Positions 1 to 64,000 of a stretch of DNA of 64,000 bases are shown piece after piece (position 1 is the first letter of the stretch; every line of letters starts with the position of its first letter). The stretch is taken from contig CAWDXE010000007.1 of NCBI GenBank assembly GCA_963806185.1, positions 32,001 through 96,000 of the forward strand, in the 5' to 3' direction. The notes beneath the pieces are model-generated. The model made no database searches, had not been told where the DNA came from, and was given only the letters and a program-made list of their open reading frames with translations. The stretch comes from an uncultured candidate division Zixibacteria bacterium (GTDB taxonomy: Bacteria; Zixibacteria; MSB-5A5; GN15; FEB-12). The position numbers were made by a program, and so were the translations under genes.

Positions 1-1063
1 GAGAAGGACTGACACGTTCGTTGTATCGCGGCAGCTGGGAACGACCTGGGTTCGACAGGTGCAGGGACCAATCGTCAGCCGTCAAGGTGAACTGGAGGGG
101 TATCTTCTGATCGGCATGGGGATCGCTGAGGCAAAGCTGCTCCTTGATTATCTGCAGTGGATCATGCTGCTTTCGTTCCCGATTTTGGTCGGGGTCATCA
201 TTGTTATCAGTCGCTGGTTTGGCGCCAGCATCGTGCAACCTATCTTGACATTGATAACTACCGCCGACCGCATCTCTCGAGAGAACCTGGACGAACGCGT
301 TCCATTGCCTAAAAGTCCTGACGAGCTGCGACATTTGTCGGAAACGGTTAATGATCTGCTTGATCGTTTGCAGGAACTGATCTTGCGCGAGCAGACATTC
401 GCGGCGGACGCCGCCCACGAACTGCGCACTCCACTGGCCGTGATTAAGGGAACACTGGAAGTGCTAATCCGTCAGCCTCGCGATCCCAAACACTATGAGG
501 AGAAACTTAAGTACTGCATCGCGGAAATTGATCGAATGAGTGGGCTGGTCGACCAGTTACTGCTCGATGGCAAAATATGAGGCCGGAGAAGAGCGACTGC
601 GGCTCGTCGAGATCAATGTAGCGGAATGCATGGCCAGCGTGCTGGAGCGGCTAGAGGTGTACTCTCGAGCCAAGCGGATTGCCCATCAACTTGATTTTGC
701 CCAGGGAGCCGCGGTGGAGCCGATCAGTTTCTGCTTACGACGGTGTTTGAGAATGTCGTGTCCAATGCTATCAAGTTCTCGCCTGAGGGTGCGGCAATCG
801 TGATCAGTGTGTGCGAACAGCCGGAGGCAGTCACCGTGTCAGTTCAGGATCACGGTCCTGGTATGACTGAACACCAGGTAGCGAAGGTGTTCGACCGATT
901 CTATCGAGTCGAGAATGATGGCGCCGTACATACGAAGGGGTTTGGACTTGGACTCGCTTTAGTTCGTCGCTTGGCGGATCTTCTCAACGTTCGGGTAGCT
1001 GTCAAAACCGCTCCAGATCAGGGGACGCTTTTCACACTGACGATTCCTAAACATTTGACCTAA
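1..1063 (+). CDS. HAMP-domain sensor histidine kinase (heavy-metal CusS/CzcS-like), 5'-truncated by window, two apparent frameshifts
   Basis: TM + HAMP + HELRTPL H-box in 59..580; linker in 540..803; N-box (NAIKFS), D/F/G boxes (DHGPG, FDRFYR, GFGLGL) in 743..1063. The frame is open from base 2. Breaks near 570 and 718 are probably indel errors. Confidence 0.85.
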
Positions 1064-1096
1064 TCGCGACCAGAGGTCTGGGCCTATCGTAAAAAT

Positions 1097-1178
1097 AGCG
1101 TCACAATTTGGTCACAATGACCCGTAAGTTCTTGTGCCACATAGCGAGTCGGGGGGTTCGATCCCCCCACCTCCACTA
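1097..1178 (+). mobile_element. att-like relic: arm-type repeat GTCACAATTTGGTCACA plus 3' fragment of tRNA-Ala/tmRNA
   Basis: 1148-1178 GTCGGGGGGTTCGATCCCCCCACCTCCACTA is a T-arm plus acceptor 3' strand with no 5' half; a tandem GTCACA repeat lies about 50 nt upstream. Confidence 0.6.
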
Positions 1179-1229
1179 TATTAGGTCCACGTTTCCTAGT
1201 ATGACCGTTGCGGTCGAGATGACGAGAGC

Positions 1230-2159
1230 CTACAAGTTAATGTTCACGCCGGTTATCAATACGGACTTTTCATTTTGCTCGCCATACAGATCCTGCCAAA
1301 CAGGAATCTGAACCGATACTGAAAGACTGGTGACGGTCCCAAGCCCAAATCTTACTCCTGGGGTCAAATAGGCGACTGAGCCACCAGTATTGTCAACAAT
1401 TTCGCCGCTGTCAAAGTCGCGACGAGCGTGGCGACCATTCAACTGTAAGCTCCCTGTGACACTGGACGAAATGGAGCGTTGCGCACCGATATTAAAAAGG
1501 GCAGCGTTGCCGTAGTGGTAATCAAAGCTGTTAGTGCCGTTGCTCCGAAAATAGGCACTCGCAAAGATGCGATTTGTGCGGGTGGCAAGCGAGAAGGCAC
1601 CGCCGACCACTATATCATAGCTTCCGGTTCCGCTTTGGAGGTGCTCATCGGCTCGCACTCCTCCACTTTGGGCATTGTTATGCCCGGTGGGGAGCTTGAA
1701 GGAGGCGGATAAACCGACTGTCAAGTGCCGATCAGCTTTGTAAGCGAAATTCGTCATCCACAAAGCGGTCATTTCGGCGTCACCGACGCCAGAAGACTTG
1801 TCCCGCTCCACACCGTCAGCAGTGGTCACCTCTAAGCGACGAAATGACATCGGGAGTTCGCCTGAGAAGGCGAAGTGATCTGATAGTTGATACACGGCCT
1901 TTATTGACGGTCGCAATTCGTGCTGCTGCTCTGTCCCGGTCCCTTCATCTGGAGACAAAGCGTTCGATTTGGTCGAATAAGAATTAGCCAGGCTCAGCCG
2001 CAGGCGACGTGCATCGGCCTGCCGGGAAAGGGAAAGATCTTGATCGGAGAACTGAAACGCGTTGTCACCACACCTGCAGACCGAGCAGGCCGTCGCAGTC
2101 GAGAAAGATCCCAGTGCAACCGCCAGGATAGGTATCAATACAGTCATCTTCTGTTTCAC
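1230..2159 (-). CDS. Outer-membrane beta-barrel 'transporter' (phenol-degradation/MetA-like family) with N-terminal CxxCxC
   Basis: Signal peptide, ACSVCRCGD, GVGD, KLPTG, HLQSGTGSYD motifs, alternating beta-strands; divergent from nikR. GTG start follows GGGAG. Confidence 0.7.
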   Translation of the reverse strand: MKQKMTVLIPILAVALGSFSTATACSVCRCGDNAFQFSDQDLSLSRQADARRLRLSLANSYSTKSNALSPDEGTGTEQQHELRPSIKAVYQLSDHFAFSGELPMSFRRLEVTTADGVERDKSSGVGDAEMTALWMTNFAYKADRHLTVGLSASFKLPTGHNNAQSGGVRADEHLQSGTGSYDIVVGGAFSLATRTNRIFASAYFRSNGTNSFDYHYGNAALFNIGAQRSISSSVTGSLQLNGRHARRDFDSGEIVDNTGGSVAYLTPGVRFGLGTVTSLSVSVQIPVWQDLYGEQNEKSVLITGVNINL

Positions 2160-2369
2160 TCTGACTCCCGATAGTTTAGCGTGTAGGTCCACAATATGCT
2201 CTTTAACCACGAAACAAGGCAAGTAGTTTCCGTGTGACCGAAATTGGAATGCCTTGTAGTCACTTCAAGGCGGTCCAGCGGGCCGCCGTAGTTTTTGAGG
2301 GCAATTTCATTGTGGAATCCGTTGACTGCAATGTACATATGTGCTACCTTTGTGATGAAAGGTGCTATC

Positions 2370-2795
2370 ATGAAGAAGGACTTGAATAGGTTTGGAGTGT
2401 CAATGTCAGCGGACCTGCTGACCCAGCTCGATGATCTGGTTAAGGCCAAGGGATATACCAATCGCTCCCAGGCTATTGCTGATATGGTGCGCGATCAACT
2501 TGTAGAACATCGAGGCAAGGAGGGTAATCGTAAAATTGCCGGTACAATTACCCTGGTCTATGATCACCACAAACGCAATATCCAGTCGCTCTTGACCTCG
2601 ATTCAGCATGATTTTGGCGAGCATATTATTTCCACCATGCATGTTCACCTGGATCATCACAATTGCCTCGAAATACTCGCCGTGCGGGGCCGTGCCAGCC
2701 TAATCAGACAGCTGGCCGATAAGCTGATCGCAGCCAAGGGAGTCAAGCACGGAAAATTGACGATGACTACCACTGGCGAAGAATTCACCAAGTGA
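2370..2795 (+). CDS. nikR: Nickel-responsive regulator NikR
   Basis: RFGVSM ribbon-helix-helix, NRSQAI, YDHH and HVHLDHHNCLE nickel-binding motif. Confidence 0.95.
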   Translation: MKKDLNRFGVSMSADLLTQLDDLVKAKGYTNRSQAIADMVRDQLVEHRGKEGNRKIAGTITLVYDHHKRNIQSLLTSIQHDFGEHIISTMHVHLDHHNCLEILAVRGRASLIRQLADKLIAAKGVKHGKLTMTTTGEEFTK

Positions 2796-2830
2796 AGGAA
2801 TCAATGGGCCGATAGATAAGAGAAAGATGC

Positions 2831-3790
2831 ATGCACATACCTGATGGATTCTTAGACCCAAAGACGGCGGTAACCAGTGGAGTGGCCGCAGCAACTGGAC
2901 TTGGCATAGCAATCCGACACGTTAAGCGGACATTTCCTTCCTCTCGCATACCTCAAATGGGGTTGGCTTCGGCCTTCGTGTTTGCCGCCCAAATGCTCAA
3001 TTTTCCGGTTCTTGGCGGTACCTCCGGCCATCTGATTGGCGCTGTTCTGGTCTCAGTCTTACTTGGCCCAAGTGCAGCGGTGATAGTGATGTCATCGGTG
3101 CTGATTCTACAGTGTCTGATGTTTGCAGATGGTGGCATTACTGCTCTGGGGGCGAACATATTCAATATGGCGATTGTAGCCCCGTTTGTTGGGTATGCCG
3201 TTTACAAGCTGCTATATCGAATCCTGGGAACGACTGAACGGGCTCGCTTCACCGCGATAGCGTTTGCCTCCTGGCTTTCCACCGTAGCCGCATCCATTGC
3301 GTGTGCGGGACAATTGGCGGTATCTGGAACCGCCCAATGGAGTGTTGTTTTTCCGGCAATGGCTGGTATACATATGCTGATCGGTATAGGGGAAGCAGTC
3401 ATTACGACCTTCGTTGTGGCGGCAATCTTGCGACTCTCCCCAGACATGACTTTGGCTTCTGGTGGCGAGCAATCACACACCAGTTTCCGGCCTCTGCTTG
3501 GATATGGGCTTGTGGTCTCACTTGGGCTTGTCCTGTTCATATCCCCCTTTGCATCAAGCTGGCCCGATGGCCTTGAAAAGGTGGCCGAGGCAATCGGCTT
3601 TACCAACGCCGCTCATTCTGCGTCTCTGATTCCATCTCCCCTCGCCGACTATGGTGTTCCGGGGATTGCGTCATCAAGCGTTTCGACCATCCTGGCCGGC
3701 ACAATCGGAACGCTTTTCGCATTCGCGCTATCACTTGCCCTGGCCCACATAGTGACGTCCGGCAAGAAAGAAATCGGAAGCCAGTCCTAG
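2831..3790 (+). CDS. nikM: ECF Ni/Co transporter S component NikM/CbiM fused to PDGLE (NikN) domain
   Basis: N-terminal MHIPDGFL, GGTSGHLIG, C-terminal ASSWPDGLE. Confidence 0.92.
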   Translation: MHIPDGFLDPKTAVTSGVAAATGLGIAIRHVKRTFPSSRIPQMGLASAFVFAAQMLNFPVLGGTSGHLIGAVLVSVLLGPSAAVIVMSSVLILQCLMFADGGITALGANIFNMAIVAPFVGYAVYKLLYRILGTTERARFTAIAFASWLSTVAASIACAGQLAVSGTAQWSVVFPAMAGIHMLIGIGEAVITTFVVAAILRLSPDMTLASGGEQSHTSFRPLLGYGLVVSLGLVLFISPFASSWPDGLEKVAEAIGFTNAAHSASLIPSPLADYGVPGIASSSVSTILAGTIGTLFAFALSLALAHIVTSGKKEIGSQS

Positions 3791-3806
3791 AGATTAGAGT
3801 TCGATT

Positions 3807-4415
3807 TTGCATGTTTCAGACCCATACATAGACGGCCAGGGTCTTCTAAACAGGCTTTCGGCCTCGATCAAATTCACATTTGTGATAACCACTATTGTTG
3901 TGGCCGTCGCCCTGCCGCGATCCTGCTGGCAGGGATATGCGATCATCGCCACGCTGCTAGTTGGCATTCTCCCTTCATCAAGACTTCCGATCGGAGTGGT
4001 CACAAAGCGCCTGTTGTTATTTGAACCTTTTGTCCTCGTGGCAGCAATGTTGTCCATCGTGCAACCTAACGGATGGATCGTGTTCTTGTCCCTGGTCTTC
4101 AAGGGCACCATAAGCCTCCTTGCCATGGTCCTATTGGTTGCCTCTACAAGGTTTCTGGATCTGTTAACTCTGCTCAAGCGATTACGTTTGCCTGGCATTC
4201 TTGTAACCAACATCTCGCTGATGTACAGGTATCTGTTCCTATTGCTCTTCGAGGCCGAGCGCATGAGCCGAGCCCGTTCCAGCAGGGTGTTCAAGCGTGA
4301 ACAGTGGCGTATCTGGCACTCCAACGCTACTGTAATCGGACACCTCTTTGTACGAACCTCAAAGCGGGCCGAGAGGATTTATGCGGCTATGTGTGCCCGC
4401 GGGTGGAGAGTATGA
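3807..4415 (+). CDS. nikQ: ECF transporter T component NikQ/CbiQ
   Basis: Hydrophobic, MYRYL, RAERIYAAMCARG; lies between the M and O genes. Confidence 0.9.
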   Translation: MHVSDPYIDGQGLLNRLSASIKFTFVITTIVVAVALPRSCWQGYAIIATLLVGILPSSRLPIGVVTKRLLLFEPFVLVAAMLSIVQPNGWIVFLSLVFKGTISLLAMVLLVASTRFLDLLTLLKRLRLPGILVTNISLMYRYLFLLLFEAERMSRARSSRVFKREQWRIWHSNATVIGHLFVRTSKRAERIYAAMCARGWRV

Positions 4416-5158
4416 AAGCAGTTGGCATCAGAAACCTGTCCTATAGATATCCCAATGGCATAGAGGCGTTGAAGGGAATCTCCTTTGCAATCGACGAAGG
4501 CGAGAAGGTTGGACTGATCGGTCCCAACGGAGCTGGAAAATCCACTCTGTTGTGGCATCTCAACGGTCTGCTGCCGGAAAAACCGGCGCGAAATGCCTTC
4601 ATTCACATCATGGAAATCCCAGTGACAGAGGATAATTTCCCGCTGGTTCGCTCGATGACAGGCATCTTGTTTCAAGATCCCGACGATCAGCTCTTTATGC
4701 CAACTGTTCATGAGGATATTGCCTTCGGCCCGCAACAATTGGGCAAGAGCAACTCTGACATAGATGCGATAGAAAAGGGAGTTTTGACAAAGGTCGGCTT
4801 GCCCGGTTTTGAAAAGCGCCATACCAATCAACTTAGTCAGGGTGAAAAGCGAAGAATCTGCTTGGCTGGGCTACTCGCCTGCGATGCCAAGGTGTTAGTT
4901 CTGGATGAGCCGACAAGCGGGCTTGATCCCAAAGGGCGGAGAGAACTCAAGACTCTCTTGTTGACGATGCCGGAGACGATGTTGATCGCAACTCATGACC
5001 TCGAATTTGTTGTGGAGGTCTGTACTCGGGCTATTGTCATCGATAACGGACAACTGATTGCCGATGGCGCCACGGTAGATATCCTGAATGATGAGGATTT
5101 GATGCTGGCCCACGGTCTTGAACGACCCCATATCCTTAGGCACATGCATCCGCACTAG
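4412..5158 (+). CDS. nikO: ECF transporter ATPase NikO/CbiO
   Basis: GPNGAGKS, FQDPDDQLF, LSQGEKRR, LDEP; ATGA overlap with nikQ. Confidence 0.92.
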   Translation: MKAVGIRNLSYRYPNGIEALKGISFAIDEGEKVGLIGPNGAGKSTLLWHLNGLLPEKPARNAFIHIMEIPVTEDNFPLVRSMTGILFQDPDDQLFMPTVHEDIAFGPQQLGKSNSDIDAIEKGVLTKVGLPGFEKRHTNQLSQGEKRRICLAGLLACDAKVLVLDEPTSGLDPKGRRELKTLLLTMPETMLIATHDLEFVVEVCTRAIVIDNGQLIADGATVDILNDEDLMLAHGLERPHILRHMHPH

Positions 5159-5236
5159 CTACACTGGTGTAAGGGCGAAAGAAGCGTCACAATATGGTCA
5201 TCTATGAAAGGGCCGCGGTCGAAAAAGACGTACCAT

Positions 5237-5436
5237 GGAACGCGGAGTCCATGATACTTTCTCGAAGCTTGGGACCAATTTGGGACCACGAGACTCCAAA
5301 ACGGTTCAAAAGGACTAGAAACGACTCCAAGTGGTTGAAACTCGCAAGATCATGATATTGGGATAGTTACGACGCAAGTCGCGGGCCGTCAACGAGTTGT
5401 AAAATGGACCACAGGCGAGTCCCCCCTTCGGCACCA
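5237..5436 (+). mobile_element. Right end (attR) of an island integrated at a tRNA-Leu gene located upstream of the window
   Basis: 5416-5436 CGAGTCCCCCCTTCGGCACCA matches the 3' end of a GCCGAAG-type tRNA-Leu; arm-type repeat GGGACCAATTTGGGACCA at 5271; followed by a hairpin plus T-run. Confidence 0.75.
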
Positions 5437-5443
5437 AAATTTG

Positions 5444-5475
5444 AGCCCGTAAATCTCACCGGTTTTCGGGCTTTT
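5444..5475 (+). terminator. Probable intrinsic terminator (original tRNA downstream flank)
   Basis: AGCCCG...CGGGCT followed by TTT directly after the tRNA 3' remnant. Confidence 0.5.
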
Positions 5476-5869
5476 CCATTGGCCAAGCCATCGAACCGGC
5501 TGTGTTCCAACGGCTGCCCGCCCTCAAGGCTATGAGCGTATTGCATTGACAACCGGAGCCATTATACTATCTTAAAATCAGCACACCGAATTTCACCTGA
5601 GCACACCTGAATCAGCCAATCGAATCTTGACATAGTCGCAAGAGAATGTACAGGCTGACAAGTACAGCCACATCATTGTCTATCGTGACGTCGTGTGGAC
5701 ACGTCCGATCGGGAGCCTCGCGGCGGCTAACGGTACTGGTTCAACTTCACATGTAGATGCTGGCAGCGGCAGGTAGGACATGATTTCTAAGTTGTATCTG
5801 ACTCTTATCAAACGCGAATCGCACATCCTCAAGTCTGAAATGAAACCATTCTATCAATAGGAGGTCACA

Positions 5870-7246
5870 ATGCGCCCGGGTTTCTTCATTGCTTGTGTAT
5901 TGTTGGTAGGGATGATCCCTGCGATCACCTCGGCCGCTACGCCTACTCTGATCAATTATCAAGGTAAACTTACCGACGGTACTGGGTTGCCGTTTCCTGA
6001 CGGCGTGCCCTGTACAGTAGTCTTCACCATTTATGATGCCGCGACAGGAGGTACCGTCATCTGGACAGAGTCCCAGTCGGTAACCACATCGGGCGGCATT
6101 TTTGCGGTGCTATTGGGATCGACGACGCCGATAACGGATGCCGTCTTTACCGCGACCACGCGCTATTTGGGCATTAAGGTGGGTGCGGATCCTGAAATGA
6201 CCCCACGGGTTGCACTGGTAACTGTGCCTTATGCCTTCCGGATAAGCACTGTTGATGGTTCAACAGGTGGATCGATCAGTGGGGATATCCTTCTGGAGAA
6301 TTCCACTGCGACGACGGGGAACATCTGGAAGGGCGGTTCTCCGTTTATTCACGCAATCGGTTCTGATAATACTAGCATTGGCAAAAATGCAGGCAATATC
6401 AATATGACGGGTAGCCGGAACACAGCTTGCGGGTCAGGCGCACTTGCGAGCAACAGCACTGGTAACCGCAACACTGCCGCTGGAAATGGTGCGCTCGTTG
6501 CCAACACTACCGGCAGCTACAACACCGCCATCGGGCTTAGTGCACTCGTGAGCAACATTGGTGGTTCCGAGAATACCGCCAGCGGGGCTCATGCACTCTT
6601 ACTCAACAGTACCGGCACCTTTAATACCGCCAGCGGATTCTCTGCGCTCTCCGGTAACACGACCGGCGGCGGCAACACTGCCAGCGGGCTTTCTGCGCTC
6701 TCCAGTAACACTACCGGTGACGAAAACACTGCGATTGGCGCAGGGGCAGACGTCGCCAGCGGTGACTTGAATAATGCTACGGCAGTCGGTGCCGGCGCTA
6801 TTGTCGACGCCAGTAACAAGATTCGGTTGGGCAACAGCGCCGTCACGGTGATCGAAGGGCAGGTGGCATACACCTATACCTCTGATAAGAGCCAAAAAGA
6901 AAACTTCAACCCGGTTGACGGAGAAGATGTTCTTCGCAAGATTCGCCAACTTAATCTGACCAGCTGGAACTACAAGAATCAGGATCCGCGCCATTTTCGT
7001 CACTACGGTCCCGTGGCACAGGAGTTCTTTGCGGCGTTTGGGCGTGACAGCGTCGGCCAATCGGGGACGGAGACCACGATCAATTCTGGCGATCTGGCGG
7101 GAATCACCATGATCGCGGTGCAGGCGCTGGAGAAGCGCACAGCCGAGCTGGATGAAATCAAGTCAGACAATTCCAAACTCAAAGCAGAAATTCAAGAACT
7201 GCGAGCGCTGATTCAGCAGTTAGCCGCCGAAAGAAGGGGGAAGTGA
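5870..7246 (+). CDS. Secreted tail-fibre-like protein with 14-aa GxxNTAxGxxAL repeats and C-terminal peptidase S74 intramolecular chaperone
   Basis: Signal peptide; INYQGKL N-domain; about ten NTA repeats; SDKSQKEN...HYGPVAQE; terminal coiled coil. Confidence 0.8.
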   Translation: MRPGFFIACVLLVGMIPAITSAATPTLINYQGKLTDGTGLPFPDGVPCTVVFTIYDAATGGTVIWTESQSVTTSGGIFAVLLGSTTPITDAVFTATTRYLGIKVGADPEMTPRVALVTVPYAFRISTVDGSTGGSISGDILLENSTATTGNIWKGGSPFIHAIGSDNTSIGKNAGNINMTGSRNTACGSGALASNSTGNRNTAAGNGALVANTTGSYNTAIGLSALVSNIGGSENTASGAHALLLNSTGTFNTASGFSALSGNTTGGGNTASGLSALSSNTTGDENTAIGAGADVASGDLNNATAVGAGAIVDASNKIRLGNSAVTVIEGQVAYTYTSDKSQKENFNPVDGEDVLRKIRQLNLTSWNYKNQDPRHFRHYGPVAQEFFAAFGRDSVGQSGTETTINSGDLAGITMIAVQALEKRTAELDEIKSDNSKLKAEIQELRALIQQLAAERRGK

Positions 7247-7839
7247 TGAATGTCGCGATAAGAACCAGGCTGCTCGCAGGTCTGCTGGCATTGATTCTGA
7301 GTTCAGCAGCGACGTCCGCCGATCAGAAAGGCGCTGCAGCTGAGGCGTCCAAACCCATTACGAGCGCCATGGCTGCGAGAGCCTCAGCAGTTCAGCCGTC
7401 AAGTTCGGTTCAATCCACGGCCGGTTTTGCGGCGCCAACCGCCCGGCCTGCCGCCGGAGAACAGATCAAATGGCAGGTAATCTCAAGCGGAGGTAGTAGA
7501 AGCGGTTCGACGAATTTCAGGATGTCGGCCACAGTCGGTCAGACGGCTGCTGGTCCTGCTTCTTCATTCAACTACAAAGTCAATCAGGGATTCTGGCAGA
7601 ATTTCTCCGGGGGAAGCTGCTGTGTGAACCTGACTGGCAACGTTGACTGCGACCCCCTTGACGGCGTCGACATCGGTGATCTGACGACCCTGATCGACAA
7701 TCTTTTCATCTCATTCACACCGTTGTGTTGCGAAGCCGAGGCTAACTGCGATGGGTTAGGCGGGATCGATATTGGTGACCTGACAGCGTTGATCGATAAC
7801 CTGTTCATCACCTTCACGCCGCTAGCGGGGTGTCAGTGA
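7243..7839 (+). CDS. Small secreted protein with Cys-flanked dockerin-like C-terminal domain
   Basis: Signal peptide, GEQIKWQVISSGG...TVGQ...QGFWQ domain, two DIGDLTxLIDNLF repeats; overlaps the fibre gene stop. Confidence 0.8.
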   Translation: MMNVAIRTRLLAGLLALILSSAATSADQKGAAAEASKPITSAMAARASAVQPSSSVQSTAGFAAPTARPAAGEQIKWQVISSGGSRSGSTNFRMSATVGQTAAGPASSFNYKVNQGFWQNFSGGSCCVNLTGNVDCDPLDGVDIGDLTTLIDNLFISFTPLCCEAEANCDGLGGIDIGDLTALIDNLFITFTPLAGCQ

Positions 7840-8341
7840 TGTTGCCGCCAGCAACGTGTCCTCGGCTTATTCAATTGGCCAACTTCGATAGCCCGGTGCT
7901 GGATGTGTGCTAACAGCGCCGGGCTTATGTTTGCCTCCCCGCCTTTCTCATTGACACCCGGAGCCATTTATCCATATCTTTGCAGTAAGCACACGACAAG
8001 GTAATCATACGGTCCAAACCGATTGCACTTGAGGACGATATGACCGCGAGCGCCCGCGAGTTTGACTGTGTCGTTGCTGCTCTGGGGGCAACGAGTCTTC
8101 TCTTCGCCGACCCCTTGGCTGATGACTTGTTCTCTGCTCGCTCAAACACGTCAGGCCGATGGGGTCTCGTGTCTATCGCACCCCGTGCACCAGAGGCCAT
8201 CCAGCCCTCAGACTCATTGACCATGGCTATCGCATGACCAACATTCAAGGTGGAACAACATACGGGGCAGGTCAAGGGAAGCGAAACACTTTCGGAAGTC
8301 AATTATGATCCTCACGTCATCAATTCATAGGAGAGATTACC

Positions 8342-9358
8342 ATGAAGCGCAGACATCTGGTTTTGTTGGTCACACTCGCCAGCTTCGTACTAGTGACCAT
8401 TGCGGTGGCAGAAGCGCCAAGTTCTATTTCCTATCAGGGAAGACTGACGACAATCGCAGGATCACCAATACCTGACGGAAGCTACACGGTTCTCTTCACC
8501 ATCTATGATGCCGCTACTGGTGGGATCAGCAAGTGGATTGAAACGCAGTCGGTCACAACTTCAGGAGGCCTCTTCTCGGTGTTGCTGGGATCAGTCTCCC
8601 CAATCAGCGATACGGTTTTCGGCGGAACGACGCGCAGCCTCGGAATCAAGGTAGGAGCAGATCCAGAAATGACCCCTCGTATCACTCTGGTTTCGGTTCC
8701 CTACGCTCACCGAGTGAAAACGATCGACGGAGCCACGGGTGGCACCATCTCCGGTTATACGCTCGTTTCCAGACCCGAGGCGGGCTTTGCAAACGTGTTG
8801 ACGCTGGCAAGCAATGCCAACACGGCAAATCTGGATATCATTCCGGAGGCCGCTGGAACAGGTGTCATAAACGTTAATAGTAGCGATGCCTCTCTTGCTC
8901 TTGCCATCGGCAACAACCGACATCTGACGATCTCGAACGGTGGAAATGTCGGCATTGGGACGACAAGTCCATCGTCCAAACTTGAAGTGGTTGGTGATCT
9001 GACAGTAAGCGGCAACATAATCGGCTCGACGCCCTGGACTGCTTTTCCCTTTGCATCTGGCTATGACAACTACGAAGACGCACACGGCGGAGGTACCCAG
9101 CGAGTTGAGTATCGAAAAATCGGCGACATCGTTTATATTAGAGGGACCGTGCATAAAGCAGACCATTCGTTAATTCCGGCTTTAGGCCTATGCGGGACTC
9201 TTCCTGTTGGGTTTAGACCACCTGCGATAGTCGTCTTCTTAAATGCTCCAACTCCAGGCGGTGTTTACATCTACCCCACGGGTGAGATCAAGTTTGTTTA
9301 CAACGGGCCCAATGAATTGCAGTATCTGGATGGCATCTTCTTCTCTACGACCCCATAA
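8342..9358 (+). CDS. Secreted fibre-like protein, paralogous N-domain, phage receptor-binding-like C-terminus
   Basis: ISYQGRL...GIKVGADPEMTPR...VPYA as in the 5870 gene; GNVGIGTTSPSSKLEVVG; YRKIGDIVYIRG...TLPVGFRP. Confidence 0.8.
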   Translation: MKRRHLVLLVTLASFVLVTIAVAEAPSSISYQGRLTTIAGSPIPDGSYTVLFTIYDAATGGISKWIETQSVTTSGGLFSVLLGSVSPISDTVFGGTTRSLGIKVGADPEMTPRITLVSVPYAHRVKTIDGATGGTISGYTLVSRPEAGFANVLTLASNANTANLDIIPEAAGTGVINVNSSDASLALAIGNNRHLTISNGGNVGIGTTSPSSKLEVVGDLTVSGNIIGSTPWTAFPFASGYDNYEDAHGGGTQRVEYRKIGDIVYIRGTVHKADHSLIPALGLCGTLPVGFRPPAIVVFLNAPTPGGVYIYPTGEIKFVYNGPNELQYLDGIFFSTTP

Positions 9359-9485
9359 TCACCTGTGAATGGGCGGATATTGAGAGATTTGCCCCCCGCG
9401 CTGGCTCGCGCTTCCGAGGCCCGCCGGGGGAGGAGCAGTTGAATTGAAAAACGACTCCTGCCAACGACAGGAAGTAAAGGACGTT

Positions 9486-9983
9486 ATGAAAAGGCAATTA
9501 TCCACTTTAGAGGTCGCGCTTACTGTGACTGCATGCTGGTTTATCGCTGTCACTGAGCCAACAGCAAAACAAGGTAGCGCCATCGCGAACAGCACCTCTG
9601 GCGAGCAGATAAAGTGGCATGTGGTGTCCAGCGGAGGAACTCAGAGCGCATCGACCAGTTACATTATGACCGGCACAGTCGGACAGACCGCTACAGGGTT
9701 GAGCCAATCGACCAGTTTCAAAGTCAATTCCGGGTACTGGCAGACATTTGGTCCGGCCTCGTGTTGTATCGGTACGACCGGCAACGTCGATTGCGATCCT
9801 CTTGACGGCGTCGACATCGGCGACTTGACCACACTGATCGACAATCTGTTCATTACCTTCACGCCGCTCTGTTGCGAAGCTGAAGCCAATTGCGACGGTG
9901 CTGGCGGTGTGGATATCGGCGACCTGACGGCGTTGATTGACAACCTCTTCATCACCTTCACGCCGCTGGCGGCCTGCCAATAG
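9486..9983 (+). CDS. Small secreted protein with dockerin-like domain (paralogue of 7243..7839)
   Basis: GEQIKWHVVSSGG...TVGQ...SGYWQ plus a near-identical dockerin-like tail. Confidence 0.8.
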   Translation: MKRQLSTLEVALTVTACWFIAVTEPTAKQGSAIANSTSGEQIKWHVVSSGGTQSASTSYIMTGTVGQTATGLSQSTSFKVNSGYWQTFGPASCCIGTTGNVDCDPLDGVDIGDLTTLIDNLFITFTPLCCEAEANCDGAGGVDIGDLTALIDNLFITFTPLAACQ

Positions 9984-10245
9984 AGGTGCACTGATCATCG
10001 TTGATCCATAGCCCCCGAGGTTGGGAATATCCTGACCTCGGGGCAAGAACTGCCTCCCAGCCTCCAAAATGTCCATATTGGGATGCCACTCATCGCAACC
10101 CTCCCGGGCATCCTGACTCTCAATGTACCTCGAAGTGGACCAACGAGTTCCGGTAAATCGCGGGTTGACAAATGAGCATTGTGGTAATATGTTACCATTA
10201 TACCACGATTATCGACGGTCCACGGTACTCACAGAGGATGACACT

Positions 10246-11244
10246 ATGAAGATTTCAACCGGAATTATCGCCTCGTTTGGGTTGTGGCTTGGTCTGGCTG
10301 TCAACGCGCTCGCCGTTACCGCAGATCACACCAGCGTGTCCCATTTTCCCGAAATCCCGGATTCAGTGATTCAGCAAGTCCGGAGCAATGGTAGGATATT
10401 CTACGGCCATACGTCACACGGAAGTCAGATTGTAACCGGCATGGCCATGCTGCGGGCCGAAGATACCCTTTATCGCTATAACGAGGGGGCCGGCTCACTC
10501 AGCTTGACAGAAGAAGGAATAGATCTGGGTAATCCTGACTACGTGACCTGGGAAGCTGTGACAAGAAACCATCTAAACCAGCCCGGAACTACGACAAATC
10601 TAGTGGTGTGGTCATGGTGCGGGCAGGTTTCAACCAATACGGAAGAAGGGATAAATACGTATCTCAGTCTGATGAATCAGCTGGAGATTGATTTTCCAGA
10701 CGTGAAGTTCATTTACATGACGGGGCATTTGGACGGCACGGGGCCGACGGAAAATCTGTACGTACGCAACAATCAGATCCGGGCGTACTGTTCGGCTCAC
10801 AACAAGGCGCTGTTTGATTTTGCCGATATCGAGAGCTACGATCCCGGCGGTACGTGGTATCCGGATGGCGCGGATGATTGCGCCTGGTGTCAGACCTGGT
10901 GCGAGACGCACTCGTGTCCCGATTGCGACGCCTGCGCCCATTCCCACTGTTTCAACTGCTACCGCAAGGGACAGGCCTTCTGGTGGCTGCTGGCCCGTCT
11001 GGCCGGCTGGCAAGAGGGGCCGTGTTGTGCCGGCGACCGGGGTAATGTGGACTGCGACCCCTCCGGAGGTGTGGACATCGGCGATCTCACGGCTCTTATC
11101 AATAACTTGTACATTTCGTTCGATCCGCTCTGTTGCGAAGCCGAGGCCAACTGCGACGGCATCGGCGGGATTGATATCGGCGACCTTACCGCGCTGATCA
11201 ATAATCTGTTCATCACCTTCGCTCCGTTGCCGGTGTGCCCGTAG
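10246..11244 (+). CDS. Secreted protein (possible SGNH-like hydrolase) with dockerin-like domain
   Basis: RBS GAGG, signal peptide, FYGHTSHGSQI, LFDFADIES, Cys-rich segment, dockerin-like tail. Confidence 0.7.
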   Translation: MKISTGIIASFGLWLGLAVNALAVTADHTSVSHFPEIPDSVIQQVRSNGRIFYGHTSHGSQIVTGMAMLRAEDTLYRYNEGAGSLSLTEEGIDLGNPDYVTWEAVTRNHLNQPGTTTNLVVWSWCGQVSTNTEEGINTYLSLMNQLEIDFPDVKFIYMTGHLDGTGPTENLYVRNNQIRAYCSAHNKALFDFADIESYDPGGTWYPDGADDCAWCQTWCETHSCPDCDACAHSHCFNCYRKGQAFWWLLARLAGWQEGPCCAGDRGNVDCDPSGGVDIGDLTALINNLYISFDPLCCEAEANCDGIGGIDIGDLTALINNLFITFAPLPVCP

Positions 11245-11443
11245 CATTGCCCTCGGTACTGTCTCGCGGGATCGGCTGCCTGACCCTGGCAGGCCAGGTG
11301 GGCCGGGCGGTTACTGTCGTACCCACGGAAACCGGGCAGGCGCGTCCACTATTAATTGTTGCGTCAACTGACCATAAATGGTATCCTAAGTTCAGCATTT
11401 GACAACGGGCGGATTCACGACCGCCAAAACCGGGATATTGTCG

Positions 11444-14056
11444 ATGGCGTCAGACGGCGACTCAAACGACATAACCCGATCATATGTTCAACTCGCACAC
11501 GACATTATAATCGGGCACTACCGGATCATCGAGAAGATCGGCGCCGGTGGCATGGGTGAGGTGTATCTTGCGGAAGACACCGAACTCAATCGGAACGTTG
11601 CGCTCAAATTCCTGTCCGCCCATCTGTGTCAGCTGGCCGACTGCCGGGCCCGCTTCAAGCGTGAGGCGCAGGCGGCGGCGAAACTGAATCATCCCAACGT
11701 CGTGACCATCTATGAGGTCGGCGAGCACAATGGGCGCCCCTTCTTTGCCATGGAGCAGCTCGAGGGTCGATCACTGCGGGACGTTATCAAGCAAAAGGAA
11801 ACTTCTCCACCTCAGATAATTCAAATCGCCGTACAGTTGTGCGAAGGTCTCAAGGAGGCACATGCGCACGGTGTAGTTCATCGCGATATCAAACCATCCA
11901 ACATCACGTGTGACGGCAAGGGACACTGCAAGATTCTGGATTTCGGACTCGCAGCGGTGTGCGGGGGCGAAGGCCTGACCAAACCAGGCGCCACGCTCGG
12001 CACGGTCGGATACATGTCGCCCGAGCAAATTCGAGGGGAACCGGTCGATCATCGCACCGACATCTTCTCGCTGGGTGTGGTCCTGTACGAGCTCATTGCC
12101 GGCCGGTCACCGTTTCAAGCCGATTCCGACCCGGCGACAATGCATAACATCCTTGAGGCTGTCCCCGAGCCGCTCGCGCGGTACAAAGCTGGGGTGCCTG
12201 AAGATCTGCAACATGTCGTTTCACGGGCGTTGGAAAAGGATGTCGCGATCCGCTACCAGTCGGCTGCTGACATGATGGCCGATTTGATCCGGCTGCGTCG
12301 ACGAGGGTCAGATACGGGGAAGGTGGCGCAGGTCAACCGGTCGAAGGTTTCAGTGGGGTGGAGGGAGCTTGGCTATGTCCTCTCAGCTGCGATCGTCATT
12401 GTCATGGCGATCGTCGTGTGGGGTATGCTCCGGTCACCGGCGGCAAGAAACGGCTCCGTCAATAATCATCTGGCCATCATTCCATTTACCAATTTGGGAG
12501 CACCAGCCACCAGTCAGGCGTTCTGCGACGGGTTGGTTGAGACCCTCACCAGCAAGCTGACTCAACTCACCCAGATCGAAGGATCGCTGCAGATTGTTCC
12601 GACTAGTGAAGTTCGAGAGAAGGATATTCGAAGTGCCGAGCAGGCCCGTCGGACCTTCGGCGTGAACCTGGTGATTACGGGAAGTATTCAACAACATGGT
12701 GAAGGCATACGCGCGACCCTGAATCTTGTTGATGCAGTGAGCGAACGACAGCTTCGCTCCACGGTCGTCGACGAGAATCGCGAAGACGTGTCACAGTTGC
12801 AGGACTCCAGCGTCTACGAGGTTGCCGAGATGCTCGATATTCAGCTGCGACCGGAATCCCGCCGGATTCTGGACGCCGGGAATACTCGACTTTCAGAAGC
12901 ATACAGCGCCTATCTCGAAGGGCGGGGCTACCTGCAGAACTTCCAGAGTATGACCAGCCTGGACAGCGCCGCAGGCCGGTTTGAGTCGGCGATCAAACTC
13001 GACTCCAATTATGCTCTCGCTTATGCTGGGCTGGGCGAGGTCTGCTGGCGGAAGTACAGCCTGACCAATGATGTCGCCTGGGTAGAACCGGGCATGAGTT
13101 ACAGCAGCCGCGCTATGGAACTCAATGATCAACTGGCGCCGGTGTTAGTGACGATCGGGCTCGTTCACAGTCAGACGGGCCAGTATCAGGAGGCCGTAAG
13201 CTATCTCAAGCGCGCGTTGCTGATTGACTCATCGAACAGTGAAACTTTCGTTCAACTGGCGAATGCGTACGAGTTGTTGGGACGGGCCGCCGAGGCCGAA
13301 TCCACTTTCAATGGAGCCATCGAGCTGCAGCCAAAATTCTGGCGCAGCTATTATAATCTTGCCCGCTTCCTCGCGTTTCGGGGACGAAGCAACGACGCCC
13401 TCACTCAGGCGGCCAGAGCGGAATCGCTGGCGCCGGCCGGAGAACTTCCTTACGAGCTCCTGGGCAGCCTGCACGCCTTTCTCGGTGACTACGACAGAGC
13501 CAAGATTCTCCTCTCACGGTCACTGAGTTTCGCACCAAACTATGTCTCCTACTCCAATCTGGGGGCAATCTATCAGGCCGAACAACAGTACCGGCAGGCT
13601 GCTGACATGTATCGACATGCGCTTGAGCTCAACGACAAGGATTTTGCGGTTTGGGTTAACCTTGCGGCCGTGAGCAGAGAACTTCCGGGCGGCGAGAATG
13701 AAGCAACGCGGGCCTATAGCCGCGCCATCGACCTCGCCAGGCAGAATCTTGAAATCAATCCCAATGACGCCACCCTGATCTGCTACCTGGCCGACTGCTA
13801 CTGGCAAACCGGGCAGCGCGGCCAGTCACTCACCCTGGCCGAGCAGGCCGAGAAACTCGCCCCGGATGACGTTGAGGTCATGGTTCGAGTCGGGACAATC
13901 TTTGAGCGGGCGGGCAGACGTGACAGAGCGATGCGTCTCATCGGTACCGCCGTACGGCTTGGATTCTCAAGAGATCGGATCAACTCTACCGACGAATTGC
14001 GACAGTTGATCGCTGATCCTCGTTTCGATAGTCTCGTTTCGATCAAGCAACGGTAA
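11444..14056 (+). CDS. Hanks-type Ser/Thr protein kinase with TM, TolB-N-like domain and TPR repeats
   Basis: [36 protein letters not shown] segment; TPR helices. Confidence 0.93.
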
Positions 14057-14162
14057 TCACGGCAGGGAATCTTGTCGTGAGTGCACCTGTTCGCCCGCGA
14101 CGGAACAATGGCCGATTCCGTCGCGGGTTCCACTATGCATCGGCCGGCAAAAGGAAGCTTTT

Positions 14163-14471
14163 ATGAGCAGTACCATCAACGTCCTCATTAAGAAGGTTGG
14201 CCAGCGTTGTGTCGTCGTCCCCGGAATCATCGTCGTCAAGCCCGGTGACGTCGTCAATCTTCGCAACACGACCCGTGAAATTGTCTACGCTCAGGCATAC
14301 GGCCTCTCGAAGACCTTCGAGATTCTCCCGCGCCAGACTTACGCGCTCAAAGTGCCTGTCATCCGGCCCGGTATCTATCCGGTTGCCGTCTTCTGTGCGG
14401 GCAGCAAGGTATTCGGTTGGACGCCGATTCCGATGACGGCGCCGATGCCGATCATAATCGTTCACAGGTGA
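14163..14471 (+). CDS. Small hypothetical protein (possible cupredoxin-like beta sandwich)
   Basis: AAGGA upstream; VVKPGDVV...PGIYP...C pattern. Confidence 0.5.
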   Translation: MSSTINVLIKKVGQRCVVVPGIIVVKPGDVVNLRNTTREIVYAQAYGLSKTFEILPRQTYALKVPVIRPGIYPVAVFCAGSKVFGWTPIPMTAPMPIIIVHR

Positions 14472-14744
14472 AGACTAAAGGCGCCGATGTTTTCCGATCG
14501 GACCGACACGTGTCGGTCAGAGCCGTAGACGTGAACCGGACAATGAAAAATGACCAGGCGGTGATCCTGAATTATGCAGAGAATGCCGGCCGGTGGACGA
14601 AGTTGTCAGCTGGGTGATTGACCGGTGCGGGAATGAGGCTGTGCCTCTAGCAGTGATTCTGTCGGGGAAAAGCACTCCGCACGCAGCATGTACCCGTCGG
14701 CACACTCTCGCTTGAGAGAGAAGGCTCGGCCCGGAGCGCCTCCA

Positions 14745-15083
14745 CTATGACGCGACCGCCTTGGTGGCCTCGAGACGAGAATCGTACGTGTCAAACACCT
14801 TGACGAGCTGCGTGATGTTCAGCAGGTTCTGGACGTTGGTGATATTCGCCAGCGCGAATCGGCCGCCCCGGTTCAGGACTGAGGTGTATGTCTCGACCAG
14901 TGCTCCGAGACCGGCTGAGTTCATCCATTCCACGCGCTGAAGGTCGAGGACGAATGCTCGCTTGTGCAGGTCGAGGTAGTACTGTACGCGCCCGCGGAAC
15001 GAGTCCAACTCATCACTGGCCATGATCTTGCCGCTCAATTCAAAGGTGACGACGTCACCGATAAGATTATCCCTGGTTCGCAT
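14745..15083 (-). CDS. STAS-domain anti-sigma factor antagonist
   Basis: LDLQRVEWMNSAGLG motif; AGGAG RBS. Confidence 0.9.
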   Translation of the reverse strand: MRTRDNLIGDVVTFELSGKIMASDELDSFRGRVQYYLDLHKRAFVLDLQRVEWMNSAGLGALVETYTSVLNRGGRFALANITNVQNLLNITQLVKVFDTYDSRLEATKAVAS

Positions 15084-15307
15084 ATTCAGTTCTCCTATAG
15101 CTAGCGTGATTTGGCCAGTCCTGGCGTCTGTGCTCAACTATACGTGAGTCATGGCCGATAGTTTCGGCCGTTCGGCGTTAAGAGTCGTTAACAAACTTGC
15201 CCAAGCGCACTGATCACGCTGACAGAGAATTGGCGGCTCGTGACAACAGCCTTGATGCAACCGCGGAAGGGGATTGGTCGACCGGATTGGTGTTCGAGGC
15301 TTCAAGG

Positions 15308-15448
15308 TCACACGTCGGCAGACCGATCTTCCCACTTGGTCACGTCACTGACTTCGATCTCCTTGCCGCCTTTGCGGGCAATCGACCAGGCGATCACGAG
15401 GAGAAGGATGGTGTTGAGGATAGTCACCGTCAGGATGGCCGCGGTCAT
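15308..15448 (-). CDS. 46-aa single-TM small protein (not in ORF track)
   Basis: MTAAILTVTILNTILLVIAWSIARKGGKEIEVSDVTKWEDRSADV; ATGA overlap with the upstream small ORF. Confidence 0.5.
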   Translation of the reverse strand: MTAAILTVTILNTILLLVIAWSIARKGGKEIEVSDVTKWEDRSADV

Positions 15449-15636
15449 ACGTCACGCTCCCCCCATCGCCCATCTGATTCGTCCGGCCATTGGTGCGGGT
15501 GCGCAAAATCCCGTTCCTCCTGAGGCATGCCCAGGAAGAGCCAGAGTGAGAAGATGAACGGCAATACGATAAGGCTCATAAGCACGATGAGTGCCATGTA
15601 GAAATGATCTCGCAAACTGCTGGTCAAACGGTCCAT
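15445..15636 (-). CDS. 63-aa single-TM small protein
   Basis: AAGGAG RBS; hydrophobic MALIVLMSLIVLPFIFSLWLFLG. Confidence 0.55.
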   Translation of the reverse strand: MDRLTSSLRDHFYMALIVLMSLIVLPFIFSLWLFLGMPQEERDFAHPHQWPDESDGRWGERDV

Positions 15637-15980
15637 GGTCAGCAAGCTCCTTTCGCACCAACCTAGGCCGGACCACTGACAGATACGGTCAGGGAAAATG
15701 ACAATTTCACGGTCCCGGCCGCCGCCAACGAAAATCCACCGTCAAACGTATAGATTATCAAGATGCTTAGACTCTTCTATCTGATCTTGATTCCCGTGAA
15801 CCCGAGAGGAGTCTTTCTGTGCGGTCGCCTTCTGCGGCTGCCCTGTTGACCGCTTCCTGTCACCGTCTTTGGCTTGGTTTAATCATCGAGTCCGTCGGTC
15901 CAATCTAGCCACAAACCGGGGAACGTCCTGCGCCCGCGGGCGTTATAGACCAGTACCCGTTGCACAAAAGGAGCCCGTCC

Positions 15981-16907
15981 ATGCGTTTTGATTCTGTTGT
16001 CGACGCCATCGGCCATACGCCGCTGGTCCGCCTGAACCGCCTTCCCGGAGAAGGCGCCGCGACCGTCTATGCCAAAATGGAAAGCTACAACCCGGCCGCA
16101 TCCATTAAGGATCGGATTGGCGCCGCCATGATCCTTGCCGCAGAGCGAGACGGCCGGCTCAAACCGGGCATGACCATCGTCGAACCGACCTCCGGCAATA
16201 CCGGTATCGCCCTGGCGATGGTGGCAGCTGCCCGGGGGTACAAGTGTATTCTGGTCATGCCGGACACAATGTCGATTGAGCGCCGCTCCCTGATGAAGAT
16301 GCTCGGAGCCAGCCTGATTCTGACCCCGGGAGCGGAAGGGGTGAAGGCGGCGATAGCCCGCGCGACAGAACTTAGTGCCCAGCCGGGCCATTTCATGCCT
16401 ATGCAATTCGATAACCCGGCCAACCCGGAGATACATCGTACGACCACAGGTCCGGAGATTATTGCCGATCTGGGCGACATCAAGCTTGACGCCTTTGTGG
16501 CAGCTGTCGGGACTGGTGGAAGCATCAGTGGCGCCGGAGCGGCACTTAAGCAGAAGTACGGCTGTCTGGTGGCGGCGGTAGAACCGGAGCTTTCGCCGGT
16601 ACTTTCCGGCGGGACACATTCGCCCCACCCAATTCAAGGGATCGGCACCGGTTTTGTACCGAAGAACTATCATCCGAACGTGGTCGACGAGATCATCCAG
16701 GTGAAGAGCGAAGACGCTTTTGCCACCGCGAGAGGGCTCGCCGGTCAGGAGGGCATCTTAGCCGGCATATCGGCCGGGGCAAACGTCTGGTCGGCCCTTC
16801 AAGTGGCCCGACGATTGGGCAAAGGGAAGACGGTAGTAACGATCATCTGCGATACAGGCGAACGGTATCTCAGCACAAAACTATACACCGAGTATATCGA
16901 GGCATGA
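15981..16907 (+). CDS. cysK: Cysteine synthase A
   Basis: NPAASIKDR PLP lysine, EPTSGNTG, GTGGS, IQGIG, DTGERYLS. Confidence 0.96.
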   Translation: MRFDSVVDAIGHTPLVRLNRLPGEGAATVYAKMESYNPAASIKDRIGAAMILAAERDGRLKPGMTIVEPTSGNTGIALAMVAAARGYKCILVMPDTMSIERRSLMKMLGASLILTPGAEGVKAAIARATELSAQPGHFMPMQFDNPANPEIHRTTTGPEIIADLGDIKLDAFVAAVGTGGSISGAGAALKQKYGCLVAAVEPELSPVLSGGTHSPHPIQGIGTGFVPKNYHPNVVDEIIQVKSEDAFATARGLAGQEGILAGISAGANVWSALQVARRLGKGKTVVTIICDTGERYLSTKLYTEYIEA

Positions 16908-16920
16908 GGCGAGTTGACGC

Positions 16921-17484
16921 ATGATAGCCATTCTTGAAGATGTCAAAGCGATTTTCCGGAACGACCCGGCGGCCAGGAATGTCGAATTTCTGCTGTATCC
17001 CGGTTTTCAGGCTATTACGGCGCACCGGATCATTCACTTGCTCTGGCGGTGGAAGATTCCCTTCATTCCTCGGCTGTTCTCCCAAATCGTCCGCTTCCTC
17101 ACCGGGCTTGAAATCCACCCCGGCGCCGAAATCGGCAAGGGGTTCTTTGTCGATCACGGCATGGGTGTCGTCATCGGCGAGACAGCGGAAATCGGGCGCA
17201 ACTGTGTCCTGTTCCACAATGTCACGCTGGGAGGAACCGGCAAACATGTCGGCAAGCGACACCCGACGATTGGCGACAATGTCCTTATCGGCACCGGAGC
17301 GGTGCTCCTCGGACCGATTCGCGTGGGAGACAACGTCAATATCGGGGCCAACAGCTTTGTACTGATGCGTGACATACCGGCCAATTGCACCGTTGGTGGT
17401 ACGCCGGCCCGCATCACCAGGCGCAACGGGATGCCGGTGGACGAAGAACTGCCCAGGACGATCGTTGACCTCAATGCGGCTTGA
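16921..17484 (+). CDS. cysE: Serine O-acetyltransferase
   Basis: NDPAA, EIHPGA, DHGMGVVIGET, KRHPTIG. Confidence 0.95.
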   Translation: MIAILEDVKAIFRNDPAARNVEFLLYPGFQAITAHRIIHLLWRWKIPFIPRLFSQIVRFLTGLEIHPGAEIGKGFFVDHGMGVVIGETAEIGRNCVLFHNVTLGGTGKHVGKRHPTIGDNVLIGTGAVLLGPIRVGDNVNIGANSFVLMRDIPANCTVGGTPARITRRNGMPVDEELPRTIVDLNAA

Positions 17485-17562
17485 TGCTGAAGCGCGATGC
17501 GACTTCGAGGCTCTTTCCGCGGACTTCCAGCACCTCCGAAGCCTTTACGGCGGATGAAGAAT

Positions 17563-17589
17563 CTAATTCAATCTTAATGCTTTCCTAAC
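17563..17589 (+). promoter_or_regulatory. Putative Pho box array upstream of phoB
   Basis: CTAAT/TTAAT/CTAAC at 17563, 17574, 17585 (11-bp period). Confidence 0.6.
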
Positions 17590-17653
17590 ATAGCTGGGGT
17601 TTGTTATGCTCGTAGTAACCCAACACCGTGCGGGCACTGTGAAAGGGCCATAA

Positions 17654-18340
17654 ATGGCAAGAGAACATATCCTGGTGATCGAAGACGAAGTCGATATTCT
17701 GGAACTCATCCGTTACAATCTCAGTCGTGAAGGGTATCGGGTGGCGGTTCAGCCAACCGGGGAATCCGGTCTAAAGGCAGCGAAAGCTGAGATTCCGGAT
17801 CTGGTCGTGCTGGACCTGATGCTTCCCGAAATCGACGGCCTTGAAGTCTGCAAGGTACTGAAGGGCGACCCCAAGACCTCCCATGTACCGATCGTGATGC
17901 TGACGGCCAAGGGCGAGGAATCGGATATCGTGACCGGCCTGGAGGTTGGGGCGGACGATTACATTATCAAGCCATTCAGCCCCAAGGTGCTGATCGCGCG
18001 GGTGCGGGCCATTCTCCGGCGCAAGAGCAAAGCGCAGAACGGCGAACAGGCGGTTCTGAAGATTCATGAGTTGACTATCCATCCCGGCCGACACGAGGTG
18101 CTGGTCGGCGGCGAGCCGGTGTCGCTTACCCTGACGGAGTTTCAAATTCTCCATCTTCTGGCGCGCCGCCCCGGGTGGGTCTTCACGCGCGACCACATTC
18201 TAAATGAAATCCGCGGTGAGGATGTGTATATTACTGACCGCTCCATTGATGTCCAGATTGTCGGTCTGCGCAAGAAGCTGGGCACCAGCGGGGCGCTGAT
18301 CGAGACGGTCCGCGGGGTGGGGTACAAGTTTAAGGAGTAA
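17654..18340 (+). CDS. phoB: Phosphate regulon response regulator
   Basis: REC + OmpR-type winged helix; adjacent to phoR and pst. Confidence 0.9.
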   Translation: MAREHILVIEDEVDILELIRYNLSREGYRVAVQPTGESGLKAAKAEIPDLVVLDLMLPEIDGLEVCKVLKGDPKTSHVPIVMLTAKGEESDIVTGLEVGADDYIIKPFSPKVLIARVRAILRRKSKAQNGEQAVLKIHELTIHPGRHEVLVGGEPVSLTLTEFQILHLLARRPGWVFTRDHILNEIRGEDVYITDRSIDVQIVGLRKKLGTSGALIETVRGVGYKFKE

Positions 18341-18342
18341 GC

Positions 18343-20148
18343 ATGGCTCGTCGACGGATTCTCTGGCAACTCTATCCGTCATATCTGGTTATTACTATTG
18401 TTGCTATTCTCACCGTTTCCTGGCTGGCGTCCAATTCCTTTCGCAAACTCTATCTCAATCAGACCATCAGCGATCTGAGCGCCCGGTCGGCCTTTGTCCA
18501 GCCGCTGGCAGAGGACAGGATTTCTCCGCCGGATACGTCCTACCTGCAAGCACTCTGCCGCGAGTTGGGGCATCAAACGAACACCCAGATGGCATTCGCC
18601 GACCTTCGCGGTCGCATCCTGGCCGATTCGCGCAATGCGGTCAAATCGTCGGAGAACCTCCTTGGCTTGTCCGATTTCGGCGAGGCGCTGCAGGGACGAA
18701 TTGGCACGTCGGTCAGACTTGATCTGAGCGACAATGCCTCCCACCTGTTTGTCAGTGCCCCAATTAAACGGGGGACAGAGATAGTCGGCATCGTTCGGAT
18801 GTCCTATCCTATTGCGGCTATTGATGAAGCCTTGAGTTCGCTGCGCATCACGGTGGTCGTCTCGGTCGTCATGACGGCACTGTTGGCGGCCCTCGTTACT
18901 CTGCTCGTGGCGCGACGAATCGGCCGTCCGCTCGAAGAGGTGAAAAGAGGAGCGGAACGTTTCGCCGCCGGTGAATTGGACTACAAACTCCCCGTACCCG
19001 AATACGAAGAGATCGGCGGACTGGCGAGTGCGATGAACCGGATGGCTGAGCAATTGCACGAACGCATTCGCACCGTCGTCGCACAGCGAAACGAGCAGGA
19101 GGCCATTCTGGCGGGGATGACCGAGGGAATACTCGTGGTCGACCCCAACGACCGTCTGGTTATCGTCAACCAGGTGGCGGCCGACTTATTCGAAATCGAT
19201 ATCGCTGCCGCTCGGGGGCAACTCCTGCAGCAGGCGGTGCGCATTCCGGTCCTGCACAAGTTCGTAGGAGATATACTGACCCTGCGGCGCGCGCTCTCCG
19301 GCGAGGTGATTCTCTACCGCGGTACCGAGACGTTTCTGCAGACTCACGGCAACGTTTTGCGTGGTGAGAGAGGCGAAATCACGGGCGTGCTGGTGGTTTT
19401 ACACGATGTCACGCAACTGCGAAAGCTGGAGGGCATGCGGCGGGATTTTGTCGCCAACGTATCGCACGAACTCAAAACGCCGATCACATCGATCAAGGGA
19501 TACGTTGAAACACTCCTCGACGCGCCCGCCGGGCCGGAAGATACTCGGCGCTTTCTCGATGTCATCATGCGGCAGGCCGACCGACTGAACGCCATTATTG
19601 ATGACCTGCTCAGTCTGTCGCGTATCGAGCAAGGCGCGGAGCGCGCGGAGATCGCGCTTGAAGACGGGAATATCGAAGCCGTCATCCGAAACAGCGTAGT
19701 CGGTATCGAGAAGTTGGCCCAGGCAAAGCACATTCACGTGGCACTTTCCTGTGGGGCCGACATCCTCGCCCACATCAATGCACCCTTGCTTGAACAGGCG
19801 ATCGTGAATCTGATCGATAATGCCATCAAGTACAGCCCGGAAGGTAGCAAGGTGGCTGTGTCGTCAAGACAGACTGCTACCGAGACGACCATCTCCGTCA
19901 CCGACACGGGCCCCGGCATTGCAAAGGAACATCTGCCTCGTATCTTCGAGCGGTTCTTCCGGGTCGACAAATCGCGGTCGCGCGAGGCTGGCGGCACGGG
20001 ACTGGGCCTGGCCATCGTCAAACATATCGTCCTCGCTCACGGCGGGACGATCTCCGTAAAAAGCGAACTCGGCGCCGGGAGCACGTTCACTATCCATTTG
20101 CCGAGGTTGGCACAATCCGGCCGGAATGCCTCGCAGGTACCCGCCTAA
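18343..20148 (+). CDS. phoR: Phosphate regulon sensor kinase
   Basis: TM-HAMP-PAS-HisKA (DFVANVSHELKTP)-HATPase (FFRVDKSRSR..GGTGLGL). Confidence 0.92.
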   Translation: MARRRILWQLYPSYLVITIVAILTVSWLASNSFRKLYLNQTISDLSARSAFVQPLAEDRISPPDTSYLQALCRELGHQTNTQMAFADLRGRILADSRNAVKSSENLLGLSDFGEALQGRIGTSVRLDLSDNASHLFVSAPIKRGTEIVGIVRMSYPIAAIDEALSSLRITVVVSVVMTALLAALVTLLVARRIGRPLEEVKRGAERFAAGELDYKLPVPEYEEIGGLASAMNRMAEQLHERIRTVVAQRNEQEAILAGMTEGILVVDPNDRLVIVNQVAADLFEIDIAAARGQLLQQAVRIPVLHKFVGDILTLRRALSGEVILYRGTETFLQTHGNVLRGERGEITGVLVVLHDVTQLRKLEGMRRDFVANVSHELKTPITSIKGYVETLLDAPAGPEDTRRFLDVIMRQADRLNAIIDDLLSLSRIEQGAERAEIALEDGNIEAVIRNSVVGIEKLAQAKHIHVALSCGADILAHINAPLLEQAIVNLIDNAIKYSPEGSKVAVSSRQTATETTISVTDTGPGIAKEHLPRIFERFFRVDKSRSREAGGTGLGLAIVKHIVLAHGGTISVKSELGAGSTFTIHLPRLAQSGRNASQVPA

Positions 20149-20218
20149 TCCGCTTGTCCTCGTAATCGTCTTATTGTCAAGCAATTGCGACTATCGCACG
20201 GTCTTCACTCGCCAATCT

Positions 20219-20256
20219 TTACCGAATATCTAACTGAGGTCTAACGCATTTCTAAC
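20219..20256 (+). promoter_or_regulatory. Putative Pho box array upstream of pstS
   Basis: CTAAC at 20230, 20241, 20252 (11-bp period), weaker unit at 20219. Confidence 0.7.
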
Positions 20257-20358
20257 AATTCACGAGTTGTTTTCTAGTGAGTACAGAGGGTTGAGGAATT
20301 CACGGAGAGATTTTCGCTGTATTGTTAACTGGACCTGAGAGATAGGAATCCTACCCAT

Positions 20359-21210
20359 ATGAAAAAGCTCCTGCTGATAACTGTAGCCGTCGGTTTGACC
20401 GCCGCACTGGCTATGTCCACCGGAAATATTACCGTCAAAGGCTCTGACACGTTGGTGCGCTTGGGACAGCGCTGGGCCGAGGAGTATATGAAGGCCAAGC
20501 CGGGCGCCGTGATCCAGGTGTCGGGCGGTGGCAGCGGAACCGGCATTGCCGCGCTGCTCAACGGTTCAACCGACGTCTGCGAATCATCGCGCGACATGAA
20601 GCCGAAAGAATACGAACTTGCCAGGACGAACAGGATTGAGCCGTATCGGGTCTCAGTGGCGCTTGATGGGATCGGTGTCTATCTCCATAAGGCGAATCCG
20701 GTGGACACGCTGTCCCTGGACCAGCTCAAGAAGATATATACAGGCGTCATCACCAACTGGAAGGAAGTAGGCGGGCTGGACAAGCGAATCATACTCTACG
20801 GCCGGGAAAACAACAGCGGCACCTATGCGTTTTTTAAAGAGCACGTGCTGAATGGTGAAGACTTCGCTGACGTCACACAGACGCTTCCCGGAACGGCGGC
20901 GGTTGTGCATGCGATTGCCAATGATCCGAATGGAGTCGGGTACGGCGGCGTGGCCTGGGCGACCACGATAAAAGATGCCGCCGTGAAGCGAACGGCCGAC
21001 TCAGTGGGCGTCAAGCCGACCGTTGAGACGGTTACGTCAGGAGCATACCCAATTTCACGCGAACTGTACTGGTTCTTTCGGGGCAAGCCGGACGGCGACC
21101 TGAGAGCGCTGTTGAATTGGGTGTTGTCGCCGGACGGTCAGAAGATAGCGACGGAGGTTGGCTATATCCCGTTGCCGGAGGACCTGGCCAAGAGGGGGAT
21201 GATTCAGTAA
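20359..21210 (+). CDS. pstS: Phosphate ABC transporter substrate-binding protein
   Basis: KGSDT, GGGSGTG, GRENNSGT. Confidence 0.95.
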   Translation: MKKLLLITVAVGLTAALAMSTGNITVKGSDTLVRLGQRWAEEYMKAKPGAVIQVSGGGSGTGIAALLNGSTDVCESSRDMKPKEYELARTNRIEPYRVSVALDGIGVYLHKANPVDTLSLDQLKKIYTGVITNWKEVGGLDKRIILYGRENNSGTYAFFKEHVLNGEDFADVTQTLPGTAAVVHAIANDPNGVGYGGVAWATTIKDAAVKRTADSVGVKPTVETVTSGAYPISRELYWFFRGKPDGDLRALLNWVLSPDGQKIATEVGYIPLPEDLAKRGMIQ

Positions 21211-21260
21211 TCCTGAACCGTTGAATCTGAGCGGCCGGCAGGAGCCTGAAGACAGAAGCA

Positions 21261-22220
21261 ATGACGCAATTTCAATTCAAGCCAAAGAACCGCCTGGTGG
21301 AGTTTCTCGGCGAGAAACTTCTGTCGTTAAACGCATGGGCGGCACTGCTGGCGATTCTGCTCATATTCATTTTCATCTTCAAGGAGACGATTCCCATCTT
21401 TACCGATGCCACGGTACAGGAAGAAGTGACCGTGGAGAAGATGGTGTTCAAGCAGGCGTGGAAAGAAGGGCAACAGCCCAAGTACAGTTGGCAGCCGAAT
21501 TCGGAAGTGCCGAAGTATTCGTTGCTCCCGTTGTTTGCAGGGACGATCAAAGTGGCGCTGATTGCCATGCTGTTTGCGGCCCCGCTCGGTGTGGGAGCGG
21601 CCATGTATTCGTCGGAGTTCGCCTCGCGGCGCATGCGCGAGATCATTAAGCCGGCGATTGAAATGCTGGCCGGGATTCCGTCGGTTGTCCTCGGCTTTTT
21701 TGCTCTGATCATTCTGGCCTCGGCCCTGCAGACTCTCTTTGGCTTCGAGTATCGACTCAATGCCGTCACGGCCGGCATTGCGCTCGGCATCGCGGTGATC
21801 CCGATTGTCTTCACGGTTACCGAGGATGCGCTCACGGCCGTGCCGCAGTCATTGCGCGACGCCGCGCTGGCGCTTGGGGCCAACCCGTGGCAGGTGTCTT
21901 TCACGATGGTTTTGCCGGCCGCACTGCCGGGCGTGGCCGCGAGTATCGTGCTCGGTTTTGGCCGCGCCATCGGTGAAACCATGATCGTACTCATGGCTTC
22001 CGGCAACGCGGCGATTCTCTCCTGGGCTTTATCGGACTCGATTCGAACTTTCTCGGCGACGGTCGCGGCGGAAATGGGCGAGGTGGTATTCGGCAGCGCC
22101 CACTACAATGTGTTGTTCCTGATAGGCACGCTGCTGTTTGTTTTCACCTTTATTGTCAACGTCGGCGCCCAGATCGTGCTGGATCGAGTCAAAGCACGAT
22201 TCCAAGGGAGGATGAAATGA
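21261..22220 (+). CDS. pstC: Phosphate ABC transporter permease
   Basis: LAGIPSVV, GRAIGETM. Confidence 0.95.
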   Translation: MTQFQFKPKNRLVEFLGEKLLSLNAWAALLAILLIFIFIFKETIPIFTDATVQEEVTVEKMVFKQAWKEGQQPKYSWQPNSEVPKYSLLPLFAGTIKVALIAMLFAAPLGVGAAMYSSEFASRRMREIIKPAIEMLAGIPSVVLGFFALIILASALQTLFGFEYRLNAVTAGIALGIAVIPIVFTVTEDALTAVPQSLRDAALALGANPWQVSFTMVLPAALPGVAASIVLGFGRAIGETMIVLMASGNAAILSWALSDSIRTFSATVAAEMGEVVFGSAHYNVLFLIGTLLFVFTFIVNVGAQIVLDRVKARFQGRMK

Positions 22221-23191
22221 GCGCCCCAGTGGTTGACGTGGTTGGTACGACGGAAGCAAATTTCGAGCAGAAATACGGCCCGATCGCCAAGGGGAGCGGG
22301 GTGATTCCGCGCGGGCTGACGTTTGCCGCCGTGTTGATCATTCTTGCCATGCTGGGCGTGATTTTGGTCAACGTCATATACGGCGGACTCGGGACCGTTA
22401 CGTGGGAATTCCTGTCGAAGCCGCCGGAGCAGGGAATGGAAGCCGGTGGTATCTTTCCCGCCATTTTCGGCACCTGCTTCCTGGTTATTCTAATGACCAT
22501 TTCCGTAGTGCCGATCGGCGTACTGACGGCAGTGTACCTTTCCGAGTACACTCGTCCGGACGCGTTCGGAACGCGCATGATTCGACTGGCCATCGCCAAT
22601 CTGGCAGGTGTGCCATCGATCGTTTTCGGCCTGTTCGGACTGGGCTTTTTCATCGGTTTTGTCGGCGAGGGAATGGACAGCCTGTTTTTTGACGCTTCGT
22701 CGGGCCCGGTCTGGGGGCAACCCGCCATCCTCTGGGCGGCGCTCACGCTGGCACTTCTGACGCTTCCAGTGGTAATCGTGTCGACCGAGGAAGCCCTGCG
22801 CACGATCCCGCGTGAGTTGAAAGAAGCGAGCTATGCGCTGGGGGCGACGAAGCTGCAGACGATTCGCCGCATCATCCTGCCCCAGGCGATGCCCGGTATC
22901 TTTACCGGCGGAATCCTGGCGGTGAGCCGGGGAGCCGGAGAGGTCGCACCGATTCTATTCACCGGCGCCGCCTATTATTTGCCGTATCTACCCGGCAAAC
23001 TCAACGATCAATTCATGGAATTGGGGTATCACATTTACGTGATGGCCACGCAGTCGCCTGACATCGAAAAGACCAAGCCGATTCTCTACGGCACCGTCCT
23101 GGTTTTGCTTGCCCTGACATTCCTGTTGAATTTTGTGGCCGTGTTGATTCGATCAAAGATGAGAAGGAGCAGAGTTCGTGGACACTCCTAA
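22217..23191 (+). CDS. pstA: Phosphate ABC transporter permease
   Basis: [29 protein letters not shown]. Confidence 0.95.
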
Positions 23192-24017
23192 CACACCCCT
23201 CGGGAAAGTTGCCTGGGAGAATGGCCCAAGCGGCGCCGATACGTCTCATGCTCTTCCCGCGAGGCCGTTCAAGATGATCGCCCGGGAACTGAATTTTCAT
23301 TACGGCGCCCACCAGGCGCTTTATGACATCTCGATGGACATCCGCGAACATCAGGTGACAGCCCTGATTGGGCCGTCCGGCTGCGGCAAGTCGACCTTTC
23401 TGCGCACGCTCAACCGGATGAATGAAACGATTCCGGGGACTCGCCTGCAGGGAACGGTGCTGCTGGACGACAAAGATATCTATCGGGATTTCAAGGACAC
23501 CTCAACCGTCCGGACAAGGGTCGGGATGGTGTTTCAGAAGTCCAATCCATTTCCGAAATCGATATTCGAGAATGTGGCCTACGGCCTGCGCGTGAACGGC
23601 ATTTCGGACCGAGGTCTGATTGCCGAGGCCGTTGAGGACAGCCTGAAGCGGGCGTTTCTTTTTGATGAAGTCAAAGACAAGCTCCACAACAGCGCATACA
23701 TGCTGTCGGGTGGCCAGCAGCAGCGGCTCTGTATCGCGCGCGCGCTGGCGGTGCGGCCGGAGGTTGTGCTGATGGACGAGCCGGCGTCGGCGCTCGACCC
23801 GTTGTCGACGTCGAAGATCGAAGACCTGATCGCCGAACTGAAGAAACATTACACCATCGTGATCGTGACGCATAACATGCAACAGGCGGCGCGTGTCTCG
23901 GATTACACGGCGTTTTTCTTTGAGGGGCGGCTCATCGAATTTGGTGAGACGACCCAGATGTTTACCAAGCCCACGATCAAGAAGACAGAGGATTACATTA
24001 CCGGCCGGTTTGGATGA
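23178..24017 (+). CDS. pstB: Phosphate ABC transporter ATPase
   Basis: [31 protein letters not shown]. Confidence 0.96.
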
Positions 24018-24047
24018 TCGGCCCGCCGGCAGTGACAAAGGAATAGC

Positions 24048-24713
24048 ATGTCCCGTCATTTACAGCATGAAATCGACAAACTGAAGAAGAAGATTCTCTC
24101 ACTCAGTGCCCAGGTCGAAGAGAACGTGCATCTCGCCGTCCGAGCCATCGCTCAGCGCGATGGCAAACTGGCGCGGCAGGTGATCGATGCCGACACCCTC
24201 GTCGACCAGGCCGAGGTGGAAGTCGAAGAGGAATGTCTCAAAGTGCTCGCCCTGCACCAGCCGGTGGCGGTCGACCTTCGTTTCATCATTGCCCTCCTGA
24301 AGATCAACAATGACCTGGAGCGAATTGGTGATCTGGCGGTCAATATTGCAGAACGAGCGACCACTCTGGCCGCGCAAACGCCGGTTGACGCGCCGTTTGA
24401 TTTTACCGGTATGGCGGAGATCGTAAAGTCGATGTTGCGGAAGAGCCTCGATGCGTTAGTCGGACTTGATTCGGAGATCGCCCGTTCGGTGGGGGCGGCC
24501 GACGATCAGGTCGACGAGATCAACCGGGGGATGTACCGGAAAGTCAAAGAGGGCATCCTGCAACATCCGGAGCATATTGACGCGTACATTGCTTTACTGT
24601 CCGTGTCGCGCCATCTGGAGAGGATTGCCGACCACACAACCAATATTGCCGAGGACGTGCTCTATCTGACCGAAGGAGAAATCGTGCGCCACGTATATGA
24701 AGCTCGCTCCTGA
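24048..24713 (+). CDS. phoU: Phosphate signalling protein PhoU
   Basis: QPVAVDLR, DLERIGD, HLERIADH. Confidence 0.95.
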   Translation: MSRHLQHEIDKLKKKILSLSAQVEENVHLAVRAIAQRDGKLARQVIDADTLVDQAEVEVEEECLKVLALHQPVAVDLRFIIALLKINNDLERIGDLAVNIAERATTLAAQTPVDAPFDFTGMAEIVKSMLRKSLDALVGLDSEIARSVGAADDQVDEINRGMYRKVKEGILQHPEHIDAYIALLSVSRHLERIADHTTNIAEDVLYLTEGEIVRHVYEARS

Positions 24714-24745
24714 GTCGCCAAGGTTTTTGTAGAGTTTTTCCCACT

Positions 24746-24773
24746 CGCCCTCCATACTGGAGGGCGTTTGTTT
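24746..24773 (+). terminator. Intrinsic terminator after phoU
   Basis: CGCCCTCCA-TAC-TGGAGGGCG followed by TTTGTTT. Confidence 0.65.
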
Positions 24774-24787
24774 AAAGAAGCAGTTAC

Positions 24788-26323
24788 GTGAAGAAGATGA
24801 ACATCCATACCCTGATAACACTGGTTTCGGTCGGCGGAATGACTGCGATGGCCGCGACGCCCGGTCAGCAATATGTGGTCGACGTGACACCGGCCTATGT
24901 CGTACCGGCAGGCGAAGGAGCCGAGCGGGGGAGTGTCAGCCCGGATGGTTCCCGGCTGGCCGCATGGATCAGCGTGGGTGAACGAGGGTATATCTGGTGT
25001 GACGGAACGCGCAGTCGCATGTGGGATGCGGTGCTCCTTCCTAAATTCAGCAGCGACAGCCGGCACGTGGCGTTCATTGGACTTGAGGAGAGCGGAGCGG
25101 GAAGTTATCAGTCGTATATCGTTTTCGATTCGATAACTATGGGGCCATTCAGTTATCTGGCCTTCGACAGGTACGGCACCGATGAACTGGTGTTTTCAAA
25201 AGACGGGAAGCACTTTGCCTTCCGCGCCTGGGAGGGGAAAAGCGCATATGTCATCGTTGACGGTCGGCGCGACGGACCGTACGGCGGAGTCGTCGGCCCG
25301 CCGCCGGAATTCAGTCCGGATGGCAGGCGGTTAGCTTACTTCGTTACCGACAGTGCGGGTAGCCGAGCAATCATCGACGGGCAGGCCGGCCGAACGTTTG
25401 CACGGACAGCCGCTATCGCCGGCTTCTCCGATGATTCGAAATCGTACGCCTATGTCGGCATTGCCAATGACAGCGCGTATTGGGTGATCCGTGACTCGTC
25501 GATGTTCGGACCCTACTGGCGGATGCTGGCGGCGACTTACCGGCCGGGGACACGCGAGCTCTGGTATAGCGCCGCGCGTGATTCCAGCGGGGGCGATTCC
25601 TTATATCAGGATGGTCGGGCGGTGGTCGGGTATCGACGCATTCGTGAGATCACTTTCAGTGACGATGGCAGTCGGATCGGGTATGTGGCGGGGGGAGGCG
25701 ACGGGCGTTCAATCGTCGTCATCGATTCTTCAAAGCAGGTGATGGCGGAGCGGGTGGAAGATCTGCAATTTGCAGCCAACGGTCGGCACTGTTCTTACCG
25801 CGAAGTGAATACTAACGATTCGTTGCATGTTCCGGTGACTCTGCACGTGGATGAGTACGCCTTCGGTCCGTTCGCCGAGATTTCACCGGCCGCATATTCA
25901 CCCGATGGGCGACAATTCTTATTTGTCGCGGTGGACACGAGTCGGTCGTACTTCGCGGTCGTCGACAGCAATCGGTTTGGCCCTTTCGATTCAGCCGCAG
26001 TGGTCGGTTGGAGTCGTGATTCACGGCACTATGCGTTCACGACAGCAGTAGGTGATACGGCGAGGATGTACCTCGACGGCGTCGCCGGGCCATCGTTTCG
26101 CCACGTCATGCGCCAGGTATGGAATGACACGCTTCACGGCAACGCCGCCTATATTGCCGACCCGGAAGCGAAAGGGATAACGCTCGTGGTAAACGATTCG
26201 GCGCTGGTGCCGCTCGATTATTTCTTTGGCGCGGCTCGCGGTTTCGGTGATGACGGCAGCCTGAGCGGCTACGGTCAGCGCGGTGACACGATCGTACGGT
26301 TCATCGTTCGCCCGGCCAAATGA
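24788..26323 (+). CDS. Secreted beta-propeller (WD40/TolB-like repeat) protein
   Basis: Repeated FSxDGxHxAF/Y blades after a signal-like N-terminus. Confidence 0.75.
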   Translation: MKKMNIHTLITLVSVGGMTAMAATPGQQYVVDVTPAYVVPAGEGAERGSVSPDGSRLAAWISVGERGYIWCDGTRSRMWDAVLLPKFSSDSRHVAFIGLEESGAGSYQSYIVFDSITMGPFSYLAFDRYGTDELVFSKDGKHFAFRAWEGKSAYVIVDGRRDGPYGGVVGPPPEFSPDGRRLAYFVTDSAGSRAIIDGQAGRTFARTAAIAGFSDDSKSYAYVGIANDSAYWVIRDSSMFGPYWRMLAATYRPGTRELWYSAARDSSGGDSLYQDGRAVVGYRRIREITFSDDGSRIGYVAGGGDGRSIVVIDSSKQVMAERVEDLQFAANGRHCSYREVNTNDSLHVPVTLHVDEYAFGPFAEISPAAYSPDGRQFLFVAVDTSRSYFAVVDSNRFGPFDSAAVVGWSRDSRHYAFTTAVGDTARMYLDGVAGPSFRHVMRQVWNDTLHGNAAYIADPEAKGITLVVNDSALVPLDYFFGAARGFGDDGSLSGYGQRGDTIVRFIVRPAK

Positions 26324-26398
26324 CCGCTTCGACTAGCCTCGGATAATCTCTGTAATCATCTTTGAGCGGAAGTGGATCTCGCCTGCCGGCCCTGTTGC

Positions 26399-27283
26399 CT
26401 ACCTGCTGTGGGCTACCAGATCAACCAGGCGGCGAATATGCTGTGGTGTCGTGCCGCAGCAACCGCCGATGAGGCGTACGCCAAGGGCCAGAAACTGTCG
26501 GGCGGCCAGAGCGAATTCGTCGGGTGAGTTGGCGTAGACAAGCCGACCCTCAACCAATGTTGGCAGCGACGCACTGGGCAGCGCCGATAGCGGCAATTTC
26601 GTTTTCGCCACCATCCGCTCGATGACCGGGATCATTAGGTGCGGACCGACAGAGCAATTGGCGCCGATCACCTCCACCGGTTGGGCGGAGAGGTACTCGA
26701 GGCAATGCTCGGGAGTGGTACCGAAGCTAGTGGTGAGTTCGGCGGTAAAGGTCATCTGCGCAACAATCGGCAGTGCCGATTGTCTGCGAATCGACTCGAT
26801 AGCCATGCCGATTTCAATCAGATCCGAAAAAGTCTCGACCATAAACAGGTCAACGCCTCCCTCGAGCAGGCCTTCGACCTGATGAGCATAAGCGTCGCGG
26901 ATCTGGTCGTGCCTGACAGGATCAAGGGGTGCGAGCGAGTTGCCGGTCGGGCCGATTGCGCCGGCGACGAAGATGTTGCGCCCGATCTCCTCACGGGCCT
27001 CGTGGACAAGGGAAGCTGCTGTTCGATTGATGATTTTCGTGCGGTCGGCCAGGCCGTGGACCTCGAGGCGGATCGTGTTGGCGCCGAAACTGTTTGTCTC
27101 GATCACGTCGGCGCCTGCCGCAATGTATTCGCGATGAATTGATCTGACCAGTTCGGGGGAGGTCAGACAGATCGAATCAATGGAAACATCAAAGCCAACC
27201 CCTCGGTCATACAACATCGTCCCCATGGCGCCGTCACAGACCAAGACCCGGCGCGCCAGCTCTTCGAGAAAGGTGCTTTTCAT
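26399..27283 (-). CDS. Homocysteine S-methyltransferase family protein (stand-alone domain)
   Basis: DGAMGT, GANCSVGP, GGCCGTTP zinc ligands. Confidence 0.9.
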   Translation of the reverse strand: MKSTFLEELARRVLVCDGAMGTMLYDRGVGFDVSIDSICLTSPELVRSIHREYIAAGADVIETNSFGANTIRLEVHGLADRTKIINRTAASLVHEAREEIGRNIFVAGAIGPTGNSLAPLDPVRHDQIRDAYAHQVEGLLEGGVDLFMVETFSDLIEIGMAIESIRRQSALPIVAQMTFTAELTTSFGTTPEHCLEYLSAQPVEVIGANCSVGPHLMIPVIERMVAKTKLPLSALPSASLPTLVEGRLVYANSPDEFALAARQFLALGVRLIGGCCGTTPQHIRRLVDLVAHSR

Positions 27284-27373
27284 TTACGGCTCACTAAGTG
27301 CGCGACGGAACGCTCTTGAAATGGCATCTCGCCGAATATCGAATCCGGCGATTCCCAGCCTCGGTTCCGGCTT

Positions 27374-29275
27374 TTACGGGCAACCGCAGGCGGATAGCGG
27401 GGCGAAGGTAATAAAGAGCGTATTGATCAGGGCGGTCAAGTCGCCGACATCCACACCGCCGACACCGTCAATGTTAGCCTCCTGCGGACAGCAAAGCGGC
27501 GTAAAAGTGATAAACAGGTTGTTGATGAGCGTGGTTAGGTCACCGATATCCACCGTCTGCGTAGCGTCGCAATCGGCATTGCCGACGTCGCCGATACAAC
27601 AGCATCCCGATTCACACTCGTCAGGAATGCCGTTAGCGTTGACGTCGAGCGAAGTACCGAAGGCAACGTCAGCGTCGTCGCGAATGCCGTTATCATTGCA
27701 GTCAGCCAGCACATTCCAGCTATAGGTCTCCTGTGGGGAAGCCAGGCGGATGAGCGGCGACGGATAGGTCACTTTCAGAGTCAGCACGCCGCTGGTTTTT
27801 CCCCGAGCCGCCATCATGTCGCCGGTAAACTGCAGGGTTGCCGCATGGGCGCCGGTTACCGCGGAGTCGCCAATAGTCCAGGAGTAAGCGGCCCCGGTGA
27901 TGGGCGACGGAATGATGCCGAACAACTTGCCGGTTGAGTTGACCAGATACGTGCCGGGGCCGCCGGAAAGCAGTACGGAGTCCGCGAAGCTGGTCAGGGC
28001 GAGATATTCCAGGACATGCTGCTCCTTGCAGATTGTGCAGAGAGGAACACTGAGCGTCTTCATGAGGCAGGTCCGCATCGGGCGGTAGATGCCGGTGGTG
28101 AGATAACGGGCTCCCTGGAAGGCGCCGACGACATTGTTGTAGGTCGAGTTGTCGGGGGTCGGCAATGGAGTCCCGGGTGCCACCCAGGCGTTCCACTTGA
28201 GCGAAGGACCGGAGAAATCGTAATCGACATTGGGCTCGCCGTCGCCCGGTGGAAATCCGGGGTAAGCGTCGGTGTATTCGTCGGCCAGGCCGCAGAATGT
28301 GTGTCCGGTCTCATGGAGGACAATCTCCGGTGCCAGCGAGTGTACCGAGGAGACGGCGATCGACCCGCCCGAGCCGCCGTAGGTGGTCGAGTTGACCATA
28401 ACGATGATGTAATCCCAGACTCCCGCACCAACGAGCGTATTGGCGGCACTGTACGCCCGGTTGTATCCTGTGCCATCGAGCGCGAGAAGGCGGGCAATGT
28501 TGTTGGTGTAGAACGATGAGTTGAGATAAGTGTCCTTGAACGTCCCCTGGGGATCGTTGTCCGACCCCTGCTGATTGCTTTCAACGTCGACGCGATAGAC
28601 GTTGGTACCGGCGAAGAGAATATCCCACGGCACCTTGCCGACGAAGGCATTGACCATTGTATTGGCTGCGGTGGTAAAGGACCCGGCGGTGAGGTTGGCC
28701 GCCGTATACCCGTCGCCCATGATCACGATTACCAAACGGTTGCCGTCGGGACCGGTGTTGCGAATTTTGGTGACGCCGACCGGTCCGGCGAGCGCGGCCG
28801 CGGCGGTAGAAATCCGTGATATCGGCAATGACTGCACCGACGGCTGAAACGCCGTGGGGAGTACCTGAGATGGCATGCCATGGTAGGCGATATCGCGACG
28901 TTCGAGTTTGAGGGTGGCGGGCTGTGCAGAGCGGTCATCCGGCCCCGCGACGCGAACGACAAAGACGCCGGATTCCGGGACGCTGGCGACGCAAGGGGTG
29001 TTGGTCTCAAATACCTGGCGGACGCCGATGGGGAGCTTGATATCTGATTGATAGAGCAGCTGACTTGCGGCATCCTGCCACTGGGCCGAGTAGGTGATTA
29101 CCGCCGGGGCTCCGGCGAGGCCGGGCGTAGACGGGGTTTTCTGCATGGGTGCAATCGGGGTGATCTCGTCGACGCGGAGGCCGGTCGGATCATAGGAGAA
29201 GGTCACCTGCCAGTAGGTTGTGGCAGAGAGGGACGACGCGAGGATAAACAGGCAAAGGAGAATTCGGACGAACAT
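27374..29275 (-). CDS. Secreted M64-family metallopeptidase with dockerin-like domain
   Basis: MGDGYT, YGGSG, HETGHTFCGLADEY, YRP..CLM..C..C; dockerin-like tail. Confidence 0.88.
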   Translation of the reverse strand: MFVRILLCLFILASSLSATTYWQVTFSYDPTGLRVDEITPIAPMQKTPSTPGLAGAPAVITYSAQWQDAASQLLYQSDIKLPIGVRQVFETNTPCVASVPESGVFVVRVAGPDDRSAQPATLKLERRDIAYHGMPSQVLPTAFQPSVQSLPISRISTAAAALAGPVGVTKIRNTGPDGNRLVIVIMGDGYTAANLTAGSFTTAANTMVNAFVGKVPWDILFAGTNVYRVDVESNQQGSDNDPQGTFKDTYLNSSFYTNNIARLLALDGTGYNRAYSAANTLVGAGVWDYIIVMVNSTTYGGSGGSIAVSSVHSLAPEIVLHETGHTFCGLADEYTDAYPGFPPGDGEPNVDYDFSGPSLKWNAWVAPGTPLPTPDNSTYNNVVGAFQGARYLTTGIYRPMRTCLMKTLSVPLCTICKEQHVLEYLALTSFADSVLLSGGPGTYLVNSTGKLFGIIPSPITGAAYSWTIGDSAVTGAHAATLQFTGDMMAARGKTSGVLTLKVTYPSPLIRLASPQETYSWNVLADCNDNGIRDDADVAFGTSLDVNANGIPDECESGCCCIGDVGNADCDATQTVDIGDLTTLINNLFITFTPLCCPQEANIDGVGGVDVGDLTALINTLFITFAPLSACGCP

Positions 29276-29424
29276 GTCAACCACCCCAGTTACAAGAGAC
29301 GCATATCAGGTACGCTCGGCGAGTATTGAAGGTAATATACGACAAATCCCGAATTGGTCAAGGCGGGGGATGGTGCGTCATGAGGGGCCGGTTGGCCCGT
29401 TGTCGTATCGTTTTATCGAGGCTG

Positions 29425-31083
29425 TCAGCATCCTCCGCAAATCGGCAAGGGAGTGAAGGTCATGAAAAGGTGCTCGATGAGGGCTGTTAAGTCGCCGATA
29501 TCGATGTTGCCTTGAAGGTCGCCATCGCAGTTTGCCTCACTAGGACAGGGAATAGGCTCGAAGGTGACAAACAAGTTGTTGATCAGCGCTGTGAGATCGC
29601 CGATATCGACGCCGTCATCAAAAGAGTTGTCGACGTTCCCCACGTCGCCGATGCAGCAGCCGCATGGGAACGGACGCAGATACGTGTAAAACCAGCTCGT
29701 TGCCGCAGAGAGGTTCTCTTCCAGATCTGTAAGAGTGCCGCTTCTTACGGTCGTCAACACCGACCAGCAGGTGAGTGTGTCGTCGCTTGAGAGCGTGTTG
29801 TTGAAAACGAAACTGGACACGGAAGAGAAGTCATGGATACCCGACTGGGATTGTAAACCAGGATTAGCCATCTCATTCCAATACCATGCCGCCTCGGCAT
29901 TTTCCGAGAGGGTATCGTACTTCATCACGCTGTCGGTAAACTGAATATAAGACCCGACTCCTTCATGCCGCACGACCCCTGAGCTTAAGAGACTATCAGA
30001 TACCGTATAGTAGCCGAGCATAACCTGTGCGCCGAAGCGGCCTGAATCGGGATTGCAGCCGGACACACTGCCGGAATCCAGTCCGTGCTGGTAGACGAAG
30101 CCGTCCAAGGAGACGCCGGTACGATTCAAGTTGTGGTTCGCTCCAAGATCGGACCAGATATCCCAGTCTATCGCCTGACCAATCGTCACGCCAGTAAAGG
30201 TACCGGGAGTCATTTTGAATACCTTCATCTGTTGGAATATGAAGTCGCAACTGTCGCCCCCGCCCGTTGGCGCGTAATAGTGAATATTGATCCCGATAGA
30301 GGTGTCTCTGTTGACCATTGTGCCAGTAAAGAAACTGTTGTAATACAATCCCGCAGAACTTCCAGCCGAGGTTCCGGCAATCGGTTTCCAAGCCTGGTCG
30401 GCTTCGAAGCCGTCCTGATAGAGGCCATTGGCGTATACGTAGTCGGAGCCATTCTTACGAATCACAATCGGCCCACCGTCAAACAGGTAGACGTCGGCTT
30501 CCGGATTGCACTCGCCAACCCCGGTAAAATCCATATTGACGCCCCCCTTGCCCATGCCGCCCAAATTGCCATGATTGTCGACCACGAGGCTCACTCCGCA
30601 AGTGACCAGTGTATCAAAGAACAAGCCGACTACGGTATCGGTGACCACATAGTCGATTATGTTGACATATGTCGATTCCACGGTGTTCCCGGGTGTATGC
30701 AACAGCACCCGCCCATTGAGCCACCAATTTGAGCCCGCTGTAAAATACGGTGTGGCCGTGATAGTCAGGGAGAACGAGTCTGAAGAGGTCGGCGGGATAG
30801 AGAGGGCGGTCGGCGATACCGACAGCCAGGACTCGGAAGAGTAATTGGTTTCGAGAGGCGTGATTGAGACAATCTCGAGTGCGATCGGCTCGGGGTTGGA
30901 TAGGCGTATCCAATGGGTGTTAGCGGAGCCGTAGTTTACGAATTGCGGATAGCCGAGAGTGGGGATAGGGCTGGGCCAATTTGAAGTCACGACTTCGTCG
31001 GTGGCGGTAGTGGCGGTCACGGGCCAGAGAAACAGACACAGAGCAGTCAGGAGAATTCTGGTGAATCGGTTTGTTGTTATCAT
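29425..31083 (-). CDS. Secreted hypothetical protein with dockerin-like domain
   Basis: Signal peptide, beta-rich body, CCIGDVGNVD...DIGDLTALI x2. Confidence 0.8.
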   Translation of the reverse strand: MITTNRFTRILLTALCLFLWPVTATTATDEVVTSNWPSPIPTLGYPQFVNYGSANTHWIRLSNPEPIALEIVSITPLETNYSSESWLSVSPTALSIPPTSSDSFSLTITATPYFTAGSNWWLNGRVLLHTPGNTVESTYVNIIDYVVTDTVVGLFFDTLVTCGVSLVVDNHGNLGGMGKGGVNMDFTGVGECNPEADVYLFDGGPIVIRKNGSDYVYANGLYQDGFEADQAWKPIAGTSAGSSAGLYYNSFFTGTMVNRDTSIGINIHYYAPTGGGDSCDFIFQQMKVFKMTPGTFTGVTIGQAIDWDIWSDLGANHNLNRTGVSLDGFVYQHGLDSGSVSGCNPDSGRFGAQVMLGYYTVSDSLLSSGVVRHEGVGSYIQFTDSVMKYDTLSENAEAAWYWNEMANPGLQSQSGIHDFSSVSSFVFNNTLSSDDTLTCWSVLTTVRSGTLTDLEENLSAATSWFYTYLRPFPCGCCIGDVGNVDNSFDDGVDIGDLTALINNLFVTFEPIPCPSEANCDGDLQGNIDIGDLTALIEHLFMTFTPLPICGGC

Positions 31084-31305
31084 GACGCGCTCCGCATGCA
31101 TCGAGTTACTACAGCAATCTCATTGATAATCTACGTTCTGACCCACAATCATGCAAGACTTTCCCGGACTGTCGGGTAACGGGGATGAATTTCCTCGCCG
31201 AACGGTCTTGACACCCACGGAGGTCGGGGATATACTGATCGTACACGGGCAGCGCGCTCCATGTTGCGCACATAGTCCGGAACTGCGAGATAAAGGAGAT
31301 GACGT

Positions 31306-31773
31306 ATGAAGGGAAACGATCACATCATAGCCACCCTCAATATTCTGCTCGCCGAAGAACTGACGGCGATCAATCAGTATATGGTTCATTCGGAGATGTG
31401 TGCCAACTGGGGGTACGAGAAACTGCACAAGAACATCGAGAAACAGGCGATCGACGAAATGAAACATGCCGAAAAGCTGATCGGGCGGATAATCTTCCTG
31501 GAGGGGATGCCGATTGTCAGCAAGCTCAATCAGATCAAGATTGCGCCGGAGATTCCGCACCAGATGGAAGACAACCGGGCCGACGAGACCGGGGCGGTGA
31601 AATCGTACAACGCGGCAATCAAGCAGGCCATGGACCTCGGTGACAATGGAACGCGCGAGATGCTGGAGTCGATTCTGAAGGATGAGGAGCGGCATCTGGA
31701 CTGGCTGGAGGCGCAGGTTGATCAGATCAAGCAGATGGGATTGCAGAATTATCTGGTCGAGCAGTTGGGGTGA
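31306..31773 (+). CDS. bfr: Bacterioferritin
   Basis: MKG start, ELTAINQY, DEMKHA, DEERH. Confidence 0.95.
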   Translation: MKGNDHIIATLNILLAEELTAINQYMVHSEMCANWGYEKLHKNIEKQAIDEMKHAEKLIGRIIFLEGMPIVSKLNQIKIAPEIPHQMEDNRADETGAVKSYNAAIKQAMDLGDNGTREMLESILKDEERHLDWLEAQVDQIKQMGLQNYLVEQLG

Positions 31774-31831
31774 TGCGCACTTGCCATACCTGCGCACGCG
31801 GGTAGGTGATGGGTGATTGGACTGATCGACG

Positions 31832-32520
31832 CACTTCGACTTCGCTCAGTGCGACGGGATGTTAGGCTCCGTGCGACGGCTGGGCGATGAGCGTCTACGG
31901 TGACTCCAAGTCATACGAAAAAAGAGCGTCAGGATCACCCGCTCAGAAGCGGGGATCCTGACCTACGAGAGGAGTTGTGTCAGGCATGGGGGCCTGACAC
32001 CACGGTAATATATTCTCACTGACCCTCACCCCAACTGAGAGTGAGCAAGAGGCAGCTGCGATGATCCCGTAGGGCAAACCCCATTTTCCCTTTATCAAGG
32101 GGTTTGCCATCTCCTCCTTTCGACATTGCATCTGGCGGACCCCCTGATAATTTGAAAATGGGGTCCGCCCTACTTGTTCTACTGACCTACCAGCGAAGAC
32201 GCACCCTTTGACTTGCGCTCAGGGTGACGCAGCGCGACGTCGTTTGCTTTGAGTGATATCGATTGTTTGGATGACCATCAGAGAGAATTGACTGAAGGAT
32301 CGCCACGGCTCGAAACGAGCCTCGCGATGGCTTGGATGAAAGAACAGTGGACACTGAGATCCTGAATCATGAGAATGATTCAGGATGACGCAGAAAGGGA
32401 AGCGAGCTTCGCGATGACAGTGACGGACGATTAGTGCGACGAGGGAAGGGCGGGTGGAACGAGGCATTTGAGGTTGCTTCGTCCCCTTCGGCTCCGCTCA
32501 GGGTCCTCGCAATGAGTGGC
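31832..32520. repeat. Cluster of REP-like palindromes (GTAG- and CGTC/GTCA-tagged types)
   Basis: CTTCGACTTCGCTCAG, GATCCTGACCTAC, GGGGTCCGCCCTAC, GAGATCCTGAATC..GATTCAGGATGAC and CCTCGCAATGA units between convergent genes. Confidence 0.75.
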
Positions 32521-32565
32521 GTGACATGATCGGGGTCGGGGAAAACACTGGGACCACAAATGTAG

Positions 32566-32595
32566 AAACCGCCGGGCGAGGCCGTCCGGCGGTTT
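32566..32595. terminator. Hairpin terminator downstream of tRNA-Leu
   Basis: AAACCGCCGGGCG-AGGC-CGTCCGGCGGTTT. Confidence 0.7.
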
Positions 32596-32603
32596 GTTAT
32601 TTC

Positions 32604-32685
32604 TGCGGAAGGCGGGACTCGAACCCGCATGGATTGCTCCGCTACCCCCTCAAGATAGTGTGTCTACCAGTTCCACCACTTCCGC
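32604..32685 (-). tRNA. tRNA-Leu(GAG)
   Basis: GCGGAAGTGGTGGAACTGGTAGAC...CTATC-TT-GAG-GG-GGTAG...GGTTCGAGTCCCGCCTTCCGCA; conserved position after secG. Confidence 0.95.
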
Positions 32686-32745
32686 TAGTCATCTGCGCCG
32701 TTGGACTGACGAGGTGTCGATGGTCAGCCTTCGGAACAAACGGTC

Positions 32746-33144
32746 TTACTTCGTCGTGTCGATCGGCGTGGTCGAGGGTGCTGCCGGTTGAGCCGCGTCG
32801 GTCTTCTGCTGATCCGCCTGCTGCTGACGCTGCTGCTCTGCCTCCACCGCTCTCTGGGCTTGGCGTGTTACCGCCGAATCAGTGGCTGTCGTGCCGGTAG
32901 ACACGCCGCTCCGCTGCGCGGACATGTAGGCCAGAGCGCCGCAATTGAGGAAGAACACGACCGCAAGTATCGTGGTGGACTTGGAGAGGAAGGTCGCCGC
33001 ACCGCGGCCTCCAAAGACCGCTCCGGAAACGCCGCTCGAAAAGGCCGAGCCGGCCAGACCTTCGCCCTTTGATGACTGCATCAATACCACCAATACGAGA
33101 GCAATGCAGACGATCACATGAAAGATGACCCAAGAAACAAACAA
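32746..33144 (-). CDS. secG: Preprotein translocase subunit SecG
   Basis: LMQSSKGEGLAG...FGGRGAATFLSK; follows tpiA. Confidence 0.93.
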   Translation of the reverse strand: MFVSWVIFHVIVCIALVLVVLMQSSKGEGLAGSAFSSGVSGAVFGGRGAATFLSKSTTILAVVFFLNCGALAYMSAQRSGVSTGTTATDSAVTRQAQRAVEAEQQRQQQADQQKTDAAQPAAPSTTPIDTTK

Positions 33145-33158
33145 CTGGAAACCTCCAT

Positions 33159-33908
33159 CTATACCGAACCGAGTATTTTCAAAAAGTCCTCAGCCACCAG
33201 TGACGCACCGCCCACGAGGGCGCCGTCGATATTCGGCTGAGCCAGCAATCCCTTGGCGTTGTCGCCTTTCACCGAACCGCCGTACAGAAGCGGCACCTGG
33301 TCGGCGAGACTGCCGTGTGACTTCGTCACCAAATCTCTGATCAGCTTGTGAACTGCCTCGGCCTGTTCCGGTGTGGCGACACGTCCCGTGCCGATAGCCC
33401 AGACCGGTTCATAAGCGATTACGGTTTTGCGGAGATCATCGGCGGAGAATCCATCCAAGGATCCGCGAATCTGACTGGTGACCACCGTTTCCGTTTTCCC
33501 GGCCTCGCGTTCCTTCAGGGTCTCGCCGACGCAGATGATCGGTGTGAGCCCGAAGCGAAAGGCCGTCTTAGCCTTAGCATTTACCAGCTGATCCGTCTCA
33601 GCGTGGTACTGCCGCCGTTCAGAGTGGCCCAAGATAACGTAGGTCACCCCGACTGTCAAGAGCAGGGGGGCGGAGATGTCACCGGTAAAGGCGCCCTTCT
33701 CGTGCTCGGACATATCCTGAGCGCCCAAAGCTATCCGGCTATTGACCAAAAGCTTAGCGGCCGTGGGGAGAGAGATGTACGGCGGGCAGATGACGGCTGT
33801 CGCCTTGGGAGGAGCAGCCAGACCGGCGACAAGTCTGCCGATCAGCGTTTCCGTCTCGGCGGGAGTGCCGTTCATTTTCCAGTTGCCGGCAATAATCTTC
33901 TGGCGCAT
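33159..33908 (-). CDS. tpiA: Triosephosphate isomerase
   Basis: [28 protein letters not shown]. Confidence 0.97.
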
Positions 33909-33909
33909 A

Positions 33910-35122
33910 TCAGACCTTTACCGCCGTATGGTCAGTGAGGGCCGCCACCCCCGGGAGGGTCTTGCCCTCGAGGAATTCAAGTGACGCGCCGCCGCCGGTA
34001 GAGATGTGGGTCAACTTGTTTTCCAGTCCAGCCTGCGCAACGGCGGCCGCGGAGTCACCGCCTCCGACAACCGTAACGGCGCCTTTGGCCGTGAGATCTG
34101 CCAGCAATTTGGCGATGGCCAGGGTGCCGTTCGCAAACGGCTTGTTTTCGAAGACGCCCATCGGGCCGTTCCAGACGATGGTGCCGGCGTTGGACAGCTC
34201 TTTCGAAAACAGTTTGATCGTATCGGGGCCGATGTCGAGTCCCTTCATTCCGTCTGGAATCTTGTCGATAGGCACGACCTTCGTTTGGGCCGTGTCGGAA
34301 ATCTCCGACGCGATGACAGCATCGGTGGGGAAGAAGATCTTGACGTTGGCCCGCTTGGCGGCGTCAATCGTCTGTTTGGCGAGCGCGACCTTATCTTCTT
34401 CGAGCAGAGAATCGCCGATGGGGTAGCCCATCGCCTTTGAGAAGGTGAAGACCATGCCGCCGCCGATGAAGAGCATGTCGACTTTGCTCAGCAGGTTCTG
34501 GATGACGTCGATCTTGCCGGAGATCTTCGCACCGCCGAGAATGGCGGCAAAGGGGCGCTTGGGGTCGCTGACGGCTTTGCCCAGGTAACGGAGTTCCTTT
34601 TCCATAAGGAATCCGGCGACCGACTGACTGAAATATTGCGTCACGCCCTCCGTTGAAGCGTGGGCGCGATGGGCCGAGCCGAAAGCGTCGTTGACGTAAA
34701 TATCCGCCAGCGAAGCCAGTTTCTTGGCGAACTCCGGGTCGTTCTTTTCTTCTTGCGGATGGAAGCGGAGGTTCTCCAAAAGGATACAGTCGCCGTTTTT
34801 CATCTTGTCGACGACGTTGGCCGCTTCCGGGCCGATGCAGTCTTCAGCAAACTGCACCGGTTTTTTCGAGCAGCTCGCCGAGGCGCTTGGCAACCGGGCG
34901 AAGCGAAAACGACGGATCCGGTCCGCTCTTGGGGCGGCCCAGGTGCGAGCAGGCGATCACTTTGCCGCCGTCATTCATGATCTTCTGAATGGTCGGCAAT
35001 GCCTCGCGGATACGGCGATCGTCGGTGATCTGTCCGCTCTTGTCGAGCGGGACGTTGAAGTCGACCCGGACGAGCACTTTGCGGCCGCGAAAGTTGATAT
35101 CAGCAACAGTGACTTTGTTCAT
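33910..35122 (-). CDS. pgk: Phosphoglycerate kinase (apparent +1 frameshift near 34865, probably assembly error)
   Basis: RVDFNVP and SHLGRP in 34844..35122; [21 protein letters not shown] in 33910..34893; break at an A6 run. Confidence 0.93.
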
Positions 35123-35134
35123 CTTGACCTCCCC

Positions 35135-36121
35135 TTAGAGCATCATGCGGAGCATGTCGACCATGCGGCAGGAAAAAGCCCATTCATTATCGTACCAAGC
35201 GAAGACTTTGACCAAATTGCCATGGACCGAAGTCATGCCGGCGTCAAAAACGGAACCGTGCGGATTGCCGACGATATCGATGGAGACGATCGGGTCTTCG
35301 GTATATTCCAGCGTCTGCGACAGCGGGCCACTGGTGGCGGCTTTCTTCATGGCGGCGTTGATTTGTTCGACGGTCGCTTCTTTTTCGAGAATGACGGCCA
35401 GGTCGACGAGTGAGGCATCCGGAGTGGGGACGCGGATGGCCAGACCGTTGAGTTTTCCCTTCATTTCGGGCAGTACTTCCGAGATCGCCTTCGCGGCGCC
35501 GGTAGTAGTGGGGACCATCGACATGGCGGCGGCACGGGCGCGTCGGAGATCTTTGTGCGGAGCATCCTGCAGCCGCTGGTCGGCGGTGTAGGCATGGATG
35601 GTGGTCATGAAACCCTTCTGGATGCCGAAGTTGTCGAGCAGTACTTTCACGACTGGAGCAAGGCAGTTGGTGGTACAGGAACCGATCGAGACGACGTCGT
35701 GTTTGGCTTTATCGTACTTATCGGAGTTGACGCCGAGGATGAAGGTGCCGTCGTGGCCCTTGGCCGGGGCGGAGATGAGTACTTTCTTCGCGCCGGCGGT
35801 AATATGCTTGGAGGCATCTTCCTTGGTCGTGAATTTGCCGGTGCATTCGAGAATGATATCGGCGCCGAGTTGTTTCCAAGGGAGTTTGGCCGGGTCCTTT
35901 TCGCAGAGCACCGGGATCGCTTTACCATCGACCACGAGATTGGTACCATCGACTTTCACTTCACCCGGATACCGACCGTGGATGGAGTCGTATTTCAGCA
36001 AATGGCCAAGTGTTTTGGCGTCGGTTATGTCGTTGATGCCGACTATTTCGATGTTTGTTCCGCGAGCGGCTTTGAGTACGAGACGCCCGATCCGTCCAAA
36101 ACCGTTGATTCCTACTTTCAT
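35135..36121 (-). CDS. gap: Glyceraldehyde-3-phosphate dehydrogenase type I
   Basis: GINGFGRIGR, SCTTNCLAP, WYDNE. Confidence 0.97.
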   Translation of the reverse strand: MKVGINGFGRIGRLVLKAARGTNIEIVGINDITDAKTLGHLLKYDSIHGRYPGEVKVDGTNLVVDGKAIPVLCEKDPAKLPWKQLGADIILECTGKFTTKEDASKHITAGAKKVLISAPAKGHDGTFILGVNSDKYDKAKHDVVSIGSCTTNCLAPVVKVLLDNFGIQKGFMTTIHAYTADQRLQDAPHKDLRRARAAAMSMVPTTTGAAKAISEVLPEMKGKLNGLAIRVPTPDASLVDLAVILEKEATVEQINAAMKKAATSGPLSQTLEYTEDPIVSIDIVGNPHGSVFDAGMTSVHGNLVKVFAWYDNEWAFSCRMVDMLRMML

Positions 36122-36846
36122 CTTCCTCTCCTTGATCTATCGTCGCTCTTCTTGAATGACGAAAACAGATATTTGACGCCGACGGTGATGGTCAGCGCGC
36201 TGTAATCCTTAATGTCAATAATGGGGTCCGAGAAATTCACGGGGAGATACTGACCGGCCACTTCCAGGCCGATCATGCTGGCGAGCGGGATGTCGACACC
36301 GCCGCCGAGGACGTAATTGAATTTCGTTTCGGATGATGTGTTAACGTAGCTGTAGTAGTAACTGGACTCATAGAACTGAATGTTATGCTTGGCATAGTAG
36401 AATCCGCCGCCGGCAGTGAAATACGGGAATACTGAGCCGAGGCCGCCGGCGATGGGATAGATTTTGGCCCGTATGGTCATCGGATAGATCAGGAGGCTGC
36501 CGTAGAAAACATCCGTGCCGTCGGCAATAGTGACATCGCCACGGTTTACGACGCCCAATGTGATCTCGCCCATCAGCATTCGGCTGAAGCGGTGTGCGTA
36601 GTATCCTTCGATGTAGAAACTACCGCCGTTGAAATCAGTCTCGACATAGGTATTGGGGTTCTCGATGATGGAGCGGGGGGATTCGCCGAGATTGGCCCAG
36701 CCGCCGATTCGAATGCCCGCCTGATGGCGTCGGGTGAACTGATAGTCATTTGACAAGGTGTCCTGGGCGAGTAACTGGCCGGACAGTGCGGCGAGGAGGG
36801 CGAAGGCTCCGACGAGGGTGGGTATCTTCAAACTAGACAAGAACAT
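36118..36846 (-). CDS. Outer-membrane beta-barrel protein (OmpW/OmpA-like)
   Basis: Signal peptide, PYFTAGGG, GGGVD, VGVKYLF. Confidence 0.75.
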   Translation of the reverse strand: MFLSSLKIPTLVGAFALLAALSGQLLAQDTLSNDYQFTRRHQAGIRIGGWANLGESPRSIIENPNTYVETDFNGGSFYIEGYYAHRFSRMLMGEITLGVVNRGDVTIADGTDVFYGSLLIYPMTIRAKIYPIAGGLGSVFPYFTAGGGFYYAKHNIQFYESSYYYSYVNTSSETKFNYVLGGGVDIPLASMIGLEVAGQYLPVNFSDPIIDIKDYSALTITVGVKYLFSSFKKSDDRSRRGR

Positions 36847-36919
36847 ACTCTCCTTATGCGCGCTGTCGAAGCAGCCGTTACAGATGAATGATCCCAAACT
36901 TTGTAACCCATGTCAAGTC

Positions 36920-38494
36920 TTACAGTTTTGTATCGGCAGGATAAAGGAAGAGTCGTTCATGAGAATAATCAAACAGGACCTTAAAACTCCGCAATACCTG
37001 ATTGCCGATGTTTCCTGCCAGGTCTGCTGAACCGGCCATTCCGCTCGTCGATTCGGTTGCCATGACCTGCACGCTCGTCAGGTGAATGGAATCACCGATG
37101 ACGAGTGAGTCGACGGTGAAGGACCTGGCGTTGAGTCCGCCGCCGATTCCGGATATAGTCGCGGGCACACGTTCGCGGTTGGGAATCGACTTCATTATCT
37201 CCGGTCTGGTCGAGAAGGCTTGGTGCAAGATTAGTCCAAAGGCATTACCCAGGTCGATGATGAAGTCGCCGGGCACGCCGTTGACACTGGCCTTGACCGT
37301 AGGCACCTGCAGCGTGAGTTGAAACGGTATTTCCGTTCCGCCGGCGGGAGGCACGAAGCTATCGGGATCAAAGACGACCAACGAAGAGTCGGGGTAGTCG
37401 ATCATGACGGGAAAACGGGAGAGGAAATCGTAGCCGAGCAGGCCGCCGAAGGGGATGCCCGAGGGGTCGTCGGAGCCGATCCCGCTCAAGTCCATTCGTC
37501 CGCCGATCTGATTGAACAGCCGCAGTTCGCCGATCGCGAGCGAATCGACGCGAATCAGGGCGACTTCCTTCCAGTCAGTCACGCCCTTGGCGTGCTGGGA
37601 AGCAACTTGAGGCAAGTTGAGGGTGGCGACGGCCGGATCGTGGAAGATATTGGACGAAGCTCCGGAGTCGAGGATGAGCACAAGCCGGGTGGAACCGTTC
37701 AGAGTGACGGGGACGTAAATCTGGCCGTTGCGGATCGTGAAGGGAATGCGCAAGCGGGATTGGCCATCGGGAAAGCGACAATCCTGCAGGGCTCTTCCCG
37801 GGCGACGAAAGAGAGCCGTGTCAACCGGCGTGTTAAACTGGGCCTGGGTGACCTGAAAAATGGAAGAGAGGGGCGCACCAACGGATACGGCGGTCGACCG
37901 GAATGGCATGAGCACACCCTGAACGGACCTGTAATCGTCAAGGGTCGTGGACACCTCGGTGTTGTCCAGGTGACCGATCACGGCGCGTCGCAGGCCGGTG
38001 GCGACGTCGAAATAGACACGCACGGTATCGCCGCCGGCGGGTGTGATGTCGATCATATGGCATGGCGAGCCCTGGTAGGTGGAATCACCCACAAAACGGA
38101 TCGAGCCGGGCATACGTTGCGGGAAGAGGTAGGCGTAGGATTCGAAGTATACCTGTTCGATCAAATTTTTCAGTTCGACGCCGTTGACGGAGGTCACGCT
38201 GCCGTTCTGATCGCGCTGCCAGTAGTCCCGGCCGTCGCAAGCCTGGGTGATCCTGAACGCGCCGAGGTCAATTTCGAGATAGAAATTCCACGGCGGGACG
38301 AATAACTCGGTGAAAGTACCGGGCGTGCCATTGATGGAGACCGTGCCTTCCGCCGTGTACGAGGTCATGACGCTAAGGCGCTCGTAGGCGGTCTGTCCGC
38401 CCACGGATTTGACGAGGAGGGAGTCGAGATCAAGGGCGTGTCCGGCAGTGATGAGGAGAAAGCTGAGGAGGAGCGTGTATGGGAGTGACCTCAT
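36920..38494 (-). CDS. Secreted double retropepsin-like aspartyl protease
   Basis: LILDSGAS, GLLGYDFL, FIIDLGN, GNIGN motifs. Confidence 0.8.
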   Translation of the reverse strand: MRSLPYTLLLSFLLITAGHALDLDSLLVKSVGGQTAYERLSVMTSYTAEGTVSINGTPGTFTELFVPPWNFYLEIDLGAFRITQACDGRDYWQRDQNGSVTSVNGVELKNLIEQVYFESYAYLFPQRMPGSIRFVGDSTYQGSPCHMIDITPAGGDTVRVYFDVATGLRRAVIGHLDNTEVSTTLDDYRSVQGVLMPFRSTAVSVGAPLSSIFQVTQAQFNTPVDTALFRRPGRALQDCRFPDGQSRLRIPFTIRNGQIYVPVTLNGSTRLVLILDSGASSNIFHDPAVATLNLPQVASQHAKGVTDWKEVALIRVDSLAIGELRLFNQIGGRMDLSGIGSDDPSGIPFGGLLGYDFLSRFPVMIDYPDSSLVVFDPDSFVPPAGGTEIPFQLTLQVPTVKASVNGVPGDFIIDLGNAFGLILHQAFSTRPEIMKSIPNRERVPATISGIGGGLNARSFTVDSLVIGDSIHLTSVQVMATESTSGMAGSADLAGNIGNQVLRSFKVLFDYSHERLFLYPADTKL

Positions 38495-38619
38495 ATACTT
38501 AGTATACACGGCAAGGAGGCGATTGTCGAGTAGTGACGGCGATCATTCGACAATTGGTACAATTGTAACGAAAGAGCTCAAACCATCGTCGCACAATCGC
38601 TACCGACAAATAGGTGGCG

Positions 38620-40023
38620 CTATTCCTTGATGCCCAGTCGATGCTTGCCGTTAATCTCCGGCGTTTTCAGCGGATATTTGCCTGAAAAGCAGCCGTGACA
38701 GAAGGTGGTGTTGGGCAGCGAGGGCATGGACAACATCCCCTCAAGCGACAAGTAGCGCAGAGAGTCAACGCCCAGATATTTCTCAATCTCCGGGACGCTC
38801 ATGTTGGCGGCGATCAATTCCTTCCGGGTGGGCATGTCGATGCCGAAGAAGCAGGGGGAGAGGATCGGCGGTGAGGTGATGCGCAGGTGAATTTCTTTGG
38901 CACCCGCCTCGCGCAGCATCTTGACCAGTTTCTTGGAGGTCGTGCCTCGGACGATGGAGTCATCGACGACGACGACGCGTTTGCCGTCGAGCACGCCCTT
39001 GACCGGGTTGAATTTCAGCTTCACGTCGAGATCACGAATCTTCTGATGCGGGTCGATAAATGTCCGTCCCACGTAATGGTTGCGAATCAAGCCGATTTCG
39101 AACCGGATGCCGGATTCCTCGGCGTACCCGAGGGTGGCCGTATTGGCGGAGTCGGGAATGCCGATGACGATGTCGGCGTCGACCGGGTGCTCGCGAGCCA
39201 GCAGCCGCCCGAGGCGGCGGCGGACCTTGTCGACGTTCTCGCCAAAGACTTTGGAATCAGGTCGCGAGAAGTAGATGTACTCAAAGATGCAGAACGCGTG
39301 CTTGGTCTTTTTCATCGGGAAGTGCGACTCCAGACCACGAGCGGTGATTTCGAGCACCTCACCAGGCTCGATGTCGCGGATATATTTCGCGCCGATGATA
39401 TCAAAAGCGCAGGTCTCGGAAGCCACGATATACGTATCGCCCAGCTTGCCCAGCGCCAGCGGGCGGAAACCAAACGTATCGCGGGCGGCGACAATGGAGT
39501 TCTCGGTCAGGAACAGGAGCGAGAAGGCGCCCTGGACGGTTTTGAGGGCGTCGCAGATCCGATCCATCTTGGTCTTTTTCTTCGACGTGGCCACGAGGTG
39601 GAGGATGATCTCGGTATCGGAAGTGGTCTGAAAGATCGAGCCCTTACCATCGAGTCTGTTTCGCAGTTCGACTGCATTGGTCAGGTTACCGTTATGAGCA
39701 ACGGCCAGATTGCTGGAGCGGTTGGTGATCAGGAAGGGCTGGATATTTATAAGTGACGAGGCGCCGGTGGTGCTGTAGCGGGTATGGCCGATGGCGATCT
39801 TGCCTACGAGTCGATCGACTTTCGACTGGTCGGCGAAGACTTCAGATACCTGCCCCATCCCTTTGTGCAGATGGAAAGCGCCGTCCTCGGAAGAAACGAT
39901 ACCGGCGGATTCCTGTCCACGGTGCTGCAGGGCGTAGAGGCCGAGGTAGGTCAATTCGGCTGCACGGGGTGAACCGAAGATGCCAAATACGCCACACTTA
40001 TCCCGAACCATTTCATCCAGCAT
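38620..40023 (-). CDS. purF: Amidophosphoribosyltransferase
   Basis: CGVFG, QHRGQ, HNGN, VDDSIVRGTT. Confidence 0.97.
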   Translation of the reverse strand: MLDEMVRDKCGVFGIFGSPRAAELTYLGLYALQHRGQESAGIVSSEDGAFHLHKGMGQVSEVFADQSKVDRLVGKIAIGHTRYSTTGASSLINIQPFLITNRSSNLAVAHNGNLTNAVELRNRLDGKGSIFQTTSDTEIILHLVATSKKKTKMDRICDALKTVQGAFSLLFLTENSIVAARDTFGFRPLALGKLGDTYIVASETCAFDIIGAKYIRDIEPGEVLEITARGLESHFPMKKTKHAFCIFEYIYFSRPDSKVFGENVDKVRRRLGRLLAREHPVDADIVIGIPDSANTATLGYAEESGIRFEIGLIRNHYVGRTFIDPHQKIRDLDVKLKFNPVKGVLDGKRVVVVDDSIVRGTTSKKLVKMLREAGAKEIHLRITSPPILSPCFFGIDMPTRKELIAANMSVPEIEKYLGVDSLRYLSLEGMLSMPSLPNTTFCHGCFSGKYPLKTPEINGKHRLGIKE

Positions 40024-40276
40024 GCTAAAGCGGGCCTCCAAGTCCCGAAAAGAGAACAACAAGGATACAGGCGGGTCGTTCCCTTGTCAACTGAATGTGC
40101 GGTTGTGAACCGGAGTGCAGGCAAAAGCGGGTTACGGGGGAGTGGGCAGGAAAAGCACAGCAAAAAGGGCTGGCTAAGTCGTTGGCGAGTGGGTATTTTC
40201 CGACGTACTCCAATTGTACTCGCGTCGGAAAGATACATTCAGATAGCGCATACTGTTTGCTTTAGTCGGATAAGGC

Positions 40277-41053
40277 ATGGCTGACCATCAAGATAATACC
40301 CACCGCGACCGGTTCGAAATCCTCCGCGCCCTGACTATAAGCGGCGTCCGCGGAGACGAGCTGAAGCAGACAGTTGCCACGGCGCTGGCGGAAGCCTCGG
40401 CGCTGGTCGGGCTGTCGGCGGCGGCCGTCTATCTCTGGAAAGAAGGATTCGAGATTTCGTTGTCGGTGACCCATGCGGTCGACGATGCTCACCGGAAGAC
40501 GCTGTTGTCCCTGGAAAAATCGCTTTTCGCCACGCTTCGCCACGAGCGGGGACTGACCTCGGCCTATCTGTCGTTCGGGGGCGATGCCCCGGCGCAATCG
40601 TTTACTTTGCCGCTACGACACGGCAAGACGATTTTCGGCGCCGTCATTGGCCTGCAGGACAGTGAGCATAAGCTCATCTCGGAAGATTACTTTCTGGAGG
40701 CATTCAGCGGCGCGGTGGCGTTGAATGTCATTGCCGACGGCCTGGTAAAGGAGAGCGGGATCTCGAAAGAGATGCTCGACAAAGAGCGGCTGAGTGCGAT
40801 CATCGAACTGGCCGTGACAGTGAATCATGAAATCAACAATCCGCTGACGGCTATACTCGGCAACGTCCAGTTGCTTCTGCTCAAGCGCGCCGATCTTGAT
40901 CCGGAGTTGCAGGCGAAGTTGAAGACGATCGAAGTATCGGCGATGCGCATTCGGGATGTCACCCAGAAATTGTTACGCCTCACCTCCGTCAAATCGAAAG
41001 AGTATGCTGAAGGGACGAGCATGCTTGATTTGGGCGACGGGGAAAGAGAGTAG
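40277..41053 (+). CDS. GAF-like plus HisKA (phospho-acceptor) protein lacking ATPase domain
   Basis: VNHEINNPL near the C-terminus, no N/G boxes. Confidence 0.75.
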   Translation: MADHQDNTHRDRFEILRALTISGVRGDELKQTVATALAEASALVGLSAAAVYLWKEGFEISLSVTHAVDDAHRKTLLSLEKSLFATLRHERGLTSAYLSFGGDAPAQSFTLPLRHGKTIFGAVIGLQDSEHKLISEDYFLEAFSGAVALNVIADGLVKESGISKEMLDKERLSAIIELAVTVNHEINNPLTAILGNVQLLLLKRADLDPELQAKLKTIEVSAMRIRDVTQKLLRLTSVKSKEYAEGTSMLDLGDGERE

Positions 41054-41196
41054 CAATTTGCCGGAGCGAGGCTCCCGCGGCATATAATCGGGCAATCTCA
41101 CATCACTCTTCAATACTGATCTGCTCATATCTTTGTCCCATACCAACACCTTAATAAGGTGTTGCACTTCGTTTGTGAACTCATGGCATCCAGGGG

Positions 41197-41590
41197 AGGG
41201 TAAAAACCCCCATCGGGCTTCGACTTCGCTCAGCCCGACGCTTCCGGCACCGCAATTGTGGCGCCATGATAGTCAATCGTCGAAGGACGAGAGGTATGAG
41301 GTTGCCACGGCGCGAAGCGCGCCTCGCAATGACAAGAGAGGGGGAGCGCTCCTCGCAATGAGTATGGTTATGTAGTCGGGGCACGATTGTCGTCGCCCTT
41401 CGTCTCCGCTCAGGGCGGCGGCTCGGAGGGGCATCAAGCACTAAGAGAGAAGATGGCAGAACCCTTGTTCAATGGAAGATGGGTTCTGCCCTACAGAAGA
41501 GTCCGACGATGTCAGGCTTCTTGTTCGAATGGATGGTGAAGCCTGACCAACAAGACTCATGGATTCCGGACCAGAGGTCCGGAATGACAC
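41197..41590. repeat. Cluster of REP-like palindromes
   Basis: CTTCGACTTCGCTCAG, GAGGTTGCCACG..CCTCGCAATGAC, GGGTTCTGCCCTAC, GGATTCCGGACCAGAGGTCCGGAATGAC. Confidence 0.75.
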
Positions 41591-41610
41591 ACGAATCGGC
41601 GACAACAACA

Positions 41611-42393
41611 TTACTTCTGCAATACCCAGGTTGCGACGGCCGACATGGCGTCGGGAAGCTGATTGGTAATGTCGGTGCCGTGACGGTCGCCTGCATATGT
41701 CAGCAGTTTGGCCGAGGGAACTAACTTGGCAATCGACGTGACCGAAGCGAAGGAATACTCATCCTTATCAGAGGCCACGAGCATTGTGTTTCCGTGGAAT
41801 GTTTTCAGCGCGTCAGTCGGTTTCAGGCCGCGGTATGCTTCGCCGGGTGATAAGAGCACGATCCTGGTCACGCCGGGGAGTTGTTGGGTCAAGAGGGCGG
41901 CAGTGTTGGCACCTATGGACGCTCCTATGACGCGGATATCGGTCGAGTCGATGTGACAGGCGGTGTCGTGAACTGCGGTCCGAATGATCGAGGCGACATC
42001 GATCGGGCATTTGACAAATTCCTCGACAGCCATACTCTCGGCCGACAACGTGGTGCTCCCTTTCTTAGTAGATTTGCCGTGTCCGCGCATATCGACAGCC
42101 AGGATATAGGGAACCGGTTGCTTGGCGAGCAGCGACTTTTCAATGAGAACCTGCACGAGATCGTCGTAGCTGGTGTGGTCGTTGCCGAGCATGGGGAGCA
42201 GGACGACGAGGGGTGCTTTCGGTTTGTCGGGGGTAAAGGTGAGCCAGCCGTGAATGACGAGAGCGTCAGAGGTCACGGCGGTGATCTCGGTGGTGAAGAG
42301 GCCGGGTTTCTGCGCAAAGGGGGCAGCGTTTGCCAACAGACAAATGAGAAGAAACACTCCGAGGAGTGCTGAGACGGGAGTTGATTTATTCAT
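41611..42393 (-). CDS. Secreted alpha/beta hydrolase
   Basis: DMRGHG, GASIGA nucleophile elbow, HG near the C-terminus. Confidence 0.85.
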   Translation of the reverse strand: MNKSTPVSALLGVFLLICLLANAAPFAQKPGLFTTEITAVTSDALVIHGWLTFTPDKPKAPLVVLLPMLGNDHTSYDDLVQVLIEKSLLAKQPVPYILAVDMRGHGKSTKKGSTTLSAESMAVEEFVKCPIDVASIIRTAVHDTACHIDSTDIRVIGASIGANTAALLTQQLPGVTRIVLLSPGEAYRGLKPTDALKTFHGNTMLVASDKDEYSFASVTSIAKLVPSAKLLTYAGDRHGTDITNQLPDAMSAVATWVLQK

Positions 42394-42419
42394 GACAGAC
42401 ATCCTTTGGTTATTAAACA

Positions 42420-42513
42420 CGGAAGGGGTAGGAATCGAACCTACCAAGGACGATGCGATCGCCCCACGCTCGGCTTTGAAGGCCGGGACCGCCACCAGAC
42501 GGCATCCTCTTCC
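42420..42513 (-). tRNA. selC: tRNA-Sec (anticodon UCA)
   Basis: GGAAGAGGATGCCGTCTGGTGGCGGTCCCGGC-CTTCAAA-GCCGAG, long variable arm, GGTAGGTTCGATTCCTACCCCTTCCG; 94 nt. Confidence 0.92.
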
Positions 42514-42687
42514 GTCCGTAGTATATGGGGCCGATGCGCGGTGGGCAATTGGTTTCATGCCGGACGCGGGTTCGGCGGCGTCCTGTAACCTGCTGGCTAT
42601 TTGTGGGTTATAGAGATCGAAGATTGCCTCGATTTGGGTGTACTTTTCACTTTCGCGAAGGGGGAGAACGATATATCCTTACGGCCC

Positions 42688-43185
42688 ATGACGGGCAAAC
42701 GGACAGATTACATTAGTTGGGACGAATATTTCATGGCGGTGGCGCAGTTATCCGCCAGGCGGTCCAAGGATCCCTCGACGCAGGTTGGCGCCTGCATCGT
42801 CAACAAGACGAAGCGGATTATCGGTATCGGGTATAACGGGTTCCCGGTCGGCTGTTCCGATGATTTGCTTCCCTGGTCACGCGAGGGGGATTTTCTGGAT
42901 ACGAAATACCCATATGTCTGCCACGCCGAGATGAACGCGATCACCAACGCCTCGAACAAGCCGGATCTGGATGGGGCGAGTCTGTATGTATCCTTATTCC
43001 CCTGCAACGAATGTGCAAAATTGATCGTTCAGGTCGGTATTAAGGCGGTGGTCTTTCTGTCCGATAAATATGCCGACGACGTTAAGTTCGTTGCGGCCCG
43101 GCGGATTTTCGATATGGCCGGAGTACAGTACCGTCAGCTCGTACCGACAACCTCTGCACTTACGATTTCGCTGAAGATCGACTGA
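42688..43185 (+). CDS. dCMP deaminase
   Basis: [26 protein letters not shown]. Confidence 0.93.
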
Positions 43186-43333
43186 ACAAAATCGATCGGA
43201 TTCGGCGAAGAAAGCACGGTTTCCGCGAACACGGGGCCCGATTTTAGTGTTGCAGACATTTTCGCGGGAAATAGATTAGAGGCTTCGTTCATTCGTAAAT
43301 ACGAATACTAAACCGGCAAAGGGAGATAAATCA

Positions 43334-44659
43334 GTGACCAAGACCAAAGAAGATGTACTGCGGTTGATCGACGAAGGCGAAGTCCGGTATGTCCGGCTCT
43401 GCCTGACTGATATTCTTGGCCGCATCAAAGGGATGGACATCACCCGCTCGGAGATCGAGCAGGTGCTGGAAGAAGGACAGGGGTTTGACGGTTCATCGGT
43501 TGAGGGGTTTGCCCGAATCGATGAATCGGATCTAATGGCAATTCCTGATCCCCGGACGTTCCGCATCATGCCGTGGGATGTGGCCGGCGAAAAAGTCGGA
43601 CTCATGTTCTGTGACATTCAGACGCCGAGCGGCGATCCGTATGACGGCGATCCGCGCTGGGTGCTGAAGCGCAATCTGAAGAAGCTTGAAGCGAAGGGCT
43701 GGAACCTTTTTGTGGGGCCGGAATGCGAGTACTTCTACTTCAAGGACTCAAAAGGTCCGGAGATCATCGATCGGGACGGGTATTTCGATTACCAGTCGGT
43801 CGATACCGGGACGCAGGTCCGGACCAAGACGGTCAATGCGCTTGAGCTGATGGACATTCCGGTGGAGTGCGCACACCACGAAGTGGCGCCGAGCCAGCAT
43901 GAGATCGATCTGAAGTATCAGGAAGCGCTGGTGATGGCGGATTTTGTGCAGATCTATCGTTCCATTGTCAAAGAAGTGGCGGTGGCGAACGGGCTGTATG
44001 CGACGTTCATGCCGAAGCCGATTTTCGGACAGAACGGTTCGGGCATGCACTGCCATATGTCGCTGTTTAAGGGTGACAAGAATCTGTTTTTCGACGCCAA
44101 GGCGGAGTATCATCTGTCCAAGACGGCTCGACAGTTCACCGCCGGCGTCCTGGCGCATGTCAGGGAAATCACGCTGGTGCTGAACCAGTGGGTGAATTCG
44201 TACAAGCGTCTGGTGCCGGGGTATGAGGCGCCGGTGTATATCGGCTGGGGTCAGCGCAACCGGTCGAGCCTGGTGCGCGTGCCGATGTATCGTGTGGGCA
44301 AAGAGAAAGCGACGCGCATCGAGTTGCGCTCGCCCGATCCTGCCGCTAACCCGTACCTGGTGTTTGCCTGCATGCTGGCGGCCGGGCTCGAGGGGATCGA
44401 GAAGGGGTACGAGCTGCCCAAGCCGATCGAGCAGAATATTTTCCGGATGTCGGCTGACGAAAAAAAGAAGATGAAGATTGATGCGTTGCCGGGTTCGCTG
44501 CCGGAAGCGCTGGCGGCATTTGAAGCCTCGCCGATCGCTCGCGAGGCGTTGGGCGATCACATTTTTGAGAAACTGATTGAGAATAAGCGGAAGGAATGGG
44601 ATCAGTTCCGCATCAACGTGACCGACTACGAAATCGAGCGGTACCTTTCGCTGTTGTAA
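43334..44659 (+). CDS. glnA: Glutamine synthetase type I
   Basis: FDGSS, HHEVA, NGSGMH, RIELRSPD. Confidence 0.95.
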   Translation: MTKTKEDVLRLIDEGEVRYVRLCLTDILGRIKGMDITRSEIEQVLEEGQGFDGSSVEGFARIDESDLMAIPDPRTFRIMPWDVAGEKVGLMFCDIQTPSGDPYDGDPRWVLKRNLKKLEAKGWNLFVGPECEYFYFKDSKGPEIIDRDGYFDYQSVDTGTQVRTKTVNALELMDIPVECAHHEVAPSQHEIDLKYQEALVMADFVQIYRSIVKEVAVANGLYATFMPKPIFGQNGSGMHCHMSLFKGDKNLFFDAKAEYHLSKTARQFTAGVLAHVREITLVLNQWVNSYKRLVPGYEAPVYIGWGQRNRSSLVRVPMYRVGKEKATRIELRSPDPAANPYLVFACMLAAGLEGIEKGYELPKPIEQNIFRMSADEKKKMKIDALPGSLPEALAAFEASPIAREALGDHIFEKLIENKRKEWDQFRINVTDYEIERYLSLL

Positions 44660-44681
44660 GAGTGACGACAAGGGTCATGTC

Positions 44682-44711
44682 AGCCGTCCGGCCTGTGCCG
44701 GGCGGCTTTTT
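44682..44711 (+). terminator. Intrinsic terminator after glnA
   Basis: AGCCGTCCGGC-CTGT-GCCGGGCGGCT followed by TTTT. Confidence 0.8.
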
Positions 44712-44924
44712 GTTGGTGCAAGGTGTATGTCAAAGTCAAAAAAGTCGTGCGACGGCGATTGAGTTGATACCAACGCCGAATGCGTCGTACCACGCATGAT
44801 GAAAAAAAACAGGGTATGACGCAGTTATCTCCCGAGTGAAAAAAAGGCAGGGGCCGACGACTGGAGAATTGCGGGGCGGATCAGAAGGGGTGGTGGGGTG
44901 GGTCCATGGGGATTTCTTGAGCTT

Positions 44925-45665
44925 TCGCCGTACCCCACCGCAGAGACGGTGGGGTACGGGGGTGAAATGTTCGTCGCGCTTCGACTTCGCTCAGGGCGAC
45001 GTTAGGTTTCCAGTTGGTTAGTAGAGCAGTTACGATGGTGCTCTTTATAAAGGGCCCCGATTCCGCATGTTGTAGCGAATTGGTAGCGGTGTGTGCAGGA
45101 GGGTGCGACAGTCACATTGGTGCCCGCTAACTGATTGCGTAATGTGTGTGCAATGGGGTGGAGATAGTGGGCTGGAGAAACGGTCGGATTTTTATGAGAT
45201 GTCGTGATGTGGTTTTGATGGGGCGTAGACCCATGGATTCCGGACCGTTGGCCTGGAATGACAAAGGGGGTGAGTTAAGTGGACACTGAGGTTCTGGAGC
45301 CTTCGGCTCCAGAATGACAAGGTTAGAGATCGCAGAATGACTAGGGGGGTGGTGAAGGGCGGTTGGCACACGGGACGTACGCCAACCACTGAATGGGAGA
45401 AGGCGGTGGACACTGAGGTTCTGGAGCCTTCGGCTCCAGAATGACAAAGTGAAAGGCCCGGAATGACAATGGGGGTGAGTTAAGTGGACACTGAGGTTCT
45501 GGAGCCTTCGGCTCCAGAATGACGGAGGGGGGCCCAGAATGACAAGGTGAAATGGTCCGGAATGACAAGAAGGAGGTTTGAGGACTACGAGATTCTGGGC
45601 CAAGGGCCCAGAATGACAATGGGGGGAGGGGCCGGAATGACATTGGGGGAGAGTCCAGAATGACT
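44925..45665. repeat. REP-like cluster with 11 GAATGAC-ended units, three identical 40-mers
   Basis: GTGGACACTGAGGTTCTGGAGCCTTCGGCTCCAGAATGAC at 45279, 45406 and 45484, plus half units. Confidence 0.85.
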
Positions 45666-45731
45666 TTGGGGAACGGATCGGTTCCGCAAAAACCCCTTGC
45701 CCACAATGTTTTAGGCCGTCATATTCCGGCC

Positions 45732-46208
45732 GTGAATCCTGAACATTTTCCCAACTACATGGAACTGGCAATTGCCGAGGCCGAAAAGGCGTTTGAACGG
45801 GGTGAAGTGCCGGTCGGTGCGGTGGTCGTGTTCGAAAACAAGGTGATCGGCCGAGGACATAACCTGACCGAGTCGCTTCACGACGCCACCGCTCATGCCG
45901 AGATGATTGCCCTGTCGGCGGCGTACGAGCATTTCGGCGACTGGCGGCTGGAGAACTGTTATCTTTTCTCGACGCTTGAACCCTGCTCCATGTGTGCGTC
46001 GGCGTCGGTACTGTCGCGCATTCATACGATAGTCTACGGAGCGGCTGATCCGAAATTCGGCGGGTGCGAATCGATCTTTCAAATCCCAACCGAGCCGAAA
46101 TTGAATCATCGCTGTAAACTGGTCGGGGGGGTAAAAGAGGCGGAGGTGGCTGAACTGATGCGGGAGTTTTTCCGGAGAGTTCGCAAAGATAAGGAGAAGA
46201 TCAATTGA
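45732..46208 (+). CDS. tadA: tRNA adenosine(34) deaminase
   Basis: GEVPVGAV, HAE, LEPCSMC, GAADPK. Confidence 0.9.
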   Translation: MNPEHFPNYMELAIAEAEKAFERGEVPVGAVVVFENKVIGRGHNLTESLHDATAHAEMIALSAAYEHFGDWRLENCYLFSTLEPCSMCASASVLSRIHTIVYGAADPKFGGCESIFQIPTEPKLNHRCKLVGGVKEAEVAELMREFFRRVRKDKEKIN

Positions 46209-46684
46209 GTCCGACTCCTGCAACCGGATCCGGGACAGCGCCGGACCGGACGTTTCGTCGGGTTCAAGGACTGGCGATCATCATGCTGGTCGTGGCGCCG
46301 CTGCTCTACCTGGGCATTGCCTATCTTCAGGAGATGGAAGGGATCGCGCCCGGATATGCGGTGGATCTGACAGTGTATTTGCTTTTGGCGGTGGGGATTC
46401 TGGAGCCGAGCGTCTATTGGTTGATCGAGCGCTCGCAGATAGCACATTACCGGGAATCGGGCGGCCGAAGCAAGATGTCACCCTCGCAGGTGTACTTCAC
46501 GCTGTCGGTCATTCGCATGGCATTTGTCGAAGCGATTTATGTCTTTGGCCTGACCGTCTATTTTGTCACCGGCAGTTACCAGGCGATGTTGTATTTCTAT
46601 CCGGTAGCTCTCGCCTGGACCGTCGTTCATTGGCCGCGCCGGGCGGGGTATGAACGGCTGATGCATATGTTAGGGGCACCATGA
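46205..46684 (+). CDS. Hypothetical membrane protein
   Basis: Four hydrophobic segments; overlaps the tadA stop. Confidence 0.7.
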   Translation: MSPTPATGSGTAPDRTFRRVQGLAIIMLVVAPLLYLGIAYLQEMEGIAPGYAVDLTVYLLLAVGILEPSVYWLIERSQIAHYRESGGRSKMSPSQVYFTLSVIRMAFVEAIYVFGLTVYFVTGSYQAMLYFYPVALAWTVVHWPRRAGYERLMHMLGAP

Positions 46685-47199
46685 TGGAGAAGAAGACACG
46701 AGCGGACGTCGACCTGACTCGAATCATGATCAAGCCGATTTATTTCGGCATGGCCGTCAATATCCTAGCGCCGGCGGCCATCTTATTGATCTGCTACTTC
46801 CTGCAGAAGCAAAATCTGGAAAACCTGGTGGGTGATCTGGCGCGCCCGATGTTCTGGGTGTTTTGCGTGCTGGCGGCGGGCGTGTCCGGGTTTGTCTTGT
46901 GGTGGCGATCGAGGTTGCTGAAGGAACCGGCGGCACGATCAAAGGAGACGCTCGAAGAGGATTTGCGGGAAGCGCTGGGGCTTCGTCTCAGACCGGTACT
47001 GGTCCTGGTGGCGGCGATTTCGCTATTTGGCTACAGCTATTTCTTTCTGACCGGGCGGTTCCAGGAGGCGCTGATATTCGTGCTCTGGTCGTTCATACTG
47101 TTTCAGATCATCCGCCCGCGGTATGGGGCGGTGCAGACCTGGGCCGATTACCAGTTGGAGTTGGCGGAGCAGGGGAAGTTTCTCAAGCCCAAGCCGTAA
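46681..47199 (+). CDS. Hypothetical membrane protein
   Basis: Four hydrophobic segments; ATGA-type overlap with the previous gene. Confidence 0.7.
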   Translation: MMEKKTRADVDLTRIMIKPIYFGMAVNILAPAAILLICYFLQKQNLENLVGDLARPMFWVFCVLAAGVSGFVLWWRSRLLKEPAARSKETLEEDLREALGLRLRPVLVLVAAISLFGYSYFFLTGRFQEALIFVLWSFILFQIIRPRYGAVQTWADYQLELAEQGKFLKPKP

Positions 47200-47328
47200 T
47201 CGGCGATGGCGCGAGAGAGGGTGTGAGAATCTCGGGCGCCGGCCGATGTGTCGATAAACCGCTTTACAGCCGATGAAATTCGAGTACATTAGGCATTCGC
47301 CGAAAGCGGCGGGATGGTTCAGTCGATC

Positions 47329-47414
47329 GGAGAGGTGGCTGAGTGGTCGAAAGCGGCGGTCTCGAAAACCGTTATACCCTTCGGGTATCTAGGGTTCGAA
47401 TCCCTACCTCTCCG
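47329..47414 (+). tRNA. tRNA-Ser(CGA)
   Basis: GGAGAGGTGGCTGAGTGG...GCGGT-CT-CGA-AA-ACCGT, long variable arm, GGTTCGAATCCCTACCTCTCCG. Confidence 0.96.
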
Positions 47415-47716
47415 CATGTAACATATTGATATATAATTGGTTATGGCCATTTCTTGGCCGCCTGCCTTTTCGTACCCTCTCCGCTGTCAATATCTTTAAA
47501 GTTAGTCATTGTAGCAATGAGAACTACTCTAATTGCTGTTGATTCGATCCTCCATCCTTTTGCACTTCGAAGCTTTTAACAAACTATTGCACTGAATATC
47601 ACCAATCGAATAACGACACAAATGGCCCTCACGGCCTCCATCGATAAGACTTTGCCTGATTGTGATAAACTACTCTGATGCGACGGAACAACGGGTAAAT
47701 GCTCGCCAAAGATGTC

Positions 47717-47762
47717 TTGACACTCTGCCGATATGAATATATATTCGCCTAGGCGAATATAT
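47717..47762 (+). promoter_or_regulatory. sigma70 promoter with 24-bp perfect palindromic operator (ArsR-type)
   Basis: TTGACA-N17-TATATT; ATATATTCGCCTAGGCGAATATAT at 47739-47762. Confidence 0.8.
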
Positions 47763-47811
47763 GAATATGTTGCGGTCTGGTTTACGGACTGAGTTAATAG
47801 AGTGAGAGAGT

Positions 47812-48414
47812 TTGAAAATGAAAATGTCAGTGTATGATCCTGCTATGTGCTGCCCGACTGGTGTCTGTGGTCCGGCAGTCGATCCGAAACTGCCGCGCTT
47901 TGCAGCCGACCTCGAGTGGCTTGGAAATCAAGGCATAACCGTTGAACGGTTCAACCTGGCCCAGCAACCGGCGGCCTTCGCACAGAATCCGGTGGTAAAG
48001 GAAATGCTCGGTAAGCAGGGTAACGACTGCCTGCCGCTGATCTTGGTGGATGGCGCAGTCGTGTCCACGGTCAGTTATCCAACCCGAGAGAAACTCGCTG
48101 CCTTTGTCAATCTCTCGTATGCTCGGGTCCCCAGCATCTTCACCGATGCAGTTTCCGAATTGGTCGCCATTGGGGCCGCGATTGCCTCAAACTGCGAACC
48201 ATGTTTCCGCTTCCACTATGATAAGGCGCGGAAATTGGGTGTCTCTAAAGAGGATATGGCTCTGGCCGTCGCAATCGCTCAGGGCGTCAAAGAAACTCCG
48301 GCCAAGTCGATTCTTGAAATGGCTGATCGTTACCTCAAATCGAAAAGTACCGACGAGCCAATGACTCTTCCCATGGCAGAAGTCGCCTCCAAATCCAGCG
48401 GCAAATGCTGCTGA
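47812..48414 (+). CDS. arsD: Arsenite metallochaperone ArsD fused to a CMD/AhpD-like domain
   Basis: YDPAMCCPTGVCG...YPTR, then ELVAIGAAIASNCEPCFRFH; ends KCC. Confidence 0.88.
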   Translation: MKMKMSVYDPAMCCPTGVCGPAVDPKLPRFAADLEWLGNQGITVERFNLAQQPAAFAQNPVVKEMLGKQGNDCLPLILVDGAVVSTVSYPTREKLAAFVNLSYARVPSIFTDAVSELVAIGAAIASNCEPCFRFHYDKARKLGVSKEDMALAVAIAQGVKETPAKSILEMADRYLKSKSTDEPMTLPMAEVASKSSGKCC

Positions 48415-48427
48415 CCAAGGCTAGATT

Positions 48428-50227
48428 ATGTTGATACTAGATAACCCATCGAGGAATCTGTTCTTCACCGGCAAAGGGGGTGTGGGAAAGACATCGTTAG
48501 CCTGTGCCACGGCGGTGTCCCTTGCCGATCGCGGCAAGAGGGTGCTACTGGTAAGCACAGATCCCGCATCAAATCTCGATGAAGTCCTTAATGTGCACCT
48601 TTCCGCCGTCCCGACCGCGATACCGGACGCTTCCAACTTGTTCGCGCTCAATATCGATCCCGAAGCGGCTGCTCACGCCTATCGGGAGCGAATGGTCGGG
48701 CCGTATCGGGGCCTGCTTCCTGAAGCAGCCGTAGCCAGTATAGAAGAGCAGCTGTCTGGCGCCTGCACCACTGAGATTGCCGCGTTCGACGAATTCGCCA
48801 AACTACTGGGCGATCCCGCTGCGACGGCCGACTTCGACCACATCGTTTTCGATACCGCGCCGACCGGCCATACTCTGCGCTTACTGCAGTTGCCGGCAGC
48901 GTGGAGCGACTTCATTGAGTCGAGCGCGGGTGGGACCTCGTGCCTGGGTCCGCTATCCGGATTGCAGACGCAGCGTGAACTCTACGCGCAAACGGTCCGC
49001 GCATTGGCCGATCCAGCTATCACGACTCTGGTTCTCGTAAGCAGGCCGGAGCGAGCGGCTCTGCAGGAAGCGGACCGGACGCGACAGGAACTGTCGGCTG
49101 TCGGCGTTGGAAATCAGCACTTCATTCTCAATGGGACGTTCGTTGCCCAGGACCGCGAAGATCCAATTGCTTTGGCGCTTGAAGAACGTGGCAGACAAGC
49201 GGTGAACTCCATGCCGGCAGCTCTGGCACAACTTCCGCAGTCTCGAACACAGCTTCTTCCCTTTGGTCTGATTGGCGTACCTTCGTTACGGGCTCTGGTA
49301 AATGCGGACCCCCGAGAAACGACTCCAGCGGCACCTGCTCGACAAACTGCTGGAATCACTTTGCCGGCGCTTTCGACGCTGATTCGCCAATTGGAGACAA
49401 GCAAGCGCGGCGTGATAATGGTTATGGGCAAAGGGGGAGTAGGCAAGACCACTGTCGCGGCCGCTATTGCGGTAGCACTGGCCGATCATGGCCATACCGT
49501 TCACCTGACTACCACCGACCCGGCCGGACAGGTGCAGTCGGCACTGGCAAATAGTGTGGCGGGGCTGACCGTCAGCCGCATCGACCCCGTTGCCGAAACC
49601 GAGGCGTATCGTCTGGAAGTAATGCGCACTGCCGGTGGCAAGCTGGATGATCAGGGACTTCGTCTGTTAGAGGAAGAGCTACGCTCTCCCTGCACCGAAG
49701 AGATGGCGGTCTTTCGCGCGTTCGCGCAGAAGGTTGCCGAAGGGGCAAATGAATTTGTCGTGCTTGATACCGCTCCGACCGGTCACACGCTCCTGCTCCT
49801 GGATGCTACTGAGGCCTACCATCGGCAGGTCTCGCACACTATGAGTGATGTGCCGGATTCCGTTCGGCAGCTACTCCCGCGGCTGCGGGATGCGGAGTAC
49901 ACCAAGGTGCTCATCGTCACCTTGCCGGAAGCGACACCGGTCCATGAGGCCGCGCAACTCCAGAAGGATTTGAAACGAGCCGAAATCACGCCGCACGCCT
50001 GGGTGATCAACCAGTGTCTGACGCCGCATGCGGTCTCTGACCCCGTCTTGAAAACCAGGCAGGCGAGAGAAGGTCTGTTTATCGACGAGGTGACGCAGGT
50101 GCACAGCACAACGGCGTACATGATCCCATGGATGGAAGCAGGAGCAACTTTGGCAGACAGCCTGCGCAAAGTGGTGGCCGCCACGGCGGTAAGCGACAAA
50201 CCTATGGTCAGCAGACAAGGAAGTTAG
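48428..50227 (+). CDS. arsA: Arsenical pump-driving ATPase
   Basis: Two GKGGVGKT and two DTAPTGH motifs. Confidence 0.96.
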
Positions 50228-50232
50228 GAATT

Positions 50233-51306
50233 ATGGCGCAGCAGGAAGCAAAGCGATTGTCGTTTCTTGACCGCTACTTGACACTCTGGATTTTCCTGGG
50301 CATGGGAGCAGGCGTGGCACTGGGATGGCTGCTACCGCAGACCGAGCAGTTCATCAACCGCTTTCAGGTTGGCACGACCAATGTCCCGATCGCCATTGGT
50401 CTCATTCTGATGATGTATCCTCCGTTGGCGAAAGTGAAGTACGAGGAGCTTGGAGACGTATTCCGCAACACGAAAGTTCTCGGGCTCTCACTATTACAGA
50501 ATTGGGTGATCGGACCGATTCTCATGTTTTTCCTGGCGATTGCGTTTCTCTCGGGCTATCCCGAGTACATGGTCGGGTTGATCATGATCGGCCTGGCGCG
50601 CTGCATTGCCATGGTGATTGTCTGGAACGAATTGGCCAAGGGAGACACCGAGTATGCCGCTGGACTAGTGGCATTCAACTCGATTTTCCAGGTGCTCTTT
50701 TATTCAGTCTATGCCTGGGTGTTCATCACCGTGCTGCCGCCACTGTTCGGTCTCAGCGGCTCAGTAGTCGATGTCAGTATGAGGCAAATCGCCGAATCGG
50801 TATTCATTTATCTGGGGATTCCCTTTATCGCAGGTATGCTCACCCGCCTGATCGCGCTCAAGACCAAAGGACGGGAATGGTACGAGCAAAAGTTCATTCC
50901 GAAAATCAGTCCAATTACTTTGATCGCTCTGCTCTTTACAATCGTTGTGATGTTCAGTCTCAAAGGGAATCTGATCGTGCAAATCCCGCTTGACGTGGTG
51001 AGGATCGCGGTGCCACTCTTGATCTATTTTGTCGTCATGTTCCTGGTTAGTTTTTGGATGGGTCGCAAAGCGGGCGCAGACTACTCAAAAACGGCCACCC
51101 TGTCCTTCACGGCCGCCAGTAACAACTTCGAGCTGGCGATTGCTGTGGCCGTGGCGGTATTTGGCATTAACTCCGGCGCGGCCTTTGCGGCCGTTATTGG
51201 ACCGCTTGTCGAGGTGCCCGTTCTCATTGGATTGGTCAATGTGGCACTCTATTTCCAGCGAAAATACTTCGCACAACCGAACGCAGCTATGGAGGCGGCA
51301 CGATGA
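50233..51306 (+). CDS. acr3: ACR3-family arsenite efflux transporter
   Basis: [34 protein letters not shown]. Confidence 0.96.
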
Positions 51307-51641
51307 AGACTCACGAAGCGTTTAAGGGGCTGTCTGATCCGACGCGGCTTCGCATCGTCGCGCTTCTGCTGGAGCAGGAACTCTGCGTGTGTGACTTGAT
51401 GGCCGTCTTGCAATTGCCTCAATCAACAGTGTCCCGTCATATGATACGCTTGAAAGCCGCGGGGCTGGTCGCGGATCGACGCGCGGGCAAATGGGTGCAC
51501 TATTGCCTGCTTGAAAATTCCCTGGTAAGCGATCTGCGGCGCCTGCTGCAGAACCATTTGGCCGGCGCTGAGCCCTATAAGAAAGACGCAACTGCCTTGC
51601 GACGATATGTCCGAAACGGGAACTGTGCTGAAAACTCGTGA
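51303..51641 (+). CDS. arsR: ArsR/SmtB repressor (ELCVCDL type)
   Basis: [23 protein letters not shown]. Confidence 0.93.
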
Positions 51642-51654
51642 GAAGATCGAACCG

Positions 51655-52095
51655 ATGAACGACAACAAGACACTGCGTATTTTGGTGCTGTGCACCGGCA
51701 ATTCCTGTCGATCGCAGATCGCCGAAGGGTACTTTCGTCACTATGGAGGAGACAGAGTGGAAGTCTTCTCTGCCGGGCTTGAGCCAAAGGGAGTCAACCC
51801 ACGGGCGATTCAGGTGATGAAGGAAGTTGGCATTGATATATCGCAGCATGCTTCAGACCACCTGTCAAAGTACATGGGCCAGTCATTTGATTACGTCATT
51901 ACTGTCTGCGATAACGCGGCGGCCAATTGCCCGGTGTTTCCGGGAGCCGGAACGAAACTGCACTGGCCGTTTGAAGATCCCGCCGACGCGACTGGCACGG
52001 AAGAACAGGTGTTGGCGGTTTTCCGTCAAATACGTGACGAAATTGGTGCAAAGGTGAAGAACTGGTTGAGGACAACCCAAGAGCTGGCCCGATAG
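51655..52095 (+). CDS. arsC: Thioredoxin-coupled arsenate reductase (LMW-PTP fold)
   Basis: CTGNSCRSQ, TVCD....CP, HWPFEDP. Confidence 0.93.
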   Translation: MNDNKTLRILVLCTGNSCRSQIAEGYFRHYGGDRVEVFSAGLEPKGVNPRAIQVMKEVGIDISQHASDHLSKYMGQSFDYVITVCDNAAANCPVFPGAGTKLHWPFEDPADATGTEEQVLAVFRQIRDEIGAKVKNWLRTTQELAR

Positions 52096-52235
52096 CTTTT
52101 CGGGATATGGCTTCCTTGTCCGACCAAAGGCAATGCGCAGTTTGTGAGTAAATGAACAACAGAGGCGCGACGCCTGTTTATAAAATGGAGAAAGAAGTCG
52201 ATTACATGGGTCCACGATAGTAAGGTAACCACAGA

Positions 52236-52997
52236 ATGGAGGAACAGATGTTCAGGAAAATCAGCATTGTGACCGTTGCTCTGCTGCTTATGGCGGTAGC
52301 GGCCTTTGGCGCGGCACAACAACAACTGGAAGCGGCCGCAAAATCCGGCAACGTGGCCTTCGTCTTGGTGTATGACGCCACTGCTACCACTCTCGAGCAG
52401 GCGCGTCAGCTAACCGCGCAGGCGGTCGGCCGCGTGCCCGGATCGATAGCGATCGAAGTCAATCGCGGTGACGCCTCCGAAGCGGATTTTGTGAAGCGAT
52501 ATGGGCTGGCTACTGCTCCGGTACCGCTCATCTTAGTGAGCTCATCTGCCGGCGTCATCACCGGCGGTGTCATCGCCGCCCAGGCCAATGTTGACCAACT
52601 GGTGAAACTTGTACCATCACCCAAGAAAGCTGAAATCATCCAGGCGTTGTCGCAGGGAAATGCCGTGTTCATTACCGCGAGTCGGAAGAGCATGGCGACA
52701 GCAACAACTGTCAATAGCGCATGCGCCGCCGCGTGCCAACAGATGGCTGGGAAATCGGTACAAGTGACTGTTGATATGGATGATCCAAAAGAGGCCGGTT
52801 TCCTGACCGAGATGAAAGTCAATCTGCAATCAGCAGAACCGATCACGTTGGTAGCCAACGCTCAGGGGCAGATTGCCGGGATGTACACTGGGGCCATGCA
52901 GGTTACCGATCTCGTGACCGCCGCGACCAAGAAAGTTGGCGGCTGTTGCCCATCGACTGTTGCCAAACCGGACGCTTCATGCGCGCCTAAGAAGTAA
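52236..52997 (+). CDS. Secreted protein, two thioredoxin-like repeats, C-terminal CC
   Basis: Signal peptide; internal repeat; CAAAC and GGCCP...SCA. Confidence 0.7.
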   Translation: MEEQMFRKISIVTVALLLMAVAAFGAAQQQLEAAAKSGNVAFVLVYDATATTLEQARQLTAQAVGRVPGSIAIEVNRGDASEADFVKRYGLATAPVPLILVSSSAGVITGGVIAAQANVDQLVKLVPSPKKAEIIQALSQGNAVFITASRKSMATATTVNSACAAACQQMAGKSVQVTVDMDDPKEAGFLTEMKVNLQSAEPITLVANAQGQIAGMYTGAMQVTDLVTAATKKVGGCCPSTVAKPDASCAPKK

Positions 52998-53008
52998 GGA
53001 AAGCCAAA

Positions 53009-54229
53009 ATGAAGCTTCAAACTATACTCTGGCGCGAGCTATGGCTGCGAAAGTCGCAGCTCGTGTCGGCCTTACTTGGAATCACGCTTGGCATCGCCGT
53101 AATAGTTGGCATTCAATCGGTTTCAGCGGTTTCCGAGACAGCGGTCAAGGTAAGTCTCGACAACTTGGGGGCTAATATCCTGGTGCTGCCTCAAGCCGCG
53201 TCGGTTGATGACTACTATTCGTCTGATATTGACGCACCGACGTTTTCCGAAGACTATGTAGAACGACTTGCCACGTCGATGTTGCCGGGTGTCGACAACC
53301 TTTCCCCAAAGCTAACCCGGCGCGTGAAAGTTGGCGATGTGCCAATTATCCTCACTGGTATTCTACCAGCTAACGAGCTGGCTGCGAAACCGATTTGGCA
53401 AACGGCCGGTTTGGTCGGGGACGGTCTGAATGCAGCGTGTGATCCTGGCACCACGGCTAATCAGTCGTTTGGATATCAGGACGAACGGCTGCAACGCAAG
53501 GCGGTCGACTCGCTGGCGACCACTGATGTGTTGGTCGGTAGCAGCGCTGCGCAGCGGTTGAATCTGCGCGAGGGACAGACCGTGACAATTGAAGGTAAGA
53601 CTTTTACTGTTGCCCGCGTTATCCCAGAGACCGGCACCATTGACGACAGTCGCGTGTATGCCCACCTGCACACGGTCCAGCAGCTTTTGGGGACTGGCCG
53701 GCAGGTCAGCGCCATCGAGATCATGGGGTGCTGCTCAGCTATCTCGGATGGACTCCTTGGCAAGCTCCGCAATATCTTGCCCGATACGCGGATTACGACG
53801 ATCAATCAGATTGTCAGCACGCAAATCAGGACCAATCAGCTCATGAGCAAGATCTCCATGGTCTTTCTGGTGATCATCATCATTGTCGGAGCCATAACGA
53901 TTGGCAACTACATGTGGGCGAATGTCGAAGAGCGACGTCGCGAGATCGGCATTCTGATCACCATCGGTACGAAGCGTTCGGCCATCTACCGTCTCTTCTT
54001 GTCAAAAGCAGTGTTCCTGGGTGTAATTGGCGGCATTGGCGGTTTCATCGTTGGGACCGGGGCTGCAATGATTCTTGGACCGCAACTAGCTGGGCTACAT
54101 GTTTCGCCGATGCCACTTTATTTGCTGTTATCAGTGGTCGTAGCAGTGTCGATAGCATTGCTTGGCAGTATTCTTCCGGTTTACCGGGCAGCGAGATTTG
54201 ACCCAGCTGTCATCATGCAGGAGGTGTGA
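53009..54229 (+). CDS. MacB/FtsX-type ABC permease with periplasmic CC
   Basis: N-terminal TM, large periplasmic loop (IMGCCSA), ERRREIGIL, three C-terminal TMs. Confidence 0.9.
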   Translation: MKLQTILWRELWLRKSQLVSALLGITLGIAVIVGIQSVSAVSETAVKVSLDNLGANILVLPQAASVDDYYSSDIDAPTFSEDYVERLATSMLPGVDNLSPKLTRRVKVGDVPIILTGILPANELAAKPIWQTAGLVGDGLNAACDPGTTANQSFGYQDERLQRKAVDSLATTDVLVGSSAAQRLNLREGQTVTIEGKTFTVARVIPETGTIDDSRVYAHLHTVQQLLGTGRQVSAIEIMGCCSAISDGLLGKLRNILPDTRITTINQIVSTQIRTNQLMSKISMVFLVIIIIVGAITIGNYMWANVEERRREIGILITIGTKRSAIYRLFLSKAVFLGVIGGIGGFIVGTGAAMILGPQLAGLHVSPMPLYLLLSVVVAVSIALLGSILPVYRAARFDPAVIMQEV

Positions 54230-54898
54230 GTGATGTTTGCCATTCACAACTTGAGCAAGGTCTACACCTCTCAACACGGCACGGTTCGGGCACTGGATGA
54301 CATATCGCTGACCGTCGAGAAAGGCAGTTTTGTTGCCGTGACCGGCGGGTCCGGTTCGGGCAAGACGACCATGTTGTTGACGCTTGGCGGTCTCATTCGA
54401 CCGACGAGCGGAACGGTGTCGTTCTCCGGCAAGACCATTTACACTATGTCCGAGCCAGAGCTTGCCGAGTATCGCAATCGCAAGATTGGTTTTGTACTAC
54501 AGACATTCAATCTGATCCCATACCTTACAGCGTTGGAAAACGTCATGCTTCCGATGATATTTTCTTCTAACGGCAACGGCACCGCGCAAGCCCAGGCGGA
54601 AGCATTGCTGGAGAAAGTAGGCCTAAAAGATCGCGAAGAACATCTGCCGAGAGAGCTGTCCGTGGGGCAACAGCAGCGGGTGGCTATTGCGCGAGCTCTC
54701 GCCAATAGTCCGGAGGTAATTCTTGCTGACGAGCCAACGGGCAATCTGGATCCCAGTCTGTCACTCGAAGTGCTGAAGATTCTCAAACGGCTCAATGAAG
54801 AAGAGGGACGAACGGTTATCATGGTGACTCACAGCCCGGAAGCGGCGACATTCGGGAATCGCCAGGTTCGCCTAAAAGACGGTAAGGTACACGACTGA
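54230..54898 (+). CDS. LolD-type ABC ATPase
   Basis: GGSGSGKT, LSVGQQQR, ADEPTGNLD. Confidence 0.93.
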   Translation: MMFAIHNLSKVYTSQHGTVRALDDISLTVEKGSFVAVTGGSGSGKTTMLLTLGGLIRPTSGTVSFSGKTIYTMSEPELAEYRNRKIGFVLQTFNLIPYLTALENVMLPMIFSSNGNGTAQAQAEALLEKVGLKDREEHLPRELSVGQQQRVAIARALANSPEVILADEPTGNLDPSLSLEVLKILKRLNEEEGRTVIMVTHSPEAATFGNRQVRLKDGKVHD

Positions 54899-54899
54899 T

Positions 54900-55836
54900 A
54901 TGGGGAAACACGACAACAAGCGCGACCGGCACGGCAAAAAGCACTCCGGCAAGCGCAGCCACAGGCAATCGGTAGGTAGCGGGACCTCCCGCCATTGGGT
55001 GGGATGGGCAGCGCTCGCAGTTGTCCTGGTCGCCGGCGTAGGCATCGCATGGACGCTTTTCAAAGAAGAAAGTCCGAGAATTACTGCGTCTACTCCGGTG
55101 ACCAAGCTTCCGGAGTCAGTGTTACCAAAGAATCTGGAGACCAGGCCCGCTGAGTCGAAGCCAGTACCGCCACCGGCTGCGCCGCGTCTCGACATTCCGG
55201 AACCGGAATTTGATTTCGGCTTCGTGCCACAGAATGCGAAGATAAGTCACGTGTTCTGGCTACACTCGGCCGGCACCGACACACTCAAGATCATCAAGGT
55301 CAACCCCGGCTGAGGCTGCACCCAAGCGCCCTTGGAAAAGGACGCACTGGCTGTCGGCGACAGCACTACCCTTGAGATTATCTTCAGTACCGGAAGCTAC
55401 AGTAACCAGGTGAGCAAAGCGCCGTCGATATTGACCAACGAAGCGCAGGGGGCCAAAAACGTCACCATCAAGGCCAACATCGTCACAAAGCCGGACTCGA
55501 CTTATCCGATCGTCATTCAACCGCCCAAGATCGAATTTGCGAGCCGGCGACAGCACCGAAACGATGGAGTTTACGATCACGAACAAGTCGGACGGAGCGC
55601 TAATTCCGAGAATTGTTAGCGCACCGCGCCGTTTTGTCAGTATAAACTTGCCGCAGTCTATTCCGGCGGGCGAATCTACCATAGGGAGTGTTACACTCAA
55701 GAAGGCCGGACTTAAGACGGGTTTCGAGAAGTCAGTGACCGTCCAATTAAACGATCAGGCGAAGAGCCGCTTTACCATTCCGATCAAGCGATCGGTGGTT
55801 GGCCAAGCTGTTGTTGTTCCGGCCGGAGGGCATTGA
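54900..55836 (+). CDS. Membrane-anchored DUF1573-like Ig-fold protein, probable selenoprotein (UGA 55311-55313); apparent frameshift near 55540
   Basis: FDFGFV..HVFWL..GTDTLKIIKVNPG-UGA-GCT continues in frame into ORF 55332..55619; hairpin at 55326-55345. Confidence 0.75.
55322..55350 (+). promoter_or_regulatory. Putative bacterial SECIS element
   Basis: GCGCCCTT-GGAA-AAGGACGC with lower CCA/TGG pairs; G-starting loop 21 nt after the UGA. Confidence 0.65.
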
Positions 55837-55920
55837 GTTTCGTGACGGCCCAGGACACATAGCGCATTTGCATCATTTGAGGATAGTCGAACAGTCTACC
55901 CAAATAACAGGAGGATTCCA

Positions 55921-56379
55921 GTGAAACGATTTATTATAACGATGGCCCTTTTCCTTATGGCCATTACAATGGCCTGTAACAAATCATCGGAAACTCCTGC
56001 TCGCCAAGGTGCGGGCACTAATTCGGGCGCAGCACAGCCTGCCACTGCATCTCCCGATTTGTCCAAGGCACCACCTGTCACCGTGGCTAATCCTCCTGCG
56101 GCTACACCACAAACTCCCTCTGGGTATGCTACTGCTCCGGGCATGAATCCTCCGCACGGTCAACCGAGTCATCGCTGTGATATTCCCGTTGGGGCACCAC
56201 TTAATTCGCCGCCAGGTACACAGTCGACACCGGTCGTTCCTTCACAGCCCAATGCCACTGTCCAGACTCCGCCAACTACGACGGCTCCGGGCATGAATCC
56301 ACCGCATGGACAGCCGAATCATCGCTGTGATATTCCCGTAGGAGCGCCCCTCAGCTCAGCCCCTTCGCAGCCGAAGTAA
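55921..56379 (+). CDS. Pro/Thr-rich lipoprotein with duplicated NPPHGQPxHRCDIPVGAPL motif
   Basis: Lipobox TMAC; two near-identical 25-aa repeats. Confidence 0.8.
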   Translation: MKRFIITMALFLMAITMACNKSSETPARQGAGTNSGAAQPATASPDLSKAPPVTVANPPAATPQTPSGYATAPGMNPPHGQPSHRCDIPVGAPLNSPPGTQSTPVVPSQPNATVQTPPTTTAPGMNPPHGQPNHRCDIPVGAPLSSAPSQPK

Positions 56380-56444
56380 TTGTGCTGGCTACAGTTAAGA
56401 GGAGAGCGAAAATTCGTGAGAAATTCTGTTGATCTTGTTGGTAA

Positions 56445-56462
56445 TTTGGCGATATTACCAAG
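56445..56462 (+). promoter_or_regulatory. Putative ArsR operator
   Basis: TTTGG-N8-CCAAG; a second copy precedes arsP. Confidence 0.55.
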
Positions 56463-56491
56463 TATAAGGAAATAGCGAAGGAATTCAAAGT

Positions 56492-56818
56492 ATGGATAAT
56501 AAGACTAAAGCACATTTCGAGGCCAAGGCCAGAATTATTAAGGCGATGGCGCATCCGACGAGGCTCTTTATTGTGGATGAGCTGTCGCGAAAGGAACGGT
56601 GTGTATGCGATCTGACCGAAATGATCGGCGCGGATACATCGACCGTGTCCAAACATCTGTCCATTCTAAAAGCGGCCGGGATAGTGTCCGATGACAAGCG
56701 CGGTCTGCAGGTCTTCTACTCCCTGAAGGTGCCGTGCATCTTGAATTTCTTCGGATGTGTTTCGCAGGTGCAGAAGCTGTCGGCGAAGGAGCAGGTCGCG
56801 CTGGTCGTACGAAAGTAG
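56492..56818 (+). CDS. arsR: ArsR/SmtB repressor
   Basis: KAMAHPTRL, ERCVCDL, STVSKHL. Confidence 0.92.
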   Translation: MDNKTKAHFEAKARIIKAMAHPTRLFIVDELSRKERCVCDLTEMIGADTSTVSKHLSILKAAGIVSDDKRGLQVFYSLKVPCILNFFGCVSQVQKLSAKEQVALVVRK

Positions 56819-56834
56819 TTTTTTTGGGTCCATC

Positions 56835-56852
56835 TTTGGCTGTTTGGCCAAA
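56835..56852 (+). promoter_or_regulatory. Putative ArsR operator
   Basis: TTTGGC-TGTTTG-GCCAAA inverted repeat. Confidence 0.6.
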
Positions 56853-56878
56853 TAGACATATGAAAATAGGCGTTTGAT

Positions 56879-58180
56879 ATGAAATGGAAAGCAGAGTGGA
56901 AGCCCCTGACCCTAATAATTATCATATTCCTGGTCAGTTTCTATCTGCCGGTCGGCAAACCGCGTTTTGACAATGCGGTTACTGAATCGTTACAACTGGT
57001 AAAATGGTACGCGCAAGAGCATGTTCTACTCTGCCTGATACCGGCGTTCTTCATTGCCGGAGCGATTGGAGTCTTTGTCAGCCAGGCTTCAGTCATGCGC
57101 TACCTGGGAGCCAAAGCCAACAAGGTTCTCGCCTACGGTGTGGCGTCGATCTCTGGAACCATTCTGGCAGTATGCTCATGCACGGTGCTCCCCCTGTTTG
57201 CGGGTATCTATCGGATGGGCGCAGGGCTCGGCCCGGCCAGTGCCTTTCTCTACTCCGGACCGGCAATCAACGTGCTGGCCATATTTCTGACCGCGCGGAT
57301 TCTCGGGATCGAAATGGGTGTGGCCCGCGCAGTCGGCGCGGTCGTGTTCAGCGTAATCGTTGGGCTCATCATGCATTTCATCTACCGCAAAGAGGAAACG
57401 GCCAAAGCTGACGCTCAAATGGCTCTGCCCGATCCACCGCCGACGCGCCCGCTCTGGCAGACGATACTCTATTTTGCTTCAATGATAGCCATACTCGTCT
57501 TCGCCAACTGGGGCAAGTCAAGCGAACCAGTCGGCATCTGGAATGCAATTTACGAACTCAAATGGTATCTGACTGCCTTGTCAGCTGCGGCCCTCGGATT
57601 GATGCTGGCTACCTGGTTTAACGTCACCTGGTGGAAAATTGGCGCGGTCGCAGTTCCGGTCGCGATCCTAGGCCTGGTCTTTCGCGAATATCCGTTGATT
57701 CCGTTCGCTGCGGGGTTTGTAGGGCTCTCCATCATTACCAGCACCGATGACGGCGAGATGGGGAGCTGGTTCGAACAGACCTGGGGATTCGCCAAGCAGA
57801 TTCTGCCGCTACTTCTCTTTGGCGTTCTCGTCGCAGGACTTCTCTTGGGCAGGCCCGGACACGAGGGAATCATTCCTTCCGAGTGGATCAGTCGCTCGGT
57901 GGGCGGCAACTCACTCTGGGCGAATCTCTTTGCCTCGGTAGCAGGCGCCTTTATGTATTTCGCCACGTTGACAGAGATCCCGATTCTGCAAGGTCTCCTG
58001 GGGAGCGGCATGGGTAAGGGTCCGGCGTTGGCGCTTTTGCTGGCCGGACCGGCGCTTTCTCTTCCGAGCATGCTAGTACTGCGGAGCATTATGGGCCTTA
58101 GAAAGACGGCAGTGTTTGTGAGTATCGTGGTAGTCATGGCTACTATCACGGGAATGACGTACGGCTATTTCTTTGGATAG
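56879..58180 (+). CDS. arsP: ArsP/DUF318-family permease
   Basis: AVCSCTVLP, YSGPAIN, YFATLTE, AGPALSLP. Confidence 0.85.
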   Translation: MKWKAEWKPLTLIIIIFLVSFYLPVGKPRFDNAVTESLQLVKWYAQEHVLLCLIPAFFIAGAIGVFVSQASVMRYLGAKANKVLAYGVASISGTILAVCSCTVLPLFAGIYRMGAGLGPASAFLYSGPAINVLAIFLTARILGIEMGVARAVGAVVFSVIVGLIMHFIYRKEETAKADAQMALPDPPPTRPLWQTILYFASMIAILVFANWGKSSEPVGIWNAIYELKWYLTALSAAALGLMLATWFNVTWWKIGAVAVPVAILGLVFREYPLIPFAAGFVGLSIITSTDDGEMGSWFEQTWGFAKQILPLLLFGVLVAGLLLGRPGHEGIIPSEWISRSVGGNSLWANLFASVAGAFMYFATLTEIPILQGLLGSGMGKGPALALLLAGPALSLPSMLVLRSIMGLRKTAVFVSIVVVMATITGMTYGYFFG

Positions 58181-58190
58181 GAGATACACA

Positions 58191-58424
58191 ATGAAACTGA
58201 TTCAAATCCTAGGCACGGGCTGTCCCAAGTGCAAGAAGCTCGAAGAGCAGACGCGCGAAGCGGCCAAGGCCATCGGCCTTGAGTGTGAGATCCTCAAGGT
58301 GACCGATATCGAGGCGATCATGCGCATGGGCGTGATGATGACCCCGGGGCTGGCAATCGACGGGCAGGTTGTTCTGTCTGGGAAAGTACCGTCGGTTGAT
58401 GAACTCAAAAAGATTCTGGCCTGA
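58191..58424 (+). CDS. Small redox-active disulfide (thioredoxin-like) protein, ArsE-like position
   Basis: ILGTGCPKC, MTPGLAIDG. Confidence 0.88.
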   Translation: MKLIQILGTGCPKCKKLEEQTREAAKAIGLECEILKVTDIEAIMRMGVMMTPGLAIDGQVVLSGKVPSVDELKKILA

Positions 58425-58437
58425 AAGGGAACCTCAG

Positions 58438-58929
58438 ATGAATAAGGCAAAAGTCGCAGCGATCCTCGTAGGCATCGCAGCAATGTGGGTGGGTGGATAC
58501 CTGTTGGCCAATGCGGGTAACGGAACAGCAGATTCGCCGTCCACCGTTTCTCCTACCGCCGCCACGACCGATAGCGTTACCGCTATACCCCACAAAGTCG
58601 TTGCCTACTATTTCCACGGCAATGTCCGCTGTGTGACCTGTCGAAAGATCGAAGCATACACCGGCGAAGCGATTGACAGCGGTTTCGCGGCTGAACTCAA
58701 ATCCGGATTGCTTGAGTGGCATGCGATAAACACGGATTCATCGCAAAACGAGCATTATTTGGAGGACTACCAATTATTCACCAAGTCGGTAATTCTCTCA
58801 GATCTGCACCATGGTAAGCAGACCCGCTGGAAAAACCTCGACAAGATCTGGACGCTGACGGGAAACAAGTCCGACTTCATGAAATACATCCGGGATGAAG
58901 TCAGGATCATGCTGGATTCAACCAAGTAA
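58438..58929 (+). CDS. ArsF-family thioredoxin-like protein
   Basis: N-terminal TM; YYFHGNVRCVTCRKIE. Confidence 0.8.
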   Translation: MNKAKVAAILVGIAAMWVGGYLLANAGNGTADSPSTVSPTAATTDSVTAIPHKVVAYYFHGNVRCVTCRKIEAYTGEAIDSGFAAELKSGLLEWHAINTDSSQNEHYLEDYQLFTKSVILSDLHHGKQTRWKNLDKIWTLTGNKSDFMKYIRDEVRIMLDSTK

Positions 58930-58943
58930 AGGAACGACAGACA

Positions 58944-59414
58944 ATGACCCCTCGCAAAATCATCACGTTTGTTCTGCTCCTTCTGGTTGGAGTGAGTATT
59001 GTCGTCTTCGTGGCGCGACAAACAGGTCTTATTTCCGCGGACCTGGTATCAATCGGTGCATCAGCGGATGCGCCCCGACACAAGGTCATCGCCTATTATT
59101 TCCACGGCACGGTGCGGTGCGAAACCTGCCTGAATATCGAGCACTACACCGACGAAGCACTCAAGACCTACTTTGCCGATGACCTGGCCGATGGCCGCTT
59201 GGAATGGCGCGTGATCAACCGCGAAGTACCACCCAATGAACACTTTGTACAGGACTATGGACTGTATTCTCAGGCTCTGATCATCATCGACTCAATACCG
59301 GGACAGAAAGCCGAATACAAAAACCTCGAGGCCATGTGGGATTACGCCCACGACAAACCGGCGTTTATGGCATGGGTGCGTGGTGAAGTCGATCAGTACC
59401 TGAGGAGGCTGTAG
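58944..59414 (+). CDS. ArsF-family thioredoxin-like protein (paralogue)
   Basis: YYFHGTVRCETCLNIE. Confidence 0.8.
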   Translation: MTPRKIITFVLLLLVGVSIVVFVARQTGLISADLVSIGASADAPRHKVIAYYFHGTVRCETCLNIEHYTDEALKTYFADDLADGRLEWRVINREVPPNEHFVQDYGLYSQALIIIDSIPGQKAEYKNLEAMWDYAHDKPAFMAWVRGEVDQYLRRL

Positions 59415-60103
59415 TGGAGTCACTCTACGTTGCGGCTCTTTCGGCGATCTGGCTGGGCATACTGACTTCCATCAGCCCCTGTCCGCTCGCCACCAACATT
59501 GCGGCCGTTTCCTATATAGGCAAGCATGTGGCCAGTGGCCGGCATGCGGTGTGGTCCGGACTTCTCTATGTACTGGGCCGTCTCGTGACCTATGTGGCGG
59601 TGGGCGCGATCGTGACCGCTGGTGTTCTCTCCATTCCGGGCGTGTCGAATTTCCTGCAGAAGTACATGAACAGCTTGCTTGGCCCGGTCCTTATCCTGGT
59701 TGGACTCGTCTTGCTGAACTGGTTACCGATCAATATACCGGGCCTTACCCCCAGCGATAAAATGCAGGAACGCGCCTCACACGGGAGTCTTTGGGGTGCA
59801 TGTGCCCTTGGTGCCATCTTTGCGCTGTCGTTTTGCCCTGTGTCGGCGGCTCTGTTCTTCGGAAGTCTGATTCCGCTATCGGTTCAGCACCACTCATACT
59901 TACTCTTGCCATCGCTATACGGCTTCGGTACTGGATTGCCGGTGCTGGTGGTGGGCATTATGCTGGCCTATAGTGCTAAATCGGTGGGAAGGCTGTTTAC
60001 CGGTATCCAGCGCTTTGAGAGTTGGGTCCGCGTCATGACAGCGGTGATCTTTATTATCATCGGGATCTATATGATCCTGCGATACGTTTTTTACCTATTC
60101 TAA
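59414..60103 (+). CDS. ArsG-family (DsbD/CcdA-like) membrane protein
   Basis: SISPCPLATNIAA, ALSFCPVSAALFFG. Confidence 0.85.
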   Translation: MESLYVAALSAIWLGILTSISPCPLATNIAAVSYIGKHVASGRHAVWSGLLYVLGRLVTYVAVGAIVTAGVLSIPGVSNFLQKYMNSLLGPVLILVGLVLLNWLPINIPGLTPSDKMQERASHGSLWGACALGAIFALSFCPVSAALFFGSLIPLSVQHHSYLLLPSLYGFGTGLPVLVVGIMLAYSAKSVGRLFTGIQRFESWVRVMTAVIFIIIGIYMILRYVFYLF

Positions 60104-60172
60104 TCATGGGCCGGTGCCGGGCAAGAGCTCGACGCCGCCACTTACGCAATTCAAACGCATGCAAATGTTCGA

Positions 60173-60219
60173 TTGACACTCGTGCGAGAATCCATATATT
60201 TCGATATATGTCGAACTAT
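60173..60219 (+). promoter_or_regulatory. Promoter and operator of the hgc operon (probably leaderless arsR)
   Basis: TTGACA-N16-TATATT; TTCGA-N6-TCGAA (60200-60215) overlaps ATG 60208. Confidence 0.7.
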
Positions 60220-60573
60220 AGTACTAAGACCCTCAAGCGTGTTTCGCAACAGTTTGCCGCCCTGTCTAATCCCAACCGAGCCGCAATCTTTGCGCGACTG
60301 GCCGGTTGTTGTTGTGGAACGGCCGAGACCTGCAGACATGACGCCATGCGCACGTGCGTAGGAGATTTGGGAAAAGATCTCAGCATCGCCGCTTCGACGG
60401 TGTCTCACCATATCAAAGAGCTCCATCGGGCTGGTCTGATTAAGCTCGAACGATGTGGCAGAACGGTCAGATGTTGTGTTGATACAAAGACCGTGAAGGA
60501 AATGGCTGGATTTCTAGATGGCGCAACCGCAGCGGGACGACAAGCGCCGACGAACAAGCCGAAACGAGCCTGA
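60208..60573 (+). CDS. Cys-rich ArsR/SmtB regulator heading the hgcAB operon
   Basis: FAALSNPNR, GCCCG, CVGDLG, STVSHHIKEL. Confidence 0.88.
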   Translation: MSNYSTKTLKRVSQQFAALSNPNRAAIFARLAGCCCGTAETCRHDAMRTCVGDLGKDLSIAASTVSHHIKELHRAGLIKLERCGRTVRCCVDTKTVKEMAGFLDGATAAGRQAPTNKPKRA

Positions 60574-60589
60574 CAATCGGAGGATAGAC

Positions 60590-61186
60590 GTGGACGATAT
60601 CAACAAAGACAATCTACCCGGCTGCTGTGAGGGTGGCCAGTGCTGCTCACCAACGCCAGGTGGCGATACCCGCAAACCTGACCGTTGGAAATCTCTGATG
60701 TTCTCGGGAGTGATTTTGCTGGCATGTGCAGTGGCAGCATACTCTCTGTTCTGGCGAAGTCCGGATGCCGCGACCTCTGCCTGTTGCCCGCCGGGATCAG
60801 CGGCCGCGGTAGCTTGTGGCTCGTCGGCGGTCATTCCGGTCTTCGACCACTCCATGGCTCCGGCGGGTTTGTCGCTGTATCTCTTGTTATCGGCGACCGA
60901 TTCGCTTAGCCAGCAGCAGTTCGCGGTAATAAGTGAAGTTCGAGGGGCCGTGGAGTCAAAGGGGTCGCGGTTGGAACTTGAGACGTTGAGGCCCAGCGAC
61001 GGCTTCTTTCCGGCAATGGTCAGTGGTCATGGTATCACTTCCTTTCCGGCATTTCTGGTGTTCGGACAGCGCGACAGTTTGACCCTGAGTCTCACGAGTT
61101 TTCGAAGCGATACGATATTGAGCGTCTTTGTCCTGCCAGCTGAATCGTCGGAGGTGTCAACTACGTCCGAAACTAACCCTCAATAG
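60590..61186 (+). CDS. Single-TM hypothetical protein with three CC pairs
   Basis: GGAGG RBS plus GTG; GCCEGGQCC, TM, ACCP, SFPAF. Confidence 0.7.
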   Translation: MDDINKDNLPGCCEGGQCCSPTPGGDTRKPDRWKSLMFSGVILLACAVAAYSLFWRSPDAATSACCPPGSAAAVACGSSAVIPVFDHSMAPAGLSLYLLLSATDSLSQQQFAVISEVRGAVESKGSRLELETLRPSDGFFPAMVSGHGITSFPAFLVFGQRDSLTLSLTSFRSDTILSVFVLPAESSEVSTTSETNPQ

Positions 61187-61189
61187 CTG

Positions 61190-61895
61190 GTGAATGCGAT
61201 GGATTGGATAGAGCAAGTACTGCGATCCCCGGAATTCAGCATGGCTGCCCTGCCGGCGGCCCTCGTGCTGGGCCTGCTAACGGCAGTAACGTCGTGCTGC
61301 AATTTTGGCATCATCGCAGCTGTGGTAGGATATGCCGGAAGTCGCGACGAGCAGTATCATCGCCGCGACGCCGTCGTGACGGCCATTTCCTTCATGGTCG
61401 GCACGGTCGTGGCCCTCTCCGTGTTGGGGCTTCTCATCGGCCATGTCAGCGGACTAGCCGGAACCTCATTCAAACGCTACAGCACACTGATCATGGGGTT
61501 CGCTGTAATAATTGCCGGCCTGTGCCGCACTGAAGCTGCTGCCATTTCGATTGCCCTCCGTTAACTGGTCAAAAGTGAAGCGTCCCGGCGGTCGTTTCGG
61601 GTCGATTGTTTTCGGATTAGTCATCGGAACTGCGAGTATCGCGTGCACTGCAGCCTGCTGCGGCCCGCTGGTTCTCGTAGTCTTAGGCATGACCGCAATA
61701 GCGGGTCAGGCACTGCAGGGGGCAGTGATACTGGGGCTCTTTGCTATTGGCTACGGTCTTCCTCTGGCTGCGCTGATGCTTGGCGTTGGCCTCGGACGAA
61801 CCTCTGCGATTGCCCAGAAGTTGACTAAACCGATTCGCGTCGTTGCCGGATCGGGACTGCTTTTTGTGGGGTTCTGGTTACTCGCGACTATGTGA
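61190..61895 (+). CDS. CcdA/DsbD-like six-TM protein with CC motifs (apparent +1 frameshift near 61522)
   Basis: LLTAVTSCCN in TM1; ACTAACCGPLVLVVLG; LFAIGYGLP. Confidence 0.75.
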
Positions 61896-61907
61896 GGATG
61901 CGCGGAT

Positions 61908-63062
61908 ATGCTTGACACACCAGACCGTGGTTTGCCGCCCTGTTCGCCTGATTGCTGCTCGCCGGTGCAGATCACTACTCTTCAAAGCCATCCCCGGGTG
62001 GCGATACGCATGCCCATTCCCAAAGATCCGTGGGTCATCGGAACGGTTGCATCGCCATTCGGGGAAATCCCTCAGGTTGATGCGAAGTTGCAGTGGCTCG
62101 ATACTCTTGGCTCCTGGAAGGCTCGATGGGGCATCGGGCGTTCGAATTACAGCGTCCAGCCGCGCCTCTATGCCGTCGGCAATCCCGCCAAAACATCACC
62201 GGTGTTCGTTACGGCCAACTATAAGATGAGTTTTGACCGTCTCCGGTCGAACCTGGCTGATATCGACGGCTGGATCCTGGTTCTGGATACCAAGGGCATC
62301 AACGTATGGTGCGCGGCTGGTAAGGGCACCTTTGGCACCGAGGAACTTATCCGTCGAGTTGAGGTAGAGGGTCTGAAGCAGATTGTGTCTCATCGCCGCC
62401 TGATTCTCCCGCAGTTGGGTGCCACCGGCGTCAGCGCGCACCACACGCGCGAGCGCAGCGGTTTCCACGTTTTCTACGGCCCCGTCCGGGCGAAGGATAT
62501 TCCAGAGTTCATGCAAGCCAGGATGAAGGCGACCGAAGCCATGCGGAAAATCACCTTTACGCTGGCCGAACGGGCAGTCCTGATCCCGATCGAGTTTGTA
62601 AACAATCTTAAATACGCGCTCTTCGCAGCTGCGTGCCTGCTGCTACTCACCGGCGTTGGGTTGGATATCTACTCTCTGGATCGAGTGAAGGATTTCGGCA
62701 TCACCAATGCCGGCTTGGTACTTCTGTCAACTTTGTGCGGTGCATTGTTGCCCGCGCTGCTTTTGCCGTGGTTACCGGGGCGGGCGTTTTCGTTCAAGGG
62801 AGCTGCTGCCGGGCTACTGCCAGCAATCGGCATCGCCGCTCTGATGTGGTGGCATCCGGAGACTTTTCGCAATCGGGTCAGCGGCACTAGCTGGATGTTC
62901 ATTTTCCCAGCGGTGTCGAGCTTTCTAGGGATGAACTTCACGGGTAGTTCGACTTATACGTCGTTGTCAGGCGTCAAGAAAGAGATGCGCGTTGCCTTGC
63001 CAGCACAGATTTCAGTCGCTGTGTGCGGACTCGTATTGTGGCTAGTAGGATTGTTCATATGA
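61908..63062 (+). CDS. hgcA: Mercury methylation corrinoid protein HgcA
   Basis: Cap-helix GINVWCAAGKGTFG, TANYKMSFD, LPQLGATG, C-terminal TMs ending NFTGSSTYTSLSGV. Confidence 0.97.
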   Translation: MLDTPDRGLPPCSPDCCSPVQITTLQSHPRVAIRMPIPKDPWVIGTVASPFGEIPQVDAKLQWLDTLGSWKARWGIGRSNYSVQPRLYAVGNPAKTSPVFVTANYKMSFDRLRSNLADIDGWILVLDTKGINVWCAAGKGTFGTEELIRRVEVEGLKQIVSHRRLILPQLGATGVSAHHTRERSGFHVFYGPVRAKDIPEFMQARMKATEAMRKITFTLAERAVLIPIEFVNNLKYALFAAACLLLLTGVGLDIYSLDRVKDFGITNAGLVLLSTLCGALLPALLLPWLPGRAFSFKGAAAGLLPAIGIAALMWWHPETFRNRVSGTSWMFIFPAVSSFLGMNFTGSSTYTSLSGVKKEMRVALPAQISVAVCGLVLWLVGLFI

Positions 63063-63355
63063 CGACCAAGTATCTCTCGGGCGTTGTAACGCTCGAGCTT
63101 AATTCGGATAAGTGCAATGGCTGCGGTATGTGCCTACAGGTTTGTCCGCACGCCGTCTTTGCGCTCGAGAATAAGCGGGCGAAGATTGTCGATCTCGATG
63201 CATGTATGGAATGTGGGGCTTGTGCTTTGAATTGCCCAGAAGGCGCGATTAGCGTTCGGTCCGGAGTTGGATGTGCAGCGGGCATTTTGACCGGAGCTTT
63301 ACGAGGAACTGAACCCACTTGCGGTTGCGGAGATGACTCGGGGGGTTGCTGCTAA
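63059..63355 (+). CDS. hgcB: Mercury methylation ferredoxin HgcB
   Basis: CNGCGMCLQVCP, CMECGACALNCP, GVGCA, terminal CC; ATGA overlap with hgcA. Confidence 0.96.
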   Translation: MTTKYLSGVVTLELNSDKCNGCGMCLQVCPHAVFALENKRAKIVDLDACMECGACALNCPEGAISVRSGVGCAAGILTGALRGTEPTCGCGDDSGGCC

Positions 63356-63518
63356 CATATGGCCTCAAGTGTGCACCGTAGTATTTCAACAGACATGTTG
63401 TATGATGTTGAAGTCACTTGTATAGCGGTTCAGCTAAAGTTGCATATCACAAAGCTATTTGCCAGAGTTGGGGCCGGAGCTTGCGAATATCTGTTGAATG
63501 CCTCGAAGCTCTTAAAAC

Positions 63519-63718
63519 GGAATGCGCAATCCATGATCGGATTGTGGCGTTTGGGACCAATTGGGGACCGTGGGACTTCAAAACAGTCAATACGCACTAC
63601 GAATCATTCAAAACTATTTGATGACGCAATCAATTGGTGGAACTCACCTTACGGCGTAATTGACACAATGACAATCATTTATGGGAAACATACAGTACGA
63701 ATCCCTACCTCTCCGCAT
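63519..63718 (+). mobile_element. Island right-end module and attR
   Basis: GGGACCAATTGGGGACC arm-type repeat at 63553; 21-bp tRNA-Ser 3' duplication at 63698; homologous to 5237-5436. Confidence 0.85.
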
Positions 63719-64000
63719 TTTTCTTACTAAATCATTACAATTGAAGTTGTAGACGATGTGCGCTATGTTGGAGATAATGGGCGGGCAGGTCGGAAGACTT
63801 GCTGCGCACGGAACCCACCGCTGGCCTTGGGCCAGCGAAGATAAGAGAAAGACGCGGGCCACCGGCCGTCGTATTCGGGAAATAAGGTGTGCTACCGGCT
63901 ACGTGTGCCACCAGTCGACAATATGCTCATCTTTCCACCGAAGCCAGATGGTGTCGGGAGCCTGTGGTCCTCTCGTGAGCAGAGAATCTTCTTTCGCCCA

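Follow-up and report, generated by a model that had tools for sequence, protein, structure and literature searches.

A 16.3-kb cargo island, bounded by a duplication of the tRNA-Ser(CGA) 3' end plus an arm repeat and harboring neither integrase nor transfer genes, was identified in a 64,000-nt window (the whole stretch of DNA analyzed; all coordinates are positions within it). A Zixibacterial tyrosine integrase that targets tRNA genes probably placed it there, and it was likely the source of a second hgcAB obtained from another Zixibacterium; its remobilization would need a helper. A cargo island resembling a cis-mobilizable element (CIME; for definition and site-specific accretion, see PMC5704250) was the best reading of this structure. 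Its boundaries, its right-arm layout, its lack of mobility genes, and the presence in relatives of integrases with the same arm at the same tRNA were directly observed. Transfer or loss is the usual explanation for the patchy distribution of hgcAB, and the hgcAB literature cited here names no vehicle. The features were as follows:

47329..47415, +, tRNA-Ser(CGA), integration target (ARAGORN, Rfam), 3' of tadA in many family members
47397..47417, +, attL core, 21 bp, T-loop to 3' end; inner arm repeat missing or eroded
47739..47762, unstranded, perfect 24-bp palindrome after a TTGACA -35 box, probable operator for ArsR in operon 1
47812..48414, +, arsD with C-terminal CMD/AhpD domain (NF033727, 128 against cut-off 90; PF02627)
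48428..50227, +, arsA ATPase (TIGR04291, 788 against 650)
50233..51306, +, acr3 arsenite exporter (TIGR00832, 472 against 283)
51303..51641, +, arsR, CVC-type (NF033788, 89 against 55)
51655..52095, +, arsC-like thioredoxin-type arsenate reductase (PF01451; TIGR02691, 166, slightly under cut-off 174)
52236..52997, +, exported protein ending in a C-terminal CC motif, unassigned in Pfam and NCBIfam
53009..54898, +, MacB/FtsX-type ABC permease and ATPase (PF02687, PF12704, PF00005)
54900..55836, +, DUF1573/OS_HP2-like protein with in-frame TGA (NF041425, 53 bits, below cut-off 100)
55921..56379, +, lipoprotein with repeated His/Cys motif; homologues adjoin the same modules in metagenome loci
56492..60103, +, operon 2, arsR-arsP-arsE(trx)-arsF-arsF-arsG (NF033788, PF03773, TIGR00412, NF040494 twice, NF040495)
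60200..60215, unstranded, TTCGATATATGTCGAA, a near-palindrome spanning the start of arsR3, likely hgc operon operator
60205..61186, +, arsR3 and Cys-rich membrane-anchored protein X
61190..61895, +, ccdA/DsbD-like membrane protein, 1-base frameshift near 61522, intact in the second copy
61908..63062, +, hgcA, carrying an N-terminal CC and the cap-helix motif GINVWCAAGKG (NF040863, 449 against 275)
63059..63355, +, hgcB with two CxxCxxCxxxC motifs and terminal CC (NF040864, 129 against 99)
63551..63569, +, arm-type tandem repeat TTGGGACCAATTGGGGACC and predicted arm site of an integrase, 147 bp ahead of the attR core
63698..63718, +, attR core, displaced tRNA 3' end (exact duplicate, shuffle control)

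Boundaries and integration site

The sequence-only reading had proposed that an exact 21-bp duplication of the tRNA-Ser 3' end bounded 16.3 kb of co-oriented genes, and this was borne out in both respects: (i) the 21-mer CGAATCCCTACCTCTCCGCAT occurred as two exact copies at 47397-47417 and 63698-63718, each of its 14-mers was confined to these copies across the 3.65-Mb assembly, and 0/100 shuffles matched CGAATCCCTACCTCTCCGCAT with at most 3 mismatches; and (ii) the ars, ABC, and hgcAB genes between the cores followed the proposed order, all on the + strand. The left copy comprised the 3' end of tRNA-Ser(CGA) plus 2 nt, and the exact duplication meant that attL and attR cores were both kept, as in a CIME. 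The right arm was intact and in register with other islands; the left arm was not recognizable, the inner arm repeat that follows tRNA-Ser(CGA) in integrase-bearing relatives being missing or eroded at attL. The island had a GC content of 54.5% versus 56.3% and 57.2% in its flanks (as low in 5 of 218 composition windows), and its tetranucleotide composition was equaled in atypicality by 6 of 218 windows.

A near-empty tRNA-Ser site, which the sequence-only reading had advised looking for in relatives, was found in g23, the likely sister genus of the host (RpoB tree, SH-aLRT 89); the host's own RpoB row contained out-of-frame stretches, and this placement was thus of moderate strength. A PilZ gene lay 2.5-3 kb after attR here and 2-6 kb after the tRNA in 3 of 4 g23 genomes, and none of five g23 genomes carried hgcA. 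The whole island was found in no other genome or contig; its best matches covered one module each (68-83% nucleotide identity), which gives no sign of a recent transfer of the unit as a whole. The same synteny across the lineage, which the sequence-only reading had named as a sign of vertical inheritance, was likewise not seen. Sequence comparison supported the block as a discrete, site-specifically integrated island, because (i) its attR layout was common with integrase-bearing elements, (ii) the sister-genus site was near-empty, (iii) its composition was atypical, (iv) its HgcA clade crossed families, and (v) further hgc operons were repeat-bounded (see below for the last two).

Mobility genes in the island and in relatives

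The sequence-only reading had seen no intact integrase, and profile scans with two HMMs (the second covering a divergent recombinase family) detected neither integrase nor integrase remnant in the island; a 123-aa ORF at 63359-63730, considered as a remnant, was ruled out by Pfam/NCBIfam and integrase scans. The 25 island ORFs (Pfam and NCBIfam) contained none of the integrase, replication, or virion genes of a prophage or satellite, and the island had neither the recombinase plus relaxase of an ICE or IME nor the T4SS of an ICE; a lack of integrase and transfer genes is a CIME trait. The assembly, 82% complete, carried only two tyrosine recombinases, both Xer-like, and contained neither a serine recombinase nor a cognate integrase; TraG-type ATPases (PF19044) and PF03432 relaxases were likewise absent from it.

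Of 160 order genomes, 29 (G000 among them) contained the arm repeat, versus 5 control matches in 4 genomes; at about 19 of 30 arm-repeat loci, read by eye, a tRNA, a tmRNA, or a piece of a tRNA lay no farther than about 50-160 bp away. The arm repeat lay directly before the start of an integrase gene in G086 and G046 (both at tRNA-Ser(CGA)) and in G130 (at tRNA-Met); the 147-bp arm-to-core spacing recurred in G012, in a 24-kb Ser(CGA) island without integrase, and six right ends aligned in near-register. An integrase immediately followed tRNA-Ser(CGA) in 8 of 43 relatives, and none of these eight carried hgcA or the island gene cluster within the flanking DNA examined. Same-arm elements looked satellite-like (int, xis, DnaB/Rep O/AAA_25, and RM genes), and no conjugation genes were seen among 23 of their proteins scanned; they were thus not ICEs. 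Viral contigs gave 0 matches to the arm-plus-core pattern.

The CIME-like island may have originated from an element of the int, xis, and replication-gene type that integrated at the tRNA T-loop and later lost its integrase and left arm by deletion. An incoming hotspot element would then supply both and could excise along with the island by way of the attR still present, by CIME-type accretion and cis-mobilization. The cargo would be a mosaic of three separately circulating modules; arsenic may favor the ars modules, with hgcAB as a possible passenger under its own ArsR.

Other repeat-bounded hgc loci

The sequence-only reading had called for a survey of hgcAB contigs for bounding repeats, and among 49 other Zixibacterial hgcA loci three were tightly bounded by repeats and 44 yielded no flanking repeat (many contigs being short and the screen missing even the 21-bp core). 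The three tightly bounded operons were (i) arsR-X-ccdA-hgcAB of G045, between exact 49-bp repeats containing the same arm and within a 13-kb unit bounded by tmRNA-end fragments; (ii) that of G168, with 78-bp repeats (94%) adjoining an IS481 transposase; and (iii) that of G172, with repeats of about 110 bp (79%). The G045 fragments had been considered as tRNA-Sec, which was rejected on their match to the tmRNA end; the G172 repeat was not called as attC (no Rfam match, weak fold only); and the remaining two of five screen matches, G204 and G244, were set aside as multi-copy palindromes. No integrase was found in any of the 49 loci, plasmids gave no HgcA match, and one stretch in viral contigs matched HgcA, so a viral contig may carry hgcA.

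A wider proposal, which we put forward tentatively, is that in Zixibacteria an arsR-X-ccdA-hgcA-hgcB cassette with its own regulation travels on arm-bounded units that lack an integrase, lie at the ends of tRNA and tmRNA genes, and are mobilized by a family of satellite-like tyrosine-integrase elements, and that one mobile HgcA subclade crosses families and yields two-copy genomes. The block had initially been taken as a physical vehicle for horizontal spread of mercury methylation: the att-bounded island and the cross-family HgcA agreed with this, but the assembly contained no integrase, relaxase, left arm, or helper serving it, and no second genome had the whole island.

An unlikely history is that of a fixed relic, an old tRNA scar that gathered modules singly (local ars, then hgc via IS or homologous recombination), such that hgcAB never moved on this att-bounded unit. 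It would account for a three-module mosaic whose parts each occur separately elsewhere, for the housekeeping-level identity of acr3-arsR-arsC to sister-genus genes close to this site, for the own inner repeats of the G045, G168, and G172 hgc operons (one beside IS481), and for 15 of 16 complete arm-bounded units lacking integrase (hand count); however, hgcB ended only 196 bp before the intact arm repeat and exact core, scans of the island ORFs called no IS gene, the repeats listed included no inner one of the boundary type, and two independent hgc operons lay in units of the same att family.

The hgc operon, its second copy, and HgcA phylogeny

The products of hgcA and hgcB were assigned to their families, with methylmercury formation as a predicted activity, from the cap-helix motif, the score, the C-terminal membrane domain of HgcA (full-length model match, three segments over hydropathy 1.6), and the adjacent hgcB. 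The frameshift near 61522 in the ccdA-like gene was likely an assembly error. Three separate operons were present in the island; hgcAB sat in its own ArsR operon, which mostly occurs without ars genes, and selection of hgcAB by arsenic is putative. The TTCGATATATGTCGAA near-palindrome preceded arsR3 in 8/8 order-level loci with the gene, both of the host's copies counted.

The second copy, the C1 operon arsR-X-ccdA-hgcAB outside the island, matched the island operon in its five genes and in its operator, at 68% nucleotide identity; the two HgcA proteins were 69% identical, and no right boundary was found for the C1 copy. The HgcA tree left out G281 (E 8e-4), which was judged not to be HgcA, and included a single one of the three G132 fragments; the second-copy row of G172 had an out-of-frame tail and a long branch. 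Island HgcA fell in an eight-row clade (SH-aLRT 99) covering families f1, f4, and f5, as sister to G085 of another genus (98/94) and not to its own C1 copy (AU p=0.044, borderline). Monophyly of HgcA by family was rejected (p=1e-4 and 6e-4); HgcA was monophyletic within six genera, so inheritance there was mostly vertical. The nearest HgcA came from a genus near the host in the RpoB tree, which leaves room for vertical descent with loss.

That the island operon arose from the C1 operon by an old duplication within the genome, or is an ancestral copy of it that was relocated, with later loss in most relatives, is very improbable: the shared gene content, identity, and operator, and the location of both HgcA copies in the same subclade, would suit such an origin, but the grouping with G085 runs against it, losses would be required in g23 (0/5), g53 (0/8), and two of three g49 genomes, and the clade takes in other families.

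Host and assembly

The Zixibacterial host that had been presumed was confirmed by the flanking PurF, for which most named top matches were Zixiibacteriota at about 80% identity. The assembly had low contamination, and the island lay inside a 1.04-Mb contig. It is scarcely credible that the repeat or the island was an assembly artefact: indel errors were many (RpoB spread over several frames; frame breaks in 12 of 44 conserved host genes tested), but a 21-bp repeat within such a contig is too short for a mis-join, the arm repeat accompanied the core at a spacing found in other genomes, the gene past attR matched the sister genus, and no mis-assembly was seen.

Comparison with known systems

Neither the island architecture nor the hgc-ars link is new in itself. 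Like the CIMEs described in PMC5704250, the island lacked integration and transfer genes and kept att cores at a tRNA 3' end, tandem units occurred at hotspots, and relatives had integrase-bearing elements at this site; unlike them, the island had an eroded left arm and hgcAB as cargo, and its likely helpers carried int, xis, and replication or RM genes and were not ICEs, mobilization being putative. Dehalococcoides ssrA genomic islands, 15 of which are without integration module in the account of PMC3146451, similarly occur in tandem at a tmRNA/tRNA end with geochemically important cargo and are often integrase-less; they use serine recombinases (DsiB), whereas a tyrosine integrase was implicated here, and their vcrABC cargo is near-identical (99.4%), whereas no near-identical copy of the Zixibacterial cargo is known.

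In Pseudodesulfovibrio mercurii ND132 (arsR-hgcAB) and in published neighborhoods, as cited from bioRxiv 10.1101/2022.10.17.512643 and PMC7438021, an ArsR-like gene likewise heads hgcAB with ars nearby, and arsenic has been proposed there as a transfer driver. By contrast with those loci, the island had a five-gene operon with X and ccdA, att delimitation, and two full hgc copies in one low-contamination genome. In PMC7438021, hgcA was absent from viral contigs and from the vicinity of insertion sequences and transposases; no hgcAB was found on 18,731 gammaproteobacterial plasmids (PMC9690531), and vertical descent with loss has been stressed (PMC10083202). The cassette traffic proposed above, if true, would be the first identified vehicle class for horizontal spread of mercury methylation. 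Placement of hgcAB between defined recombination sites with candidate integrases opens the vehicle question to binding or recombination assay and to read-junction search. Counts of hgcA and hgcA-based taxonomy can mislead because one genome can carry two divergent copies.

Arsenic and ABC modules

ArsD, ArsA, Acr3, two ArsR, an ArsE-type thioredoxin, two ArsF, and ArsG scored over NCBIfam cut-offs, a third ArsR barely so (55.8 vs 55), and ArsP was identified by Pfam. The "full arsenic-resistance arsenal" of the sequence-only reading therefore stood as to the genes named but not as to "full", since no ArsM, ArsH, ArsI, Arr, or Aio was called among the 25 island ORFs scanned. ArsEFG was reportedly described as an aromatic-arsenical resistance system; genes of the arsE, arsF, and arsG families, all over cut-off, were likewise clustered in order in operon 2, 3' of arsP, but arsF was duplicated and organoarsenical activity is putative. 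The acr3-arsR-arsC genes shared 70-75% identity, the level of tadA, with an operon that lies 4-10 kb beyond this tRNA in the sister genus, so this arsenic core module may be local; a palindrome similar to that of operon 1 lay upstream of acr3 in a sister-genus genome.

The exported protein at 52236..52997 had Atlas look-alikes that were unnamed or thioredoxin-labelled and was present in 11 of 107 family genomes. The DUF1573/OS_HP2-like gene contained one frameshift, possibly an assembly error, and its in-frame TGA was likely read as selenocysteine; a TGA occurred in the same motif in two host paralogues, and a tRNA-Sec was located at 42419-42514.

Boundaries and gene content of the hgcAB island

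The island occupied the interval between two exact 21-bp core sites:
window 47329-47415, tRNA-Ser(CGA), integration target, its last 19 bases plus two more forming the left core (attL)
window 63698-63718, exact repeat of this 21-mer, the right core (attR)

Each 14-mer of the core was restricted to these two sites in the whole 3.65-Mb host assembly (82% complete), and 0/100 shuffles matched; the sequence-only reading, that a 21-bp duplication of the tRNA-Ser end bounded co-oriented ars, ABC, and hgcAB genes, was borne out. A scan of 25 ORFs gave the gene order arsD(+CMD)–arsA–acr3–arsR–arsC-like–CC protein of no known function, then a MacB-type ABC pair, a DUF1573 protein, and a lipoprotein, then arsR–arsP–arsE-type thioredoxin–arsF–arsF–arsG, and finally arsR–X–ccdA-like–hgcA–hgcB (X being a Cys-rich membrane-anchored protein), with no call for ArsM, ArsH, ArsI, Arr, or Aio among these ORFs. 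HgcA, for which an N-terminal CU/CC motif has been described (10.1101/2022.07.06.499078), and HgcB scored over cut-offs and retained their motifs. Frame breaks in the island ccdA and DUF1573 genes were likely assembly errors, because 12/44 conserved host genes tested also had frame breaks. In a comparison of 218 sequence windows, the island ranked with the five lowest in GC and the six most atypical in tetranucleotides. Named top matches of the flanking PurF were mostly Zixiibacteriota. A worn partial tRNA-end copy CCCTCTCCGC (window 47475-47486, ~70 bp past the tRNA), resembling a 23-bp repeat that lies 71 bp beyond the tRNA at locus L046, was perhaps the scar of an earlier unit.

Attachment site at the right end

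The tandem repeat TTGGGACCAATTGGGGACC lay 147 bp ahead of the right core. The same repeat terminated the 32.8-kb tRNA-Leu(CAG) island of the host genome, and a variant terminated its two tandem tRNA-Ser(TGA) islands. It was present in 29/160 order genomes, the host included (reversed-pattern control: 5 matches in 4 genomes), with a tRNA, tmRNA, or tRNA fragment nearby at ~19/30 loci cut out (judged by eye), and it directly preceded tyrosine integrase starts in three genomes, with tRNA-Ser(CGA) as the site in G086 and G046 and tRNA-Met as the site in G130. It was read as a predicted integrase arm site, on the model of lambda-type systems. Arm-to-core spacing was near-identical across six aligned right ends, and the exact arm–spacer–Ser core pattern was found only in the island and genome G012 among 318 loci. 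In its architecture the right end is a genuine att site, and the arm layout it shares with other islands gave a discrete island more support than the sequence-only reading could offer. The inner arm, present after the tRNA in integrase-bearing relatives, was not recognisable at the left end.

A second arm type, tandem TTCTAACA with period 11, marked further units, and also integrases, at tRNA-Ser(CGA) (loci L046, L049, L060, L051, L059, and L273); it also occurred ~70 bp past the hgcB end in one of 14 metagenome loci (L256), with no clear core.

The tRNA-Ser(CGA) site in relatives

The tRNA-Ser(CGA) region was compared in 43 relatives (7/43 with <1 kb beyond the tRNA): an integrase followed immediately in 8/43, and neither hgcA nor the island's gene cluster was found in any of the 43 in the DNA compared. 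Genus g23, likely the host's sister genus (SH-aLRT 89, with the host row partly out of frame), had hgcA in 0/5 genomes; the PilZ gene found after attR here lay 2-6 kb past the tRNA in 3/4 g23 genomes examined, and the fourth had an integrase at the site. The site was near-empty in these three genomes; the genome collection searched contained no empty site from the host's own species.

Mobility genes and related integrase-less units

The island had no mobility genes. The host assembly (82% complete) contained two Xer-like tyrosine recombinases and no serine recombinase, PF03432 relaxase, or TraG-type ATPase, and HMMs built on relatives' integrases found nothing beyond these two. The integrase-bearing elements of relatives carried int, xis, replication genes, and RM cargo (23 proteins scanned). 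Units without an integrase were common, however counted among complete arm-bounded ones: 15/16 lacked it (hand count, in a sample skewed toward short units).

Several such units were seen elsewhere. The host's tRNA-Leu(CAG) island (contig C7, 4568-37433; arm-repeat end at window 5269-5433) had no integrase and carried organic-acid catabolism, stress, efflux, and Ni/Co-uptake-like genes (judged from translations, no profile scan). The host's two tandem tRNA-Ser(TGA) units (C7, 121911-160305; 19.9 and 18.4 kb) also lacked integrases, with right ends near-identical over ~190 bp. At tRNA-Leu(TAA), six Zixibacteria (L232, L233, L237, L244, L245, and L249) had arrays of units that were 2-14 kb long and lacked an integrase, with crossover at the anticodon loop and arms of TTGGGACCAATTGGGGACC type. 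Two smaller host duplications were a 28-bp tRNA-Met one (C5, 189656-190050; copies 314 bp apart, short ORF between) and an ~85-bp one adjoining tRNA-Asn (C1, 491321-492809; copies 1.4 kb apart).

Modular composition of the island

The complete island was not found in any other genome or contig searched, and its parts occurred separately: (i) the acr3-to-abc module at 75-79% in genome G023, which had no hgcA; (ii) ars genes plus X–ccdA without hgcA at locus L261; and (iii) the DUF1573–lipoprotein part at 83% in locus L262. At L261 (8017-14951), a 4Fe-4S membrane protein and small partner occupied the hgcAB position after the ars block and X–ccdA; a Planctomycetia record (L080) had the island's gene set in shuffled order, acr3, arsR, trx, arsF, arsG, hgcAB, arsR, X, macB, abc. 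The acr3–arsR–arsC core was 70-75% identical to a g23 operon 4-10 kb past tRNA-Ser(CGA), and may be local, because this matches the host-g23 tadA identity (72-73%); the Acr3 tree lacked resolution. Outside the island, the host had another acr3–arsR–arsC operon and another hgcAB, and the island therefore brought redundancy.

Second hgcAB copy and HgcA phylogeny

The second arsR–X–ccdA–hgcA–hgcB operon, on contig C1, was 68% identical in DNA to the island's. Island HgcA had no relative above 72% identity and was sister to that of G085, genus g49 (support 98/94); its sisterhood with the C1 copy was narrowly rejected (AU p=0.044). HgcA was over cut-off in 48/285 phylum genomes and matched in 10/107 other genomes of the host family. 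Horizontal spread, as first proposed, gained from an 8-row clade (SH-aLRT 99, quick tree) joining island HgcA to families f1, f4, and f5 and one metagenome contig, and from rejected monophyly within f1 and f4 (p=1e-4 and 6e-4), but HgcA was monophyletic within six genera. The named close relatives all pointed to exchange within Zixibacteria, and no cross-phylum donor was indicated. Zixibacteria have already been listed among putative methylators (PMC12484752), vertical descent with loss has been favoured for hgcA (PMC10083202), and a two-copy hgcA bin has been reported, unconfirmed by its authors (10.1101/2020.04.01.018762).

An ~50-bp unit with a tRNA-Asp 3′-like end recurred six times in 38 kb behind tRNA-Asp (C1, 631774-669505), the last copy ~130 bp ahead of the C1 hgc operon, and once more near tRNA-Asn; these units may be cassette boundaries or REP-like repeats.

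Other repeat-bounded hgc operons

Comparison of 49 hgcA loci, drawn from 48 further genomes of Zixibacteria, gave three cases: (i) in G045, a five-gene hgc operon between exact 49-bp repeats holding a TTGGGACCAATTGGGGACC-family arm, the whole lying in a 13-kb unit that had fragments of a tmRNA end as its borders and no integrase; (ii) in G168, such an operon between 78-bp repeats adjoining an IS481 transposase; and (iii) in G172, a 7.3-kb block of hgcAB and an X–macB–abc–DUF1573 module like the island's between ~110-bp repeats, plus a second hgc copy interrupted by an IS, 9 kb from tmRNA. A uniform flanking-repeat screen, insensitive enough to miss even the island's 21-bp core, flagged 5/49 loci, two of them multi-copy palindromes. 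The remaining 44/49 loci had no flagged repeat in this blunt screen. No integrase was present in the fetched stretches around the other Zixibacterial hgcA loci.

A ~110-bp repeat with complementary ends and no Rfam match adjoined hgc operons in two genomes of family f5:
L299, 3516-3622, repeat copy
L299, 10860-10967, repeat copy
L300, 3691-3803, repeat copy
L291, 666-734, repeat copy

No description of hgcAB on an att-bounded island was found in the literature searched (few subscription journals, main texts only); published surveys detected no hgcA in viral contigs or close to IS elements (PMC7438021), and none among gammaproteobacterial plasmids (PMC9690531).

Proposed mechanism and arsenic link

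Most likely, an element of the TTGGGACCAATTGGGGACC-arm integrase family would have integrated at the T-loop of tRNA-Ser(CGA), with subsequent loss of its integrase and left arm. Another element arriving at this hotspot would supply both, and newcomer and island could be excised together via the retained attR, as described for cis-mobilizable elements (CIMEs; PMC5704250) and proposed for the ssrA islands of Dehalococcoides (PMC3146451); no transfer genes for exit of the excised circle from the cell were seen. By its sequence features, the island is a CIME-like unit with notable cargo, a reading backed by the G045 unit as a second case within the same att family.

Movement of the island as one unit is hypothetical, and so is the arsenic link: selection by arsenic may favour the island, with hgcAB as a passenger. 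The three operons had separate predicted promoters or operators, and the palindrome of the hgc operon, a putative operator, was kept in 8/8 order-level loci with an arsR of the type heading this operon; ArsR2 of Pseudodesulfovibrio mercurii ND132 responds to arsenic and SAH (10.1101/2022.10.17.512643). Co-location of ars and hgc was only occasional, since ars genes occurred in fetched flanks of 3/49 Zixibacterial hgcA loci and at 16/80 in a partial scan of all genomes (sets overlapping in part).

Other features of the window and genome

Three DUF1573/OS_HP2-like genes likely encode selenoproteins: the island gene (window 54900-55836) and two at C7, 586000-587700, each with a TGA codon in frame within a PG-U-GCT motif. 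Paired repeats at window 7632-11240 and 27404-29640 resembled dockerin domains, and clusters of REP-like palindromes lay at window 41382-45667.

Follow-up and report, generated by a model that had tools for sequence, protein, structure and literature searches.

An ORF that opens with the ATG at position 54900 on the forward strand of the window (the whole stretch of 64,000 nucleotides analysed here) halts at VNPG-TGA (55311-55313), and the same frame then goes on with GGC TGC ACC and stays open for 101 codons. Two questions arise from this locus: whether the TGA is a stop or a selenocysteine (Sec) codon and, if Sec is inserted, what the protein might do among the arsenic genes that surround it. 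The original prediction had taken the locus for a hidden selenoprotein on a mobile arsenic/mercury island, and the interrupted frame is as it described. Its reckoning that about 100 open codons all belong to the same domain stands as to length but not as to content, since only ~76 of the 101 are real protein owing to a frameshift at 55541-55543.

The TGA falls within a DUF1573 domain. The PF07610 match runs across it (aa 100-194; 61.3 bits against a cut-off of 26.1, E 9e-17), and the codon, predicted Sec138, takes the place of the first Cys of the CGC motif. This placement had been proposed beforehand and is borne out by the alignment of homologues, in which 62 distinct DUF1573 copies from 33 loci have either TGA (30) or TGC/TGT (32) at the column. 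Past the TGA, the frame is open for 161-190 codons in 28 of the 29 other TGA copies, the remaining one running off its contig. A true stop, a sequencing error or a pseudogene would fit with the indel errors of the assembly and with the second break in this gene, but the same TGA occurs in more than 100 distinct copies, including a 77%-identical orthologue (L250) and the host's own core paralogue, and downstream synonymous sites are constrained in TGA copies only; such a reading is hardly credible. The conserved pairing of TGA with Cys codons, the sel genes and the RNA constraint specific to TGA copies strongly support the selenoprotein reading, and the UGA is very likely decoded as Sec, with probable insertion by SelB.

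The host genome has selA, selB, selD (itself TGA-bearing) and one tRNA-Sec (selC). The latter lies at 42419-42514 on the reverse strand, ~12.8 kb from the TGA and thus close to the 13 kb given originally; as it lies outside the att repeats described below, a linkage of the DUF1573 gene to the nearby tRNA-Sec was rejected. Co-occurrence of the family with sel genes holds for the host, which has the full set, and in general for the phylum, where selA is present in 147 of 151 genomes, but it breaks down in two TGA-bearing genomes (G110 and G046, two of the four selA-less ones) that gave no selA and no selB or tRNA-Sec over the cut-off. Both have SelD with TGA, so assembly gaps are the likely cause of the missing genes. 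The SECIS layout of SelD itself varies within the class (L227-L246, L011): in many SelD genes, a perfectly paired distal stem carries a G-GUN loop ~33 nt downstream of the UGA (about half of 17 in the class), and others have a proximal hairpin, as does the SelD of the window genome. In two families, SelD domains without TGA were also observed inside open frames of 710-800 aa (L218-L225); they are probably fusions, and some of these genomes carry a TGA-bearing SelD as well.

The RNA downstream of the UGA presents two hairpins. The proximal one (55326-55345, forward strand) had been described with its GGAA loop at 21 nt. The hairpin is real, with the loop 20 nt after the UGA, and GCG-C-CCTT-GGAA-AAGG-A-CGC folds at -9.0 kcal/mol, which agrees with the bSECISearch consensus in loop size, G position, spacing and energy (a loop of 3-9 nt with G at one of its first two positions, a spacing of 16-37 nt and an MFE of at most -7.5; PMC13188914). 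Taken alone, it is not unusual when compared to shuffles (z of -1.2 to -1.65 for three short stretches, +0.96 for 100 nt), and its support is therefore comparative. This comparison used 121 of 124 TGA copies, after removal of duplicates and of one copy that was off-register, and 59 of 72 Cys copies, the other 13 being off-register. The proximal hairpin passes the bSECIS model in 64 of the 121 and in none of the 59, and pair 18-35 of its stem covaries, with 13 two-sided changes in 30 sequences.

The distal hairpin (55350-55364, forward strand; GCUGUC-GGC-GACAGC), which the original prediction did not list, is the more conserved of the two, and its loop, 42 nt after the UGA, is a candidate for SelB binding. 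The motif GCUG(U/C)C-GGN-GACAG is kept in 116 of 116 TGA copies encoding A(V/A)GDS, compared with three of eight Cys copies having the same residues; GCT makes up just 14% of Ala codons in eight window genes, yet the motif keeps GCU. Pairing averaged over the 121 TGA copies places the proximal stem at columns 15-20/33-38 and the distal stem at 39-45/49-55, both being absent in the Cys copies. RNAalifold, run on 30 copies, recovered the distal hairpin with no covariation, because its columns are invariant. A C-A mismatch in 14 copies and a terminal mismatch in three imply that sequence may matter besides pairing. In a separate lineage of 14 TGA copies, a wholly different stem sequence sits in the same place, again around GGN. 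The distal hairpin differs from the published consensus in that 42 nt lies outside the 16-37 nt spacing, so that none of the 121 copies passes (PMC13188914); the distal loop may still be the SelB site, and ~13% of BSepDB entries are reported to be without a canonical SECIS element (PMC13326102). Elsewhere, one TGC copy still has both hairpins (L037; G105:C3, near 399700), which suggests a recent Sec-to-Cys change. When hairpins with a GGY loop were sought genome-wide behind open-frame TGAs, both DUF1573 copies of the host were recovered among 213 hits that were mostly noise, and no further selenoprotein was identified; the sequencing runs listed as holding this sequence include no RNA dataset.

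Whether the family was already catalogued as Sec-containing had been left open. It is, as a prediction: 'DUF1573 domain-containing protein, PF07610, motif UGC' is tabulated as a predicted selenoprotein (PMC9312934, Table 1; PMC13188914), and the source given for the row in PMC9312934 is also that of the Olavius 'OS_HP' families. Table 2 of Zhang & Gladyshev (2007) gives OS_HP2 with two sequences, in a text whose passages name neither DUF1573 nor UGC (PMC1976440); the grounds for equating OS_HP2 with the DUF1573 row are the reference common to both and an NCBIfam match. The catalogue passages give no function for the family. A hidden DUF1573 selenoprotein is thus not new in itself, having been catalogued since 2007, and the present copy is a further predicted member, sharing with the 'UGC'/OS_HP2 entries the Pfam domain, Sec at the first CGC Cys, Cys homologues and a downstream hairpin (PMC1976440, PMC9312934, PMC13188914). 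It differs from OS_HP2, which was described from a deltaproteobacterial symbiont, in belonging to a Zixibacteria-type lineage, in having two Ig domains and a membrane anchor, and in its place within an ars ABC module. Against NF041425 ('OS_HP2 family (seleno)protein'), it matches profile positions 1-95 of 98 and scores 52.7 bits, and the intact orthologue L180 scores 72.2, both family-like but below the curated cut-off of 100.

DUF1573 homologues are present in 148 of 151 genomes of the phylum. At C7:587461 the host carries another TGA copy, flanked on both sides by a CGC paralogue; this core tandem cluster of three genes, CGC-UGC-CGC, spans G000:C7:586000-588400 (L054). In this phylum the family is usually found in such clusters (47 of 68 TGA loci of a pattern scan), and ars or module neighbours were found at three of the 68, or at two of 32 with 5-kb flanks. 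The scan covered 28 of the 64 parts of the genome collection and gave at least 124 stretches, mostly Zixiibacteriota or 'uncultured Ignavibacteria' records; its 123 loci comprise 107 with a counted TGA copy, three overlapping duplicates and 13 with no DUF1573 match, treated as chance. Being selected for TGA and overlapping the set of loci with handles, it yields no frequency, and related genomes in all these counts are not independent samples.

The gene under study lies on a 16.3-kb island at a tRNA-Ser, which has att-like repeats and holds ars genes, an ABC module and hgcAB, all on the forward strand. The left repeat (47394-47417) lies at the 3' end of tRNA-Ser(cga) (47329-47415), and the right one (63695-63718), identical to it in 23 of 24 nt, is 16,301 nt away. 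Composition is only mildly atypical (tetranucleotide distance in the 73rd-88th percentile, GC 54-56%). The mobile island originally claimed finds support in the repeats and in a patchy distribution, but not in an integrase: none was found among the scanned island ORFs, and the two PF00589 matches of the genome lie elsewhere. A strong sigma-70-like site (47717-47745) precedes arsD(+CMD domain)-arsA-acr3-arsR-arsC (47812-52095), and arsR-arsP-arsE-like-arsF-arsF-arsG follow at 56492-60103, both sets being assigned by profile matches. Further on are hgcA and hgcB, the mercury methylation genes, in Cys forms (61908-63355; NF040863 449 bits and NF040864 128 bits, both over cut-off).

Several features of the island deserve mention in their own right. 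A complete hgcAB pair beside ars genes and three ArsR-like genes on a tRNA-Ser island (47394-63718) makes this Zixibacteria-type genome a candidate for lateral movement of mercury-methylation genes; at L184, hgcAB is also found, 5-6 kb from the ABC module, and a link between ArsR and hgcAB has been reported (bioRxiv 10.1101/2022.10.17.512643). ArsD (47812-48414) is fused to a CMD/AhpD-like domain with CxxC, ends in a C-terminal CC and has weak similarity to ArsM/AhpD selenoprotein models. An exported Pro-rich protein with no family match (55921-56379), which contains two 71-nt repeats encoding MNPPHGQPxHRCDIPVGAPL, also turns up beside the module at several loci. Two further islands in tandem are suggested some 26 kb beyond the window (G000:C7:121911-160307), where the 3' end of tRNA-Ser(tga) recurs at C7:141843 and C7:160287. 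tRNAs occur within four of 40 module loci, so a general tRNA-island pattern is not seen, and a plasmid search with the 253-aa partner protein of the module gave no match.

The ABC module directly precedes the DUF1573 gene. It starts with this exported 253-aa partner (52236-52997), with CxxxC and a C-terminal CC that is kept in 34 of 34 aligned sequences; the partner has no Pfam or NCBIfam match, and its thioredoxin-like label comes from an Atlas lead only. Next is a MacB/LolC-type permease identified by profile matches (53009-54229), with three invariant Cys, one single and two in a GCC motif (GCC in 42 of 42; C144, C240 and C241 invariant in 27 sequences), and then an ABC ATPase (54230-54898) that ends one base before the start codon of the selenoprotein. 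The partner was found in 48 of 257 phylum genomes, and the permease tree does not follow host families, which is consistent with lateral movement. Partner loci from 40 of 45 further genomes, together with two loci preselected by DUF1573 match, make up a set of 42. Nearly all of them have an ArsR gene and most have acr3, arsC, arsP or arsF/G; the arsenic link suspected originally is supported by this recurring ArsR-linked module. A UGC gene is present in 21 of the 40 partner-fetched loci (23 of 42 with the preselected two), and a CGC gene in none; in these 23 loci it lies directly after the ATPase (18), after acr3 (1), just upstream of the partner (3) or ~8 kb away (1). The other 19 loci are without a DUF1573 gene, although five of them end too early to tell, and the gene is therefore dispensable.

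Two types occupy the slot after the ATPase: one has three domains and scores above the OS_HP2 cut-off (L178 and L191, at 106 bits on NF041425), and the other has two domains and derives from core copies. The window gene is of the second type, within a seven-member ars-linked clade (98/96 support, from only 102 columns). Between the window and L178, permease identity is 95% but the slot genes are only 33% identical in the Sec domain, which indicates that the slot gene was swapped with U-G-C retained. An AU test did not reject a single clade of slot holders (p 0.25), so repeated independent recruitment is not proven. The slot of the same module is occupied by a CGC DUF1573 gene in two low-GC metagenome loci, one of which (L262) continues with arsC-arsM-acr3-arsD. 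Two other phyla contributed 20 loci, where partner and permease mostly occur with no ars genes; just one of these has a DUF1573 gene.

These counts bear on the idea that the selenoprotein is a passenger in ars clusters, keeping a general envelope role of the core family and taking no part in arsenic chemistry. The near-universal homologues, mostly in tandem core clusters, the core TGA copy that the host already has, and the lack of the gene in about a third of the informative module loci would all be expected of a passenger. We consider it quite unlikely, given the fixed slot in 18 of 42 loci, the dedicated anchor, the refilling of the slot by unlike lineages and its occupation by a Cys form in distant contigs. 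A selenol serving as a mercury ligand tied to hgcAB is very improbable: the affinity of Se for Hg is very high (bioRxiv 10.1101/2022.07.06.499078), and hgcAB shares the island and also lies near the module in L184, but it adjoins only one of the 42 module loci, the island ORFs that were scanned include no mer gene, and HgcA and HgcB are Cys forms here. The mercury part of the original prediction is weak; mercury binding is poorly supported and arsenic binding plausible.

The DUF1573 gene (54900-55836) would encode a predicted membrane-anchored, two-domain DUF1573 selenoprotein of the ASH/PapD-like Ig type, ~311 aa long on the assumption that one extra base stems from the assembly. A basic N-terminus (10 K/R, 2 D/E) precedes a predicted transmembrane helix (aa 36-54; 55005-55061; Kyte-Doolittle 19-mer maximum 2.17), a layout shared by most other slot holders, and a Pro-rich linker joins it to two Ig-like domains. 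The export proposed originally is thus likely, but by an uncleaved N-terminal anchor rather than a cleaved signal, and from this anchor the protein is likely to be outward-facing and periplasmic. Domain 1 (55197-55481) carries the U-G-C motif. The second Ig-like domain (55546-55836), with no Cys and in a shifted frame, has a weak PF07610 match and 78% identity to the second domain of L250. The single extra base at 55541-55543 is missing from four contigs of three runs, one of them otherwise identical over 151 nt (low depth), and from L250, which encodes 315 aa in a single frame (77% domain identity). In the same assembly, PGK is split and two EF-Tu-like selB-profile matches have short open frames. 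The frameshift is very likely an assembly error, and the true protein likely has two Ig-like domains. Split or extended genes were also noted at 33910-35122, 60022-60573 and 61190-61895 (PGK, ArsR-like and DsbD-like), as if indel errors were frequent in this assembly.

An AlphaFold model of the orthologue L180, built on a 58-sequence alignment (pLDDT 95; a single-sequence model with pLDDT 42 was discarded), is predicted to be essentially all beta. Among solved structures, the closest folds are those of ASH/PapD-like Ig domains (Hydin/CFAP, CEP192; Porphyromonas 2qsv), which at 7-18% identity to the model speak for its fold and not for its function; a sequence search of solved structures gave no match with the single domain and only weak Ig-like matches with a profile. 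The main rival reading has to be weighed here, namely that the protein is a periplasmic redox helper whose U-G-C pair would form and break a selenylsulfide, so maintaining the Cys pairs of the module, and ArsE/ArsF-like proteins, in a reduced or properly paired state, with no metalloid binding. Thioredoxin-like and DsbD-like genes abound on the island, characterised selenoproteins are mostly redox enzymes (PMC9312934), and the CxC pair never varies among 58 core and module sequences, regardless of their context. Nevertheless, the modelled fold is an Ig-like beta-sandwich and not the thioredoxin fold with a UxxC/CxxU motif, and the spacing is CxC instead of the usual CxxC, which makes a redox helper somewhat unlikely in our opinion.

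The repeated place of the gene beside a Cys-rich transporter in arsenic clusters suggests a role in arsenic handling outside the cell membrane. We think that the best explanation as a whole, to which we give a probability of roughly one half, is that the outward-facing UGC protein would be an accessory selenol-thiol ligand subunit of the arsenic-cluster ABC module, with its Sec decoded. Binding of As(III) by clustered thiols is established for ArsR and ArsD. In this reading, release of ArsR by As(III) would switch the module genes on, SelB would read the hairpins and insert Sec, the U-G-C pair would bind trivalent arsenicals in the periplasm, and the arsenical might be handed to, or exchanged with, the partner, itself rich in Cys, and the permease at its three invariant Cys. 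That the tethered U-G-C binds a soft metalloid and serves the Cys-rich ABC module under ArsR control seems possible, if slightly short of an even bet. A dedicated arsenic role is weakened by the fact that most family copies are not near ars genes and that many modules do without the gene.

The nearest published analogy is the SAO system (Haft & Gwadz; bioRxiv 10.1101/2022.07.06.499078), which has a different transporter class. Both have an ABC transporter neighbourhood in which Sec and Cys-Cys motifs occur, lie close to an ArsP-family exporter and have proposed heavy-atom ligands. SAO differs in having a MetI-like importer permease and Sec substrate-binding proteins, whereas the present permease is of MacB/LolC type and has Cys only; no SaoP model was matched in the search for SaoP/SaoB-type subunits, and the permease matches MacB/LolCE models only. 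The literature searched, with BSepDB covered in passages, gave no description of the ars ABC module or of the two-hairpin layout, which is a weak absence. The full combination, in which an ArsR-controlled MacB-type module has a tethered Ig-fold selenol-thiol arsenical binder, the slot demands Sec in Sec-competent hosts while accepting unlike DUF1573 lineages, with Cys elsewhere, and a two-hairpin SECIS offers SelB a GGN loop 42 nt downstream, is doubtful as a joint claim and is put forward tentatively.

The gene is near-universal in the phylum and yet is truncated by standard gene callers. The two-hairpin signal provides a concrete candidate for the non-canonical class of bacterial SECIS elements that reviews describe (PMC13326102). 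For a family whose catalogue entries come with no function, the tie found here between it and a defined ABC module, rich in Cys and part of arsenic clusters, is a lead on what it may do, and since a natural Cys version of the module exists, it could be tested in a tractable host.
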